Origin: Bilabrum cf. latius
Taxonomy: Eukaryota
Length of the DNA stretch: 64,000 nucleotides
Reading direction: 5' to 3'
NCBI GenBank assembly: GCA_965178125.1
Contig: OZ237741.1
Location: 868,001-932,000 of the forward strand
Part shown: positions 1 to 64,000 of the stretch, one piece after another
Layout of the letters: the number at the start of each line of letters is the position of its first letter
Numbering within the stretch: the stretch's first letter is position 1
Notes under the pieces: generated by a model
Database searches by the model: none
Told to the model about the DNA's origin: nothing
Seen by the model: only the letters and a program-made list of their open reading frames with translations
Made by a program: the position numbers and the translations under genes

Positions 1-2
1 TG

Positions 3-3000
3 AACGCATGGATCAGGCACCGGCTGCGCAAGATGGCCAAGCTCGAGTCGCTCGCTGACGCAACCACCGCACAGGCATACGCCGCGGCAGCGGCGCAGGA
101 GCAAGAGGACAACGACAGTAGGGTCAGACAGTCTAGCTCGGCAGCCGCAGCGACTGCTGCTACGTATAGTGACATGGGTGGCACGACAATGCAGGGCTCC
201 TCGTCGGCGACGAGAAACGCGCAATCGGGCCACTAGGGTCACATCGGGGACGGCGGTGTGTCGGCTGCTGTCGATCGGGCCTCTCGTGCTCGCATGGCGG
301 AGCAACGTCGGCTGCTTCGAGAGGCCTTCCGTGGCATGCACTTCCTCCTCACCCAGTTCCCGCAGTCGGAGATGGCCTGCATGCTGGCGTCCATCGGGTT
401 CAGGGACCACAGCCCCTGGCTCTTCCACGAGGCTGTGGCCCTTGCCCGCGCCAGGGGGCTGTCCCCCTCCCTAGACGTGCTATTCCACATCTACTAGCGC
501 GCGACCCAGCTCCGCGAGACGGGGTCTGAAGGAGCGTCCCCCATTGACCGCGTCCTATTCGACTAGATGTTCTCGCAGGCGCAGGAGGCTCGCACCAAGT
601 GCTTCCAGCTGCTTACCAGGCTGTGGGCTACCATGGCGCACACGGCACCTGACCTTGACGAGCTCTGGTCCGTTGGGCTGCAGCTCCAGCGCACACTGCG
701 CAAGGCAGACTCTCTGCACAGGGCCATGCTGGAACTCAATGGGGACAGCGCTAGTGCGCTGAGGGCATACGCTAAGCACTTGCTGGATCTGGGGCAGGAC
801 CCAGACAGGGCACAGGAGCTGCTCAACAAGGCAGATAGGTTGGAGGAGGTGCACAAGAGCGACAAGAGGAAGGTCATTAAAACAGTTACCATGTTGACGC
901 CATTTTCGTCCTCCAGCTCGGCATCCTCGGGCTTCGACAGCGTGGATGCGGGCGGCGGGGCTGGCATGGCCTCTGCAAGTGCAGCGGCGGCCAAGCGGAA
1001 GGAACTGGCAGCCCGTGGGATGCTCGGCGTGTCTGCTGTGGAGATGCTGGATGTCAAGGCGGCCCGCCTGTCCATCATGGATGAGAGCAGTGCAGTGATT
1101 GCCATTTCCGGGCAGGGGTCCTCCACCGGCGAGATCGTGGCTGCGTCACCAGCGGCGTGCAGGATGCTGGGATACACGCAATCAGCGCTGTTGGGCCACA
1201 ACATCAATAGCGTGCTACCGGAGCCCATCCGCTCCGCCCACGACTCATTTCTTAACCGGTTTGCTGCGGCCCCAAGGCAGCGCACTAGGGTGCTCAACCG
1301 GGACCGAGCGGTGTTCTACTAGCGCTAGGACGGCTCCCTCGTTCCGGCATGGAATACAATCATCGAGACACCCCCCGACGAGCAAACCTTTGAGCCCAGG
1401 TTTACTGCTGTGATGCGACCCATCGTAAGCGAGGATGACTACATCACCTTTGCGCCCGCCGACGGAGGATTCCGGATGTACGCGGCTACGCAGAGGTCAG
1501 TCGATCTGCTAGGACTGACGCATGAGCAGTTGGGAGATGGCAGGGCAAGTATGCTAACCTATTTTCCCACGGCAGCTAGCTCCTTTACGTCTGCAACCGT
1601 GGAACTCGACCGGGAGCAAGTGCGACAGCTGCGGTTGCAGTCGGCGGCCCAGGACATCAACCGCCAGTTCGGGTTGCGAAAATTGAATCGGAGGACGCGG
1701 CGAGCCTCGATGCTTCTCAGCAAGGGCAAGCCGTCCGAGCGGGATGGCAGCGTTGCATCAGGCCCGCAGACTGGCGAATCAGGAGCAGCTGCTGCACTAG
1801 ATGGAGATGACTTGATGGATATGCTGAGCCAGCTGGAGGGTTCTGTCGGCGGCACCGGTACAAGCCGCAGCCACAGCAAGGCGACTTTGTTCGTCAATGA
1901 CAAAGGCGTCGTCAACCGATCTGGGAGTGGAAGGGTCCTGCAGGAGGACAGCGATGACGGCACCGAGGGCCCTGGGCTGGGCAAACGCGGCATCCAAATG
2001 AAAACCAGGAACGACTCCCCGAACCAGCGGGGGTCTCTGACGCAACAACAGCAGCAGCAGCTATTGGATCGAGCTGGTACCTCACTATCACTCCGCACAG
2101 ACGGTACTGCAGGAGGCATGCAAGGCTCAGTCGCCTCGGGTGGCCAGCAAGGACGCCGAATCGCCGATGTGAAGCCGCTTCTTAGCCTGATGGGCAGCAA
2201 TTCAGGGCTAATTCCCGCGGTCGGGACCCCATAGGGGGACGTGCTGCTGCTGGGCTCAGTTCAGTTCGTGCCTCTTCCCGCGGGTGCGGGCGACTTCTTC
2301 GTGCTACGTTGGAGGTTCGCTGACAAGCGACAGGAAGAAGAGCTTGCACGGGTGGCAGCTATCAGCATGCCCTCGTCCTCCCTGTCGTCTGACGAGCTGG
2401 AAGAGAATGTTACGGGCTGTGGGGACTTTGACAGTGACAAAGGGTCCGATGTTGCGGTTGGATCCGATGTGTTGTAGGGGCAAAACGGGGGAGAGGCCGG
2501 TGGCTCACAACACCATGTCACGCAGGACCCAGCGGAACTAATGCGACGTGAGCACGCCCTCACGCACAGCGTCGGTGCAGATCACCGCTTCCGGACATCC
2601 TCTGACTCCCGCTCAGCCGTCGCGGAGGAGCAAAGCGGCCAGCAAGAGGTACCACAGCGAAACTCAATGGATTACCTCGGATCTAACGGAGACCACACCA
2701 AGTCAAAATGGCACGAAGAGCACACTGGGGTGCTGGATTCACAGGGCTCTGGCAGCCCCATTTTGCACGAGGGGCCCATCGCGGTCGATGATACTGCGCA
2801 TGTACACGGCACGGGGTCAGCGGCCGATGGGCCCAGAGGCAAAGACAGTACCAGCAAGCCGATGCAACCCACAGAGTCCGACTAGCTCAATCCCACTCTG
2901 TCAAGGAGCAAGCTCCGCACACCAACTAAGGAACGGCATTCGCGCAGGCCCAGCGTAGAGGGGCGCGTGTCGATGGAGCTCCGAGTTTCAAGCGCCAGCA

Positions 3001-5690
3001 GACAACACGGGAGGGTGGACAGCGGAGCTCGAATGGGTTCTTCGATGCGTAAGCACAGAACGACGCAAGGCAACCTATTGTTGTAGCCTGAGGGCTCCTC
3101 TGCACAGATCCGTGAGCCCAGGATGGCGGGTATAGTCAAGGGCATGATGAGGCCTTCTGCGGACTACAAGACCTTTCACATCCCTGTGGCTCGCTCTCAA
3201 CGGACCAAGGGCATAGGTGGGGAGTCCCTAGCAAGCAGCGGATCGAATGCCGTGCTGGCTGTGAGGCGAAATATCCGCAACCTCACCAAAGTAACGGAGC
3301 CAGAGGTAGTCCGGTCGAGGAAGACTCTTATCTTCCTGGTCGTATCCGTCCTCATCATCGGTGTCGCGATGATGATATGGCTCGAGGCACAACTGGTTAC
3401 CCTGCGCTTCCTGACCAAGTCACTGACCAAGTCGGGGGAGCGCATGCTGCAGTTCGAATTCGCCATGAGCTACGCAGAGGACATTGACAGGTACAGCGCC
3501 TCGCTGAACGCCACATCGACCGATTTCGTGCTCGACCTCCACGACACCGGCAGCAGCGCGGGTGCCAACCTGATCAGGGACGTGGCCATGATGACGGCGC
3601 ATGCAAAGGCCATGCGAATCAAGCACGAGGAACTGTATGATTCGCAGGAGGACGGTGGCAAGACGGCATTCTCGTTCGAGATGGACCGCACCATCGACGT
3701 CTTGTAGCCATCGGCTGATGTCGGAAGCGAAGCGACGCAGACGCGCACCACCAATTTGGTGGACCTAGGCATGGAAATGCACGCTGCCTTCGCCCGGTTT
3801 GCAGAGCTCCCAGTGCAGTAGATGAACACGGGTGACTCCGTGTCGCTGCGGTTCCTCCTGGCCAACTATGATGTGTTCATAGGGTCCATGAACCAGAGCC
3901 TAGCGCTGCGGCAGGAGGACTTTGCAAGTGCCATGCCGCGCATTCAGCTCGACATCATCTTGGGAGGGATGCTGTCGTTCCTCATGTGCGCAGGGGTGGC
4001 AGCCCCCGTGTTCTACACAGCCGTGCAGGACATTTCGGATCGCACCACAGCCGTCACCATGCTGCTGCTTCACGTTCCCCGACGCCTGGCCAAGGCCCTC
4101 AAGGACCGGGCGCAGCAAAGTCTTGACCGCATGATCGTGGAGCAGGAAGAGGGAAAGGGCGGAGGGTTGGACGATGAGGTTGGCGAGCAGCAGATGCTGG
4201 TGGATGAGGCGGACGGCGATGAGGCGTACCAAGGGGTCCTGCGGGCAGCGGAGAGGCAGGTCGCCCGGCGCATGGCGCAGCATGCCAGAAACCTCGTATC
4301 CACAGGGTCGCAATCCGAGCTTCTTCCTGGAAAACGGACCCATAGTGTGGCTGACGGAGTCGCATACGTGGACATCCAATCCGCTAGCTAGACGTAGTCT
4401 GGAGACGCGCACCACGACAGCAAAATGAAGCGCAGCAGCTTGGTATTGAGCAGTAAGGTGGTTCCCCACGACGGGAGGAGAATGATCGATTCAGATGCTC
4501 CGAGCGGCCTGCTGGCTACCAAGGCTCACTAGGCGGCATCTAGGCGGCACATGAGCGACGGGTATGCGGGCTCTGCAGCCAACCAAACCTATGCCATCCC
4601 CCCGCCCTCCCGACCCCACCAGACGTCTTCCAGCTTCGTTTCCCGCAAGGTGATGCTCCTATTGTCGCCGGTTATCCTCATCCTTGGCCTACTGAGCTTT
4701 ATATCCGTGTACTTCCGGTTCAGAATGATCACCACGGAGACGGCCATCAAACGAGTGACGGTGGTGGAGCAATCGGCGCTGCACTGCCAGGGGGCAACGC
4801 GCCAGGCCATCCGGATGGTTCTCTCCATCCCCGGTTCGACAGAGTAGATGGACGCATACGAACGGATCGTGCAGCACGACCGTCTTATTACGCAGCAGTC
4901 GGAGCTCATCCAATTCGGCGGGGTCGCTACCAGCGACTTTTCCGACATCGAGGTAGATCTGCCCCCCCTGCCAGCTCGATCCACGGCCCTTGAGCTGCTG
5001 CTGAACGATGCGTGCACACCAGTGTACCAGGAGCGGTGGTCCTCCCGGTCGTGGGACGGTGTACTGGAGCTGGATGACAGCAATGAGGTGCTACCCTTTG
5101 AGGTGAGCAACGCCTCCTCTCTCCTGGAGGTGGTCGCCGTGGATGAGGCGGCCCAGCTCGATGAATGCAGGCAGGTGGAAGGCGGGGCCTTAGGCATTGG
5201 CCTGCTCAGCGGAATCGTGGGGCTAAGGTCCATAATCAAGGATCTCCTGTCTTAGATTTCTCCCGCCGCCCCTGCTGCCATGGGCACGGACGAGAACATC
5301 GATAGGCTGATGCGCATGATCGCGCTCGAGCTACCTCATATGCGGGATGCGTACGGGCTTACCCTGTGGCTAATGGACACAGAGGTTGGTACCATCCTGC
5401 AAGAGACGCGATCCATGGCTCAGATCGTGACGTATGTATTCACTGCCGCATTCACGATGGCGGTGGCCCTGTACTACTGGCCGCAGGCCAGCTCGCTGTA
5501 GGAGTCCCTGTAGTCAGCCAGGGAACTATTGACCCTAGTGCCTGAAGAGGTGCAGATGGTGGTAACTCCGCTGAGGAGGGGGCTACAGGTGATAGCGTCC
5601 AAGCAGGAGACAGGCGAGCAGGGGCTGCCGGGTCTCTCGCCCCAGTCGAGGTGCTGCGGATGCTGCCGGTGCAGGTCAAGGTGCTGCTGA
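3..5690 (+). CDS. PAS-domain multi-pass membrane protein, TmcB/TmcC (tiny macrocysts)-like; 5' end outside window; >1,890 aa if TAG=Gln
   Basis: ORFs 33-236, 258-497, 567-1322, 1410-2234, 2241-2477, 2541-2885, 3123-3707, 3822-4391, 4551-4847, 4848-5255 and 5280-5501 share one frame, separated only by ~18 TAGs; first TGA at 5688-5690. TPR-like ALRAYAKHLLDLGQDPDRAQELLNKADRLEE, PAS fold (GEIVAASPAACRMLGYTQSALLGHNINSVLPEPIRSAHDSFL), paired C-terminal TM helices, Cys-rich tail CCGCCRCRSRCC. Confidence 0.8.
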
Positions 5691-6007
5691 TGAAGGGGGA
5701 AGCATAGTAAGTAGTTGGCAGTTGGTAGTATCACGAGATTTTAATGATGCAAAACGAATTTCGAGCACACTCATCATGTCACCATCGTGACGCGGTGTTC
5801 AACAAATTGCGACCAAAATAGCCTGATGAGACTCGAAGGCCTCTGGCACCACGCACGCGCCAAGCGTGAAGAATGGTACATAGTCTGTCAAGCTCACGAG
5901 CTTGACAGTTCTCTCTTGCGCAAACAGCGAGTCCGTATTAGTAACTGTTTGATTGCAGTCCTTCTGTACGCGATTAAGCCAAGAGCCTGTGGACATTCGT
6001 CAAACAG

Positions 6008-9000
6008 ATGCTTCGCTACTAGTACCTTCTTGCTGGCCTACTTGCTGCTGCTGTGCTCACAACAGGTGAGCTTCTTTTATCGAAGCAGCAAGCTCTTTGT
6101 TTATCTACACTACTAGTCTATAGATCACGGTGCTGACTGGTTCATGTATTGAGAGTCCGTGTAAATTCAAGGCTGAACGAAGATCGCCCACGGCTTTGCA
6201 CTTTTTTTCTGATCAGCTAATACATCTCTCAGGGACCCAAGCGTCGTGCTCAAATGGCCGAAAGGATATTAATGGTAAGGATTAGCCAATAAGCCATGAA
6301 TATCTTTTGAATGGATCGTGTAATGTTCAATGTAGTTCGACTGCTACATTCATTTAGTTTTTGTCGCAAGCGCATGACTGCTTTAAGCCACTGTATCATA
6401 CTCATGTTTTCGATAAAAGCAAGATGAAACAATAGCGTTACCGCAACCGCAGAGTATGGCGTTGACTGTGGGGGTGCGTGCACCCGGACGTGCGACGCGA
6501 ATAGACTCAACATCCGCGACAACTACGGCTCCAGTACCGTGCAGACAGATGGACGAGCTATCACGATGGGATCAAGCCAATCCTCTTGCCCGGGCTCCTG
6601 GACTAGGTCTGGGTCTTACATCTACCAGCGTGCAAACTGCAATGCGAGGTGGTCCGGGCCAGTCCGGGATACCAACAATCGTTGTCACACATGTGGGGGT
6701 GGTGCTATGTACTTGATGCAGCGGTAAGTTCTGAAATCAAAGCTGGCCGTAGCCTCTAATTTTGCCGGAATTTATTTCTTTCACTTTTATATTTGCCTGA
6801 TGTGCTCCCCGCAGCCTCGGCAAGCTCGGCGATTTCGTTGCCGAATTCACCCTGCGCTCCAACGACAACGATGCGTTCGGCGTGGTCTGGTCTCACTCCG
6901 GTGGAACAGGCACCTCGTTCAGCAGCCTGTACGAGATCTCGTATCACTACGGCTCGAGGTGCCTCCAGCTGGTGAAGCGCGAGGGGACCACGAACTGGTA
7001 CCTGCAGAAGACCGCCAACTCCAACTCGTACCGCTACCCCATCCGCACGTTCTTCCGTGTTCGTCTGACATACATTCAGGGCTACATCAAGTTCGAGATC
7101 AGGCACTCCGGCTCGACCTACATCACCGCTCTCGAGTACACGGATCCGAACCCGCTGTCAGCTGGCAACATCGGCTTCTCGAGCTGTGGCCAGCAGAACA
7201 AGTGAGGGTGATTCTTCAGGTGCATCCACCGTTCGTATCGAGGACTTGGTCACTGTATCTCTATGACTGTATCTCTTTGCAACAGTGGCCTTGCATTGCT
7301 GCTGTGCCCATGCCTGCCCTCTCCGCTTTTGCCACCCGAGGTCCCTCGCAGCTACTACCGCATCGATTCTCTCCGGCTACTTGACAACACCTGCGACCGC
7401 ACGCTGCCCAAGTCGTCCTCCTCGCTCAAGATGCACCTGACGTCCGATTCATTCAAGCAGAGCAATATCAATACGGCTGTCAGCTGGTGGCGCGACATCA
7501 GCGGCTACAACAACCACGCCTGGTCCTCGTCCAGCTCTCAGTACCCCAACGTGGCCCGCAGCCGATGGACGGGGCAGAAAGTCATCAGCTTCATCAGCAG
7601 TGACTTAATGAGCATCAGCGGTGCCTACCCGCTAGACCCTCGTGCAGCTGGCATGTCGCTGTACATGGTGATGGATCCGAAGCAGGAGACTGGCGCTATC
7701 CTCATGGGCCCCCAGAGAAGGACAGGTAGTGTGCGCCTGCTCACGGAGCAGTTTTCTGGTATCTCGAACGGTGCTGGCTACTCTGGCTCTAATACCTTGC
7801 GTAATTCGAACTAGTTCTCGTCTCGATTTCACATCAGCCTGGGAGGCGCGCGGCTGTTCGGAGGTGACTATGCGCGGGTCTGGGGCGGCGTTTTTCAGAC
7901 CCAGGACACGAGTGCTTGGATTCGCCTGACTCTCAGAAACATCAACATCGCTGGTTATCGCAACGTTAGGGTCAGATACAGCCTTCGCAGATACGGGTGA
8001 GTTTTCAAACTGTCAGGTATAAATGTTTTTTTGGATAGAGTGTACATCCAAGCGCAGATCTGGTTTCCTCCTGCTACCATGCCAACTCCTTGCAGTGTGA
8101 ACGATAATGGAGACTGCGTCGAAGCGTGGGCTAGCTACAACGGAGGCAGCTCCTACACGCGCCACCACAGGCTCTGTAGAGACGGGTCGTGGCGGTAGTA
8201 CAGCTTCAACGTGCCCTCTACCGCCACCTAGCTTCGAGTGCAATTCCGGATGTTCCACAGCTGGGGGCCCGAGGGTGCGCAGCTCGACAACATCTACATT
8301 GATGGAGAGCCACGATCCTCTTCTATTGGTTACTCGTCATCGGCTGTGATCACGGCTGGTATCGGGATCAGCCCACCCCTCCAGGGATCCAGAGCGGTGG
8401 CCTCTTCCACCCGCGCTGTCAACGACAAGCCCATCGTGCTTTCCATGCGCGTGAACCCACACAACAGCAACAGGAACTCTCGCCTTCGCCTGTCCATGGA
8501 CGGCGTGCAGTTCTACGACGGCAACCGGGCAGGCTTCACCGATGGATCGCCCTACATGTACCACATCTCGCGCCTCTTCGATGGCGGCCAGGAGGGTCTC
8601 CTGTACGAGATGCAGGTGCACGACCGAGGGCTGAGCGATGCAGACCACAGAGAGGTGGAGCAGTCCCTGCTGACCAAGTACAGGATCTCAAGCAGCACAA
8701 CCACGTGTCCCACCATCTCGGGCGACGGAAGTGCCTGGGGCTACGGCAGCGCTACCCGAGTGACTAGCAGTCGCTGTATTGGTGGCCGCACCTCCCAGCA
8801 GTGCCAGTTCAACTGCAACTCCAACTTCATCCCTATTCGCGGCCAGTCCTCGCGCACCTGCACCAACTTCGGTCTGTGGGACGGCGCGCCCCTGTCCTGT
8901 GCGCGGAGCTGTCCCAAGCTCACTGCAGCACGGTCAGCTGGGTGCGAGCGGTCCTACATCGACGAGAGCTTCCGGTCCGGCACTGCCACGCGCGGTGGAG

Positions 9001-12000
9001 GCTCCGACAGACTGGTAGCTCTGCCGTGGCGTGGGTCCACAACCGGGTGGAGTGCTTCCATCCAGCAATGGCGTGTGAACGGCGGTTACCTGAGTCTGAA
9101 CCGCGGCGATTCGTGCTCGACTCTGCAGCGGGCCGACAACTACCTCGTGACGATGGATCAGGGCTGGGAATCCAAGAATTTCCCGCTCGACGTGTCTGCT
9201 GATGTGTATGGGAGCACGGGATCTGCTGGATTTGTGATCCGCACGCAGTTTGACAAGAACGATCCGTACAACAAGGCTATGGCTGACCACTACCTGGTGG
9301 TGATCGACTGGTCCGACAGGCGCATACGGGTGTAGAGGAGGGCAGCAGGAGAGCTGCGTGGTGCTATCTGTAACACGCAGCTGGCCAGCTCTGTGATCAA
9401 GACCAACACGTGGCAGGACCTGCGCGTGCGAGCCGAGGGCAATCGCTTCCAGGTGTACCTGGATGGGACCAGGCGGTGCGACGTGCGGGATGGATCTGCT
9501 GATGCCCTGCCGTCAGGTGGTGCCGGTGTGTACATGGATACTCCTGGAGCGCCCGCCCGCTTCCGTGACCTCAAGATCAAGCAGGTAGACGACACATGCA
9601 TGAATGGATGCGACGAGATGGCAGCTGGCGAGACCTGCACGTTCGCTTGCCAATCACCATTTGTGGCCCGTGGCGATGTGTCTCGCACGTGCCAGACGAA
9701 CGGTGCGTGGAGTGGGACGGCGGTGGGCTGTGGTTATCCACTTCCCACTGTGTCCAATCAGGCCCGTGAGATCCTCGAGGAGAGTCCGGAGAATACCGCA
9801 GTTGGTACCCCATTGACAGCCACGGCCGCTGCTGGTCTCGAGGTGCAGTTCGAGATCGTGTCGGGCAATACTGGCGACGCATTCCGCGTGTCGAGCTGCA
9901 CTGGGCAGCTTCGTGTGGCCACGCCCAGTGCAATCGACTACGAGAGTGGGACACGCACCTTCACCCTGGGCATGCGTGCGATGACCGAGGGCGACACTGA
10001 CGCGGCCGCCACATTCACGGTGACTGTGACTGTACTCGACAGGAACGAGCCCCCGGAGTTTGCGGCACAGTCGCGATCCATCAACGAGAATGCCGCTGCT
10101 GGCACCAATGTTGGAGCTGCCCTAACTGCCACAGACCCTGAGGGCGATGACATCGTGTGGTCCATCGAGCTGGGCAACGCCAACAACGCCTTCCAGATCT
10201 CGTCCAGCGGGCAGCTGACCGCCGGAACCACGACGCCGAGCCCGCTTGATTTCGAACAGACTCCCACGTGGCGCATCGTGGTGCGAGCCGCGAACGTGGA
10301 GGAACAGGATGGCTCCGACGTGGTGGTGGCGTACACGGAGGCCACCATCACCGTGACCCTGAACGACGTGAACGAGCCTCCAGTTGCCAACAACATGACC
10401 GTGAAGATCCTGGAGACTTTCGGACAGCAGGGCCAGACCGGCGCAGATCGCAGCGTGGGCACTCTTGCCATCGTGGACCAGGACGTGGGGCAGACTGTGT
10501 CTCTGGCGGCTGGATCGGGCTACCAGTCCAGCCAGTTCAGCGTGTTTGGCAATGGATCTGTGCGCTTGAAGTCAGGCGTCACGCTGGATTACGAGACCCG
10601 ACCCGTGGTGCTGGTGCCCTTTATCGCATCGGACGACCACAGCCCCTCTGCGTCAGCTCAAGGCTTTGTGGTGATTGAGCTGGAGGACGTGAATGAGAGT
10701 CCTGTGGTGTCTTGGCCGGGCGAGTCAGGCGTGCCTGCTTTGAGTGTGCTGGAGGACGCCGGTGTCGGCGACGAGGTGGGCCGGATCGTGGCCACGGATC
10801 CCGATCGCGGGCAGCTGGCTCGCTTCCGCATCGACTCGCAGAGCCCAGCAGGCAAGTTGCTCATCAACACGGAGACTGGCATGATCACGCTGGCCGCCCC
10901 TCCCGCAGGCTCCATCGGCCCATTGCTGGACACGGAGACGCAGCCCACGCTTGGTGCCAACATCACAGTGTACGACACGGAGTTTGAGGTGCATCGTGAG
11001 GTGATCATCACTGTGGCGAATGTGGACGAGCCTCCAGTATTCACGACTGCCAGGCAGGGTGCTCTGGGTGTCAACGAGAACTCTGAGTCTGCTTCTGCCG
11101 CTGCTCGCACCTCAGTCGGCACCGTTCGTGCCAACGACCCCGAGTCTGGGACTGGCTCAGGTGTGACGTACAGCATCGTGTCATAGGATGCCACGAGGGC
11201 CGGTCACACGGCTCCCTTCGTGCTGGACTCCACCACCGGGCTGCTGCAGGTGAACGACGCGGAACAGGGAGGCGAGAAACCCGACCTGGATCACGAGTTC
11301 CAGGGCGGGTACATGGCCATCAATATCAGTGCCTCGGATGGCAGCGCCCCGGCCGGTGCCACCGTGATGGAGTTCCTGGTGACCATCCGCAATGTGAACG
11401 AGGCCCCGTCTCTGGATGCCTCGAGCGGCAACTTCTTCGCAGCAGCCTCTCGAGCCGGCACGATTGGGCGCCCCCTCGCGACATTCGTCGCGGACGAGGA
11501 CCTGCAGAGCAGCACGTTCACGGAGCGGTTCAACTTCTCGATCACGGCAGGAGACAGTGACGGTATCTTCAGCGTGGAGCAGGGTACTGGCCAGCTGTTT
11601 GTGACTGCCACTAACGCGGCCAAGGACGGCTTCGCCTTCTCGTCCACCGGCGTAGCAGGAGCCAACCAGTTCAGTCTGAGTGTCCAGGTGACAGACAAGG
11701 AGGGCCTGACTGGTACCGGCACTGTGCTTGTGCAACTGACTGATACCAACCTAGCGCCGACGTTCAGTGCCACATCGTTCACCATTGCTGTGGATGAGAA
11801 CGCAGCGGATGCTACGCTTGTGGGCCGCATCGATGCTTCGGATGCCAATGATGGACAGACAGTCTCGTTTTCCTTGGCACCGACCGGTGCCTCTGCCAAC
11901 GCTCCGTTCCCGTTCGTGGTGCAGAGCGCCACTGGCGGTGATGTCAGCAGCGGCGCAGACGGCACAGCCATCATCCAGGTGGCATCTGGTTCCGGTGGAG

Positions 12001-15000
12001 CCGGCCCCGGGCTGCTCGACTACGAACATGGCACAAGACGGTTTGAGGCCGTGCTGACAGCCACTGACTCGCACAGCACTACTCCGCTCAGCAGCGCTAC
12101 CACCATCGTGATCAATGTGAATGAGGTGGCTGAGGCGCCCTACTTCGACACGGCCCGGCGGATCCCATCTTCTGCGCGGTTCGACGTGACCATCGAGGAG
12201 GGCGCGGCGGAGGGCACTGCTGTCCGCATGGCTGATGCCGCCGAGGAGGCCACGCCGGGACAAGGCGCTGTGGCTGTGCTGATGGCGCGCGAGGACGATG
12301 TGGCTGACAACGGCACGGTTCGGTACACGATCCGCGCCCCCACTGGCGCGTCACCCACATCACAGAGCACTCGCGCGTGCGGCAGTGCAGTGACCATCTT
12401 GGGCGATGGATCTAGCGGGTCTCTCGGTGTTGGCCAAGCAGGTGTGCTCGACTTTGAGCTGAGCCCCAGCTTCCGGTGCACCATCGTGGCTACGGATGGG
12501 CGCGGTGCCTCAGACACGGCCGACGTCTTCATCGCGCTGATCGACTCGAACGACTACCCGTCTGTGCCTGCCGACCAGGTCCTGGCTGTGGCAGAGGACG
12601 CTGCGGCAGGCGCTGCTGTGGGCACAGTGTCCATCTCTGACCCCGACTCTCGGGAGGAATGGCGCAGCTTCGAGGTGCTGCTGGCCGGCGATCCCAGTTT
12701 GCTGGTTGCGCAGAACGCTAGCTCCTCTCCTGACCAGGGTGACGGTGACGAGGACGATGGGGTTGAGGTGGGCGGCAACTCGACAGCCCCGGATGCCGGT
12801 GACCAGGGCACCACTGGGAATAACACCGCTCCCAGCCCGCAGGCTGTGGAGGACGCCATGGTGTACGAGCTGTTCGAGATGGATCGATCGTCTGGCAGCC
12901 TGCGTCTGAGGCCGGGCCAGCAGCTGGACTGGGAGATGCGGGCCTCGTACGAGGTGCGTGTGATCGTGACGGATGGAGGCGGTCTCCGCACGGATGCATC
13001 TGTCACGGTGCGCGTGCAGGACGTGGACGATGCGTTCATCTCTGGGTTCAGGTACATGGAAGACACGGACGCTGCCATCGGGCCTGATGGCACAGTGATG
13101 GGCGAAGGCATCGGTGGTGAGGACGGTGGCTTTGTGCAGCCTGGTGCGGGCGACAATGCGACGGCTGGTGGTGGTGGCATCGGTGCCGAGGGTGGCAGCG
13201 TGTAGTACGGCACGGTGGGCGGCGACTGGGTTGTGCTTCAGGGGTCTGGCTTCTCTCCAGTGCAGGCTCGCGTGGATGCCGAGAGTCTCGACCTGAGCAC
13301 GTACCAGCTGACGGCTTCCTATGGGCCTGCCTCTGATCCCACTCGATACACTGCGTCTGAGTGCCGCTTTGAGCAGGCCGGCTTTGAGGTGGCCTGCAGG
13401 GTGGTCGAGGGTGTGGGTGCTGGGCACGTGTGGGTGCTTCGGCTGCTTGACTCGGCCAACGCGCGCGATCACTCGGCATCATCGACCGAGTCCTCTGCTA
13501 CCACGTCTTACTCGGCACCGTCGATCACGAGCGTGGCAGGCGTGGGCGGGACAGGCAACATCCTGTCAACTCGCGGCGCGGCTGATGACACCGTGTCCAT
13601 CGTAGTGGAAGGCGCCGACTTCGGGCCGGTGGGCACGCTGGTGCAGCTGAGCTACGGACCCGATCTGGCAGAGAATGCATTCGCGGCTCGCGACTGCCGT
13701 GTGACGAATGCGCACGTGCAGATCACGTGCCACCCTGTTGCTGGTGTGGGCGGGCCTCTAGAGTTCATTGCTACAGTTGGTGGCCAGATATCCGTGGGCT
13801 TCGGCAGCTCGGTGTCGTACGAGACCCCGACCGTCACCTCAATCATGGTTGGCGCGGATGAGTCGAGCTCCGTTGGTCTGGACTCGCTGCCTACAGCTGG
13901 TGGGCCCATCATCTCTATGACCGGATCCGGCTTCGGGCCTGCTCTGGCCCAGAGCCACCCCATCGTGCTGGCGGGCCTCGACGTGCGGGCCACTTTCGGT
14001 GGTGCCAACTCGACCCGATTCATGGCGGTGGGATGCGAGGTGGTGCGTGATCACGACATGGTGAACTGCACGCTGCCACAGGGTCTCGGTAAGATGCACT
14101 CGTGGATCGTGTACGCTGGCGGCCTGCAGTCGACTCCCACATCTGGTGCCCTTCGTACGTCGTACGCTATCCCTACAGTGACAAGTGTGGGTGGCCCCGG
14201 TGCGGTAGCAGGCTCCACTCGCGGTGGACTGGAGCTGCTGGTGAGCGGCACTGACTTCGGGCCTACCGGCTGGACTACCGAGGACTACGCAGATCTGGGT
14301 CCTCACGGTGACAACAGCTGGATGGCGGGCGGTGTGTCCATCATGCCAAGCGTGACGTACGGTGGACTCAACTCGGCTCGGTTCCTGGCTGCGTCTTGCC
14401 GTGTATCGCTCGCGCATTCGCAGATCACATGCGTCACGTCGGTCGGCACTGGCGCGAACCACACCGTGCGTGCCGCGGTGGGCGGTCAGATGTCTGAGTC
14501 CACTATGCCCGCTGCTGCTGAGACCAGTGAGGATGCCGATGGCCTTGTGGATGAAGTCGAGGTGACGACCGTCAGCTATGCCGCGCCCGTTGTGTCTCTG
14601 TACGAGGGCGAGGGCGCTGTGGACGCCAGCACACCAGGCGGGGACGTGGTTGTGATCAGGGGCGAGCACTTCGGGCCCGTGGGCAAGGCCTTCTTGGATG
14701 AGGTCAGGTACGGGCTGGAGGAGCGAGACGTTGACTTGGAGGAGATGGACCGCAGGGGACTCGAGTTCGATGCCACTGCCAGCTGCAACGTGACCGTGGC
14801 GCACGAGGAGATCACGTGCGCCAAGCAGCCAGGCGCCGGTGCTGGCCTGAAATGGCGTGTCATCGTGGATGGGCTGGAGTCGAGGCAGCCCACCACGGCG
14901 TACGCCGCACCGAGCGTGTCGGCTGTGATTGATCCTGCCACTGGTGACTCCAATGGCCTCGTGGTGACTGACGCATGGACAGATGGCGGGCAGGTGTTTG

Positions 15001-18000
15001 AGCTCACGGGCGAGAACTTCGGACCTCCCATGGCGCAGGCCCCGTTCGGGCGCGTGTACCTGGACTCGGTACGGTATGGCGCATCGGGGCAAGAGTATGA
15101 CGCCAGGAACTGCACCGTGCTGTCTCACGAGCGGATCCGCTGTCGCACGGCAGCTGGTGTGGGCCGGGGCCATGTGTTCCGGGTCACTGTGCGCGGACAG
15201 TCCTCTGCCCTGAACCCCACAGCCACCCTGTCTTACGCGCCTCCTGTGCTGACAAACGTGCAGCCCACGAACGGTCCCACGAAGGGCCTCGTTGCCGTGA
15301 CTGTGGATGGGACCAACCTCGGTCTTCAGGACTCTCGCATCCGATCTGGCGATGCTGGCGATGAGTCGGGCAGCTCGTCTCAGTCTTCACTGCGTCTGCT
15401 GTTCGGGTTCCCCGACGGCACCACCGGGCATGTTGACTCGACCCGCGCTGTGGTGCTGCAGTCCGCCGGCACCACGACAGCCCCTGCGCACCGCGTCACG
15501 TTCCTGCTGCCCGAGGGAGAGGGCTCCGACCTGGGCGTGCAGGCACTGGTGGACCCGGGACAGGGCCCCTCGTCCTGGCTGCGGTCGAACGTGGTGGCAT
15601 TCGACTACGACAGCCCTGCACTGACCCGGTTGCATGCCGAGTTGTTCGATCCGATCGATCGCCCGACCGACTACCGCATCACGGCAACAGGCACCAACTT
15701 CGGTCCCAGCCCCGTGTTCGTGGTGGGCGAGGCCCCGCCTCAGGTGGGCTTCGATCCCCCCACGTGTCCAACCACCAGTCAGGGCGTGCTGCTGCTGGCC
15801 CGCTGGGAGGTGGCTGCGCATTCTGAGTGCGAGATCGTGTCGGGTCACGAGCAGGTGAACTGCATCGTGTCCAATGTGGAGCGGGGATGCGTATGGGTGC
15901 AGGACGGCACGGGCCGCGAGACAGCGGGCGTGTTGTTCGAGTCAGTGTCACCGTCCATCGCAGAGCGAGGCGATGGCGAGGTCAGGCCCGACTTGGCCAC
16001 CCGTGGCGGCACTGTGATCACCATGCGGGGCACGGCTTGGTCCACAACCGCTGGCGTGATGTCTGTGGACGTGGACGGCAGCCCGTGCACGAACGTGTCA
16101 GTGCGGTGCGTTGATGCCGCCCCGTGCACCGCCGCCTCAACGTACGAGCTGACGTGCACAGCACCTGCAGGACAGGGTGCAGGCATCGGTGTGACGGTGC
16201 TCCGAGGCGGCGTGGCATCGCTTCCTGACTTCGACTGGAACTACGCTGCGCCGTCGGTGTCATCTGTGAGTCCCTCGCTGCTGCCCACCTCTGGTGGCCG
16301 GACCACGATCACTGGCATGAACTTTGGCGCTGTGCCTGGGGATGCCGGCGTGGTGGTTGATGGCGTGAATGTGGACGTGGTGTCTTGGGACCACGAGGAG
16401 GTGGTGCTAGATGTGAGGGAGGGACAGGGCGCCGCCCGTAACGCCTTTTTGGACAATGGCCGGCTATCGGATTCCTTCCAGATCGGATATATGGCTCCTT
16501 CCGTGGCGTCAGCTGCCCTTGTTGGTGGTGGCGAGCTGGATGTGCCTTCTCGCGGCAGGGTCAACGTGACGCTGGCAGGATCGAACTTTGGCGTGCAGGC
16601 ACCCGCCGTGCATCTCGTGTGGAACCCGTCTGTGCCTCGCGCGCTGCCAGCCCCCTTGGATGGTGACGGCAACCCGTTGCCTACCCCTGTGGAGCCAGCC
16701 GTACCTGCACCGCTGGAGTGCATGACTGTTGGCTGGACACACACAAGCGTGACTTGCACCGTGCCCGCCGGTCAGGGTGCCGGGTGGGGCTGGCGCGTGA
16801 CAGCTGGTGGGCAGTCCAACGACGCTGCCGCGGCGGAGGCAGCCTTCTAGTATAACGCCCCTCGGGTGCTTGGCTTTGCCTCCGAAAACGATGCCATGTC
16901 GCTGGTGGGCGGCTCTCGGGACCCGTCTGTGCCTCTGTTCCCGACTGAAGGCGGAGTGGTGGTGAATGTGTCGTGCGCGGATTGCGGTACGATGGGTGCC
17001 GTTGTGCGCGTGCTGCCGACCCCCGATGCTGGTGAGGCTGCCGCTCGCCGCGCGCAGACCGGAAGTGGTCCTGCGTGGTTCGGTGCCGTGGTGCCTGTGC
17101 TATCGCAGGACCATGACCAGATCTCCTTCGTGCTTCCCGAGGGCCAGGGCGACGGTCTGATGATCGATGTGGTGGTGATGGGCCAGCGCAGTGCTGGTGC
17201 CAGCGACTTCGAGTACGATGCCCCGTACATCGCGTATGTAGCCATGCCAGCCGAGGTGCCAACTCGAGGCACGTTCGCCGAGAGCATCGCACCTGAGGAC
17301 AGGGCAGCCATGCGCGTGCTGGGCCACTCGTTCGGAATTGCGGCCACGGCGCGCACTGAGATGCGGCTGCTGCCTCCTCGCATCGACGGGGCCATGGAGG
17401 TGACGCAGGACGAGTTCTTCGCCTCTCCGCCGCTGCAGGCCACCGACGAGATGGGCCGTCCTCGCGGCGTACCCACCGCCCGCATCCCCCTGAGCCTTCG
17501 ACCAGACGTGGCCGAGCCCAGTGGATATGCCCTCGACACCTCGGGGGCGCGCTTCCACTCGCATTCTGAGATCCCGGCTGGGGTGCCCCAGGGCTATGGC
17601 CGTGACCTGCGACTGGTGGTGGCAGTGGACGGGCGCCTGTCAAACCCCGTGTCGGTCAGCTACGATGCCCCCGAGATCTTCTTTGTCAGTCCCAACCAGC
17701 CCAGCGCAGCCGGCGACACCGTGTTGATTTTTGGCACCAACCTCGGCGAGACCCCGCCACTGCCCGGTGACGGTTTCTTGGTGAGCATCGGAGGTCTGAA
17801 CTGCACCAATGGCGGCGGCAGGTGGACGCTTGACTCCGCCGCTGTCCCGCCTGAGCCATTTCTGGAGTGCGAGACCATGGAGGACCGCGCTGGCCGCAAG
17901 AACATCTCCGTGAGCGTGGCTCTGCAAGAGACCAGGTACAACGACGAGCTGTCCCTGCGGCTGTCTGCCGAGTGCGACAACGACTACTATGGTGACAACG

Positions 18001-20414
18001 GCGAGTGGTGCCTGGATTGTCCCGTGGGTGCCGACTGCCCTGGTGGACCGGTGGACCCCGTGTCGCTGGCTGGGTTCTTCGACATGCGGCCCAACATCTC
18101 TGCAGCTGACCCCAACAAGCGGGACGAGCTGGCATGCCCGGAGGAGCGCCGTGGGGAGGTGTCCCAGGAGCTGCGATCCTACTGCTTCCACTTCTTGCCG
18201 TGCCAGCCACAGGACGCGTGCCTGGGCAACAACGAGTGCTCCGCGGCGTACACAGGTCCGCGGTGCGCCGAGTGCTCCGAGGGCCATTTCCGGTCTACGC
18301 TGGGCGTATGCGAGGAGTGCCCCGACAACCAGTGGGTGATCCTGATCCTGTTTGTGGTGGCAGTTCTTGCCATGGGTATCGGTGCGTACTTCGTGGCCAA
18401 GGCTGACATCCAGATCGCACCCCTGAGTCTGAGTCTGGACTATGCCCAGGTGCTTGCCATCCTTGCTCGATCCAAGGTGCCGTGGCCTCCGATCGTGCTG
18501 AACATCTTCCGCATCCTGTCGGCCTTCAACCTCAACATCGACATCGTGGCCCCTCAGTGCATCGTGCCCAACGTGGGCTACATCGCGCAGTGGACTGCCA
18601 TCATGCTGCTGCCCCTCGCGGCTTTGGCAATGTTCGGGCTGTGTCACGTGTCTCTGTACCTGTACAAGCTGGTGGTGCTGGGCCGCCCCAAGAGCAAGCG
18701 CTGCAACCACTATCCTATCCTGCTCATGATGGGCTCTGGCTCGCTGTACATCCTGTACCTGCAGCTCACACGCACCATCCTGGACGTGTGGAACTGCAGT
18801 CCCACCACCCCACCTGACGGCAAGCTATACCTTCAGGTCGTGTTCGAGGAGTGCGGCAAGCCAGGCGGCGTGTAGATGACGCTGCTTCCGTTCGCCATCA
18901 TTGCTTTTGCAGTATACACTGTGGCATACCCAGTGACTGTGGCCGTGCTGCTGTACAGGAGCCGTGACCTGATCGTGGAGGACCAGCTGCTGAGGGCGCG
19001 CGGTCTTGGCAAGGACCGTGCCACCAACCCGCATGCCTTCGACACGCGCAAGAGTCTGCACAAGCTGTACTACTTCTTCCGTCCTGTGGTGGCCCCGTAC
19101 TGGATCCTGACCATCTTGGCCCGCAAGTTCGGTGTGGCTGTAGTGAGCCTGCTGTTCGTGAATAATGCTGCGTACCAGCTGGCCACCCTGCTGCTGGTGG
19201 TGTTCCTGAGCTACACAGCCCAGGTGTACGTGATGCCGTACATGTCTCGCGAGGACATGGCCGATGTCATCCGCGACCATGAGCAGCGCTGCGAGGACGG
19301 CGATGTGCTGCACGTGACCATCAAGGGCAGGCTGCAGCGCGTGTTCCAGGACCGTGCCAAGGCCTGGGACCGCCGCCGCTTCGGGTAGGGCATCAGCGGC
19401 AGTGCCAGCGACGACTCGCTGATGGCGTCTGTGACTGCGGCCGCCACCCAGTGCGCTGTGTCGTACAACACTCTGGAGAGCACACAGCTGGCGCTGACTG
19501 TACTGATCGCGCTGTCTGGCGTGTGCTTCCAGTCGGGCCGCTTCGACGACGAGTTGATCGGGGTGCAGTCGAGTCGCGCTATCGAGCGCGATGTGCTGAC
19601 AGTGGTGACCATGATGCTGATCTTCGGCGGGCTGATCTTCTGCGCTGTGTCCATCGGCCTGGAGGTGTACACGTCTCTGAACGAGCAGCGGCGCAAGGAC
19701 GCGCTGAGCAAGGCCGGACAGGGCAAGGGTGGCAAGGCTGGCAAGGGCAAGGCCGGCCCCATGTCCCAGCGCGCCATGAAGGAGCTCCAGCGGCTCAGGG
19801 ACCTCGAAACCGGCGGCAGCTCGGCTGCCGGGGACAGCGGCGGCGCCGGTGGACTGGAGATGTCCGGCGGCAACGCGGAGTCTGCGTCCGGCGTGGGCGT
19901 GAACCCGATGTTCCTCGGCTCCGGGTCCTCCAAGGGGGCCGACACGGGTGCCAAGGCCGATGAGGCCCTCCTGGCTACTGACGTGCCGGACGCCGCGACA
20001 TGGCAGTTCGTGCGGAACCACGTGCGCGAGCTCAAGGCGGAGGTGCAGCGCCTGCGGAAGACCGAAGGCATGGCCGGAATGGGCGACAACCTGTCCACTG
20101 GAGTAGCCAGTGAGGGTGCTGGTCGCCGAGTGCGTCGTGCCGGTCGCACTGGATCGGCCGGCCGGTCTCGGAATGCCTTCGGCCCCACCAAGGCGGAGGG
20201 TGCGGCGTCGCCAGGCGCAGCCGGCGCTGTGGACATCCGGCGTGCTGGACGCAACTCCCTGCGTGCTGGCCGGGCCGGTGGGTCTCGGCGCGGGCTACTG
20301 AGCCGGACCGCCTCTGGCTCGGACCAGACGCAGAACCCGTTGACTCGCTCCAGGGCCCGGTCGACGAGCACGGGCAGCAATGGTGCCGTGAGTGTTACTG
20401 GGGAATCGCAGTGA
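6008..20414 (+). CDS. Giant cadherin-repeat surface protein with ~9-TM C-terminus (nonagonal-cadherin-like), copy A, ~4,573 aa
   Basis: Inferred exons 6008-6065, 6233-6274, 6453-6723, 6815-7201, 7352-7996, 8096-20414; all GT-AG, phases compatible, total 13,722 nt. Signal peptide MLRY(Q)YLLAGLLAAAVLTTGTQA; SCSNGRKDINEYGVDCGGAC motif; lectin-like beta domains; 2 sushi/CCP; ~9 cadherin repeats (DYE, AxDPD, DxNEPP; ~9750-13030); ~11 IPT/TIG repeats (GxxFGP; ~13200-17970); Cys-rich EGF-like; ~9 TM helices (18330-19670); cytoplasmic tail. 10 in-frame TAGs; ends TGA. Confidence 0.88.
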
Positions 20415-20550
20415 GTGGAAGTTTCTGCGCTTGTTTTCTTCTTTTCTTTTGAGTGTTTCTTGCTTGTGGGATGTTTGGTTTGGCGCTCTCCAGTGCGGTG
20501 GAGGAGAGCGCTGTTCGCTGAGCTGATCTGGTGTTGTGCTTGGTGCTTGT

Positions 20551-20826
20551 TTGGACGTGCGCCCATTGTGCGCCACGCTTCTGGGTTCCTGATCCGCCCC
20601 GGGGAGGCCTTCGCCCGATGTGCTGCTGACCTGCATGGATGACCGAGAGCCTTTGGCTCACACACGATGCATCGCGATCCACCTAGTGTCGCCCTTTGCA
20701 CTTGCAAGGGGGCACACGGGTGGGGTCGTGATGTGTTTGTGTGCGTGATTCCGTGCATGCAGTGAGCACTTCTAGAGCAAAGCCGCCCGGGGACTGGCAG
20801 GACCAAAGCGGCTACAGAGTCCAAAT
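20551..20826 (+). other. Conserved non-coding block downstream of cadherin copy A (3' UTR / regulatory candidate)
   Basis: Near-identical to the reverse complement of ~40016-40294, although the preceding ~200 nt (C-terminal tail and proximal UTR) do not align; TGA occurs early in all three sense frames. Confidence 0.7.
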
Positions 20827-21217
20827 TGAAGCAGCTTGTACAGGCCACCTGATGAACGATGGGCATCACCAAATGCTGGCCATCGTTCGATGAGGGTGTC
20901 CCATGCCTTGGTGTAGTCTCAGCGTGATTTCGCTTGACCAGTACTTGTTTTCACAATTAGCAATAGTGTCTATATCCGGGCTATGACAGCACTGCACACT
21001 AAAGACTCTGACTTGGCAATGCACCTACTCAACTGGCTAGACTAGCCTAATGAGACTGAATGCACTAGAGCTATGGTGGGTACTCGGGATGCGACAAAAT
21101 TTCCAGCGCAATCAAACCGAAATGATCAGTAAAACACATGGGACGTCCGCTCGGCGGCGCTTGCGGCAGGCGGCCCGGCCCAGATAGGCCTTCGTTGTCA
21201 CCCACTTGCATCAAACC

Positions 21218-24035
21218 TCACGCATGACCAGCTGCACCTCCCTGCACGGGGGACTGCACGTCCACAAGCGCAGTCCCATTGCCAGCCGACACCACCGCAC
21301 CACTGGCATTTGCCACCTCCTTCGCATCCTGACCATGGGCCGCCTTCTCCTCCTCGTCGATGGTCGTCTTGAGGCTGGTGTGGCCTCCGCACTCGAAGTG
21401 GATGGGCGTCTTAGTGGGGCTCTCCGCCTTGTCGATGATGTAGCACACCAGGATGGTGTCAATGGTGATCTGGAATATCGAGAAGAAGGCGACAGCCACG
21501 AAGTACGCGAAGATGAAGGTCACCAGCACGGGCAGCCAGGAGCTGGTCAGCTCGTACTCTCCGCCTGCCTTGTAGCTATCGGTGGAATCGATCCAGTACC
21601 AGGCCACCCACGCGCTGGCAACAGAGAGCAGGATCTTGCCCAGGAATGTGACGAGCGACGCCAGCACGGACAGCACGGAGAACAGGCCGAAGTTGCTAAT
21701 GATCAGCTTGAGGACGTCACCGGTAGCGTAGCAGAAGCTGTAGCCCTTGATGGCTGTCACGATGAGCACGTTCCTCGCGAGTGTGTCCACCAGCCACTGG
21801 AGGCAACCGAGGCAGGACCGGATGCAGCAGATGACGTACTGCATGATGATGTTGGGCTCGCCATTGCTGGCCTCCTTGATCTTGTTCACGATGTACTCAA
21901 ACACGGCGCGGATGAACTGCACGAGAGCGATCAGGAACGACGCGAAGGCGATGGTCCCAAGGTGTGTCTTGATGATGAGCCACAGGTTGGAGAACACGTA
22001 GAAGCCACCCCAGCAGCAGGGGTTCCGGGTGTACACGGGCACCTCCTTGGACTCGCAGAAAGAGCCGTTCTCGCCCACCCTCTTGTCCATGCTGAAGTAC
22101 CACCCCGCGATGGTCATGCCGATCGACATGGTGCCGATCTGGATGATGAACTGGTTGGTCCACAGAAGGCCAAAGAAATGGTACGCCAGCAGGTACTGGC
22201 TGATGTCGTTCGTCTCGAATGACTCGAAGGTTGCATTCGCGTTTGCCAGTAGATCGCTGCTAGCCGTTGAGTTCGAGAAGGGCAGGTTGGCAGTGGCTGC
22301 CTCGACCGACGCCGTCACGTCCTGCTGACTGATCTCGCCTGCAGTTGCGAGGGCAGCTGCCACGTACAGCCACCACAGGTAGAAGCACACGAGTCCTGCC
22401 ACGGTGGTGAGCGGGAAGAAGATGATGGCCGGGTTGGAGTACACGGCGATGGCTGACACCGAGATGATGTTGATGGCATTCTGGATGCTGTTCCGCATGG
22501 CAATGACCAGGGCCAGCAGCAGGATGCAGCACACGGTACCGACGTATGCCATGATGGCGTACGCCTGCTCAGAGTCCTTATCCGAGTTAAGGCTCTCCTA
22601 GAAGGTGCTGTCGCCCTGTTGGGCAAGGGCGTCTTCCAGCCCGGGCACGTCCTCCACCACGAGGATGCCGCCGAGGAAGTAGAAGTAGAATGTCAGCGCG
22701 ATGCTGCCGAACAGAGTCAGCAGGATGGTGGTCCATACAATGACGCAGGTGCAGTATCGAAGGAAGACCATCCATGCGAAGCCAAGGACCACGCCGATGA
22801 TGATGGAGCTGACGAAGATCACCGAGGCAGTCAGCTGGATGTCAGCAAAGTACCGGCCCCAGGTCATGCCCGCCGAGTTGAGGCTGTCAAAGAGCAGGTT
22901 GGGCTGTGCGGTGCGGATGACCGTTCCGTTGTTGTTGTCCTCTCGCAGGATACAGGCTGGATCGTTGACGCTCGAGACACCCTCCGGCCGGATGCAGCGG
23001 CTCGAGGAGTCGGACGAGACCTCGTACTGCGGGATGCAGCGGTAGAAGGTGGCAGCAGTGTCAAGCGGGACCACCCAGCAGTTGCCCCTGATCTGGTTCT
23101 GGCACTCGCTCTGGGTGATGGTCCGGTTCGATGGGTTGTAGCGGGGGCCGAAGGCGATGCACGCCTCAACGTCGATCCGGTTCTTCCCTGCAAGGATCGA
23201 GCAACGTTTTGAAGCAAAAATAGTTCAAATAGTAACACCCTTTGCATATCTTCTGGCCATCGAAAGTCATGTTTCGACGCTGGGAACGGCGCGTGCCAGA
23301 CCCGACTCATCTCACCCCCCAGGTCGTACTCGTAGTTGCAGATGACCCGATCAGACGACTGCGGGCACTCCTCCACGCAGACGCCGTAAAAGCGGTACTC
23401 TGAAATGTCTTTGTCGTAGTTCACGAGGATGTCCTCGTTCGTCCTGGGGTAAATGATGTGGTCCCGAGACTCGAAGTCGTCCTGCCCGCACACGTTGCCC
23501 TCGTAGTCAACACCATAGACTGCAGCAATTAAAAAATAGGTAATGGGGCCGGATATTCATGGCAGCGACAAACTTAGCCATGGCAAGAGGAGCCAGTCGC
23601 ACTCGGGTAGACAAGCCAGTCTCAATCAATCAGGCTCACCAAGTCGAAAAGGGTTGCCTTGGGCCAAACCTATCGCTCCGATTACAATCATTCCGATCCA
23701 AAACACGATGAAGACGATGCAACAGATGATGTCGGTGCACCTGCGCGACATAGCAGAAAGAGCCGAAACTGTCGGTTTCGATGTGGTGCTGGCCGGTCCG
23801 GCTGGAGGCTGCTTAACAGCCTCCTCGCATCTCGCAAAAATAAAAGAAGAAACACGTGAAACAATTAAACTCACCCGCGCTTGCTGACTGGGATCATTCC
23901 CAGCGCTTTGTCATCCCACCGCTTCTCAGCGTATTCGATGCGAGGATCTACCTCTGCTGGCTTGTCAGCCGCTCCTCCGGCAGCCAACTACTGGCTATCG
24001 CCATTATCAGTACCCTAAACAGGATGTGTGCTCAT
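21218..24035 (-). CDS. Choline transporter-like protein (CTL / SLC44 / PNS1 family), ~811 aa
   Basis: Inferred exons 24035-23875, 23740-23640, 23519-23316, 23187-21218. Splicing rebuilds KRGCTDIICC and RLVYGVDYEGNVCG; also VCVEECP, HFFGLLWTNQF, HLGTIAFASFLIA, DTILVCYIID. 3 in-frame TAGs; ends TGA. Confidence 0.9.
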
Positions 24036-24182
24036 CGCGATACCCAAAGAAGTATGTAGGGATGCCCAGTACGACGAGAAGAATGCCCAGCGCCAGACCC
24101 GTTTCGATCTGGATATTTACAACAACACGCTACTTTTAACACACACGAACCTACTTCACCCACATTTTTTAGGGTTCTAAGC
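24036..24182. promoter_or_regulatory. Putative bidirectional promoter (CTL / GH3)
   Basis: 147-nt relatively AT-rich gap between divergent inferred start codons 24035(-) and 24183(+). Confidence 0.5.
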
Positions 24183-26848
24183 ATGGCAAGGTGTGTCACA
24201 ATGCTACTAATAGGCCTGATCGGTTGTCAAGGTATGCCGGGCAACTAGTGGGGTTCCAGAGTGAGTGTTTCGAGCTAATTTTGCGCAAAATTGCCTAGCT
24301 TACGGCGACGCACCATTCTGTGCACCATCAGAAGTGTCTAAACTCCTTCGAATTGCAGAGTGATCCGATTCCTCAGCGCGTCAAGGCTGTACTGGACCAA
24401 ATGACCATGGAAGAACGCCAGCAGTAGCTGTACGCATGGCATAACGCGAACTCTTAGACTTGGCGCGGCTGGATCAAGACGTCGTGGGGCTCGTTAAAGC
24501 TGTCCGGCTTTTCAAACTCGAGCGCTGAGCCGATGGTAACTGCGCGTAACGCCGTATAGCAGTCTGTAATGAAAGAATCTAGGCTAGGGATCCCGATCGC
24601 TTGGCACCAGGAAACTTTGTTGAGTGCAGCTCCCGGCGCCACCAACATCCCGCTTCCCATAACGCTTGGCTCAACGTGGGACCCCACGGTTGTCGCGAAG
24701 ACCTACGAAATGGTGGCTTTGGAGTCGAGAGCTGCGGGTGCGGACGTGACTTACTTTCCGGAGCTCAACATGTACTCGGATCCTCGTTTCGGACGACTGC
24801 AGGAAGGCTTCTCCGAGGACGCAACCTTGACAGCAGAAATGGCTGCTGCATCTGTGCTTGCTATCCAGGGAGGAGCGGGCACACCTACCACCTATCTGCC
24901 CGACAACAACCACACCATTGCGCTCGCGAAGCACTGGGTAGCGTACGGGGACGCCGCTGGGGGGCAGAACGTGGGCGCGAATCGCATGGGAGACCGTCGA
25001 TTCAGGGACTACTATTTGATGCCCTGGGAGCGCATCATCAAGGACGCCGGGCTCAGGGGACTCATGCCCTCCCACCAGACTGCCTTTGACGTGCCGGTGC
25101 ACGGCAACGCTTGGCTTGGGCAGGCCGTTCTGCGGGGTGCCCTGGGCTTCGACGGTATCAGCGTGAGCGACTGCTCCGACGTGGGAGTCCTCATCCAGTG
25201 GGGGCTTGCCCAGGACTCGGAGCACGCTGCCGCGCTCGGCCTGAACGCTACCGTTGACATGGACAACGAGTGCGGCCCCAACCCCGATGGGACCTACACC
25301 TACTGGCATTCAGCTGACGCCGTGCGCGACGGTCTCCTGTCGGAGACGCTCTTCAACGCAAGCGTGAGGCGTGTTCTCCAGGCAAAGTTCGCGGCTGGTC
25401 TCTTCGACACGCCCTACACTGACCCCGCGCTCGCCCCTGCCGTGATCGCGACGCCCGCCCACGTCGCGCTCGCGAAGCAAGCCGCCACCGAGGGCATCAT
25501 CCTTCTGAAGAACGGAAATTTCACCCAGTACAACCAGGCCGACAGCCAGTGGGGCGTACCTTCTTCCGAGGGACACGGCAGCACGGCCGCCCTCCCCATC
25601 AACTGGCCGTCCTACTCGTCGATCGCGCTCATTGGCCCCCTGGCAGGCTGCGGCAATGAAATGGACAGCTCCAAGAACAACAAGGCCAGCAAAAGCAGTC
25701 ACCTGTGCACGGCCCAAGAGGCCTACCTCGGCAAGCCGCAGCACAGCTTTGGTGCCAATCTGTCTGAGAACACTCCCACTTACGCCGCCGAGCTGCTCAG
25801 GAGGGTCCCTGCAGGCACGAACGTATCCTACGTTGAAGGGGCCGGGATCGGCGATGCCCCTGACTGGGACAAGATTCAGCAGGCGCAGCAGGCCGCGGCA
25901 AATTCCGACCTTACGGTGTTTGTGGCCGGCGATACCACCAAGAGCTGCGCTGAGTGGGGGGACCGAGCCTCGCTGGAGCTGCCCGAGCCCCAAGGGGAGC
26001 TGCTGGCCCGCGTGCTTGCTGCGGCCAAGGGTCCCGTGGTCGTGGTCTTGGTGCACGGAAGGCCCGTGACCCTGACGCACAACGGCACGGACCTGCTGCC
26101 CCAAATCTCGGGAGTGCTCGCGACCTGGAGGGGGGGGCAGACTGCCGCAGTTGCCGGATGGGACGTGCTGGAGGGCAAGGCACAGCCCACGGGCCGGACG
26201 ACTTAGTCCTGGCTGCGGTCAGTGGGCCAGATCGGCGGACCGTCCAATCCATGGTGGCACCAGGTGAACGGCAAGTGGGACGCAAATCACAAGGGAGAGA
26301 GCACCCAGGTCGGGTACCTTGACGGCTACTGGAGCGGTAAGGGCAGGGAATCCGTACGGGGAGACTCAAGCCCACTCTTTCCCTTCGGCTACGGACTAAC
26401 GTACACGGGCTCGAAGTCCATCAAGTACGAATCTATCAGCGTGTCCAAGAACGCCGCAGAGGTCGCAGAGTCGAACCGCTGGAGGAGTGACGCGGGCGAC
26501 AAGGCCTCGGCAGCTCTGACGGTGTCGGTTGACCTGTCCAACTCCGGGGACGAGGATGCCTTCGAGACTGTGCAGCTGTATCTCGAGCCTCCCACGCCGT
26601 GGCCCATTGCACGCCCGGCCCGCCGTCTGGTTGGATTCCAGCGGATCCGCGTGCCGGCCAATTCCAAGGCGACGGCAAAGATCGCTGTGCTTGAGCGCTA
26701 CCTTCAGTTCTGGCTACCCGAGGCCGGTTCCCTGCTTGGATCACCCGACGCTGGGAGCCTCCAGATGCCTTCTGCGTCTGATTACAGCTTGTGCGCCGGG
26801 GGCCACTCTCTGGGCTGTGCTGTGTCTACCAAGGTGGCACTGCCTTGA
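24183..26848 (+). CDS. Secreted glycoside hydrolase family 3 (beta-glucosidase/beta-xylosidase), ~855 aa
   Basis: Inferred exons 24183-24260 and 24359-26848. Motifs SRLGIP, DPRFGRLQEGFSED, AKHW, VSDC (nucleophile Asp), EGIILLKN, GDRASLELP, PLFPFGYGLTY, and a C-terminal Fn3-like domain (ETVQLY, RRLVGFQRI). 5 in-frame TAGs; ends TGA. Confidence 0.92.
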
Positions 26849-26976
26849 TTCTGTAAAACGGATCTCGCGGACACAAATCTGAAGACCACTGCTTGGCTCG
26901 GGGCTCGGTGGTCCTCCTTGCGTGTTGACTACATTTCTTTATCGAAGTAGATTTATGAAAACCTGCAAACCACGAA

Positions 26977-29900
26977 TCACGATAACTCGCCGCGCAGGAA
27001 AGCCCGCCGTAGCCACACAAACACCCGCCGCTGCCGCGCTCGTCGCGCCAAGCGTTCAATAAACCGATTCTTCATCTTCATCTTCTTCTAATCCTCCAAG
27101 AACGGTCCCGACCAATGGTCCATAACCGCCTGCATCACCCTGCCGCGCTCTGTCGCCTGCGCCTCCACCCGTGCCGCTGCCTGCTGCCTCGACTTCCGCA
27201 GGAACTCCTCCCATTCTGGCAACCGCCGCCTCTCTCGGAAGGTTGGTACCGGCCTACCCAGCCTAACCTCTCTCTTCGCCACGGTAGAGCGCATCCATAG
27301 CTCGAAGCACAGGCCCTTGACCTGGCTTGGCCAAAGGATCCTGCCATCTGGCAACAGGATAGGCTCGCCGCGGCCTCCCCGCCGCGATCGCTCCTTGGAG
27401 TCTGCCGTGTCTTTGCCGTCCTACGCCCCGACAAGACCACCAGAATGCTGCTTGTGCTGCTCAAGCAGACCACTAAACACAAGGTTTCTCTTCTTCATGA
27501 TGCCTCCAAAGGCTGCCCGCAGCGCTGCAACGCCCTTGGAACGCAAGGCGCGTCGGTCGGCAGCCTCTGCCTTGATACAAAGCATGAATCGCTTCTTCAA
27601 GTGCGTAGCAATCTGCCCCAGCGATCGTCGGAGGAGCACTGGGGCGTGTGGGGTGGGAACCTTGTTGGCTATGCCGTCTAGGTGCCTGTCTCTCGCTGCC
27701 GTGCTGTGAGCCTTGATGCCAGGCCTCCATACTCGTCTCGTCAGGCGCCGGCATGCGTCGGAGCTGGCCGTCTCAAGGAGATCATAGAGGGAATGGGTGG
27801 CTGCTGGTGGGATCACAGTGGCACCTGGATGCCTTGGCAGCGTTTGTATTCCGTATGCCCCGCCCGTGGCTGCTCTCACTGCCTGCTCAGCGCATGAAAC
27901 TGCAAGGCTGGCCGCTCGAACGCACGGGGGTGCACCCAAGCCGAGTGCGAGCGGGTGCAAATCGGAGTCTTCGGGCGTTGCTGCCAAGTGTGCTCTCTGC
28001 GACTGCTTGGCTTCCATCAGAAGGTATCCACCCGCCTTGGATATCTCGTCTTCGGCCTCGCTCTTGTCGTTGTCCTCATCCGGCCCTGTCCTCTCGCTTT
28101 CTACTTGGCTATCACCCCCTGCTTGCCCTGACTAGTTCCTAGGCAGCGAGGCACTAGCACCCCCGCCGCGTACTTGATCAAAAAGGTTGTTTGCTATTGT
28201 ACCGTCGGGACTCTCACCAGCGTAGATGTGGCTAGCCGCCGACAACAAGTCTGCAGGTGCCTGTGCTACTCTAACAGCCGCGGAGTGCAGCTTCTCCCTG
28301 ATCCATGAACGCCTCCTTGCAGCGTCCAGTCGCTGCTGCCTAGCCTCGTTCGTCTCGTAGCTCACCACTTTGGCCAGTGCACCTAGCAGACCGCCTGCCC
28401 TACCACGACGCTTGACACCCCACACTCCGCCCCGACCTTGGTCATTATCACTATCACTGCTGCTGCTGTCAGACTCAATGTGTTGTCCAGCCACTACGCT
28501 CGGCTTCGTGCTGAGGCCTAATTCCTTGCCAACTGCCTCGCTCTCGAATCCCACGCTTCTACTATGCAAACTCTCCGGAGCTGCAGCGGCCCGCGACAGC
28601 GAGGGCTCCCCAGCTTGTGTGCCAGGACCCTCCGCACCGGCAGATGGCTCGTTGCCGATACGCTCTGGCATCTACACGTCAGGTTGCCCAGCTTGAGGCT
28701 GTTCCTATCCATGTGCAGCATGTGCAGGCACCTGTTCACTTTCTGGATGACTCGCACGTCCTACTGAAGGCCCTAGGTCAGGTTGGTGCAGATGCAGGCC
28801 AGGCATCCACCACGGGGGCCGATACTTGAACGTGCCTCCCAAGGACGCTCGCCTGCCTCCTCGGGCTGGTCTCGCGGCAATTGCTCCCCGCTACCTTCCT
28901 TGCACCTCGCCGAGCGGCTCATCAAACCACTCGTCAGCGCTTGCGGCCAGCACAAGCCTACATGCTAGCTGCAATCGGATGGCTTGTCGGTCGATAGAGA
29001 TGGCTTTGGCGCCAGCAAGATCACCCTCCATGCTCGTTGCCGACGACCCTTGCTCTGAATCGACCGCATTGCCGTTTAAGCTTCCCAGCAGCTGCTGCTG
29101 GTGCCGCATCGCCACGCGCCTTGCCTCTCTCTGCCTGTCAAGTGCCTCCGACAGTCCCACATTCAGCACCATCCTATACGTCGCCTTTCGCTCCAGGTAG
29201 TAGAACTTCCACCTTGCAAACACTTTCTTGGCCCTCCAGCTGACAAGGAACCGCCGCATAAATGCGTGCTGACTCCACGCCTTGAAGACTGGCCGGGCGA
29301 CGAGCTCGAACCGCCTGTTCGCCACGCGGCGCCAGCGGCGTCTCGCAATGACGCGCCTGGTCCACTCGTGGATTCGTTGGGCGCAACGGCGCCGCCGTGC
29401 TGCGGCCACGTATCTTGCTACTGCCATTTCGTCCTCGTCGTCGTCAGCTAGGGCTGCTCGAGCAGCAGAGCTCAAGTTGACGTGCAGTGGGTGAGAGCTG
29501 GCGCTGGACCGGCGCCCGGTCAATCGCTTGCTGCGGGGCAGCAGGCCGTGCGTTCGAGGGCGATTGCTGCGCCACGTTTCTTCAAGCTTGGGCTGATGCT
29601 GCTGCAGCCGACGGAGCCTAGACGACGGTCCAGCCGTTGATGGTCTCTGCATAGGAGACATTGCCGTGCGAATGAAAGCATTTGGATCATCGTGCGCGTC
29701 CAGAAACGCACCTTCGCTGGCCCTGCTCGCGGCAACAGACTGTGGACGACGCATTCTCGGCGTTTTGGCCACCCCGTTGGCATTGCTACTCCGCCTGACT
29801 GTGGCTGGGCCATGAAGCTGCTGCAGGGATCGAGCTCCTCCAGGTGGGCGCCGCAATGCTTTGGCTGGTGACGTGCTCGGCCTACTTGAACCATCTGCTG

Positions 29901-31062
29901 GAAAACCAGCCTTGTCTAGGACCCCCTTTGACCTGACCTAGCCTCTAGCTGTGACGATGGCCTACCCGGGCCTAGCGTAGGCAAGCCGCCCAATTGTGCT
30001 TCCTTCCTCGGTACCTTTTAGTACGCTTGAATCGCCGTCTAGGCCCATTGATGCCTCGCTCAAGCCAACGATGGCACGAGCTCGCGCAATCGCGTCGCGG
30101 GCGTACCGACTGTCAGACAGCATTGCAGCTGCGTGCTGCTTGGATCCCACTGCGAGCGAGCGGCCCGATTGCACGGCCGACCTAGATCTACCGCGATCTG
30201 GAGCCGGAGCCCACCCAGCGGTACCAATCTCACCGGACCGAAATTGGCTGGGCTGTTCGGCAACAGAATCCAGCCCAAAAATCCCGACGCTGTCGTGGAG
30301 TTCGCCACCGCCCAAACCCCCGTCCGCTCCACCGCCACCATCACTACGGTCGCCGGGACCTCGGTCAAGATCGCCAAGCCTCGAGCGAAGGGAGCCCACC
30401 AGCGGTGGCATGCGCGAAGCAGGCGTGCCCAAGGCTGTTCGCATAGGTGACGATGGTATTTCGTGCCAGTTTTCTAGCGAATCCATGGATGGCTGCCACG
30501 GCCCGGGGCGGGTGCCTGCATTGACGGCGTCTCCACCCATGGCTCCGCTAGAGATAGCCGTCGCAAGCATCACCGAGGGAAGTGAATGGCATGAATCGTT
30601 AGCTGCTGCCATTCGTCGGCGGGTCATACTTATACCAGCCCCCCTAGACAGGGGTCTTCGTGGTGTTCTGCTCGGCGGTGACTGCAAGGCATGCATACCC
30701 TCGACTTCTGCTGCTTGACTAACACGTCCACCTCGCGACATTCGCAGGGAGAACATAACCTTTGAAGTGCCGTATCCGGCAGAAGGCCGGCTCGTAGAAT
30801 CCTTGCGTTCATTTTGTCCCGCTTTTCCGGGACTGGCACGCTATCGGAGATTTCGCCCAACGCTACTGTAATCTTGCCCTGTTGCCTGCCCCCCTGCGTG
30901 TGCCCTACTGTATCTATCGAGACGACCACCGAAAAAGGCAGATAAAACTATGCGTTCTACAGGCTCCAATTCCCGGGGCAAAATGTGCACGCTTGAAGAG
31001 GAAGCCTTGGAGCTGCTGTATTCGTTAGGTTGACTTGTTTCAACCTTTCTCCTCCATGACAT
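26977..31062 (-). CDS. Uncharacterised basic/low-complexity protein with Trp-containing helical repeats (SFI1/IQ-like), ~1,360 aa
   Basis: ORFs 30841-31062, 29962-30756, 28891-29856, 28132-28671, 27421-28017 and 27088-27354 share one frame joined by 9 TAGs with no TAA/TGA until TGA at 26979-26977. Segment CAQRIHEWTRRVIARRRW...PVFKAWSQHAF...KKVFARWKFYY. Confidence 0.65.
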
Positions 31063-31184
31063 GCTAGATACCAGGCCTCAGGATTGATAGTACTATTGAT
31101 TATTGCAATGAAATAGAATGCTGCTCATGAATCGATTCAATTCAAGAGAAATCTAGGGATGTATTTGCAACTGAAGCTCATTTC
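31063..31184. promoter_or_regulatory. Putative bidirectional promoter (uncharacterised gene / P5A ATPase)
   Basis: Short AT-rich gap between divergent genes. Confidence 0.45.
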
Positions 31185-34100
31185 ATGCTTCATCTTCCAA
31201 ATTTACAGATGGTTGCAACCACCCAACTCCACGGCCGACAGCCAGCTGTGACCACAAGGAGAATGTCAGCCGCTCATGGAAGAATATCCGATGCTGCGTC
31301 GAAGGTGATTGAATCACTGTAGCCGCTAGTTCCTGTTTCATGGATGCTGCGCTTGGATCTGCTCCCATTCGCGATCCTGTACCTTGCAAGCGTGGCGGTG
31401 TGGCAGCTGCAATCGGATGAGACTTTGAGTTTCTGCGGCTTTGTTGCCCTTCCCGTCACCGGGCTACTACATGCCCTATTTTTCCTGCTGTAGTACTGGT
31501 TTCCGGGATTCCTGGTATTCATTGGGTGGCGCAAAGTGAGTATTGCAATAAGGAACGTGCGGATTGTCATAGCATTCGCAAGCGCAGAGTAGAGCAGCAG
31601 CTCATTTGTTGAATACCCCCGCAGACATCGTTTGAGAAATGCACTCACTTGATTGTGCGGCCCCTACAGAACAGTGGCGTTGCTAGGATCGTGCCACTGC
31701 ACGCTGGCCCGTTCGAAGTGATGCCCCTCCCAAAGACTGAATCTCCCCTCAAGTCGTTTGACATCGACAGGGCATCACCTGGCTGTCATCCGACCGAGGC
31801 CAAGATCAAGTCGGCTTGCATGCAAGCACCAGCACCTCTTGATGTGGCTCGCGGCGCGCTGCCTACCAAGGGTAGAGAGTACCTGTGGTTCGACTTTCAG
31901 CAAGTGCGGTTCGTGATGGCGAAGCGTGCCGCTGACGACTCCAGCAAGCCAACAGAAACATTCCAATTCTATCCAATCGGATTCCCGGGGGGGCGAGAGC
32001 TGGAGTGGTACTGCAACCAGAAGGGGGTGCAGGGGCGCCAGGCGGCTGGCCCCAGGCGGGCACGGTACGGCAGGAATGAGCTGCCCATGCCTGCACCCAC
32101 CTTCGTTGCCATGTTTCAGGAGCATGCGCTGAGCCCTTTCTTTGTGTTTCAAATCTTCTGCGTGATCCTGTGGATGCTAGACGATTACTGGTACGTCAGT
32201 CTGACCACCCTGGGTATGCTCGTCATGATGGAATCCATCGCTGTGGTGCAGCGCATCGGCAACCACAACCAGCTGCGCTCCATGAGACCGCGACCGGGCA
32301 CATGCCTGGTCTATAGAGAGGGCGAGTGGCAGAGGGCCTCGAGCGCGGCACTGCTGCCCGGAGACATCGTCGCAGTGGGCCGGGGCATCGTCCCGCCGCT
32401 GGCGGCGGATGGGGTCGCGAACGGTGTCTTTGCTGCCGACGACGACGTCTCCATGGAGCGCGAGGAGGAAGAAGCTGAAGCAAAGAGGAAGAAACAAGCC
32501 ATGGGCAACACGAGGACGGGCGTCATCCAGAGGGTCTGGAAGATGCTGACGTCGCCGCGGCCCGAGGCCGACCCGTTGGTGATTCCCGCCGACATCCTCC
32601 TCCTCCGCGGAGGTGTGGTCTCGAACGAGGCAATGCTGACCGGAGAGTCTGTGCCCTAGCGGAAAGAAGGCTGCGCAGACGCCGCAATGGATGCTGTTCG
32701 GGCTGCCGAGGAGGAGCAGGAGGCCGCGCAGGAGGACGGCACAGCCGCCGCTGATGCTGACGGGTTCCTGGATGCCCTCACGAACGACGGCGTGCCAGAC
32801 CTGAACAAATGGGTGCAGCACCATGCCAGACACGTGCTGTTTGCTGGTACCAAGGTGGTGTCCCATTCCAATGCAACAGGTCCGGAGGCTGCGAGCAGCG
32901 ACGGATCTGCAGCGAGCGAGGCCTTCGCAGCAGCGGAAGGGAGCAGTGATCCGACTGGGATCCCACCGCCGCCAGAGGGCGGGGCGATCGGCTATGTTCT
33001 GCGGACTGGATTCGGCACCGCTCAGGGGAGCTTGATGCGTAGCATTCTGTTCTCGCAGGGCAAGGTGTCGTCTGCCTCGTGGGAGGGCCTCGCGTTCATC
33101 GGCTTCCTTCTCATCTTCGCCATCGCATCCAGTTCCTTCGTGCTTGTTCACACGTGGGAGGAAGAGGGCCGTGATAAGTGGAAGCTTATCCTGCACTGTA
33201 TCATGATCATCACGTCAGTCGTGCCTCCCGACTTGCCAGTGCAGCTGTCCATGGCCGTGAACGCTTCCCTGGCCTCCCTCGCGACCAAGCAGGTTTTCTG
33301 CGTGGAGCCATTTCGCATCCCCAAAGCGGGTCTCGTGGATACCTGCTGCTTTGACAAGACAGGAACGCTCACACGGGACCAGCTGCTCGTTCAGGGATTC
33401 GCAAAAGCCGGCGGTGCCAAGGCCTCGGGTGGTCGAGGTGCAGCAGCTTCTTCGTCGTCCAAAAAGGCCGGCAGCGGCGATCACTTCCCTCCTGCCACAG
33501 AGCTCATTCAGGGTGCCAATGCTCTTGACAGGGACGCTCTACTCGTTCTGGCCGGATGCCACTCGCTGTCAGACCAGCAGCAGGCCGGTGACGAGGACGG
33601 CAACGCCAAAGCTCGCAAAGACCCCGACATCGAGGACTCGGACAGTGACGAGGACGAGGACGGCTCTGACCCGACACGGCCATCTGGGGACCCCCTCGAG
33701 GAGGCTGCCCTGCAGACGATCGGGTGGGGCGTCATGGAGTTCCAGGACCTGGGCCTGACGGTCTCTTTCCCCAGCGCTGCAGCTGCCAAGGCCGCGTTCC
33801 AGGCCCAGGCCTCGCTGCGCAAGCGGCAAGCCAAGGCCGGGTCAGATGCCGCTGCTGCCGCAAACCCAGGCAGTTCACTGGCAGCCGCCAAGGCCGGATC
33901 GAAGGCGGCGAAGCCCCAGGCGCTCGGAGACCCTCGCGACCGGGCCGTGGTGCTGCGACGGTGGGCTTTCAGCTCGGCCTCCAGACGGATGACCACCGTT
34001 GTTGCTGTCACCAAGGGAGCTCAGGGGGCGGAATTTGGTGCCGGTGCTGTGTCTGGCAGCTCTACCCGACCGGAACCAGGGTCGCTTGCCGGGCTTCGCG

Positions 34101-36709
34101 TGCTTGTGAAGGGTGCCCCGGAGGCAGTCCGAGGGCTCCTCGGCGCCGTGCCCAAGGGATTCGACGAGGCGGCGCGTGCCCTGGCGCATGCCGGCTACAG
34201 GGTCATTGCCCTTGCCTGGAGGAACATCGATGCCAGGGATCTGCCGAGCGGCAAGGGCGGCGGCAAGTAGGCCGGTGGCGGTTGGGGCAGGCTGCAAGCC
34301 GTGGCGAAGCAGGCAAAGCACCTGCCTCGCAGCGTAGCAGAGACTGGGCTCATCTCGGCGGGATTCCTCGTCCTTGATTCTCCGCTCAAGGCCGATACAA
34401 CTGCGGTGATCACGCACCTTCGAGAGGCCAGCATGCGCTGCATCATGATCACCGGTGATGCTGCCCTCACAGCTGTGGCGGTGTCGAAGAAGTGCGGCAT
34501 CATCGGAATGCCAAAGGCGGCTGGTCCTGCCAGCGCCGCGGATCTCAGCCTGAGCAACGTCGATGCGTTCAGCTCAGCTGCGAAAGACGCAGCAACGGTG
34601 GTCTGGATCTTGGAAGAGAAAAAGGGCAATGAGAGCGATGACGGCGAGAGCAAGTCGCCTGCATGGGCTTCTGGGTCTCATTGGATGGTTGTCAAGGGCG
34701 GCAAGCGGAGCGCTCCAACCGTGGAATACAAGCCGTTCACCCCCGACCCTGCCACATGGGGGGGAAAGGGCTCCTCGCAGGAGCACACGGTACTGTGCTG
34801 CACCGGTGCCGGGCTAGAGCCGTTGCTGCAAGCAGCTCGCGAGGAAATGCGAGCTGTGAAGGCCAAGGCCGCTGCAGAGGCTGAGCGAGCCGGGAAGTCC
34901 GCTGCCGCGATCAGTGCTGCCGGTGACGACGTGGCGGCGGAGGAGCGTGGGCCCGCATCGAAGACGCTCGCTGAGATCGCCCGCCGGGCACGCGTGTATG
35001 CAAGGGTCTCTCCGCCGCAAAAAGAGAGCATTGTGGCTGCACTGAATGCAGATGGCAGGCATACGTTGTATTGTGGCGACGGAACCAACGACGTCGGCGC
35101 GTTGAAGCAAGCTGCAATCGGAATTAGCATTGTCTCAGACCCAGACGCTGAAGAGACGTTGGAGCGGGTCATGGCCGATCGAAAGGAGCTGCAAAGGGCG
35201 TCGCAGGCACTGCGAAAGACTGGCGTGTTCTCTGGAGATGCAGCGACGACCGCAAGCGTCGCGTCAATTGCGCAGAAGCTCGGATAGGAATCAAAGGAAA
35301 TCGCGAGCAACCAGAAGACGGCTAGAGGTCGCAAAAAGCCCAAGGGCAAGGGCGGCAAGAAGAAGGGCGCAGCGGACGATGCCTCTGGGGATCCGATGGC
35401 ACTCGCCAGGAAGATTGCCGCCGAGAAGAATCCAATCTTGCAGAAGAAGATTGCCTAGGACGAGCTGCAGAAGACGTGGAAACAGATGCAGCAGGAGATG
35501 AGCGGAGCGATGGGCGGGGTGCGATTCGGAGACGCCTCAATTGCTGCTCCATTCACGTCAAAGAACCCCTCCATTGACGTCGCAAGCAGGCTGCTCCGGC
35601 AAGGACGCGGAACCCTTATGACCACTCAGCAAATGTTTAGGATCCTTGGCGTAATTTCGTTGGTGGTGAGCTATCAGCTGTCTGTGCTCTACATGTATGG
35701 CGTGAAGACGGGCGACTGGCAGGGAAGCATCGTTTCTATGGCCACGGCTGGCTTCTTCATGTCCATCTCGTTCTCGACGCCGCTGGAGAAGCTCGCGCCT
35801 CAACGCCCTCACAAGTCCGTGTTCCATGGCGCGCTGGTCAGCAGCGTGCTGTTCCAGTTCGTGGTGCATGTCGCCGCGCTAGCCATCGTCTCCCAGTGGT
35901 GCCTGCCGTACATCAAGATGGTACCCAACGGAACGTACGACGCGCGTGATGAGGCGCTTCGGCGCAACATGACATCCAGCGGTGACATTGACGCGCTCGG
36001 GGCCGGGGAGGTAGAGTCTGCTGGCCTCCTGTCTTCGCTCGAAGTAGGCGCAGAGGGAGACATGGAGGGCGCTGGGCTCGGCTTGGGCCTGGGCTTGGGT
36101 GGTGAGGCAGCTGATTTTGACCTCGAGTCGGATGTGGACGAGCTGGCATCTGCGCAGCTGTTTAGCAAGGTGGCTGGCTCTGGCGGTGGCAGTGGGGACG
36201 GTGCGCAGGTTGGTGGGTTGATGGGTTGGCTGATCGACATGTCAGGCGATGATGCCCCCGAGGTCAACGAGGATGATTTCCTCTCCGCTTATGAGAAGAG
36301 TCCCAGCCTCAAGAAGGCGGCCGAAGCTGGAAGGCGGGGGGAGGTGGTCGAGGTCGAGATGGACGGGCACTTTGTTCCGAATGTGATGAACACTGCCATG
36401 TTCCTGGTTAGCACAGCCCAGCAGGCCTGCACCTTTGCAGTCAACTACAGCGGAAGGCCTTTCCTCCCGTCCCTGTTTGAGTACCGGCGCCTCGTAATGC
36501 TTACAATTGCATTGCTAGGTGGCGTGGTGGCATGCGCGACGGGGGCAGTCCCAGAGCTGAATGAGTACCTGCAGCTGGTTGTGCTGCCCACGGAGGGGCT
36601 TCGCACCGGCGTTGTGACGGTGGTGCTCGTGGACGTTGCCTTGTGCTTTGGATTCGAGATGTGGACCAGGCGTGCCCTTGGACACGTGAGACCTCCGAGA
36701 GACGACTAA
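31185..36709 (+). CDS. ATP13A1: P5A-type ATPase (ATP13A1/Spf1 ER transmembrane-helix dislocase family)
   Basis: Exon 1 from ATG 31185 (alternatives 31209, 31263) to 31535, intron 31536-31624, exon 2 31625-36709. Motifs PFFVFQIFCVILWMLDDYWY, LTGESVP(Q)RKE, VPPDLP, CCFDKTGTLT, VKGAPE, MITGD, GDGTNDVGALK, GDASIAAPFTSK, GRPFLPSL. 6 in-frame TAGs; ends TAA. Confidence 0.93.
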
Positions 36710-36822
36710 CGCCGCGGTGGAACGTTGTCGCAATCCGGCGCACTCATTTAGCTGATATTTGATTGAAACAAGAAACTCCAGATGAAATTTGAAATACATT
36801 CTGTTTGCGCAAACCTGATGTT

Positions 36823-38652
36823 TTACTGCCTAGCGCCTGCTCGTCGGCGTGGCTTGAGGCTGTCATCGCTCACACTAGCCTGGTAATATTGGGCCAGCCG
36901 ATGAAACCAGGACGAAGTACCGACTGCGCCAGCATCTGGCAACTCCACTGACACGATTTCGTTGTCCTAGTCGACTGCCCCGTCGTCCACTGCACCGACG
37001 ACCTTCTTGTTCGCTAGTATGCTGCGCCCATCCTAGACCGCTTTCACCGCCCTGTCAAGCCTCTCTAACCTCTGCACCTCTCGCCAATTCCTATGCTTGC
37101 CAGCGTAAAACGCCGCTGCTCCCACAGTCTTGGGAGCAGGCTTTACCCCGATTGCAGCCGCGAGCTCAGCCAACATGGCTGCGGAGCCTTGCGCGCGATG
37201 GCCCTCCGACACCCGGAGGTACAAATCATTCAGAGCATGCAGCGAGCGGGTACCGGGCTTGACGCTGTACGAGCGCATAAGTCGTAGCGTGCTGCACGCC
37301 CCGTCAACGTCTCCCCTTGCGCACCAACTCTGCAGCAAGCCCACGAACCACGTCTCCGACAACGAGCCTTCGGAAGATCCGAAGGGCGACCCACTCGTGT
37401 CGCTGGTATGGTACCGACAAACGGATTCGAGGACTCTGTGCGCTGTACCGAGCTCCCCGTTGATGTATAGAGCCCTGACAAGCTCGCTGGCCAGGTTGGC
37501 ACCGTGTCGCGCGGCCGCTAGCGACCTAACCATCGACTCGCACTCTTGCCCCGATAGCAACGGTCCTGCCAGTTGCCCGACCACTCGGCTCGCTGCAGAT
37601 ACTTTGCTGCTGTAGTTTGCACTTACTTCTGGCCCTTCCCCATCCCGCCCGTCTTGTACATCAGCTGGGCCACTCGCCGCCGCGGCAGATCCCGCATCGC
37701 TGGACCCATTGACGGCAGCTTCCGCCGCCCAAGCGCGCAGGAAGTCAACAGCTGCTGACGCACGCAGGGACTATCGCACTCGCATCGTCATTCGACTTGA
37801 CGCAGCAATCTTGGTCGTCCCAAAATGCCCGCCGGACGACGCTGGCTCGATGTCTTCTTCCACCCCATGAGCCTGCGACGGTCTACTAGCAGGCACTGGC
37901 ATGACAGGCATCTCGCCGCCTTTCCCTGTCGCCACACTTCGAAGATTCGCTACATAGATGAGTTCTTTAGCAGGGCTTCCGGTCCAGACGCCGACCTGAC
38001 TAGCGACGGCTCGCGTTGGTGGGGCGCCAGCAAGCAGACGCACGATCGAGGCGGCTAGCCTGCTGTCAATTTGCATGCCTGCATCGCGACTCATATCAAT
38101 TACCCGGTGAGCAGTGTCAACTACAACATCAACTTGGGAGTTTGAATGCTTGACGCCCAAAGCATCTGACAACAAGGCAAGATCAGCCTGCTCGAACGGT
38201 CGTCCGAACCGGTTGTGTCTCCAGTCCAACAGCAGCAACGCTGCATCGGCGTGGCGCCAGCGAATTGCAGCGAGAACTGCAGCTCGAAACTGTGACAGAG
38301 GCCTTCTGGCTATCGATTCTGCATCGCCGCCACTTGTCCACTCTTTCAGCGCGCTGTCCACTGTTGCAATCGATCTCGGCGAGATTGATGCTGCCCGCGA
38401 TGACGCCCCCAAAATGCAAGCTGCCAAGCTCTAAGGGGTGATGTAGTTTGGTTGGATTCTAGATGTTGCGTACAAGCTCAACTGACTGGAGCGAGCAGTT
38501 CTATCAGCCAACAGGGCAGCCTCGTCTGCCGGTGCCCCACGGGCAACTTTGGAACAACCGCCGTCCAAAGACAGCACGGGCCTCCAACCAGCTCGTAAAG
38601 ACTAGCGGAAACGAGCACAAGCAACGGAAGCTCTGTCGGATGCTTGCCGCAT
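36823..38652 (-). CDS. PPR-like repeat protein, possibly mitochondrion-targeted, ~609 aa
   Basis: ORFs 37771-38427 and 37033-37584 are in frame and extend through 5 TAGs from ATG 38652 to TAA 36825-36823. Arg-rich N-terminus MRQASDRASVACARFR; PPR-like helix pair TWFVGLLQSWCARGDVDGACSTLRLMRSYSVKPGTRSLHAL. Confidence 0.68.
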
Positions 38653-38792
38653 CCCACAGAGAAATGCAAATTCTGGCTGGCATCAATTGATGAGGAGAAC
38701 CAATAATTCCAAGCCCCAGATTGGCACAGAAACAAGCATTAAGAAGTACAATTGCCCCAGGGTGCTATACGCGTATAACTTTGTTCATTAGT
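38653..38792. promoter_or_regulatory. Putative bidirectional promoter (PPR-like / PRCC-like)
   Basis: 140-nt relatively AT-rich gap between divergent ATGs 38652(-) and 38793(+). Confidence 0.5.
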
Positions 38793-39770
38793 ATGGCATC
38801 TAGGCTGACCCTATATGAATCATCGTCAGATGAAGACGAGGAAACAGAGCCAGAGCCTCCCCGATCTGAGGAAATCCCGCTGGGCAAGAAAAGGCCACGT
38901 TCTGAAACAAAAGTAGCTACTGCAGGGGCGCAATTATAGAGTACTAGCGATCGACCCGCCAAGTCTGCCAAAGTGGTAGAACTTGTCGAAGGGGAGGAGC
39001 AGGCACCGGTCCGAGAAACAAGTGCCAGATCACAAAAACAACAGATTGGAGACCATCATAGCGGAGGAAAGCAAGTTGAGAGTAAAATACCAGTCCCTTA
39101 TCAGCGAAGCGTAGCTACAATTTCCACCGCAGCTCAGCTGGTGACTGCGTCATAGCCGTTTGCGCCTGGTCGGTATGTCGGCTCGACCTCCAGCCAGCCT
39201 GCGCAGTACCCCCAACCCCAAGGCTACGGCCAGTCCCAGACAAGTATTGATGCGGTATAGCGCACTGTAGGTCGCGATGCTGAGGCAGCACATGCAGCGG
39301 CAGCCTCTCTCGGCATCCCGCCAGCAGTGGCAGCGGGGTTAGACCCCAAGGCACTTCGGGACATGATGAAGGCGAGCGGAGGTGGGCGACGGAAGGGTCG
39401 ATTGCGGGCAGACTTGACATAGCACCATGGTGGAGGCAGTGCGTCCGTGGCGACCCTTGTCAGCGGAGTGAAGGTTCACTCGTTGAGAGCTCGTGATGTC
39501 CACGGGTCGTGGAGTGCCGAGGATGTCGCGGCGGTGGGGTCAGCTCCTGCACCCCAACGCACGGTTCTGTCGACGGCATGGGACGCTTCATCGGGTAAGA
39601 TGACAACCATTGAGGGCGCAGGTGTTGGTGTCGGTCAGCGCAAGCGACAGAACCAGTTGACGGTGATGGCGTCTCGGGCGATGCAGCTTGAGACAGAAAG
39701 GATCGGGCCAACGGCGGAGGAAAATGCCAGGGCGGCCAAGAAAGCTTCCAAGAAGAAATATGGATTCTAA
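38793..39770 (+). CDS. PRCC: PRCC-like protein (mitotic checkpoint / spliceosome-associated), ~325 aa
   Basis: Single frame with 4 TAGs. N-terminal LTLYESSSDEDEE and C-terminal RKRQNQLTVMASRAMQLE...AKKASKKKYGF-stop resemble the PRCC family termini; ends TAA directly after KYGF. Confidence 0.78.
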
Positions 39771-40015
39771 TCGTTTTTCTGCTTCTGCCGAATCACTGCA
39801 TGCTATAACCGACAAGTTCAAAAGAGAATCGGTGTATAAGAAAGCAAAAATCGACAATGGCCACATACGGCCATAACAGAACTTAAATCAGATGGCATTC
39901 CATGCTGCTACACTCTTGGCCGCTAGAGCACCAGTTCAAGACCAGGAGACGCTAAATACGCGACTACAGTCTCTACTATTTGATGCCCACGGCAGCTCAA
40001 GATGAGCAATCGACC

Positions 40016-40294
40016 TTTAATTGGGCTCTATAGTCGCTTTGGTCCTGCCAGTCCCCGGGCGGCTTTGCTCTAGAAGTGCTCGCTGCATGCACGGAATCAC
40101 GCACACAAACACGCCGCGACGCCACTCGTGTGCCCCCTTGCAAGTGCAAAGGGCGACACTAGGTGGATCGCGATGCATCGTGTGTGAGCCAAAGGCTCTC
40201 GGTCATCCATGCAGGTCAGCAGCACATCGGGCGAAGGCCTCCCCGGGGCGGATCAGGAACCCAGAAGCGTGGCGCACAATGGGCGCACGTCCAA
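40016..40294 (-). other. Conserved non-coding block downstream of cadherin copy B
   Basis: Reverse-complement match to 20551-20826. Confidence 0.7.
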
Positions 40295-40407
40295 TCCAGT
40301 CGACTGCACAAAGCAGCATTGCATGCCGCAGCCACACCAGGGCACAGCCCCAGCAGACCACTTTCCTCCGTTCTACCGAGTCACCAAAGCTCAGCGCAGC
40401 ACAAAGC

Positions 40408-43400
40408 TCACTTTCCATCAGAGCTCGAGGTGCTGGTCTTGGCGAAAGTCATGGGGTTCTGCGTCTGGTCCGAGCCAGAGGCGGTCCGGCTCAGTAGCCC
40501 GCGCCGAGACCCACCGGCCCGGCCAGCACGCAGGGAGTTGCGTCCAGCACGCCGGATGCCCACAGTGCCAGCTGCGCCTGGCGACGCCGCACCCTCCGCC
40601 TTCGTGGGGCCGAAGGCATTCCGAGACCGGCCAGCCGATCCAGTGCGACCGGCACGACGCACTCGGCGACCAGCACCCTCACTGGCTACTCCAGTGGACA
40701 GGCTGTCGCCCATTCCGGCCATGCCTTCGGTCTTCCGCAGGCGCTGCACCTCCGCCTTGAGCTCGCGCACGTGGTTCCGCACGAACTGCCATGTCGCGGC
40801 GTCCGGCACGTCAGTGGCCAGGAGGGCCTCATCGGCCTTGGCACCCGTGTCGGCCCCCTTGGAGGACCCGGAGCCGAGGAACATCGGGTTCACGCCCACG
40901 CCGGACGCAGACTCCGCGTTGCCGCCGGACATCTCCAGTCCACCGGCGCCGCCGCTGTCCCCGGCAGCCGAGCTGCCGCCGGTTTCGAGGTCCCTGAGCC
41001 GCTGGAGCTCCTTCATGGCGCGCTGGGACATGGGGCCGGCCTTGCCCTTGCCAGCCTTGCCACCCTTGCCCTGTCCGGCCTTGCTCAGCGCGTCCTTGCG
41101 CCGCTGCTCGTTCAGAGACGTGTACACCTCCAGGCCGATGGACACAGCGCAGAAGATCAGCCCGCCGAAGATCAGCATCATGGTCACCACCGTCAGCACA
41201 TCGCGCTCGATAGCGCGACTCGACTGCACCCCGATCAACTCGTCGTCGAAGCGGCCCGACTGGAAGCACACGCCAGACAGCGCGATCAGTACAGTCAGCG
41301 CCAGCTGTGTGCTCTCCAGAGTGTTGTACGACACAGCGCACTGGGTGGCGGCCGCAGTCACAGACGCCATCAGCGAGTCGTCGCTGGCACTGCCGCTGAT
41401 GCCCTACCCGAAGCGGCGGCGGTCCCAGGCCTTGGCACGGTCCTGGAACACGCGCTGCAGCCTGCCCTTGATGGTCACGTGCAGCACATCGCCGTCCTCG
41501 CAGCGCTGCTCATGGTCGCGGATGACATCGGCCATGTCCTCGCGAGACATGTACGGCATCACGTACACCTGGGCTGTGTAGCTCAGGAACACCACCAGCA
41601 GCAGGGTGGCCAGCTGGTACGCAGCATTGTTCACGAACAGCAGGCTCACCACAGCCACGCCGAACTTGCGGGCCAGGATAGTCAGGATCCAGTACGGGGC
41701 CACCACAGGACGGAAGAAATAGTACAGCTTGTGCAGACTCTTGCGCGTGTCGAAGGCATGCGGGTTGGTAGCACGGTCCTTGCCAAGACCGCGCGCCCTC
41801 AGCAGCTGATCTTCCACGATCAGGTCACGGCTCCTGTACAGCAGCACGGCCACAGTTACTGGGTATGCCACAGTGTACACTGCAAAAGCAATGATGGCAA
41901 ACGGAAGCAGCGTCATCTGCACGCCGCCTGGCTTGCCGCACTCCTCGAACACGACCTGAAGGTATAGCTTGCCGTCAGGTGGGGTGGTGGGACTGCAGTT
42001 CCACACGTCCAGGATGGTGCGTGTGAGCTGCAGGTACAGGATGTACAGCGAGCCAGAGCCCATCATGAGCAGGATAGGATAGTGGTTGCAGCGCTTGCTC
42101 TTGGGGCGGCCCAGCACCACCAGCTTGTACAGGTACAGAGACACGTGACACAGCCCGAACATTGCCAAAGCCGCGAGGGGCAGCAGCATGATGGCAGTCC
42201 ACTGCGCGATGTAGCCCACGTTAGGTACGATGCACTGAGGGGCCACGATGTCGATGTTGAGGTTGAAGGCCGACAGGATGCGGAAGATGTTCAGCACGAT
42301 CGGAGGCCACGGCACCTTGGATCGAGCAAGGATGGCAAGCACCTGGGCATAGTCCAGACTGAGACTCAGGGGGGCAATCTGGATGTCAGCCTTGGCCACG
42401 AAGTACGCACCGATACCCATGAACAGCACCGCCACCACAAACAGGATCAGGATCACCCACTGGTTGTCGGGGCACTCCTCGCATACGCCCAGCGTAGACC
42501 GGAAATGGCCCTCGGAGCACTCGGCGCACCGCGGACCTGTGTACGCGGCGGAGCACTCGTTGTTGCCCAGACACGCGTCCTGTGGCTGGCACGGCAAGAA
42601 GTGGAAGCAGTAGGATCGCAGCTCCTGGGACGCCTCCCCACGGCGCTCCTCTGGGCATGCCAGCTCGTCCCGCTTGTTGGGGTCAGCTGCAGAGATGTTG
42701 GGCCGCATGTCGAAGAACCCAGCCAGCGACACGGGGTCCACCGGTCCACCAGGGCAGTCGGCACCCACGGGACAATCCAGGCACCACTCGCCGTTGTCAC
42801 CATAGTAGTCGTTATCGCACTCGGCAGACAGCCGCAGAGACAGCTCGTCGTTGTACCTGGTCTCTTGCAGCGCCACGCTCACGGAGATGTTCTTGCGGCC
42901 AGCGCGGTCCTCCATGGTCTCGCACTCCAGGAATGGCTCAGGCGGGACAGCGGCGGAGTCAAGCGTCCACCTGCCGCCGCCATTGGTGCAGTTAAGACCT
43001 CCGATGCTCACTAAGAAACCGTCACCGGGCAGTGGCGGGGTCTCGCCGAGGTTGGTGCCAAAAATCAGCACGGTGTCGCCGGCTGCGCTGGGCTGGTTGG
43101 GACTGACAAAGAAGATCTCGGGGGCATCGTAGCTGACCAACACGGGGTTTGACAGGCGCCCGTCCACTGCCACCACCAGTCGCAGGTCCCGGCCATAGCC
43201 CTGGGGCACCCCAGCCGGGATCTCCGAATGCGAGTGGAAGCGCGCCCCCGAGGTGTCGAGGGCATATCCACTGGGCTCGGCCACGTCTGGTCGAAGGCTC
43301 AGGGGGATGCGGGCGGTGGGCACGCCGCGAGGACGGCCCATCTCGTCGGTGGCCTGCAGCGGCGGAGAGGCGAAGAACTCGTCCTGCGTCACCTCCACGG

Positions 43401-46400
43401 CCCCGTCGATGCGAGGAGGCAGCAGTCGCATCTCAGTGCGCGCCGTGGCCGCAATTCCGAACGAGTGGCCCAGCACGCGCATGGCTGCCCTGTCCTCAGG
43501 TGCGATGCTCTCGGCGAACGTGCCTCGAGTTGGCACCTCGGCTGGCATGGCTACAGACGCGATGTACGGGGCATCGTACTCGAAGTCGCTGGCACCAGCA
43601 CTGCGCTGGCCCATCACCACCACATCGATCATCAGACCGTCGCCCTGGCCCTCGGGAAGCACGAAGGAGATCTGGTCATGGTCCTGCGAAAGCACAGGCA
43701 CCACGGCACCGAACCACGCAGGACCAGTTCCGGTCTGCGCGCGGCGAGCGGCAGCCTCACCAGCATCGGGGGTCGGCAGCACGCGCACAACGGCGCCCAT
43801 CGTACCGCAATCCGCGCACGACACATTCACCACCACTCCGCCTTCAGTCGGGAAAAGAGGCACAGACGGGTCCCGAGAGCCGCCCACCAGCGACATGGCA
43901 TCGTTTTCGGAGGCAAAGCCAAGCACCCGAGGGGCGTTATACTAGAAGGCTGCCTCCGCCGCGGCAGCGTCGTTGGACTGCCCACCAGCTGTCACGCGCC
44001 AGCCCCACCCGGCACCCTGACCGGCGGGCACGGTGCAAGACACGCTTGTATGTGTCCAGCCCACAGTCATGCACTCCAGCGGTGCAGGTACGGCTGGCTC
44101 CACAGGGGTAGGCAGCGGGTTGCCGTCACCATCCAAGGGGGCTGGCAGCGCGCGAGGCACAGACGGGTTCCACACGAGATGCACGGCGGGTGCCTGCACG
44201 CCAAAGTTCGATCCTGCCAGCGTCACGTTGACCATGCCGCGAGAAGGCACATCCAGCTCACCACCACCAACAAGGGCAGCTGACGCCACGGAAGGAGCCA
44301 TATATCCGATCTGGAAGGAATCCGATAGCCGGCCATTGTCCAAAAAGGCGTTACGGGCGGCGCCCTGTCCCTCCCTCACATCTAGCACCACCTCCTCGTG
44401 GTCCCAAGACACCACGTCCACATTCACGCCATCAACCACCACGCCGGCATCCCCAGGCACAGCGCCAAAGTTCATGCCAGTGATCGTGGTCCGGCCACCA
44501 GAGGTGGGCAGCAGCGAGGGACTCACAGATGACACCGACGGCGCAGCGTAGTTCCAGTCGAAGTCAGGAAGCGATGCCACGCCGCCTCGGAGCACCGTCA
44601 CACCGATGCCTGCACCCTGTCCTGCAGGTGCTGTGCACGTCAGCTCGTACGTTGAGGCGGCGGTGCACGGGGCGGCATCAATGCACCGCACTGACACGTT
44701 CGTGCACGGGCTGCCGTCCACGTCCACAGACATCACGCCAGCGGTTGTGGACCAAGCCGTGCCCCGCATGGTGACCACAGTGCCGCCACGGGTGGCCAAG
44801 TCGGGCCTGACCTCGCCATCGCCTCGCTCTGCGATGGACGGTGACACTGACTCGAACAACACGCCCGCTGTCTCGCGGCCCGTGCCGTCCTGCACCCATA
44901 CGCATCCCCGCTCCACATTGGACACGATGCAGTTCACCTGCTCGTGACCCGACACGATCTCGCACTCAGAATGCGCAGCCACCTCCCAGCGGGCCAGCAG
45001 CAGCACGCCCTGACTGGTGGTTGGACACGTGGGGGGATCGAAGCCCACCTGAGGCGGGGCCTCGCCCACCACGAACACGGGGCTGGGACCGAAGTTGGTG
45101 CCTGTTGCCGTGATGCGGTAGTCGGTCGGGCGATCGATCGGATCGAACAACTCGGCATGCAACCGGGTCAATGCAGGGCTGTCGTAGTCGAATGCCACCA
45201 CGTTCGACCGCAACCAGGACGAGGGGCCCTGTCCCGGGTCCACCAGTGCCTGCACGCCCAGGTCGGAGCCCTCTCCCTCGGGCAGCAGGAACGTGACGCG
45301 GTGCGCAGGGGCTGTCGTGGTGCCGGCAGACTGCAGCACCACAGCGCGGGTCGAGTCAACATGCCCAGTGGTGCCGTCGGGGAACCCAAACAGCAGACGC
45401 AGTGAAGACTGAGACGAGCTGCCCGACTCATCGCCAGCATCGCCAGATCGGATGCGAGAGTCCTGAAGACCGAGGTTGGTCCCATCCACAGTCACGGCAA
45501 CGAGGCCCTTCGTGGGACCGTTCGTGGGCTGCACGTTTGTCAGCACAGGAGGCGCGTAAGACAGGGTGGCTGTGGGGTTCAGGGCAGAGGACTGTCCGCG
45601 CACAGTGACCCGGAACACATGGCCCCGGCCCACACCAGCTGCCGTGCGACAGCGGATCCGCTCGTGAGACAGCACGGTGCAGTTCCTGGCGTCATACTCT
45701 TGCCCCGATGCGCCATACCGTACCGAGTCCAGGTACACGCGCCCGAACGGGGCCTGCGCCATGGGAGGTCCGAAGTTCTCGCCCGTGAGCTCAAACACCT
45801 GCCCGCCATCTGTCCATGCGTCAGTCACCACGAGGCCATTGGAGTCACCAGTGGCAGGATCAGTCACAGCAGACACGCTCGGTGCGGCGTACGCCGTGGT
45901 GGGCTGCCTCGACTCCAGCCCATCCACAATGACACGCCATTTCAGGCCAGCACCGGCACCTGGCTGCTTGGCGCACGTGATCTCCTGGTGCGCCACGGTC
46001 ACGTTGCAGCTGGCAGTGGCATCGAACTCGAGTCCCCTGCGGTCCATCTCCTCCAAGTCAACGTCTCGCTCCTCCAGCCCGTACCTGACCTCATCCAGGA
46101 AGGCCTTGCCCACGGGCCCGAAGTGCTCGCCCCTGATCACAACCACGTCCCCGCCTGGTGTGCTGGCGTCCACAGCGCCCTCGCCCTCGTACAGAGACAC
46201 CACGGGCGCGGCATAGCTCACGGTCGTCACCTCGACTTCATCCACAAGGCCATCGGCATCCTCGCTGGCCTCAGCAGCAGCGGGCATAGTGGACTCAGAC
46301 ATCTGACCGCCGACCGCGGCTCGCACGGTGTGGTTCGCGCCAGTGCCGACCGACGTGACGCATGTGATCTGCGAATGCGCGAGCGATACACGGCAAGACG

Positions 46401-49400
46401 CAGCCAGGAACCGAGCCGAGTTGAGTCCGCCGTATGTCACGCTTGGCATGATGGACACGCCGCCCGCCATCCAGCTGCTGTCACCGTGAGGACCCAGATC
46501 TGCGTAGTCCTGGGTGGTCCAGCCGGTAGGCCCGAAGTCAGTGCCGCTCACTAGCAGCTCCAGTCCACCGCGAGTGGAGCCTGCTACCGCACCGGGGCCA
46601 CCCACGCTTGTCACTGTAGGGACAGCGTACGACGTACGAAGGGCACCAGATGTGGGAGTCGATTGCAGGCCGCCAGCGTACACGATCCACGAGTGCATCT
46701 TACCGAGACCCTCTGGCAGTGTGCAGTTCACCATGTCGTGATCACGCACCACCTCGCATCCCACCGCCATGAATCGGGTCGAGTTGGCACCACCGAAAGT
46801 GGCCCGCACGTCGAGGCCAGCCAGCACGATGGGGTGGCTCTGGGCCAGCGCAGGCCCGAAGCTGGATCCAATCAGAGAGATGATGGGCCCACCAGCTGTA
46901 GGCAGCGAGTCCAGACCAACGGAGCTCGAGTCATCCGCGCCAACCATGATTGAGGTGACGGTCGGGGTCTCGTACGACACCGAGCTGCCGAAGCCCACGG
47001 ATATCTGGCCACCAACTGTAGCAACGAACTCCAGAGGCCCGCCCACACCAGCAACAGGGTGGCACGTGATCTGCACGTGCGCATTCGTCACACGGCAGTC
47101 GCGAGCCGCGAATGCATTCTCTGCCAGATCGGGCCCGTAGCTCAGCTGCACCAGCGTGCCCACCGGCCCGAAGTTGGCGCCCTCCACTACGATGGACACG
47201 GTGTCATCAGCCGCGCCGCGAGTTGACAGGATGTTGCCTGTCCCGCCCACGCCTGCCACGCTCGTGATCGACGGTGCCGAGTAAGACGTGGTAGCAGAGG
47301 ACTCGGCCGATGATGCCGAGTGATCGCGCGCGTTGACCGAGTCAAGCAGCCGAAGTACCCACACGTGCCCAGCGCCCACACCCTCAACCACCCTGCAGGC
47401 CACCTCAAAGCCGGCCTGCTCAAAGCGACACTCAGACGCAGTGTATCGAGTGGGGTCAGAGGCAGGCCCATAGGAAGCCGCCAGCTGGTACGTGCTCAGG
47501 TCGAGGCTCTCGGCATCCACGCGAGCCTGCACTGGAGAGAAGCCAGTCCCCTGAAGCACAACCCAGTCGCCGCCCACCGTGCCGTACTGCACGCTGCCGC
47601 CCTCGGCACCGATGCCACCGCCATCAGCCGTCGCATTGTCGCCCGCACCAGGCTGCACAAAGCCACCGTCCTCACCACCGATGCCTTCGCCCATCACTGT
47701 GCCATCAGGCCCGATGGCAGCGTCCGTGTCTTCCATGTACCTGAACCCAGAGATGAACGCATCGTCCACGTCCTGCACGCGCACCGTGACAGACGCATCC
47801 GTGCGGAGACCGCCTCCATCCGTCACGATCACACGCACCTCATACGAGGCCCGCATCTCCCAGTCCAGCTGCTGGCCCGGCCTCAGACGAAGGCTGCCAG
47901 ACGATCGATCCATTTCGAACAGCTCGTACACCATGGCGTCCTCCACGGCCTGCGGGCTGGGAGCGGTGTTATTCCCAGTGGTGCCCTGGTCGCCGGCATC
48001 CGGGGCTGTCGAGTTGCCGTCCACCTCAACCCCATCGTCCTCGTCACCGTCACCCTGGTCAGGAGAGGAGCTAGCGTTCTGCGCAACCAGCAAACTGGGA
48101 TCGCCGGCCAGCAGCACCTCGAAACTGCGCCATTCCTCCCGAGAGTCGGGGTCGGAGATGGACACAGTGCCCACAGCAGCGCCGGCCGCAGCGTCCTCTG
48201 CCACAGCCAGGACCTGGTCGGCAGGCACAGACGGGTAATCGTTCGAGTCGATCAGCGCGATGAAGACGTCGGCTGTGTCTGAGGCACCGCGCCCATCCGT
48301 AGCCACGATGGTGCACCGGAAGCTGGGGCTCAGCTCAAAGTCGAGCACACCTGCTTGGCCAACACCGAGAGACCCGCTAGACCCATCGCCCAAGATGGTC
48401 ACTGCACTGCCGCACGCGCGAGTGCTCTGTGATGTGGGTGACGCGCCAGTGGGGGCGCGGATCGTGTACCGAACCGTGCCGTTGTCAGCCACATCGTCCT
48501 CGCGCGCCATCAGCACAGCCACAGCGCCTTGTCCCGGCGTGGCCTCCTCGGCGGCATCAGCCATGCGGACAGCAGTGCCCTCCGCCGCGCCCTCCTCGAT
48601 GGTCACGTCGAACCGCGCGGAAGATGGGATCCGCCGGGCCGTGTCGAAGTAGGGCGCCTCAGCCACCTCATTCACATTGATCACGATGGTGGTAGCGCTG
48701 CTGAGCGGAGTAGTGCTGTGCGAGTCAGTGGCTGTCAGCACGGCCTCAAACCGTCTTGTGCCATGTTCGTAGTCGAGCAGCCCGGAGCCGGCTCCACCGG
48801 AACCAGATGCCACCTGGATGATGGCTGTGCCGTCTGCGCCGCTGCTGATATCACCGCCAGTTGCGCTCTGCACCACGAACGGGAACGGGGCGTTGGCAGA
48901 TGCACCAGTCGGTGCCAAGGAGAACGAGACTGTCTGTCCATCATTGGCATCCGAAGCATCGATGCGGCCCACAAGCGTAGCATCCTCGGCGTTCTCATCC
49001 ACAGCAATGGTGAACGATGTAGCACTGAACGTCGGCGCTAGGTTGGTATCAGTCAGTTGCACAAGCACAGTGCCGGTACCAGTCAGGCCCTCCTTGTCCG
49101 TCACCTGGACACTCAGGCTGAACTGGTTGGCTCCTGCTACGCCTGTGGACGAGAAGGTGAAGCCGTCCTTGGCCGCGTTAGTGGCAGTCACAAACAGCTG
49201 GCCAGTACCCTGCTCCACGCTGAAGATACCGTCACTGTCTCCTGCCGTGATCGAGAAGTTGAACCGCTCCGTGAACGTGCTGCTCTGCAGGTCCTCGTCC
49301 GCGACGAATGTCGCGAGGGGGCGCCCAATCGTGCCGGCTCGAGAGGCTGCTGCGAAGAAGTTGCCGCTCGAGGCATCCAGAGACGGGGCCTCATTCACAT

Positions 49401-52400
49401 TGCGGATGGTCACCAGGAACTCCATCACGGTGGCACCGGCCGGGGCGCTGCCATCCGAGGCACTGATATTGATGGCCATGTACCCACGCTAAAACTCGTG
49501 ATCCAGGTCGGGTTTCTCGCCTCCCTGTTCCGCATCGTTCACCTGCAGCAGCCCGGTGGTGGAGTCTAGCACGAAGGGAGCCGTGTGGCCGGCCCTCGTG
49601 GCATCCTGTGACACGATGCTGTACGTCACACCTGAGCCAGTCCCAGACTCGGGGTCGTTGGCACGAACGGTACCGACTGAGGTGCGAGCAGCGGCAGAAG
49701 CAGACTCGGAGTTCTCGTTGACACCCAGAGCACCCTGCCTGGCAGTCGTGAATACTGGGGGCTCGTCCACATTCGCCACAGTGATGATCACCTCACGATG
49801 CACCTCAAACTCCGTGTCGTACACTGTGATGTTGGCACCAAGCGTGGGCTGCGTCTCCGTGTCCAGCAATGGGCCGATGGAGCCTGCGGGAGGGGCGGCC
49901 AGCGTGATCGTGCCAGTCTCCGTGTTGATGAGCAGCTTGCCTGCTGGGCTCTGCGAGTCGATGCGGAAGCGAGCCAGCTGCCCGCGATCGGGATCCGTGG
50001 CCACGATCCGGCCCACCTCGTCGCCGACACCGGCGTCCTCAAGCACGCTCAAAGCAGGCACGCCTGACTCGCCCGGCCAAGACACCACAGGACTCTCATT
50101 CACGTCCTCCAGCTCAATCACCACAAAGCCCTGAGCTGACGCAGAGGGGCTGTGGTCGTCCGATGCGATGAAGGGCACCAGCACCACGGGTCGGGTCTCG
50201 TAGTCCAGCATGACGCCTGACTTCAAGCGCACAGATCCATTGCCAAACACGCTGAACTGGCTGGACTGGTAGCCCGACCCGGCCGCCAGAGACACAGTCT
50301 GCCCCGCGTCCTAGTCCACGATGGCAAGAGTGCCCACGCTGCGATCTGCGCCGGTCTGGCCCTGCTGTCCGAAAGTCTCCAGGATCTTCACGGTCATGTT
50401 GTTGGCAACTGGAGGCTCGTTCATGTCGTTCAGGGCCACGGTGATGGTGGCCTCCGTGTACGCCACCACCACGTCGGAGCCATCCTGCTCCTCCACGTTC
50501 GCGGCTCGCACCACGATGCGCCACGTGGGAGTCTGCTCGAAATCAAGCGGGCTCGGCGTCGTGGTTCCGGCGGTCAGCTGCCCGCTGGACGAGATCTGGA
50601 AGGCGTTGTTGGCGTTGCCCAGCTCGATGGACCACACGATGTCGTCGCCCTCAGGGTCCGTGGCAGTCAGAGCAGGTCCAACATTGGTGCCAGCAGCGGC
50701 ATTCTCGTTGATGGATCGCGACTGTGCCGCAAACTCCGGGGGCTCATTCCTGTCGAGTACAGTCACAGTCACCGTGAATGTGGCGGCCGCGTCAGTGTCG
50801 CCCTCGGTCATCGCACGCATGCCCAGGGTGAAGGTGCGTGTCCCGCTCTCGTAGTCGATTGCACTGGGCGTGGCCACACGAAGCTGCCCAGTGCAGCTAG
50901 ACACACGGAATGCGTCGCCCGTGTTGCCCGACACGATCTCGAACTGCACCTCGAGACCAGCAGCGGCCGTGGCAACAAGCGGGTCTCCAACCGCAGTGTT
51001 CTCTAGACTCTCCTCGAGGATCTCACGGGCCTGGTTAGACACGGTTGGGAGCGCATAACCGCAGCCTATCGCCGTCCCACCCCACGCACCGTTCGTCTGG
51101 CACGTGCGAGACACATCGCCACGGGCCACAAATGGTGATTGGCAAGCGAACGTGCAGGTCTCGCCAGCTGCCATCTCGTCGCATCCATCATCACAATCAG
51201 CGTCTACCAGCTTGATCTTGAGGTCACGGAAGCGGGCGGGCGCTCCAGGAGTATCCATGTACACACCAGCACCACCTGACGGCAGGGCATCAGCCGATCC
51301 ATCCCGCACGTCGCACCGCCTGGTCCCATCCAGGTACACCTGGAAGCGATTGCCCTCGGCTCGCACGCGCAGGTCCTGCCACGTGTTGGTCTTGATCACA
51401 GAGCTGGCCAGCTGCGTGTTACAGATAGCACCACGCAGCTCTCCTGCTGCCCTCCTCTGCACCCGGATGCGCCTGTCGGACCAGTCGATCACCACCAGGT
51501 AGTGGTCAGCCATAGCCTTGTTGTACGGATCGTTCTTGTCAAACTGAGTGCGGATCACAAATCCAGCAGATCCCGTGTTGCCATACACATCAGCAGACAC
51601 GTCGAGCGGGAAATTCTTGGATTCCCAGCCCTGATCCATCGTCACGAGGTAGTTGTCGGCCCGCTGCAGAGTCGAGCACGAATCGCCGCGGTTCAGACTC
51701 AGGTAGCCGCCGTTCACACGCCATTGCTGGATGGAAGCACTCCACCCGGTTGTGGACCCGCGCCACGGCAGAGCTACCAGTCTGTCTGAGCCTCCACCGC
51801 GCGTGGCAGTGCCGGACCGGAAGTTCTCGTCGATGTAGGACCGCTCGCACCCAGCTGACCGTGCTGCGGTGAGCTTGGGACAGCTCCGCGCACAGGACAG
51901 GGGCGCGCCGTCCCACAGACCGAAATTGGTGCAGGTGCGCGAGGACTGGCCGCGAATAGGGATGAAGTTGGAGTTGCAGTTGAACTGGCACTGCTGGGAG
52001 GTGCGGCCACCAATACAGCGACTGCTAGTCACTCGGGTAGCGCTGCCGTAGCCCCAGGCACTTCCGTCGCCCGAGATGCTGGGACACGTGGTGGTGCTAC
52101 TTGAGATCCTGTACTTGGTTAGCAGGGACTGCTCCACCTCTCTGTGGTCTGCATCGCTCAGCCCTCGATCGTGCACCTACATCTCGTACAGTAGACCTTC
52201 CTGGCCGCCATCGAAGAGGCGCGAGATGTGGTACATGTAGGGCGATCCATCGGTGAAGCCTGCCCGGTTGCCGTCGTAGAACTGCACGCCGTCCATGGAC
52301 AGACGAAGGCGAGAGTTCCTGTTGCTGTTGTGTGGGTTCACACGCATGGAAAGCACGATGGGCTTGTCGTTGACAGCGCGGGTGGACGAGGCCACAGTCC

Positions 52401-54737
52401 GCGACGCCTACATGGGTTGGCTCACTCCGATCCCGGCCGTGATTACAGCCGATGAAGTGTACCCGATGGAGGAGGATCTAGGTTGCCCGTCAATGTAGAT
52501 GTTGTCTAGCTGGATGCTCTCCGAGCAGCAATTAATTGTGATTCGGAACTGCACTCGAAGCTGTGTTGCGGTGGAAGGCACGTTGAAGCTGTACTGCCTC
52601 CAGGATCCATCGTCGCAAATCCGGTGGTGGCGAGTGTACGAGCTGCCACCATTGTAGCTGGCCCATGCCTCCACGCAGTCACTTGAATCCATGCTACTGC
52701 GTTGGTAGACCAAATAATAGGATGCAATGAATCCACTAGTGGACCAAGCAAGAGCCATGCAGCAAGGATTCGCTCAGTGCGCAGTCTTACTTGAATCGGT
52801 ATAGGCTGTAACGAACACCCACATTCTGAAATCCTGCGACATTGATATTCCTCAGCGTTAGGTATACCCAGCCATTGGTATCCCTTGCATAGAACCGACT
52901 GTTGGACACCTACGCCCAGTCGCCGCTCCTAAAATTGGCCCCATGACGCGAGAGAGTGAAGCGAGACGAGAACTGGTTTGAATTGCGAAGTGAGTTCGAG
53001 TTGACATACCCAGACCCGCTAGAGATACTCGAGAACTGCTCCGTGAGCAGGCGCACTGTGCCGGTCCTCCTTTGAGGGCCCATGAGGATCGAGCCAGTCT
53101 CCTGCTTCGGGTCCATCACCATGTACAGCGACATGCCAGTGATGCGGGGATCGAGGTAGTAGGCGCCAAACATGTCTAGTAGGTCACTGCTGATGAAGCT
53201 GATGACTTTCTGCCCCGTCCAGCGGCTGCGGACCACATTGGGGTACTGAGAGCTTGAGGCAGCCCAGGCGTGGTTGTTGTAGCCGCTGATGTCGCGCCAC
53301 CGCCTGATGGCGGTGTTGATATTGCTCTGCTTGAAAGACTCGGACGTCAGGTGCATCTTGAGCGAGGAGGACGACTTGGGCAGCGTGCGGTCGCAGGTGT
53401 TGTCAAGCAGCCGGAGAGAATCGATGCGGTAGTAGCTGCGGGGGACCTCGGGTGGCAAAAGCGGAGAGGGCAGGCATGGGCACAACAGCAATGCAAGGCT
53501 ACTGTTGCAAAGAGATAGAGATACAGTGATCAAGTCCTCGATACGAACGGTGGATGCACCTTAAGAATCACCCTCACTTGTTCTGCTGGCCACAGCTCGA
53601 GAAGCCGATGTTGCCGGCACCGAGCGGATTCGGGTCCGTGTACTCGAGCGCGGTGATGTAGGTCGAGCCAGAGTGCCTGATCTCGAACTTGATGTAGCCC
53701 TGAATGTACGTCAGACGAACACGGAAGAACGTGCGGATGGGGTAACGGTATGAGTTGGAAGCTGCAGTCTTCTGCAGGTACGAGTTCGTAGTGTCTTCAC
53801 GCCGGACAAGCTGAATGCACCTCAATCCGTAATTGTACGAAATCTCATACAGGCTGCTTGCTGCCGAGCCTGTACCTCCAGAGTGCGACCATACCACGCC
53901 GAATGCGTCGTTGTCATCAGACCGAAGGGTGAATTCAGCAACGAAGTCACCAAGAACGCCGAGGCTGCGATTGAATAAAGAGACCCCAGCAATGTGATGC
54001 TTCAGCAATGAGCAAAAGAGGGCGTTTAAACTCCTTCACGACGAAACAAGCAAGGACGCGCATACCGTCACCGAGAACTCACCGCTGCATTAGGTACATA
54101 GCGCCGCCTCCGCACGAGTGGCATCGATTCTGCGTGTTCAGAATTGTCCCAGTCCATCGCGCGTAACAGTTTGCGCGCTGGTAGATGTAGGAGCCCGATC
54201 GGCTCCAAGATCCTGGACAAGAGTTTTGATGGCTGCCAACGGTGATCGCCCGGGCATCCGCCTGAACAGCGCTACTTCCATAATTGTCGCGAATGTTTAG
54301 CCGATTCGAGTCGCATTCTCTCAGACAGACCCCTCCACAATCAACACCGTACTCTGCGTATCAAGTAGTCCTCGAACATACGGACAGTGTCTTGGGTGGT
54401 GGTTTGGCACGTGCTCGAACTAAATCTCACGCCAAACGCACGGACACGCAAATAACATGGCCAATTTCACCACAATTAACCCCAAATAATACCTTACCCA
54501 TAATGTCCTTTAGCCCATTTGAGCACGATGCATTAACTGCGCCAGGAAGAGCAGATAATGCGATCAGAATGCGATGCAGACAATCGTGCAGCACTGCGGC
54601 AACCCTCGGGCTTTTTCACCATACACCAACATAGGCTGTTACATCAATGTTGAAATCATGGCGAGCTCACTTGGTACGAAACAAGATAGGAGCGCAAGGA
54701 CAGCAAAAATGCGGTCCATGCCGATACCAAACACCAT
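40408..54737 (-). CDS. Giant cadherin-repeat surface protein with ~9-TM C-terminus (nonagonal-cadherin-like), copy B, ~4,565 aa
   Basis: Inferred exons 54737-54671, 54536-54498, 54353-54083, 53964-53578, 53435-52791, 52696-40408 (13,698 nt, in phase). Same intron positions and domain order as copy A; signal peptide MVFGIGMDRIFAVLALLSCFVPINA; 7 in-frame TAGs; ends TGA. Confidence 0.88.
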
Positions 54738-55445
54738 GGTGCGATCGCAAGTTGACAAATTCGACGTAGTTCACGTACAATCTAGAGCACTGGCACGGAT
54801 TGTCCGAGTACTAAAAGGTTCGACTCAGAGCGACACCCTTGCGGTGGGAAAGATGCGCTCAAACGTCGCTTGGAAGTGCGACAGGGAAACTTTCCGTGCA
54901 TTGCCGAGGCCGACATCCATCGAAAATCTTCATCATTTCAATTTTGGCAAACTGCACTGCACTGTGAGATTTGGTCGCGTTGACTTCCGCATGGCCTAGG
55001 CCGCCACGGGCTGCGAAATGGTTGAGAATAACACTGAATACGGGCCTCCAAACTTGAGCCTTCTGCGCAGTCATGAGGTTTGGCCGAAGAATGAAGCCTT
55101 GACACGGATGCGAGCTGCCCTGCACGGCCGCATTGCAGGCTGGTCGAAGTATGAATGAGGGGTAAGCATAGCAAAAATTATGGGAGCATTCCATCACGCG
55201 AACCACAAGTTCTCTTCTGAAGGGTGTTTGGTGGCACAACTGGCATTCAGCGACGCACTGCCCCCAGCCAGTGTGCTGCAGTGCCGTTGTTGCGACCAAC
55301 CGATCCACTTCAGCTATTGTTGCGATCAACACACTGCTGGGAGACCAGCGTGAAGCCCAAGAATCATATACTCCTTGAATTCATTCACTATCGTGGTTTC
55401 AGACTACTCTCATATCTTGGTGGAGCTGTTTTAGTAGAACTGCCC

Positions 55446-58400
55446 ATGGCCTCGAATGCGGCCACATCGTAGAAGCCGGCACCGCCACCAAAAGTAGCGA
55501 AGCCACGCCGCCCGTCGCAGCCAAGGCGCACAAGAAGGACAAGTTGGGCAGCTGGTGGTAGTGCAGGCCGCCTTGGTCACCTGAAGGAGTTTGCACGTGA
55601 CCGAGCAGACTAGCATGGCACAGAATATGAGACCGTGGGGTTCTCAAACTCTATAGCCTCGCCGACAGCGGATGTTCAATTTAACTAGAGTGCAACCTCC
55701 AGTCAGAGCAGAGTCAACCGATCAGGTTCCAAAGGAATTGACGCGTAGAAAGTTGCGGAATATGGCATCATCGACGGGTCGGAGAGAAGGCACGACGCTT
55801 CGGCGGCAAATCAATTCTTTGCTAGCGATTCGAGCGTAGGAATATCTCCTATTGGTGGTACTAGGCCGCGGGATGCTCGTAGTCGAGCTGAACATGCCAT
55901 GAAAGTGTTTGGCGACGCAGTTGCACGTTTGCATCGTGAGAAAGGTAGGCGTCATTCGTTTGGTGCTGGGACAGCGACAGCAAACTAGCTGTCAAGACAA
56001 CATGATTTAAACGAACATTTGCAAGTGACAGCTCTTGGATAGAGTAGGCACGCAGAGAGCGAGCAAGTCCGCAGGTTTGGACCGAGCCATGCGTGGGGCG
56101 GTCACGACGTACCCGAACGCAGGGCAGCTGGCGAAGGGGCACAGTCTCAGGCTTCGAGTAAGTCCAGCAGTAGCAAAATTTTGCCAACCATGAGCTTCAA
56201 TGGCGGACGGGGATCCTCCAACGGAGGCTCGCGCGAGATAGCCTCGGAATCGAAGCACGATGTAAACCGGTCCAGCCCGAGCCCCATCCCAGCTGCTGTC
56301 CCAATTAGACTCGAATAGTCTGCACTAGGAATGCGATCCGATCAAGAGATGGGCCACTTACCTGTCAATGCCCAGAGAAGGCGAATCTCTGAGCTCTCTT
56401 AGGATTCGGCCGTGGAAGAGCTCCGCGCAGCTGAGGCCGCCATCCTGTCTTCACGATCCATTCACGGCGCGGCAGGGGCCTCGAAGGTTCCGTTCGGTTA
56501 GAACTCGCAGAACGGAGCAAGCGTTGCCGAGTCCAAAGGAATAGGCTTGTTGGGCACAGGTCGCGATGGTTTCGGTACGGGGACTGGCGCTGGAGGTCCA
56601 CCAATTGGTACGAGTGCAGGTTCAGGTGCTGGCGGCGGCACAGGCGGAGAGAAAGCAGGCACTGGGGTAGGGATGGGAAAGAACAGGCCGCACATCTTTG
56701 AAGTCGTGCAAATGGCGGTCGAGGCAGATCGCAGGAAGTGCACGCCGGCAGCTGCGGTGTGTCCCTGCTACCTGTGGGCCACCCCGCAGGTGCGAAAGAC
56801 GCTGATCGCAATCCAGGAGCACTGGCTCTATGTGACGCTGAACGTGTCCCTGACGGTGTTCTGCATCGTTGCACAGGATCTTCTCCTCGCTTTCTTTCCC
56901 AAGACGGTAGATCCTGCCTTTGAGATCGTGTACATCACTGCGTGCACGCTCTTTCTCATGGACACCATCATCGCGTCATCCCTCGACCGGCGCATCGTAG
57001 GTACGTTCTACTGGTTTCTTGACGTGGCTGCGGCTCTGTCTCTTCTTCTAGACGTGGAAGCGGTTTTCAACGCGCTTTTAGACCTCTTTGGGCAGTCTGA
57101 TGATGCGAGCGATTCGCTGAGTATCGTCAAGACCACGGTCCGAGCAGGGACCCGTGTCGGCAGGATCCTCAGGTTGCTTCGCGTTCTTCGGCTCATCCGG
57201 GTGTACTCCTGCGTGCGAAGCTGTCGCAAACTTGACCTACCAGGGCAGTGCTCAAGAGGTTTCTGGAGCTGCTGGCACGACGCCGGCGAATGCTGCATTG
57301 CGGCGTTTGTTGCGTAGGTGGTCATACATGGTGACGGCTCCGGCAGTGGAGACGGCGATGAAGATGGCGATGGTGGTGCTGATCCTAGCGCACCGGAGAC
57401 CAGAAGAGCTAGTTTTCAGGCAGTTGCCAGGCGAAGACGGAAGCGCAGGTCCTCAGCGGTGCTGGTCAAGGAGGGCCTGATTCCCGCGCGGAAGCCGACC
57501 TGCTGGGCTCTGTGCGCAAGGGGGTGTCGTGGGTGCTGCTCCAGTTGCATCTAGTGCTTTTTTTGCGTGGAAGTTAAGAAGGATGGACAGATCCGGAGAC
57601 GGCGACGGTCGAGTTTATTCGCGGGAAAGGGCGGGGAGAAGAGGCGCCGGCGGCGATCGAGCCTGCACGCAGACATTTCCCGCGGTTTGTCGCTCAAATC
57701 GGACTCGCAGCGGAGTGGAGGCATGAGCACTGTGCAGGCGGAGGAGGAACAAATAGGAGGAGATGGCGGGGCGGGGACGACGAGACGGCCCTTCTTCCAG
57801 TCTGGCATCCAGGGTGACTTCGTGCTGGAGCACTCGTTCCGGGAGGATGGCGCGCACGAAGGCGGCCAGGTGCCCTATGGCAGCTATGAGCAGAAATTCG
57901 ACGGGGCTGAGGTGCAGCAGCAGGCGGGCAACGGGCGGATGTTTTCCGTGGCCCCATCTACGTCTGAAGCTGAGCAACCCAGGCTCGGCGTTTTCGGCCA
58001 GGTACCGTCGGCTTCTGCGACTTCGATGGAGGGCGAGGAGGATGATGTTGCTGCTCTCCCACTGTCGGCTGTCGAGGGGAAAGCTGTCTCCAGCGTACCA
58101 TTTTCTGCCGGGCAGTTGAGCGGGGGTGAAGCCCATAGCGCCGAGGGCAACTCGAACACGGATGGAAGCAACAGCGTGATCGACATGGACAAGCTGCGCG
58201 GTGGCAGATCACGGACACGCTCCGACACGGTAGATGGATCAGTCACTGACGCAGGCTCAAGGGAAGCTAGCTTAATTGAGGAGCCGAGTAGTGCTGGTGC
58301 AGCGATTGTATCGCCGCGGAGCCCCGGCAGCAGGAGCAGCTCGAAGTTGTCTGGCAGCTTGGTAGAAGGCGTGATCAGGCAGGCTGGTGCTGGTAGACAG

Positions 58401-61400
58401 CACAGCACCGGACAAGTATTTGGGCCTGATTCCGGGAGTGATGTAGAGCGTCGCCAGTCGCAGGGCACATCTATTCGCTCTAGAAGACGGTATGCGGGCC
58501 GGGCGCCCGCAGTTATGCGCAATCCAAGCATGCGGAGCGTGGCGTTCAGCAGTGCTGGGCAGTCGGTGGCACTGGATACAGGAGAGGGAGAGCTAGGCTC
58601 TCCGTTTCTCTCCCCATAGTAGTTGTCGTCTGGGGTGCCTGGATCGACAGGCAGGCATGACTCTGACTCGAAGGGACCACGGCCGAGAATTCGCACCCTT
58701 GGCGATGACGGCTCTGACGTAGCGTCGCAGTCGGGAGGGCCCTCAGTCCCTTCTTCTCCTTCGAAATCAAAGCACATTCGTAGCTCCGGGGGCTCAACGC
58801 AGCTGGCTCTCGCAGGGCGGGGTACATGCCCGCGAAAGCGACATAGCGTGGCCGGCCATGGCGCTGAGCAGGCAGCGGCGGCGCGCGATGCCAGCCTTCT
58901 TGGCAGACCAGCTGGCCAAGCCGGGCTGGAAGGGGCTGCCAGGAACGCCCGTGCGAGTGACAGCGACATGGTTGTCGTGTCCAAAGCCGCGCTAGAGGAG
59001 GCCTTTGCAAGACAACAACAACAGATAAGGGCGCAAGTAGCGATGGAATTTGCCTCAAAGCGTGGTTTCGCTGGATTTCCTGCCGGGATGGCAAGCACCC
59101 GCGTGCGTGGAACAAGGCGACCATCCACGCATAGCCAGCTCAAGAACCCAATGGCAAAATCCACGCGGTTTTCTGGCAGAGAACACCCGATACAGCAGCC
59201 GGCCATGAGGCGAGACAAGTGGAAACTCGCCAAGTCGGTGCTAGTCTCCAACGCTGCAAAGTCCACCAAGGCGACCGGCATCGCTGCGGCCTTCAAAGCT
59301 GCCATCAGCGCTGCCAAATCGGGCGGTTACCGTCCCGCATCAAAGCGCCACTCTGACAACGCGGGCACGATTCCGGCAATGCTAGCCGTTGCAAGGGGGG
59401 CCAGATCAAAGAGGACACCGTCTGGCTCGCGCGTGATGCCAGCTGGCATGGGAATTGCCAGCATCGGCCAAAGGAGAAACAGCAGCCCGTCAGCCCGAGA
59501 CGCCCAGCTTGCGGTGCAAGCCATGAAGTCGAGGCGCGCGCGACAATCTGGTCAATCAAGAGGACCCGAGCAGGTCGGATTCAGCAGCAAGCTCACGATC
59601 ACCAACCCTGCAGGCAGCCCTGCTCCCAAGCGAGCCGGCAGACGTCGAAGCGCGGACAGCGTTCCGAGCCCAGTCGGGTAGTCGCAGCGCCAGGTCGATC
59701 TAACCCAGAGCCGTTCGGGATCACGACGGTCTCCCAGCGACGACGTTGTTCACACCATGTTCAACACCGTGGCAGATGCTGGCAAGAGCAACAGGCTCTC
59801 CAGTGGCGACATTCGAAGCAGTGCTGGTAGGAGCAGCCGAGGCAACGGCCGCGCCAATCCTCCCATCTGGATCCGAACTGGCACTTCCAGTACTGACAAA
59901 CAACGAAGTATGGGTGCACAACCTTCTTCAGATGGAGAACATGCCAGAACTAGCTCTGTCGCGATGAGCTCAATTGCCGAGGAACATGTACCGACTGCTT
60001 AGGCAAAGCAAGAGCAAATCAAAGCAAGCCACGCATTGTCGAAGCCAGATACTAGCAGCAAGGGCATCCGTCGCCTGCGCGATAGGCCGCGGGCCTCGAA
60101 TGATGGCAGCGCCAAGCCGTCTGCATCGAGCTAGGGGGCTGTCGTGGCGGCTGGTTTGCCGAGCGAGGCCAGCATTGGTCGGCGCATGAACCGACCCGTT
60201 ACAGACGCAGACATGGCTGCGAGGCTTGCCATTGGGGATCGTGCTCCAAGTAATGTGTCATCGCTGCTTATGCAAGACTTGGGTGCATCCCAGGCGCTCG
60301 CTGGCTCTCTCCACGATGTTGATCAGCAGCTCAGCACGCCCGATATTAAGCCAAGGAAAGCCTCGGTACAGTCGATGCCTACGATGCGGGAACATGGATC
60401 TGGTAATGACAGCGCGAGCAAGCACGGGTCATCCAGCGTGTCGAGCAGGTCTTCCATGCAGCAAAAGCCCCTGCAAGGCAAGGTTTAGCTGACGCGATCT
60501 CTTCGTCAGTCTGACCACGCGGTGCGCTCCGTGCTCATGAAGCAGACCATTCCCATGAGTCGAATTGCGACAATGAGCCAGGGCTAGGTGGCTTCTTTGC
60601 CTGGGGTCATGTCTCCCAAGTTCGCCCGCTCTGCCACGTCTGGATTCGCAACAAAGGTGCTCAACGTTTCGAGGCGAAGCGCGGCGGAGGAACTGCAGCA
60701 AGCACTCATGGATGGATGCAGCTCCGATGAGAACGGCTCCAAGTCGACGTCGACCACTGCGAAGTCTTCTCAGAAAAAGTTTACTTACGGCAGGACCTCG
60801 CGAGGCAACGACGGAGGAACATCCACGAGCAGGGGCGGCGGAGGGGTCCCGAGGTCGGGCTCAGCGCTCGCCAGCATCCCGCGTGCATCCTCAGAAGATG
60901 CCTCCGGAGTGGAGGAACGCGACAACGGCAGAGTGTCCAGCATCTTGAGCCCCGTGAAGGAGCTTCACAGTCCGGTTGAGGGAGAGAGTGGGAGGCAAAT
61001 CGGATCTACTACAAATGGTGGTGACTTGTCCGGGCCCTCGTCTCCATCCAGGTTTCCTACGCGGCAGTCCACTGACGATACCCAGATGACGGAGCCTTCA
61101 CGGCGTCCATTTCAACTCTAGGGTGCAGGACTGGGTGGAAGCAGCAGGCTGGGCGCATTGTTGGAGAACGGCAACTCAGAAAGCGAGGAATCAACTGGGA
61201 AAACGGACACGTAGACGTCTCATGATGCGTCTGGTCATTCGAGCCGCCGTCGGTCAAGCCGCGCTGAACCGAGTGCTACTGCAGCAGGCGAAGCCCGGGG
61301 TGCATGGGCGGGTGGAAGCGAAGACTATGAAGATGAAGAGGAGAGAAAGGTCACCGGTGATTCTGGTGCTGACGAGGATCACACAGAGTACCACTCTGGC

Positions 61401-63629
61401 ATCCCCGTAATGGATCTATCTGCTAATGCACACCAGAGCCCTGGCGGCTCCCCCGGATACGTGGACTACGCCTCATTTGCCCGAGTTGGCGTCAGCGAGG
61501 CAACGCATGACTCAGAGGACCCCTACGCTAGCTTCAGAACGGGCTACACGAGCAATCGATCCTTGGAGCAGAGCGGTCGTGAGCTGGGTGACGCCAACAG
61601 CAGCGACTCCGACGACTCGGAAGAGGAAGAAGAGGCTATGAAGGCCCGCGAATAGATGGGTAGTAGCCGGGTGGGGCAGCAGATCAACCAGCGGATCAGG
61701 CGAAAGATCATTGTGTTCGTCCTTGCTATCATCTTGCTCATCCCATTGCTAACATACGAGACTGGAAACGACACGCGCCGAATGCTGACTTCGCTGCGGC
61801 TGATCGAATCGGCGGGAGTAGCACCGGAATCGGTACCGCCAGCGGATCGCGCCGAGTCGTTCTACGGCGCCGAGAGCGCGCAGGCACTCCTGGTGCAAGA
61901 GTTTTTGGACGAGCACCCAAACACGATCCAGCTTCGAATCGCAGGGGCTACGTTTGGGGAGGCAGACCCGGATGATCCGTCCGTGCTCGTGCTGGAGAGC
62001 GACAAGATCAGCGTGCTGAGGTCCTCCGAGGTAGAGTTCCTCGTCAGCTCCAGGGGGTCCCAAATCCGGCTGGACATATCGAATCAGACAAGGACTGAGA
62101 GTATCTACGCGTTTGCACTTACGCAGGTCATCATCATCTTGCTTGGTGTCCAGGCTGGCCTCCTCCAGCAAGATGTAGACACTCTGCTGGTGCACCCGCT
62201 CGAGAGAATCAGCATGTACTTGCGGCCCATCATGCAGGATGCAATCTCCAACATCAGTGCGAAGAGGAGCGGGCAGGACCAGAGCAACATGCTGACAGGA
62301 CAGTCTACGTCGAAGGCGAAGGGCTGGCGAAAGATGCTGGGCCAGGACGATGGCGAGGAGATGAGCACCAAGCTCCTGCTGGCAGCGATCGAGTGCATGC
62401 GACGAGACCTGAGCGCCACGGCAAGGCGCAATTTCGCGAGAAAAGAGCTTATGTCGCACCTGAAGCAGGCCGACAAGACGAAGCGGGGCATCAGAAAGAG
62501 CATGGTCATGCTCAAAAAGGCGGGTCAGATGGATGAGGAGGGTGGCCTCAGGTTTGTGCCAGTAGCCGATGAAGACGATTTTCTCAGGGCGTATCGTCCG
62601 GGGCAGACGAACCAGGGGCGGCTGCTCAGGCCAGCGACCTCCATCATTCCGTACAGCAAGCTAACACGTGTACAGGAAGCCGACGAAGCTGCGGCCGATG
62701 AGGAGGAGGACGATGGGGAGGAGGGTGGCCATTCCTCCGAGAGGCACCTGAACGACGGAATGAAGACTGGTGACGGGCACAACAGCGACAGCGGTTCGCA
62801 CGGGACTGGCAGCGCTTCGGAAGAGCTTGACCTGGGTATTGGCAACCCTGTTGATGCGTGGTCTCCAGCCGCGACTGGAGGCATTAAGAGCATATCTCGA
62901 TCTGGTTCTGCAGCTGGGCAGGCGCCAGCAAGCGCTGCCGCGCCGCGAAATCCGTTTGCTATCGATCTGGATGCGCCTGGGGGCCAGGCACCACTCCTCG
63001 AAGAAGCAGATGTGGAGCAGGGCGGTGGTTCCACCCGAATGATGCAGAGCTAGGAGAGAAAGTCCACGTCGGCAGATGAGGACGGCAGCGGCAGCGGAGG
63101 CAAGGACGAGTTCGGGCTGCTGCCGCTTGAGGCCATGAAGCCACCGACAACTCTCACCAGAGGTGCATCGATGAGAAAGAAGAAAAAGACCGGCAACAGC
63201 AAGTCAAACGAACCGGAACTAACCCTTGGAATCATGTCTCCCTCCCAGCCAGACCCGGCGGGCACTTCGTCCTCGCGTCATCGACGAGGGCAGTCAGGCT
63301 TCACCGCTGGTGGATCGACAGGGTCGCAAGAGGACGGCGACAACGATGACCCCTTCGCGAAAACGATGGGAGCAGGCGGCGGCCTAGATTACACCAAGTT
63401 TGCGGAAGATCCTTTGCTCGCGCCCATTGCCGACGGGCCGACCCCATCCGGGTCGTAGTCCCGCGAGGGCTCCATGTTCGGGGGCTCGGGACGGAAGCTA
63501 GGCACGCTGTCCAGGTCCAGGAGTCGCGGACGGCGGCAGAGAAACAGCCGCAGGAGGATAACGAGGGGCTCCACAAGGGAGCTCGACGATGAGGAGAGGA
63601 TCAAGGTGGATGGGGATCCTGATGCTTGA
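55446..63629 (+). CDS. Voltage-sensor-domain membrane protein resembling the TM part of ion-channel/adenylyl-cyclase fusions, with very long disordered regions, ~2,727 aa
   Basis: One frame from ATG 55446 to TGA 63627-63629 through ~23 TAGs and no TAA/TGA. S1-S3 helices at ~56820-57090 (FYWFLDVAAALSLLLDV); S4 VRAGTRVGRILRLLRVLRLIRVY; later SRVGQQINQRIRRKIIVFVLAIILLIPLL and IIILLGVQAGLLQQDVDTLLVHPLERI. Start codon uncertain (56190 is an alternative). Confidence 0.75.
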
Positions 63630-63790
63630 TGAGAGGGTAGGGAGGCGGTGTTTACATCCAGGATACACCTCGCTGCGTCCGTCCTGTCCTGCCGCGCGGG
63701 ACACGCCGGTCGCGCTTCACGTCTCATATGGTAGTTTGATTTATATGCCAAGCTGTTTGTTCATCATTTTCGGATCTGCACAGGTGCTTG

Positions 63791-64000
63791 TCACGGCGAG
63801 CCATCCTCGCGTAGGGTCGCCATCCCACTGCGCAGCCTCGAGTTGGTCTGCTCCATCAGCTCGATGACGTCATCATCTCTCCCCGGAACCAGGGAAAAGT
63901 TCGCAGGAATTGTGGCCGACCGCTGGTAAAATTCCCAGCACCACACCAGCGCTGTCGTTATCCCGGTGCGCTTACTTGCATCACCAGGCAAAGCCGACGC
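63791..64000 (-). CDS. Possible 3' end of a gene extending beyond the window
   Basis: Frame open from the window edge to TGA at 63793-63791, convergent on the previous gene; no recognisable domain. Confidence 0.4.
   Translation of the reverse strand, partial: ASALPGDASKRTGITTALVWCWEFYQRSATIPANFSLVPGRDDDVIELMEQTNSRLRSGMATLREDGSP

What the first reader, a model, noticed from the sequence alone, without database searches (positions are those of the whole stretch)
1..64000. Non-standard nuclear genetic code: UAG is read as glutamine throughout the window
Seen: all ten long genes are interrupted only by TAG (~90 by hand count, including adjacent TAG-TAG at 58617-58622), never by TAA, TGA or a frameshift, over roughly 55 kb of coding sequence. 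Reading through TAG yields complete, domain-intact proteins with signal peptides, in-phase introns and proper C-termini, and no complete gene ends at TAG. Established: UAR-to-Gln recoding is known in ciliates, some ulvophyte algae and hexamitid diplomonads, and needs a tRNA-Gln(CUA) and an altered eRF1. Inference: gene content (nonagonal-type cadherins, TmcB-like, channel-cyclase-like) with high GC suggests a non-ciliate, possibly stramenopile lineage, where such a code would be unusual or possibly undescribed. Standard-code annotation would shred this proteome.
Basis: partly seen in the sequence, partly recalled or inferred. Interest (0 to 1): 0.96.

Follow-up and report, generated by a model that had tools for sequence, protein, structure and literature searches.

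The report
UAG read as glutamine, nuclear genes
This stretch of GC-rich nuclear DNA from an unidentified protist uses the stop codon UAG as an ordinary glutamine codon while keeping UAA and UGA as stops, a rare variant genetic code that would shred its proteins if it were annotated with the standard code.

Summary
In ten gene models (19,087 codons) there are 89 in-frame TAG and no internal TAA or TGA. The two other frames of the same DNA carry about 400 TGA each.

TAG means glutamine:
- Between the two near-identical giant paralogues, 11 of 12 discordant TAG sites are CAG.
- Against a syntenic metagenome relative, 9 of 10 well-aligned discordant sites are CAG or CAA.
- Three database ORFs of close relatives have Q at the window's TAG.
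- Deeply conserved columns are Q: 101 of 120, 126 of 135 and 129 of 134.

Transcript contigs from two studies are spliced (GT..AG), and one has a poly(A) end. They carry the TAGs unchanged.

TAA and TGA are stops: 3 and 7 of 10 gene ends, and none ends at TAG. So this is NCBI table 15, not the UAR=Gln code.

Table 15 is already known from Iotanema and a few ciliates. This is therefore a new member of a known kind, in a roughly 60% GC, TGA-terminating, non-ciliate-looking lineage.

The lineage is unresolved. The tRNA-Gln(CUA), eRF1 and protein-level proof could not be tested.

The parts
3..5690 (+). Gene A, 5'-partial: 1895 codons, 18 in-frame TAG, ends TGA. It carries TmcB-type TPR repeats and a PAS domain.
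7212..20414 (+). Gene B, a giant cadherin/Sushi/IPT-TIG/multi-pass membrane protein. Exons lie at least at 7212-7996 and 8096-20411, with an inferred intron at 7997-8095 (GTGAGT..CAG, 99 nt). 9 in-frame TAG, ends TGA. The start is not fixed.
20990..24036 (-). Gene C, a choline-transporter-like protein. CDS is 24035-23872, 23737-23640, 23519-23315 and 23186-21221, with TGA at 21220-21218. Three introns are confirmed by RNA joints. 3 in-frame TAG.
24183..26955 (+). Gene D, a family 3 glycoside hydrolase. Exons are 24183-24260 and 24359-26845, with intron 24261-24358 (GT..AG), TGA at 26846-26848 and a poly(A) site at 26955. 5 in-frame TAG, at 24246, 24425, 24455, 24557 and 26204.
26936..31146 (-). 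Gene E, 1361 codons, no Pfam family. CDS is 31062-26980, with TGA after it. 9 in-frame TAG. One RNA contig spans the gene with 0 differences. The orthologue lies next to GH3 in L001.
31263..36781 (+). Gene F, a P5A-type ATPase. Exons are 31263-31535 and 31625-36706, with intron 31536-31624 (GT..AG) and TAA at 36707-36709. 6 in-frame TAG, at 31320, 31491, 32657, 34268, 35285 and 35456.
36823..38652 (-). Gene G, 609 codons from the first ATG, no Pfam family. 5 in-frame TAG, ends TAA.
38793..39770 (+). Gene H, 325 codons from the first ATG, no Pfam family. 4 in-frame TAG, ends TAA.
40408..53560 (-). Gene I, the inverted paralogue of gene B. Exons lie at least at 53560-52791 and 52696-40411, with an inferred intron at 52790-52697. 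7 in-frame TAG, ends TGA.
55446..63629 (+). Gene J, 2727 codons from the first ATG, no Pfam family, with an S4-like arginine-rich membrane segment. 23 in-frame TAG, including the TAG-TAG pair at 58617-58622. Ends TGA.

Best explanation
The organism reads UAG as glutamine in its cytoplasmic translation and terminates at UGA (mostly) and UAA. This is NCBI translation table 15.

Shown here:
- TAG sits inside intact, selected, transcribed, spliced nuclear genes.
- TAG is interchangeable with CAG and CAA in evolution.
- TAG occupies deeply conserved Gln columns.
- TAG makes up about 11% of Gln codons.
- At least one related organism shares the code.

Inferred from established knowledge of such codes (PMC5304391, section 9):
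- A tRNA-Gln with anticodon CUA does the decoding. It is one mutation away from tRNA-Gln(CUG). It pairs with UAG but not UAA, which is why UAA can stay a stop.
- The eRF1 has lost or weakened UAG recognition.
- In a GC-rich genome that terminates mainly at UGA, UAG was probably rare as a terminator before it was captured.
For: (1) Frame statistics: 89 TAG, 0 TAA and 0 TGA in 19,087 in-frame codons. The +1/+2 frames hold 429/401 TGA.

(2) Giant paralogues (97.4% nt identity): 11 of 12 discordant TAG sites are CAG in the other copy, 1 is CGG, and 2 TAG are shared. With TAG=Q, dN/dS is 0.12.

(3) Syntenic relative L001 (GH3 76% aa identity, 55.5% GC) has its own in-frame TAGs. Of 12 TAG sites in well-aligned context (at least 10 of 21 identical), 2 are shared. 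Of the 10 discordant ones, 9 pair with Gln codons (7 CAG, 2 CAA) and 1 with CAT. GH3 dN/dS is 0.04.

(4) Standard-code database ORFs of close relatives have Q at window TAG sites: P0285 (98% identity), and P0305 (97.6%) and P0307 (77.8%).

(5) Deep columns:
- P5A site 349 (LTGESVPQ): Q in 101 of 120 homologues.
- P5A site 1282: Q in 69 of 116.
- GH3 site 96: Q in 126 of 135.
- GH3 site 140: Q in 129 of 134.
- GH3 site 689: Q in all the nearest homologues I printed, but V 46 against Q 26 overall.
- GH3 site 106: variable.
- Summed log-odds over the 6 occupied columns: Q +12.5, next best L -6.6.

(6) RNA: contigs of runs X5 and X6 (two studies) join across 5 introns with GT..AG ends, and one ends in poly(A) at 26955. 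They cover genes C, D, E and F. No listed difference from the DNA appears in table 3, and the pieces spanning genes E and F show 0 other letters. 23 of the 89 TAG lie in these four genes; coverage of two of them, at the start of gene C, rests on my arithmetic from the contig's length.

(7) UAA and UGA as stops: gene ends are 7 TGA and 3 TAA. L001's GH3 ends ...VVALP-TAA exactly where the window's ends ...KVALP-TGA. If TAA were Gln at the CAA:CAG ratio (140:586), about 21 in-frame TAA would be expected, and 0 are seen.
Against: - There is no protein-level evidence.
- No tRNA-Gln(CUA) or eRF1 could be examined. No genome is held and the window has no tRNA.
- Only ten gene ends were sampled, so rare use of UAG as a terminator is not excluded.
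- One paralogue site pairs TAG with CGG, and one orthologue site pairs it with CAT.
- Among poorly aligned sites of gene E, TAG faces many different codons or gaps.
- GH3 column 689 is mostly V across distant homologues, and column 106 is variable. Two of four P5A sites lie in lineage-specific insertions.
- The tool labels runs X5 and X6 only as 'RNA?' (X5 as 'probably DNA'). I call them RNA because of the joints and the poly(A) end.
- Starts of six genes are unverified.
Confidence: 0.93

Rival explanations
1. Both UAA and UAG encode glutamine (table 6, as in most ciliates, ulvophytes, hexamitids, oxymonads and Amoeboaphelidium). On this reading TAA is merely rare because the genome is GC-rich.
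For: TAA is rare in every frame, at 45-56 per frame. 7 of 10 genes end at TGA.
Against: There are 0 in-frame TAA in 19,087 codons, where about 21 would be expected from the CAA:CAG ratio. Three genes end at TAA. The P5A TAA falls about where homologues end. L001's GH3 has TAA at the exact orthologous terminus where the window has TGA.
Confidence: 0.03
2. [quoted passage not shown] Condylostoma, karyorelicts and Blastocrithidia show this kind of ambiguity for their reassigned stop codons.
For: Only ten gene ends were seen. The last in-frame TAG lies at least 37 codons before the stop in every gene.
Against: 0 of 10 genes end at TAG. TGA or TAA closes every frame. TAG is spread through gene bodies, with decile counts of 24, 7, 9, 5, 5, 9, 6, 11, 4 and 9.
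Confidence: 0.03
3. UAG encodes another amino acid (Leu, Glu, Tyr, Ser, Lys or pyrrolysine).
For: GH3 column 689 is V or I in many distant homologues, and column 106 is E or K. One TAG pairs with CGG and one with CAT.
Against: Log-odds are Q +12.5 against L -6.6 and E -9.4. Gln codons sit opposite TAG at 20 of 22 discordant sites in close comparisons. Two of those are CAA, which is not one mutation from TAG.
Confidence: 0.01
4. The TAGs are not translated: the genes are pseudogenes, the TAGs are assembly or sequencing errors, or RNA editing or splicing removes them.
For: None beyond the fact that TAG is a stop in the standard code.
Against: dN/dS is 0.12 and 0.04. No TAA, TGA or frameshift accompanies the 89 TAG. 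Contigs of four runs agree with the window, and spliced transcript contigs keep the TAGs. An independent metagenome contig shows the same pattern, including 2 shared TAG sites.
Confidence: 0.01

Closest known systems
Iotanema spirale (Fornicata) nuclear code: UAG to Gln, with UAA and UGA as stops (PMC5304391, abstract and section 9 read; PMC9161772, passages read)
   Same: The codon table is the same: UAG is glutamine while UAA stays a terminator. The same predicted mechanism applies: tRNA-Gln(CUA) plus an eRF1 weakened for UAG.
   Different: Iotanema uses UAA as its primary terminator; here TGA closes 7 of 10 genes in roughly 60% GC DNA. Iotanema is an anaerobic endobiotic metamonad. This window's P5A ATPase groups with Ectocarpus-containing sequences. 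Its T32G change in the eRF1 GTS motif could not be looked for here.
Ciliates with UAG-only to Gln: Hartmannula sinica, Trochilia petrani and Protocruzia tuzeti (PMC11687900, abstract, introduction and passages read)
   Same: Translation table 15. UAG is used widely as a sense codon and shows no dual meaning.
   Different: Per the paper, those species use UAA as the preferred stop. That ciliate genomes are AT-rich is my recollection, not read. Here the DNA is about 60% GC, with genes over 4,000 codons, spliceosomal introns of 89-134 nt and mostly TGA stops. Ciliate affiliation was not tested directly.
UAR to Gln code (table 6) of many ciliates, Ulvophyceae, hexamitid diplomonads, Streblomastix and Amoeboaphelidium (list as given in the PMC11687900 discussion)
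   Same: UAG is read as glutamine.
   Different: UAA is also glutamine in those lineages. Here UAA is a stop.
Other UAG-only reassignments: rhizarian exLh and TARA phyllopharyngeans (Leu), Scotinosphaera (Ser) (PMC5304391; PMC11687900 discussion)
   Same: The meanings of UAG and UAA are decoupled.
   Different: The amino acid differs. Here it is Gln.
Code 15 in crAss-like and Lak phages (search listings only)
   Same: TAG is glutamine.
   Different: Those are phage genomes that switch code with their own suppressor tRNA. These are spliced, polyadenylated nuclear genes.

Membership tests
NCBI translation table 15 (UAG = Gln; UAA, UGA = stop) | In-frame UAG inside otherwise intact, conserved coding sequences | tested here: met
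   89 TAG in 19,087 codons of ten genes, with no internal TAA or TGA. dN/dS is 0.12 and 0.04.
NCBI translation table 15 (UAG = Gln; UAA, UGA = stop) | UAG corresponds to glutamine | tested here: met
   Gln codons sit opposite TAG at 20 of 22 discordant sites in paralogue and orthologue comparisons. 3 of 3 relatives' ORFs have Q. Conserved columns are Q in 101 of 120, 126 of 135 and 129 of 134. Log-odds are Q +12.5 against L -6.6.
NCBI translation table 15 (UAG = Gln; UAA, UGA = stop) | UAA still terminates | tested here: met
   There are 0 in-frame TAA. 3 of 10 genes end at TAA. L001's GH3 ends in TAA at the orthologous terminus.
NCBI translation table 15 (UAG = Gln; UAA, UGA = stop) | UGA still terminates | tested here: met
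   There are 0 in-frame TGA, against about 400 in each other frame. 7 of 10 genes end at TGA.
NCBI translation table 15 (UAG = Gln; UAA, UGA = stop) | UAG is not used as a terminator | tested here: inconclusive
   0 of 10 gene ends are TAG. The sample is too small to exclude rare or context-dependent use.
NCBI translation table 15 (UAG = Gln; UAA, UGA = stop) | UAG is present in mature mRNA (not edited or spliced out) | tested here: met
   Intron-spliced contigs from two studies, one with a poly(A) end, cover genes C-F with no listed difference from the DNA. Pieces over genes E and F show 0 other letters.
NCBI translation table 15 (UAG = Gln; UAA, UGA = stop) | A tRNA-Gln with anticodon CUA | not testable with these tools
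   No genome is held. There are 0 tRNAs in the window and in L001 and 0 Rfam matches.
NCBI translation table 15 (UAG = Gln; UAA, UGA = stop) | An eRF1 N-domain altered for UAG recognition (GTS, NIKS, YxCxxxF) | not testable with these tools
   eRF1 is not in the window and no genome is held.
NCBI translation table 15 (UAG = Gln; UAA, UGA = stop) | Glutamine found at UAG positions in the protein | not testable with these tools
   No proteomic data are available here.
Table 6 (UAA and UAG = Gln) | UAA used as a sense codon | tested here: not met
   There are 0 in-frame TAA where about 21 would be expected, and TAA closes 3 genes and the L001 GH3.
UAG = Leu codes (rhizarian exLh, TARA phyllopharyngeans) | UAG aligns with conserved leucine | tested here: not met
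   The log-odds for L are -6.6, against +12.5 for Q.

The most novel reading that the evidence does not exclude
This may be an independent, not yet described origin of the UAG-only-to-Gln code. It would sit in a deep, poorly sampled, GC-rich, UGA-terminating SAR-like protist lineage that forms an environmental clade. That clade holds at least three sequence types, at about 97%, 77% and 73-76% protein identity, and recoding was shown directly by DNA in one of them. If so, it would be the first case where UAG capture happened under GC pressure rather than AT pressure. With genome and transcriptome data apparently in hand, the organism could let the tRNA-Gln(CUA)/eRF1 discrimination between UAG and UAA be studied outside ciliates and uncultivable anaerobes.
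Probability: 0.45. Interest if true: 0.75.

Novelty: new member of a known kind. Interest (0 to 1): 0.62.

Why it matters
Nuclear code changes are rare, and codes that give UAG and UAA different meanings are rarer still. The papers I read name only a handful of cases (PMC11687900 discussion; PMC5304391).

A further, probably independent case in GC-rich DNA that terminates mainly at UGA bears on how stop codons are captured. UAG could fall out of use as a terminator when GC pressure favours UGA. The case also bears on how eRF1 and a CUA-anticodon tRNA separate UAG from UAA.

There is a practical consequence. Standard-code gene calling already shreds this organism's genes in public protein collections. 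The GH3 and P5A genes appear there as fragments that break at TAG. Its proteome and that of its environmental relatives are therefore mis-annotated.

Tried and rejected
- **Whole genome:** none is held for this window, so Codetta-type inference, a tRNA scan and eRF1 inspection were impossible.
- **Non-coding RNAs:** ARAGORN found no tRNA in the window or L001. Rfam gave no match.
- **The protein-atlas search:** one call failed on length. I dropped the step.
- **Sequencing runs:** no listed holder is on record as RNA. I inferred the RNA nature of X5 and X6 only from joints and a poly(A) end. Run X8 and the small-share runs were not used for habitat or identity. A single joint in X5 (34268 to 35354, AG..GC ends, side 21 letters, one contig) was not treated as an intron.
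- **Taxonomic placement:** an IQ-TREE run did not finish. Two FastTree P5A trees (49 and 53 rows that I chose from the hits) leave the lineage unresolved on a long branch of 0.92. The nearest named homologues are at or below about 35% identity: Ectocarpus and diatoms for P5A, Pleodorina for the choline transporter. Cluster look-ups gave no organism names for the close relatives.
- **Literature:** seven searches found no description of UAG-to-Gln in a GC-rich non-ciliate lineage. The library lacks many subscription journals, and supplements were not opened. PMC6733595 turned out to concern plastid codes only.
- **Scripts:** A run with a wrong intron guess for gene I was redone with derived coordinates.
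Full report
**Observation**

The window is about 60% GC. Under the standard stops it breaks into many mid-sized frames. If only TAA and TGA are taken as stops, frames of 4137, 4121, 2802, 1895, 1698, 1366 and 902 codons appear, each interrupted only by TAG.

I built ten gene models, A to J. Exon boundaries came from RNA-contig joints for genes C, D and F. For the giant genes B and I they came from splice motifs plus the paralogue alignment.

The models hold 19,087 codons with 89 in-frame TAG, 0 internal TAA and 0 internal TGA. In a slightly earlier version of the models, the +1 and +2 frames of the same DNA held 429 and 401 TGA, 38 and 48 TAA, and 111 and 106 TAG. The absence of TGA and TAA from the coding frame is therefore not a matter of composition.

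- The TAG-TAG pair at 58617-58622 exists.
- Gene ends are TGA in 7 genes, TAA in 3 and TAG in none.

**These are nuclear, expressed genes, and the TAGs are in the mRNA**

I laid contigs of four public runs on 20900-39900.

- Run X1 reproduces the whole stretch without a difference. It may be the source of the window.
- Runs X5 and X6 come from two other studies. Their contigs skip five segments with GT..AG (or CT..AC) ends: 23187-23314, 23520-23639 and 23738-23871 in gene C, 24261-24358 in gene D, and 31536-31624 in gene F.
- One X5 contig ends at 26955 in a run of A, 107 nt after the GH3 stop.

The tool labels these two runs only 'RNA?'. I call their contigs transcript-derived because of the joints and the poly(A) end.

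No difference from the DNA reached the tool's listing. The pieces spanning gene E (26936-31146) and gene F (31265-31535 plus 31625-36781) show 0 other letters. The GH3 and gene C pieces show 0 or 1.

So 23 of the 89 TAG (3 in C, 5 in D, 9 in E, 6 in F) lie in these four genes, which the spliced transcript contigs cover. For the two TAG at the start of gene C, coverage rests on my arithmetic from the contig's length. Editing, splicing-out and assembly error are excluded for these genes.

**The genes are under selection**

With TAG counted as Gln, the two giant paralogues have dN/dS 0.12 (dS 0.06). GH3 against its orthologue in L001 has dN/dS 0.04, with dS saturated. These are not pseudogenes.

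**Which amino acid**

*(a) Paralogues.* Genes B and I are an inverted duplication: 8112-20345 against 52680-40447 at 97.4% identity, with flanks at 86% and 96%.
- In the main exon, all 10 TAG present in only one copy face CAG in the other, and 2 TAG are shared.
- In the more divergent upstream exon, one TAG faces CAG and one faces CGG.
- The total is 11 CAG and 1 CGG among 12 discordant sites.

*(b) Orthologues.* A search of metagenome contigs with the GH3 protein returned L001. It is 6,284 bp and 55.5% GC, and it carries GH3 (76% aa identity) followed on the other strand by the orthologue of gene E, the same order as in the window.
- L001 has its own in-frame TAGs and no in-frame TAA or TGA in these two genes.
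- Of all TAG columns in the two alignments, 12 lie in well-aligned context (at least 10 of 21 identical residues).
- Of those 12, 2 are shared TAG, 9 pair TAG with a Gln codon (7 CAG, 2 CAA) and 1 pairs it with CAT.
- The remaining 18 columns lie in poorly aligned or gapped parts of gene E. There TAG faces various codons or gaps, and I did not count them.
- CAA is not a single mutation from TAG, so the equivalence is at the amino-acid level.

*(c) Database ORFs of close relatives, called under the standard code, read Q at window TAG sites.*
- P0285: 98% identity, choline transporter.
- P0305: 97.6% identity, P5A site 886.
- P0307: 77.8% identity, P5A site 349.

*(d) Deep conservation.*
- Among 120 P5A homologues, the column of TAG 349 (the LTGESVPQ motif) is Q in 101, L in 10 and H in 7.
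- Site 1282 is Q in 69 of 116 occupied rows.
- Sites 886 and 1225 lie in insertions.
- Among 150 GH3 homologues, site 96 is Q in 126 of 135 occupied rows and site 140 is Q in 129 of 134.
- Site 689 is Q in all the nearest homologues I printed, but V 46 against Q 26 overall.
- Site 106 is variable.
- A simple summed log-odds over the six occupied columns gives Q +12.5, L -6.6, A -7.0 and E -9.4.

**UAA and UGA**

TAA closes genes F, G and H. The P5A alignment to solved structures ends about 20 residues before this TAA, and about 12 residues before the end of the human construct.

L001's GH3 ends ...VVALP followed by TAA exactly where the window's ends ...KVALP followed by TGA.

If TAA were a Gln codon used in the CAA:CAG proportion (140:586), about 21 in-frame TAA would be expected. 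None is seen.

**Usage**

TAG is 10.9% of Gln codons, or 4.7 per 1000 codons. Its share is lowest in the high-GC3 giant genes (4-5%) and highest in low-GC3 genes G, H and J (17-22%). This is how a synonymous codon under mutation bias would behave.

TAG occurs along whole gene bodies, with an excess in the first tenth (24 of 89). That excess may partly reflect unverified start codons in genes A, B, G, H, I and J.

**Mechanism (inferred)**

Because UAA stays a stop, the decoding tRNA should carry anticodon CUA. That is one change from tRNA-Gln(CUG). eRF1 should have lost UAG recognition. This is the argument made for Iotanema, where the GTS motif of eRF1 is changed (PMC5304391 section 9; PMC9161772 passages).

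Neither molecule could be examined. No genome is held, and the window and L001 carry no tRNA.

**Who is it**

The genes have spliceosomal introns of 89-134 nt and poly(A) tails.

The closest full-length homologues are only 36-48% identical and unnamed. The nearest named ones are Ectocarpus and diatoms for P5A and a green alga at 29% for the choline transporter.

Two FastTree P5A trees were built from 49 and 53 rows that I chose from the hits. They put the window, together with its 97% and 73% relatives, on a long branch. That branch sits inside a well-supported group whose only named members are Ectocarpus and a cluster containing a Symbiodinium-labelled partial protein.

This is compatible with a stramenopile or alveolate (SAR) position but does not establish it.

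Fragmented ORFs at about 97%, 77% and 73-76% identity exist in public collections, so there is a small clade of relatives. L001 is the only one whose DNA I saw, and it shares the code. The uninterrupted 1534-, 837- and 744-residue ORFs of the next-nearest homologues suggest that the recoding stops short of them. This is inference only.

**What is known**

UAG-only-to-Gln is described for Iotanema spirale (PMC5304391) and for the ciliates Protocruzia tuzeti, Hartmannula sinica and Trochilia petrani (PMC11687900 discussion). All of these are reported to prefer UAA as terminator.

Seven full-text searches found no report of this code in a GC-rich, non-ciliate lineage. The library misses many subscription journals, and I opened no supplements.

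I therefore file the finding as a new member of a known kind. The code is known, the lineage is probably new, and its GC-rich, TGA-terminating background is unusual.

**Verdict**

- The interpretation (UAG = Gln, nuclear) is supported at about 0.93 confidence, refined to table 15.
- The stramenopile attribution and the 'undescribed' status remain open.
- Interest is 0.62. It would matter to people who study code evolution and to anyone annotating this organism, but it is not a new kind of code.

Noticed in passing
window 6810-20831 and 40015-53969: A large inverted duplication carries the two giant cadherin/Sushi/IPT-TIG/membrane genes. The core is 12.2 kb at 97.4% identity, the upstream exon region is 86% identical and the 3' flank 96%. 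The two copies bracket a unique segment of about 19 kb that holds genes C-H. dN/dS between the copies is 0.12.
   Followed up: partly
window 26936-26955: The transcript contigs of the convergent genes D (GH3, + strand, poly(A) at 26955) and E (- strand, contig from 26936) overlap by about 20 nt at their 3' ends.
   Followed up: no
L001 1-6284: This metagenome contig from a related organism keeps the window's gene order: GH3, then the orthologue of gene E on the other strand. It shares two TAG positions in GH3 with the window (QQ-TAG-LYAWHNANS-TAG-TW). Those two TAG therefore predate the split of the two organisms.
   Followed up: yes
window 55446-63626: Gene J (2727 codons, 23 TAG) matches no Pfam family. 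It contains a membrane region with an arginine-every-third-residue segment (RILRLLRVLRLIR) like a voltage-sensor S4 helix. The rest is mostly low-complexity Ser/Gly/Arg-rich sequence.
   Followed up: no
window 3-5687: Gene A combines TmcB-type TPR repeats (E 3e-19) with a PAS domain and several predicted membrane stretches. No cyclase domain was detected at E<0.01.
   Followed up: partly
window 7997-8095 and 52697-52790: The apparent in-frame TGA (7998-8000) and TAA (52787-52789) just upstream of the giant ORFs belong to the 5' splice sites (G|GTGAGT and AA|GTAAGA) of short introns. They are not coding stops.
   Followed up: yes
run X8, laid on window 20900-39900: In run X8 the window's sequence appears only as low-depth contigs (about 2-3), beside much deeper contigs (about 170-190) that merely touch the stretch over about 20 letters. 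This suggests the organism is a minor component of that sample.
   Followed up: no

Follow-up and report, generated by a model that had tools for sequence, protein, structure and literature searches.

Evidence that TAG is read as glutamine in a GC-rich nuclear window carrying an inverted pair of cadherin/TIG genes

Genes of the window and the inverted cadherin/TIG pair

The window, by which we mean the whole 64,000-nucleotide stretch of DNA that was analysed, contains the following genes and features (positions are those of the stretch).

33..5690, forward strand: TmcB-like PAS protein gene with 18 in-frame TAGs and a TGA stop
6815..20414, forward strand: copy A, a giant cadherin/TIG gene (open reading frame with TAG as Gln, Pfam domains, splice junctions, spliced translation); exons 6815-7201, 7352-7996 and 8096-20414, and a further exon upstream ending at 6723
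6724-6814, 7202-7351 and 7997-8095, forward strand: GT-AG introns of copy A
7812, 8196, 8229, 9333, 11184, 13203, 16848, 18873 and 19386, forward strand: the nine in-frame TAGs of copy A
20412-20414, forward strand: TGA stop of copy A
8112..20381, forward strand: aligned core (4090 codons) on which the rates were tested, with 10 TAG/CAG swaps and 2 shared TAGs
21218..23074, reverse strand: choline-transporter-like (CTL) gene with one TAG, at residue 159, and a TGA stop
24356..26848, forward strand: GH3 glycoside hydrolase gene (Pfam GH3 N- and C-terminal domains and an Fn3-like domain; PDB alignment) with TAGs at residues 79, 89, 123 and 672 (numbered from 24191) and a TGA stop
31649..36709, forward strand: P5A-type ATPase gene with four in-frame TAGs and a TAA stop
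40408..53964, reverse strand: copy B, an inverted cadherin/TIG gene (open reading frame with TAG as Gln, GT-AG junctions matching copy A, conserved spliced protein); exons 53964-53578, 53435-52791 and 52696-40408, the last with a TGA stop, and a further exon upstream ending at 54083
52910, 52408, 52177, 50311, 49489, 43942 and 41404, reverse strand: the seven in-frame TAGs of copy B (low coordinate of each codon)
55224..63629, forward strand: open reading frame of 2801 codons without a Pfam family, with 23 in-frame TAGs and a TGA stop

The cadherin/TIG gene matches the Pfam families Cadherin (8.8e-52), TIG (2.6e-38), Sushi, 3keto-disac_hyd and DUF7630. For the Cadherin profile PF00028 the score is 173.9 bits (cut-off 28.8), in three stretches, which makes the product a predicted cadherin-domain protein. 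The two copies are nearly identical over most of their length: blastn pairs 8112-20345 with 52680-40447 in reverse complement (97.4% identity; 12241 columns, 300 mismatches), while identity is 86% between 6810-7832 and 53969-52956 and 96% between 20551-20831 and 40294-40015. The MAFFT alignment is gap-free from about 8088 to 20402. GT-AG introns occur at matching places in the two copies, and the spliced frames are uninterrupted and conserved. The gene limits of the first-pass annotation, 6008 and 54737, were not confirmed; exons could be modelled from 6815 and 53964, preceded by the upstream exons listed above. An in-frame TGA at 7998 was considered as a real stop and rejected, because it forms part of a GTGAGT splice donor. 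The TAG at 7812 is exonic in the spliced model of copy A, and an extra TAG of the raw alignment, at 52738 in copy B, lies within an intron.

An inverted pair of this kind might also arise in assembly, if haplotypes or strains were joined head to head, and the differences between the copies would then be allelic. Close variants do exist, as database proteins 97-98% identical to the CTL and GH3 products of the window demonstrate. However, some 19 kb of unique sequence with genes of its own lies between the inverted arms, divergence between the arms is mosaic (72%, 86% and 97.4%), and their 5' and 3' ends differ. We regard an artefact as very unlikely; even if the pair were such an artefact, what is inferred below about the codon is unchanged.

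Codon and stop usage across the window

Ten long open reading frames of the window hold 83 in-frame TAG codons (82 once intron and leader parts are trimmed) in about 19,400 codons, with not a single in-frame TAA or TGA. They end in TGA (7/10) or TAA (3/10), and none ends in TAG. Genes that remain whole when TAG is read as Gln fall into pieces when translated under table 11. TAG accounts for about 10% of Gln codons window-wide and for 4-5% in the cadherin genes, and across the ten genes its share of Gln codons correlates positively with that of CAA (rho 0.87) and negatively with GC3 (rho -0.76). Between the two cadherin copies 2 TAGs are shared and 10 are not, against 16 shared and 7 unshared TTGs (p = 0.0045). 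TAG is used as a minor, non-preferred Gln codon with quick turnover. Judging from the sequence, the window very probably uses a code in which TAG specifies Gln and both TAA and TGA are stops (the table 15 pattern), in the nuclear DNA of a GC-rich (~60%), intron-poor eukaryote.

Stop codons are read ambiguously in karyorelict ciliates and in Condylostoma, and TAG could similarly be Gln inside genes while still causing termination in some contexts. Ten genes are too few to speak against rare context-dependent termination at TAG, and the low use and short persistence of TAG in the cadherin genes would be consistent with a cost of decoding. Nonetheless, TAG stands at the end of 0/11 genes, a small sample made up of the ten in the window and the GH3 gene of L001, a metagenome contig (6284 bases, 55.5% GC) that is syntenic for GH3 and its neighbour. 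TAG use also follows ordinary codon bias, and the genes with 18 and 23 TAGs require near-complete decoding at each of them to yield a product. Ambiguity of this kind thus has only a slim chance of being correct, about as slim as that of an assembly artefact.

Slightly less probable still is that TAA and TAG both specify Gln (table 6), TAA being merely rare owing to the high GC content. In the cases covered by PMC11687900, reassignment usually affects UAA and UAG jointly, and a few open reading frames are slightly longer under table 6. However, the CAA:CAG ratio of 140:572 implies about 20 in-frame TAA codons if TAA were Gln, and none is seen (P = 1.5e-9). TAA, moreover, terminates not only three of the ten reading frames in the window but also the GH3 gene of L001, where it follows the same final residue as the TGA of the window gene.

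TAG/CAG exchange and the identity of the residue

Reading the paralogue alignment codon by codon, we reproduced all the coordinates reported for TAG in the first-pass annotation. Twelve TAG sites differ between the copies and two more TAGs are shared. The partners of TAG are not a mixture of residues: they are CAG at 11 of the sites and CGG at one. Copy A has TAG and copy B CAG at 7812, 8196, 8229, 9333, 11184, 13203 and 18873; the reverse holds at 8382, 8613, 10479 and 11301 (copy B codons 52408-10, 52177-9, 50311-3 and 49489-91); both copies have TAG at 16848/43942 and 19386/41404. The single CGG (Arg), in copy A opposite TAG in copy B (7875/52910), is located in a diverged patch and counts against the Gln reading. 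The earlier annotation spoke of exchange in both directions. This holds in the sense that either copy may carry the TAG, but in a comparison without an outgroup all 11 swaps could be CAG-to-TAG mutations.

In the 4090-codon core, CAG/TAG swaps are found at 10/134 sites. As the proposed comparison of exchange rates now shows, this is indistinguishable from synonymous C/T change, whether CTG/TTG swaps (7/196, p = 0.13) or third-position changes (93/2265, p = 0.08) are taken as the reference; fourfold sites give 50/1284. By contrast, first-position C/T differences that change the amino acid amount to 1/798 (Fisher p = 2.7e-8). Under a neutral one-step origin of TAG, weighted by codon use and transition bias, the probability that 10 of 10 partners would be CAG is between 5e-5 and 1e-3. 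With TAG as Gln, a silent first-position C/T change is all that separates CAG from TAG, so that CAG/TAG differences have accumulated independently in each copy at a near-neutral rate; this is the source of the 11 swaps.

Trp, Tyr, Leu, Ser and Lys are disfavoured, since TAG shows zero swaps with their own codons and radical first-position C/T changes are as rare as stated above. Pyrrolysine was rejected, as TAG aligns with Gln. The most plausible other amino acid is Glu, which is encoded by UAR in peritrich ciliates; on that view, the CAG/TAG swaps would represent Gln/Glu replacements that are tolerated. CAG/GAG (Q/E) exchange, at 3/300 sites, proceeds at about the neutral C/G rate (11/1675), so that a similar number of CAG/TAG swaps is expected if TAG is Glu. 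On the other hand, TAG/GAG swaps number 0 in 177 sites against the ~2.9 expected if the two were synonymous (P about 0.05, hand arithmetic), which is the sole point against Glu to come from within the paralogues. The paralogues alone disfavour Glu only weakly, by about 18 to 1 (again by hand arithmetic). It had been claimed that the pair fixes the residue as Gln without any database: Gln is correct, but with respect to Glu the claim was too strong, and the choice of Gln is settled by outside evidence. Comparing paralogues is a cheap, reference-free internal test for a stop codon read as sense, although here it does not firmly separate Gln from Glu.

Such outside evidence comes mainly from GH3, for which 150 homologues were aligned. 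The column of the TAG at residue 79 has Gln in 126/135 non-gap homologues (93%) and Glu in 7/135, the latter a point in favour of Glu; that of residue 123 has Gln in 129/134 (96%) and no Glu. For comparison, of the 33 ordinary CAG/CAA positions of GH3 with at least 50 non-gap homologues, just 4 fall in columns with more than 70% Gln. The columns of residues 672 (V 46, Q 26, I 20) and 89 (E 28, K 16, Q 9) are uninformative. Contrary to Gln, a further TAG at residue 36 faces Tyr in 71/99 non-gap sequences (MAFFT). This TAG is probably not coding: we discount it because it lies upstream of nearly all HMMER match starts, in a leader without similarity to L001. In the P5A ATPase, whose database relatives reach 45% identity, the TAG at residue 337 sits in the LTGESVP-x-K motif, where homologues have Gln (69/120) or Leu (36/120); the column of residue 1213 is uninformative (K 42, R 30, Q 14), and the TAGs at residues 874 and 1270 fall in unalignable insertions. 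At the TAG of CTL, Gln is found in the 98%-identical database protein P0001, again at odds with Glu; the next best relative is only 37% identical, and atlas matches are confined to generic choline-transporter clusters.

The orthologous GH3 gene of L001, at a DNA identity of only 72%, has 9 in-frame TAGs. In the homologous part 2 TAGs are shared, and the unshared ones stand opposite CAG (5) or CAA (2) in 7/7 cases and never opposite GAG or GAA. Taken together with the GH3 columns, this makes another amino acid at TAG, Glu foremost, a highly improbable reading, on a par with table 6. Among the other contigs, L009 carries a more distant, intron-rich GH3 gene with no informative TAGs, and L002-L008 and L010-L021 are 30-43% identical; scans of viral contigs gave no usable match.

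Mutation of CAG to TAG is a frequent kind of nonsense change and only 2/14 TAG sites are common to both copies, yet there is next to no chance that the TAGs are nonsense mutations in decaying pseudogenes (both cadherin copies and the other reading frames), a reading already refuted by low dN/dS and the exclusive use of TAG. With TAG as Gln, dN/dS is 0.149 (dS 0.077 and dN 0.011 for the 4090 codons) and 0.10 outside the diverged patches; single-base differences are 210 synonymous versus 58 nonsynonymous; frame-breaking indels are absent over 12.3 kb, just as in-frame TGA and TAA are absent from the window's reading frames; and TAGs are common to the window and an orthologue as diverged as that of L001. 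A dN/dS of 0.15 means that neither copy is decaying; the check proposed in the first-pass annotation came out in favour of its reading. Copies A and B are functional paralogues on which purifying selection acts.

Known codes and the affiliation of the lineage

Nuclear genomes in which UAG alone has been reassigned to Gln are described from a fornicate, Iotanema spirale, and from three ciliate lineages, Protocruzia tuzeti, Hartmannula sinica and Trochilia petrani (PMC11687900, of 2024; PMC5304391), and codes that give UAG and UAA separate meanings are few among the nuclear ones treated in PMC11687900. As in the window, UAG in these four organisms is Gln and UAA a stop, on the basis, in the accounts cited, of in-frame UAG at conserved Gln columns. 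Unlike them, the window combines ~60% GC with long genes, few GT-AG introns and a P5A ATPase that groups, weakly, with environmental sequences beside stramenopiles (in a tree without ciliates or fornicates). A cognate tRNA is reported in the ciliates (PMC11687900, in its account of these species), whereas none was found within the 64-kb window; no tRNA genes were detected in the window, L001 or L009, no Rfam family in the window, and no eRF1 gene in the window or L001. In the proposed mechanism, a tRNA-Gln with anticodon CUA would decode TAG, and eRF1 would no longer recognise UAG.

Both UAR codons specify Gln in many ciliates, ulvophycean green algae, Hexamita, Streblomastix and Amoeboaphelidium (NCBI table 6; cases given in PMC11687900). 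These codes resemble that of the window in that Gln has captured a stop codon one transition from CAG, but in the window TAA is a working stop and never in frame. Table 6 is also used by diplomonads and oxymonads. The codon table itself is the same as genetic code 15 (TAG = Gln) of crAss-like and other phages, as described in PMC9523058. Those genomes belong to phages of bacteria, whereas the window has spliceosomal introns and P5A ATPase, choline-transporter-like and cadherin/TIG genes; the introns and the eukaryotic genes led us to reject a phage or bacterial origin. In the SAR-group protist Amoebophrya sp. ex Karlodinium veneficum, in-frame UAG is thought to be Gln; as portrayed in PMC12005148, however, its genome is AT-rich, with all three stops in frame and an ambiguous code, while the GC-rich window has only TAG in frame.

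In a FastTree phylogeny of P5A (35 sequences), the window falls in a 9-row environmental clade, itself inside an 18-row clade with stramenopiles; the tree represents one gene under biased sampling, with named alveolates, rhizarians, ciliates and fornicates absent. Placement beside stramenopiles is thus weak and offers a lead only. A limited full-text literature search found no report of UAG alone as Gln in a labyrinthulomycete, thraustochytrid, dinoflagellate or other GC-rich protist. The code is of a known kind, and the lineage is probably one in which it has so far gone unreported. It is conceivable, and in our estimation an even bet, that the window and L001 represent a GC-rich protist lineage, hitherto undescribed and possibly affiliated with SAR, with its own independent reassignment of UAG alone to Gln. 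This would be one more separate origin of the rare uncoupling of UAG from UAA, and no earlier one would have occurred in a nuclear genome rich in GC, where TAG has fast turnover and is disfavoured, perhaps because the reassignment is young or costly.

For annotation the consequence is direct. GH3 pieces in the protein database terminate exactly at TAG positions; TAG read as Gln would explain the fragmentation of the organism's genes in public protein sets, and its genome must be annotated with table 15. If the reading is true, the window would add a data point on eRF1 losing UAG yet keeping UAA, and would document a change of UAG in a GC-rich, non-ciliate-looking genome that is shared by an environmental relative.

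Gene content and the inverted cadherin/TIG duplication

Under the standard code, ORF calling breaks the long genes of the window into pieces; with readthrough of TAG it gives ten long ORFs:

6815-20414 (+), cadherin/TIG giant, copy A, ~4100 codons
40408-53964 (-), cadherin/TIG giant, inverted copy B, ~4100 codons
21218-23074 (-), choline-transporter-like protein (CTL)
24356-26848 (+), GH3 glycosidase
31649-36709 (+), P5A-type ATPase
One ORF, TmcB-like PAS protein
26977-31062, 36823-38652, 38721-39770 and 55224-63629, four proteins without a Pfam family

The window genes are eukaryotic, with short GT-AG introns in the cadherin genes, and the GC content of the window is 52-65%. Searches across the window for tRNA genes and Rfam families found none of the former and no match to the latter. 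The four Pfam-less ORFs are long, of low complexity and rich in Ser/Ala/Gly/Arg, and each holds 4-23 in-frame TAGs. P0001, a database protein 98% identical to CTL, has an N-terminus longer by ~47 residues than the window ORF, and the CTL gene probably has an upstream exon beyond that ORF. When a collection of viral contigs was scanned with P0001, one encoded relative was reported but no distinct locus came back; that collection may include the record of the window itself, as a eukaryotic contig filed among viral ones.

The two cadherin/TIG copies are 97.4% identical over 8112-20345 and the reverse complement of 52680-40447 (blastn), and the 12.3-kb core is gapless in the MAFFT alignment. Identity is 86% in the 5' exons (6810-7832), 72% in a further upstream block (6491-6732) and 96% in the 3' flank; the 5'-most exons have diverged. 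The inverted duplication (6491-20831 / 40015-54315) is thus a mosaic of identity levels, with sharp divergence patches at ~8031-8400 and 9531-9831, and looks like an older duplication homogenised by gene conversion.

An in-frame TGA at 7998 seemed to separate the TAG at 7812 from the main ORF of copy A. It was rejected as a stop, because the GTGAGT to which it belongs is the donor site of an intron of 99 bases. The model of copy A has three introns, with GT-AG junctions at matching places in copy B:

6724-6814 (+), intron
7202-7351 (+), intron
7997-8095 (+), intron

Since the spliced model gives uninterrupted, conserved proteins from both copies, site 7812 is exonic. An additional TAG that copy B carries at 52738 lies in an intron.

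Exchange of TAG and CAG between the paralogues

The first-pass annotation had described reciprocal TAG/CAG swaps between the two copies, and this observation is confirmed. Codon-by-codon reading of the MAFFT alignment reproduced every one of its TAG sites: seven with TAG in copy A opposite CAG in copy B, four of the reverse kind, two with TAG in both copies and one where TAG of copy B faces CGG.

Table. C/T exchanges in the core (4090 aligned codons, 8112-20381 of copy A and 52680-40441 of copy B)
Class; swaps; sites
CAG/TAG; 10; 134
CTG/TTG (synonymous first-position C/T); 7; 196
Third-position C/T; 93; 2265
Fourfold C/T; 50; 1284
Seven nonsynonymous first-position C/T classes, pooled; 1; 798

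The CAG/TAG rate departs from that of nonsynonymous first-position changes (Fisher p = 2.7e-8) and does not differ from those of CTG/TTG (p = 0.13) or third-position C/T (p = 0.08), in line with the earlier proposal that the two codons behave as synonyms. Under a purely mutational null, CAG as the partner in ten of ten cases has P between 5e-5 and 1e-3. Among the 308 differing codons of the core, 210 carry single synonymous and 58 single nonsynonymous changes; with TAG read as Gln, dN/dS is 0.149 (Nei-Gojobori) and 0.10 outside the diverged patches, so that pseudogene decay is refuted. Taken together, the swap rates, dN/dS and the mutational null indicate that both copies are functional and that TAG/CAG exchange like a silent change.

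It had also been claimed that the paralogues fix the identity as Gln without any database. What they prove is a sense codon interchangeable with Gln; alone, they do not fix Gln against Glu. Gln/Glu exchange through CAG/GAG (3 of 300 sites) proceeds at about the neutral C/G rate (11 of 1675), so a TAG that encoded Glu should swap with CAG about as often as seen here. However, a Glu codon should also produce ~2.9 TAG/GAG swaps (177 sites at the neutral G/T rate of 22/1336), and none was seen (P ~0.05). This is the sole internal argument for Gln over Glu.

Homologues and a syntenic environmental relative

The Gln reading was compared with homologues; for GH3, an exhaustive HMMER search supplied 150 of them (residues numbered from 24191). 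TAGs at residues 79 and 123 lie opposite Gln in the best solved relatives (PDB comparison). Column 79 holds Gln in 126 homologues, a gap in 15, Glu in seven and Met in two; column 123 holds Gln in 129, a gap in 16 and five single other residues. These two TAGs are telling because only four of 33 ordinary Gln positions tabulated for this protein (counting positions where 50 or more homologues have no gap) fall in columns with >70% Gln. The TAGs at residues 672 and 89 occupy variable columns. A further TAG, at residue 36, falls in a Tyr-rich column of the MAFFT alignment and was discounted; it belongs to the first 55 codons of the ORF (24191-24355), which resemble neither the homologues nor L001, the metagenome contig described below, and are probably non-coding, as part of a leader or of an intron; there may be a signal-peptide exon upstream of them. 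In P5A, the column of the TAG at residue 337 holds Gln in 69 and Leu in 36 of 120 homologues, and the remaining three TAGs fall within variable segments or insertions. The single TAG of CTL is opposite Gln in P0001.

A metagenome scan turned up L001, a contig of 6284 bases and 55.5% GC, which has the gene order of the window, GH3 with the neighbouring minus-strand gene, at ~72% DNA identity. Its GH3 ORF contains nine in-frame TAGs and ends with a TAA stop after the same final residue as the window gene. Over their homologous stretch the two genes share two TAGs, and all seven unshared ones are opposite CAG (five) or CAA (two). CAA pairs need two base changes; the conservation is therefore of the amino acid and not merely of a neighbouring codon. 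The TAG code is common to at least two related environmental organisms. Database fragments from close relatives stop exactly before TAG 672 or before TAG positions of L001; in other words, standard-code gene callers truncate these genes. ORF 26977-31062 also has two short matching stretches in L001 DNA (65 aligned columns at 83% identity and 122 at 75%).

The code, its decoding and its lineage

None of the ten ORFs contains an in-frame TAA or TGA; TGA terminates seven of them and TAA the other three. A table 6 code (TAA and TAG as Gln) was rejected, since the CAA:CAG ratio predicts ~20 in-frame TAAs where none is seen (P = 1.5e-9). The code belongs to the table 15 type, and TAG = Gln is supported, with the caveat about Glu attached.

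Among the Gln codons TAG is minor and non-preferred, with a share of 4% to 22% across the window genes; this share follows that of CAA (rho 0.87) and declines with GC3 (rho -0.76). In the cadherin core two TAGs are shared and 10 unshared, against 16 and seven for TTG (p = 0.0045). Fourfold sites there are T/T in 442 cases and C/T in 50, and TAG turnover (8112-20381 against 52680-40441) is much faster than that of other rare synonymous codons. Judged from the two copies, the TAGs look young and short-lived; a mild cost of decoding TAG, or GC-biased pressure on it, may be the reason.

UAG would be decoded by a tRNA-Gln with anticodon CUA and ignored by eRF1, an established route in other lineages. 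We only infer this step, because both components are absent from the 64-kb window. PMC11687900 describes suppressor tRNAs in other lineages, and names Iotanema spirale and three ciliate lineages as those reading UAG alone as Gln. The literature searched, limited in coverage, yielded no report of UAG alone as Gln in a GC-rich protist.

For P5A and CTL, the closest relatives are environmental sequences at 37-45% identity, apart from the one CTL match at 98%. A quick P5A tree puts the window in a clade of environmental sequences adjoining stramenopiles, and this single gene gives a weak lead to a stramenopile-side placement. The code is of a known kind, its lineage here is probably an undescribed one, and at least one environmental relative of the window organism, the source of L001, uses it too.

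Follow-up and report, generated by a model that had tools for sequence, protein, structure and literature searches.

The nuclear code used in this stretch of DNA very probably reads UAG as a regular glutamine codon, contributing about 12% of all glutamine codons, and retains UAA and UGA as its sole terminators. The code is of the Iotanema type, that is, the pattern of NCBI table 15, and all defining features of this type on which the window gives a clear answer were found. The window analysed here is the whole stretch of eukaryotic nuclear DNA, 64 kb long, with a GC content of 54–65% per 4-kb stretch and of about 60% overall.

Coding frames and in-frame stop-type triplets

Ten genes (g1–g10) were recognised in the 64-kb window, and their families were assigned from Pfam and from homologue searches, phmmer among them. 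By position, they are as follows.

3..5693, + strand: g1, TmcB-TPR/PAS protein, truncated at its 5′ end by the start of the window; 18 in-frame TAG; ends at the tandem stop TGA-TGA 5688-5693 (first TGA 5688-5690).
8001..20414, + strand: g2, main exon of a giant cadherin/TIG/Sushi membrane protein (Pfam); 8 in-frame TAG; ends at TGA 20412-20414.
21218..23990, - strand: g3, choline-transporter-like gene of 4 exons; introns 23187-23314, 23520-23639 and 23738-23871, from spliced RNA contigs; 1 TAG, in exon 3; spliced frame open; ends at TGA 21218-21220.
24184..26848, + strand: g4, GH3 glycosidase (Pfam); exon 1 is a short signal-peptide exon up to intron 24261-24358, exon 2 is 24359-26848; 4 TAG, all in exon 2; spliced frame open; ends at TGA 26846-26848.
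26977..31062, - strand: g5, orphan of 1361 aa; 9 in-frame TAG; ends at TGA 26977-26979.
Exon 1 31266-31535, intron 31536-31624, exon 2 31625-36709, + strand: g6, P5A-type ATPase; 6 in-frame TAG; ends at TAA 36707-36709.
CDS 36823-38652, - strand: g7, orphan of 609 aa; 5 in-frame TAG; ends at TAA 36823-36825.
CDS 38793-39770, + strand: g8, orphan of 325 aa ending ...KKKYGF; 4 in-frame TAG; ends at TAA 39768-39770.
40408..52773, - strand: g9, paralogue of g2 in the opposite orientation, 97.3% identical in aa sequence; 6 in-frame TAG; ends at TGA 40408-40410.
55446..63632, + strand: g10, orphan of 2727 aa; 23 in-frame TAG; ends at the tandem stop TGA-TGA 63627-63632 (first TGA 63627-63629).

Frames of 4137, 4121, 2802, 1895, 1698 and 1366 codons exist only with TAG as a sense codon, and the standard code splits the long genes of the window into pieces of 250–1850 codons. 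All ten genes contain TAG, and the positions include the interior of the P5A, GH3, choline-transporter-like and cadherin/TIG domains. The P5A gene matches Pfam E1-E2_ATPase/Hydrolase and has homologues down to an E-value of 2.6e-239.

Introns are present in this genome, and those of g3, g4 and g6 are spliceosomal, with lengths of 89–134 nt. In the giant paralogues g2 and g9, TGA 7998-8000 lies inside a GTGAGT splice donor and TAA 52787-52789 inside a GTAAGA donor, and these donors are the exact points at which the upstream ORFs of the two genes ‘stop’. Because introns exist, the end of an ORF is not always the end of a gene, and each of the ten gene ends was therefore checked. Introns are a caveat that the initial annotation of this DNA had overlooked. 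We compared public sequencing runs with window positions 20401-40400; runs X5, X6 and X8 were taken as RNA from their behaviour, namely their spliced contigs, and not from the record. The GT..AG splice joints of all three g3 introns and of the P5A intron 31536-31624 occur in X5, X6 and X8 and are absent in the DNA run X3, and the GH3 joint 24261-24358 was found in X6 and X8 only. The P5A intron and exon 1 are backed by RNA contigs, and a poly(A) loose end lies at 26955, 107 nt past the TGA of the GH3 gene. The same DNA or RNA is found in runs carrying four organism labels and coming from four studies.

TAG occurs in frame 86 times in the 13 coding segments of the ten genes, which comprise 18,846 codons, and TAA and TGA occur 0 times, a count that bears out the ∼90 in-frame TAG against no TAA that the initial annotation had reported. 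Without g9, a near copy of g2 (97% identical), 79 TAG remain in 14,541 codons; the reading of the code is based on about 14.5k non-redundant codons, ten gene ends and three TAA stops. Among the Gln-type codons of the window, the share of TAG is 12.2%, that of CAG 68.3% and that of CAA 19.5%. The ratio of A-ending to G-ending codons is 0.286 for CAA:CAG and 0.11 for TTA:TTG. Were TAA used synonymously with TAG, the number of in-frame TAA expected would be 22.6 from CAA:CAG, 23.2 from GAA:GAG, 18.6 from AAA:AAG and 8.7 from TTA:TTG, and the Poisson probability of finding none lies between 1.5e-10 and 1.6e-4, depending on the ratio used.

Since the ORF limits were themselves set by TAA and TGA, the absence of in-frame TAA is to some extent a circular result. 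Two further checks were therefore made, a triplet scan of both strands and an inspection of the sequence past each TAA (see below). The triplet scan took each stop-type triplet of the two strands and scored the 50 codons before and the 50 codons after it by codon-usage log-odds, and a flank was taken as coding-like above a threshold of 0.15. Both flanks were coding-like for 40 of the 859 TAG, for 2 of the 1796 TGA and for 0 of the 302 TAA. The upper bound on in-frame TAA is about 0.2 per 1000 codons, a value that applies to the window only. UAA has no sense role in the window.

Glutamine at UAG positions

The alignment of the two giant genes g2 and g9 spans 4113 codons, and 12 of its columns contain TAG. 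The partner codon is CAG in 10 of the 12 columns, TAG in 2 and any other codon in none, and hence every variable TAG column (10/10) pairs with CAG. For scale, other codon differences between the same two genes include CAG/CAA, seen 4 times, and CAG/GAG, seen 3 times. Moreover, a protein from another source that is 98% identical to g3 (P0123) has Q opposite the TAG of g3.

A metagenome scan with P5A returned 18 loci, and only one of these, L001, is a close relative. It is a metagenomic P5A orthologue with 77.7% identity over 705 aligned codons, from an environmental relative that likewise carries in-frame TAG; its P5A frame of 800 codons has many in-frame TAG and no in-frame TAA or TGA. The well-aligned pairs between the window and L001 are TAG/CAG (four times), TAG/CAA, TAG/TAG and TAG/AAG (once each), so that 5 of the 6 variable pairs at TAG are with Gln codons, pairs in badly aligned stretches (CCT, GCG and others) being counted as uninformative. 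L001 spans only the 5′ half of P5A and therefore provides no extra stop codon.

Three TAG codons can be placed against homologues individually.

24425..24427, + strand: GH3 TAG at the conserved Gln of the N-terminal MT(L/M)EE..Q(L) motif; opposite Q in PDB 7zb3/8c7f (phmmer).
24557..24559, + strand: second GH3 TAG, at another conserved position; opposite Q in 7zb3, 8c7f and 5xxl.
32657..32659, + strand: P5A TAG in the motif GESVP-TAG-RKE; CAG in L001 and Q in the four closest homologues.

The first of these is covered by an RNA contig (X6 record 16) with 0 other letters at the TAG. The third GH3 TAG is opposite I/M in the solved enzymes, and a 68%-identical fragment (P0122) has E opposite one TAG of the window. 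In an alignment of 120 distant homologues, the P5A column at 32657..32659 is the best of the TAG columns, with L in 65 and Q in 36 of the sequences. At this level of distance, TAG columns are mostly variable. These comparisons show that UAG stands for glutamine, the only reading that is consistent with all the lines of evidence together.

Gene ends and alternative readings

Seven of the ten genes end at TGA and three at TAA, and 0 of the 10 end at TAG; the three TAA ends and the seven TGA ends given in the initial annotation were all recovered at the coordinates listed above. The initial annotation had also proposed to look at the codon that follows conserved C-termini, and for the P5A of the window this check shows TAA at a position that fits the C-terminus of the clade. 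Between a conserved Pro and the TAA, the tail has 39 aa, and the corresponding tails have 34–41 aa in 12 of 13 chosen clade homologues, those carrying that Pro. Of 120 homologues, 71 have the conserved Pro in the same alignment column, with a median tail of 40 aa. Read-through of the TAA would add 20 residues and give a tail of 59. The RNA contig of P5A extends 72 nt beyond the TAA; as this contig passes the next in-frame TGA too, the extent of the RNA cannot separate termination from read-through.

The homologue check of a TAA end was made for P5A only, and the TAA ends of the orphans g7 and g8 are judged from the loss of coding signal. Past the TAA of g6, the next in-frame TGA follows after 19 codons, and the GC3 of this stretch is 0.53, compared with 0.71 in the gene; past the TAA of g8, the next in-frame TGA follows after 71 codons, and the GC3 is 0.38, compared with 0.51 in the gene. 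Neither stretch keeps the codon-position GC pattern. Read-through of g7 would produce 338 codons that run antisense across the coding region of P5A. A fragment from a relative that is 96% identical to g8 (P0121) ends at the same KYGF, its stop codon not being given, and the source-predicted protein P0123 ends at the same residue as g3, which is terminated by UGA. Both UAA and UGA act as terminators in the window, and the ends defined by homology were found in P5A for UAA and in g3 for UGA, for which the poly(A) end behind the TGA of GH3 speaks as well.

Two family labels of the initial annotation did not hold. It had described g8 as PRCC-like, with a TAA that follows the terminal KYGF of that family. 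The protein does end in KYGF, but no tool supports this as the terminus of a family, and no relative among PRCC proteins was found: Pfam gave no PRCC match at E ≤ 1 or E ≤ 10, the sole weak match being F_actin_bund_C (E 0.0068–0.052, below the cut-off), and a word-based homologue search returned nothing. In a complete phmmer search of 1.84 billion representatives, the only hits were two fragments, both belonging to the organism's own lineage, and a metagenome scan gave 336 pattern matches, 0 of which were confirmed. For g7, labelled PPR-like, Pfam families numbered 0 at E ≤ 0.001 and also at E ≤ 1. The PRCC and PPR labels are unsupported by any tool and should be dropped.

Among other readings of the code, the one that survives best has UAG as glutamine inside genes and as a stop near the 3′ ends of a fraction of them, with UAA and UGA as ordinary stops. 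Such a context-dependent UAG stop would be comparable to those of Condylostoma and the karyorelict ciliates. If TAG made up 20–25% of the stops of a standard GC-rich genome, finding it at none of ten ends would still be expected with P of about 0.06–0.11, and in g1 two TAGs stand 12 nt apart near the 3′ end, the 58-codon tail past the last TAG having an unusually low codon score (−0.14, the lowest within the gene). However, we consider this reading unlikely, as no gene end needs TAG. The tails from the last TAG to the stop measure 36–459 codons and retain coding-like scores or the GC1/2/3 pattern in all ten genes. In g1 itself, GC1/2/3 stays at about 0.7/0.4/0.75 up to the TGA-TGA, with GC3 at 0.72–0.80, and collapses past it. 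Moreover, 0 of 119 transcripts end in UAG in Iotanema, the closest known case, by the account given in PMC5304391. Because only ten gene ends are at hand, a minority of UAG stops could occur elsewhere in the genome.

Much less probable is a code in which UAA and UAG both specify glutamine, TAA is rare by GC pressure and TGA is the sole stop. This UAR = Gln code (NCBI table 6) occurs in ciliates, Dasycladales and Hexamita, and has been reported for Amoeboaphelidium. The base composition speaks for it to some degree: the genome has 54–65% GC, A-ending codons are disfavoured (CAA:CAG 0.29, TTA:TTG 0.11), and TAA triplets are scarce overall, with 302 against 859 TAG on both strands. Yet 8.7 in-frame TAA would be expected under the lowest of the A:G ratios and 0 were found, and no TAA has coding sequence on both of its flanks. 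In-frame UAA used as glutamine, which defines table 6, was thus not seen in the window; three genes end at TAA instead, and these three TAA stand exactly where the coding signal stops. The TAA of P5A lies at the C-terminus of the clade, where read-through adds the 20 residues mentioned above, and reading through the TAA of g7 would take the frame antisense through P5A for its 338 codons. The reading of both UAR codons as glutamine is therefore already disfavoured.

That the TAGs arise from RNA editing, assembly errors or pseudogene decay while the standard code is in use is an idea for which no evidence was found, and it is refuted for practical purposes by the run comparison: the spliced RNA contigs of three runs from two studies keep TAG unchanged over P5A (X5 record 13), g5 (X5 record 12, 26936-31146) and GH3 (X6 record 16), with 0 other letters at these codons, and editing of RNA is therefore not the source; the sequence of the window is confirmed by the DNA run X3 across 19,284 bases; TAG is found inside all ten genes, and TAA and TGA inside none; and L001, a relative from a different source, has in-frame TAG as well.

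Lineage, known UAG-only codes and mechanism

Setting aside near-identical records, the closest homologues of P5A are at most 48% identical, and those of the choline-transporter-like protein at most 38%, with one near-identical record (98%) set aside. In a FastTree phylogeny of 57 P5A sequences, the P5A of the window groups with unnamed sequences (local support 99), and this group is nested within a clade (support 100) that lies towards the oomycetes; Fungi and Amoebozoa branch elsewhere in the tree. The tree is of a single gene and included no metamonads, ciliates, plants or animals, and its placement is therefore only a hint.

According to the relevant passages of PMC5304391 and PMC11687900, UAA and UAG are nearly always reassigned together, with few nuclear exceptions. 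The initial annotation had stated that change of UAG only is uncommon, with Iotanema (Gln) and a rhizarian (Leu) as examples, and this agrees with what PMC5304391, PMC9161772 and PMC11687900 report. Further cases of UAG-only change listed in such sources (PMC11687900 among them) are Scotinosphaera (Ser), Protocruzia and phyllopharyngean ciliates, and change to Leu is described there for the rhizarian exLh and for a ciliate. Iotanema spirale (Fornicata) was described by Panek et al. in 2017 as using UAG for Gln and UAA/UGA as stops; the text of PMC5304391 reports that 126 genes were scrutinised, 7 of them truncated, and that of the remaining 119, 104 end in UAA, 15 in UGA and 0 in UAG. The window and Iotanema, as far as it is described in that text, agree in codon meanings, in the lack of UAG terminators, in having UAA and UGA never in frame, and in the minor share of Gln codons that UAG makes up (about 8% in Iotanema and 12% here). 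In contrast, UGA and UAA stops occur at 15:104 in Iotanema and at 7:3 here, and the DNA of the window has about 60% GC. Kinship with Iotanema is a question that the P5A tree, containing no metamonad sequence, does not address.

In the ciliates Protocruzia tuzeti and two phyllopharyngean lineages, UAG is Gln and UAA is a stop, and repeated independent origins are indicated in the sections of PMC11687900 on these taxa. The window shares with them, on that description, the glutamine meaning of UAG and the retention of UAA as a stop. It is, however, a stretch of at least 64 kb with 60% GC, multiple genes, convergent genes and spliceosomal introns of 89–134 nt, and macronuclear DNA of ciliates would be expected to look different from this.

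Amoeboaphelidium protococcarum (Aphelida) is cited as a UAR = Gln organism in passages of PMC5304391, PMC6299283 and PMC11687900. It resembles the present case, by these accounts, in being a non-ciliate eukaryote tied to algal cultures in which UAG is Gln, but both TAG and TAA are Gln there, whereas TAA is a stop here. Amoeboaphelidium genomes have 40.5% and 39.9% GC (PMC10608142, Table 1). An affiliation of the window with Amoeboaphelidium was considered but dismissed, because the GC contents differ (about 40% in Amoeboaphelidium, about 60% here) and because the P5A of the window does not group with Fungi. Similarly, the rhizarian sp. exLh (UAG = Leu) and Scotinosphaera (UAG = Ser) share the decoupling of UAG from UAA and the use of UAA as a stop, as described in the sources above, but another amino acid is assigned to UAG, whereas the TAG/CAG exchanges point to Gln here. 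A literature search of openly accessible article texts found no published UAG = Gln code in a GC-rich non-ciliate or in a stramenopile.

By a mechanism modelled on Iotanema, UAG would be read by a tRNA-Gln(CUA) that differs from tRNA-Gln(CUG) by a single mutation, following the suggestion of Panek et al. 2017 in the text of PMC5304391. Because C34 pairs only with G, such a tRNA could not read UAA. The release factor eRF1 would lose or weaken its recognition of the third-position G in UAG and keep its binding of UAA and UGA. CAG and TAG would then exchange freely by C/T transitions, an exchange of the kind seen between the paralogues g2 and g9. For Iotanema, the same text describes an eRF1 whose GTS motif carries T32G, and a tRNA-Gln(CUA) was postulated; by analogy, it is reasonable to assume that the eRF1 of the present lineage no longer recognises UAG. 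No eRF1 gene was found in the 64-kb window, no tRNA gene was found in it or in L001, and Rfam matches across the 64-kb window numbered 0.

The code itself is of a kind already described in 2017, and it seems to occur here in a lineage without an earlier report of it. More tentatively, the window may reflect an unreported independent origin of a UAG-only stop-to-Gln code, in a GC-rich eukaryote with a compact genome outside ciliates, fornicates and aphelids. If so, it would be the first GC-rich, UGA-preferring case, and it would offer a convenient system for how eRF1 drops UAG yet keeps UAA and UGA. It would also test whether the capture of UAG proceeds under GC pressure, where UAG stops should be common, and a genome assembly, several transcriptome-like runs and at least one environmental relative with the same code would already exist for such work. 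Each further independent case narrows the changes in eRF1 and tRNA that suffice to separate UAA from UAG, and the present one is set apart by its GC content of about 60% and its preference for UGA, with genome and RNA data that are seemingly public.

The choice of code has direct consequences for annotation. With the standard code, annotation of this DNA is wrong in that every long gene is cut up, and with table 6 it is wrong in that the three genes ended by TAA run past their stops. Protein libraries contain only short fragments of g8.

Paralogous giant genes and exchange of TAG with CAG

The central 20 kb of the window is flanked on both sides by a large inverted duplication:

6810-20345, plus strand, first arm of the inverted duplication
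40447-53969, minus strand, second arm of the inverted duplication

The arms are 97.4% identical over 12.2 kb, with another 1 kb at 86%, and each carries one giant cadherin/TIG/Sushi membrane-protein gene (g2 and g9) with at least one 5′ intron. Both genes stop at TGA, and divergence between the two proteins is confined to the last ~15 residues. We compared the paralogues codon by codon over 4113 codons (8001-20411 in g2 against 40411-52773 in g9). TAG/CAG was the commonest difference among Gln codons (10 cases, compared with 4 for CAG/CAA). Moreover, 10 of the 12 columns containing TAG were variable when only 319 of the 4113 codons differed overall; TAG codons therefore look young and are freely swapped with CAG.

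Sequence around stop codons and convergent gene ends

Two of the seven TGA-terminated genes in the window end in a tandem in-frame stop, the second TGA following directly after the first:

5688-5693, TGATGA
63627-63632, TGATGA

With this small sample, the second TGA could be due to chance or could guard against UGA read-through. Near the end of g1, the TmcB-TPR/PAS protein gene, an in-frame pair of TAG codons is found 12 nt apart (5500-5514), and the 58-codon tail after it contains rare codons and a Cys-rich CCGCCRCRSRCC motif at its end. The codon score of this tail is low, yet its GC-position pattern is coding-like.

Convergent genes are tightly packed, and their 3′ ends meet or overlap (26936-26979, 36709-36825 and 39770-39831). 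The poly(A) site of the GH3 glycosidase gene at 26955 is past the stop codon of the opposite-strand orphan gene g5 (26977-26979), whose RNA contig extends to 26936. The contig of the P5A-type ATPase gene ends at 36781, 42 nt short of the stop codon of orphan gene g7, and that of g9 extends to 39831, 61 nt from the stop codon of g8, the orphan gene whose protein ends in KYGF.

Individual proteins and occurrence in public runs

The KYGF protein gave a single Pfam signal, F_actin_bund_C at its C-terminus (39588-39767; E 0.0068). Its 17 bits fall below the cut-off of 27, and the match is probably compositional, reflecting a Lys/Ala-rich helix. In the related metagenomic locus L001, FVFQ and IFCV of the P5A gene are separated by an additional insert that keeps the frame and contains no stop codon (approximately 2100-2400 of L001). 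The insert looks like an intron, and it is missing from the P5A gene of the window, so that intron positions would differ between the two relatives.

Among the public runs (X1-X8), those filed with four different organism labels in four studies contained 0.44-0.99 of the sampled words of the window, and runs labelled as algae and protist metagenomes contained small shares of them. The organism may often accompany or contaminate other cultures, or may have been entered under several names.
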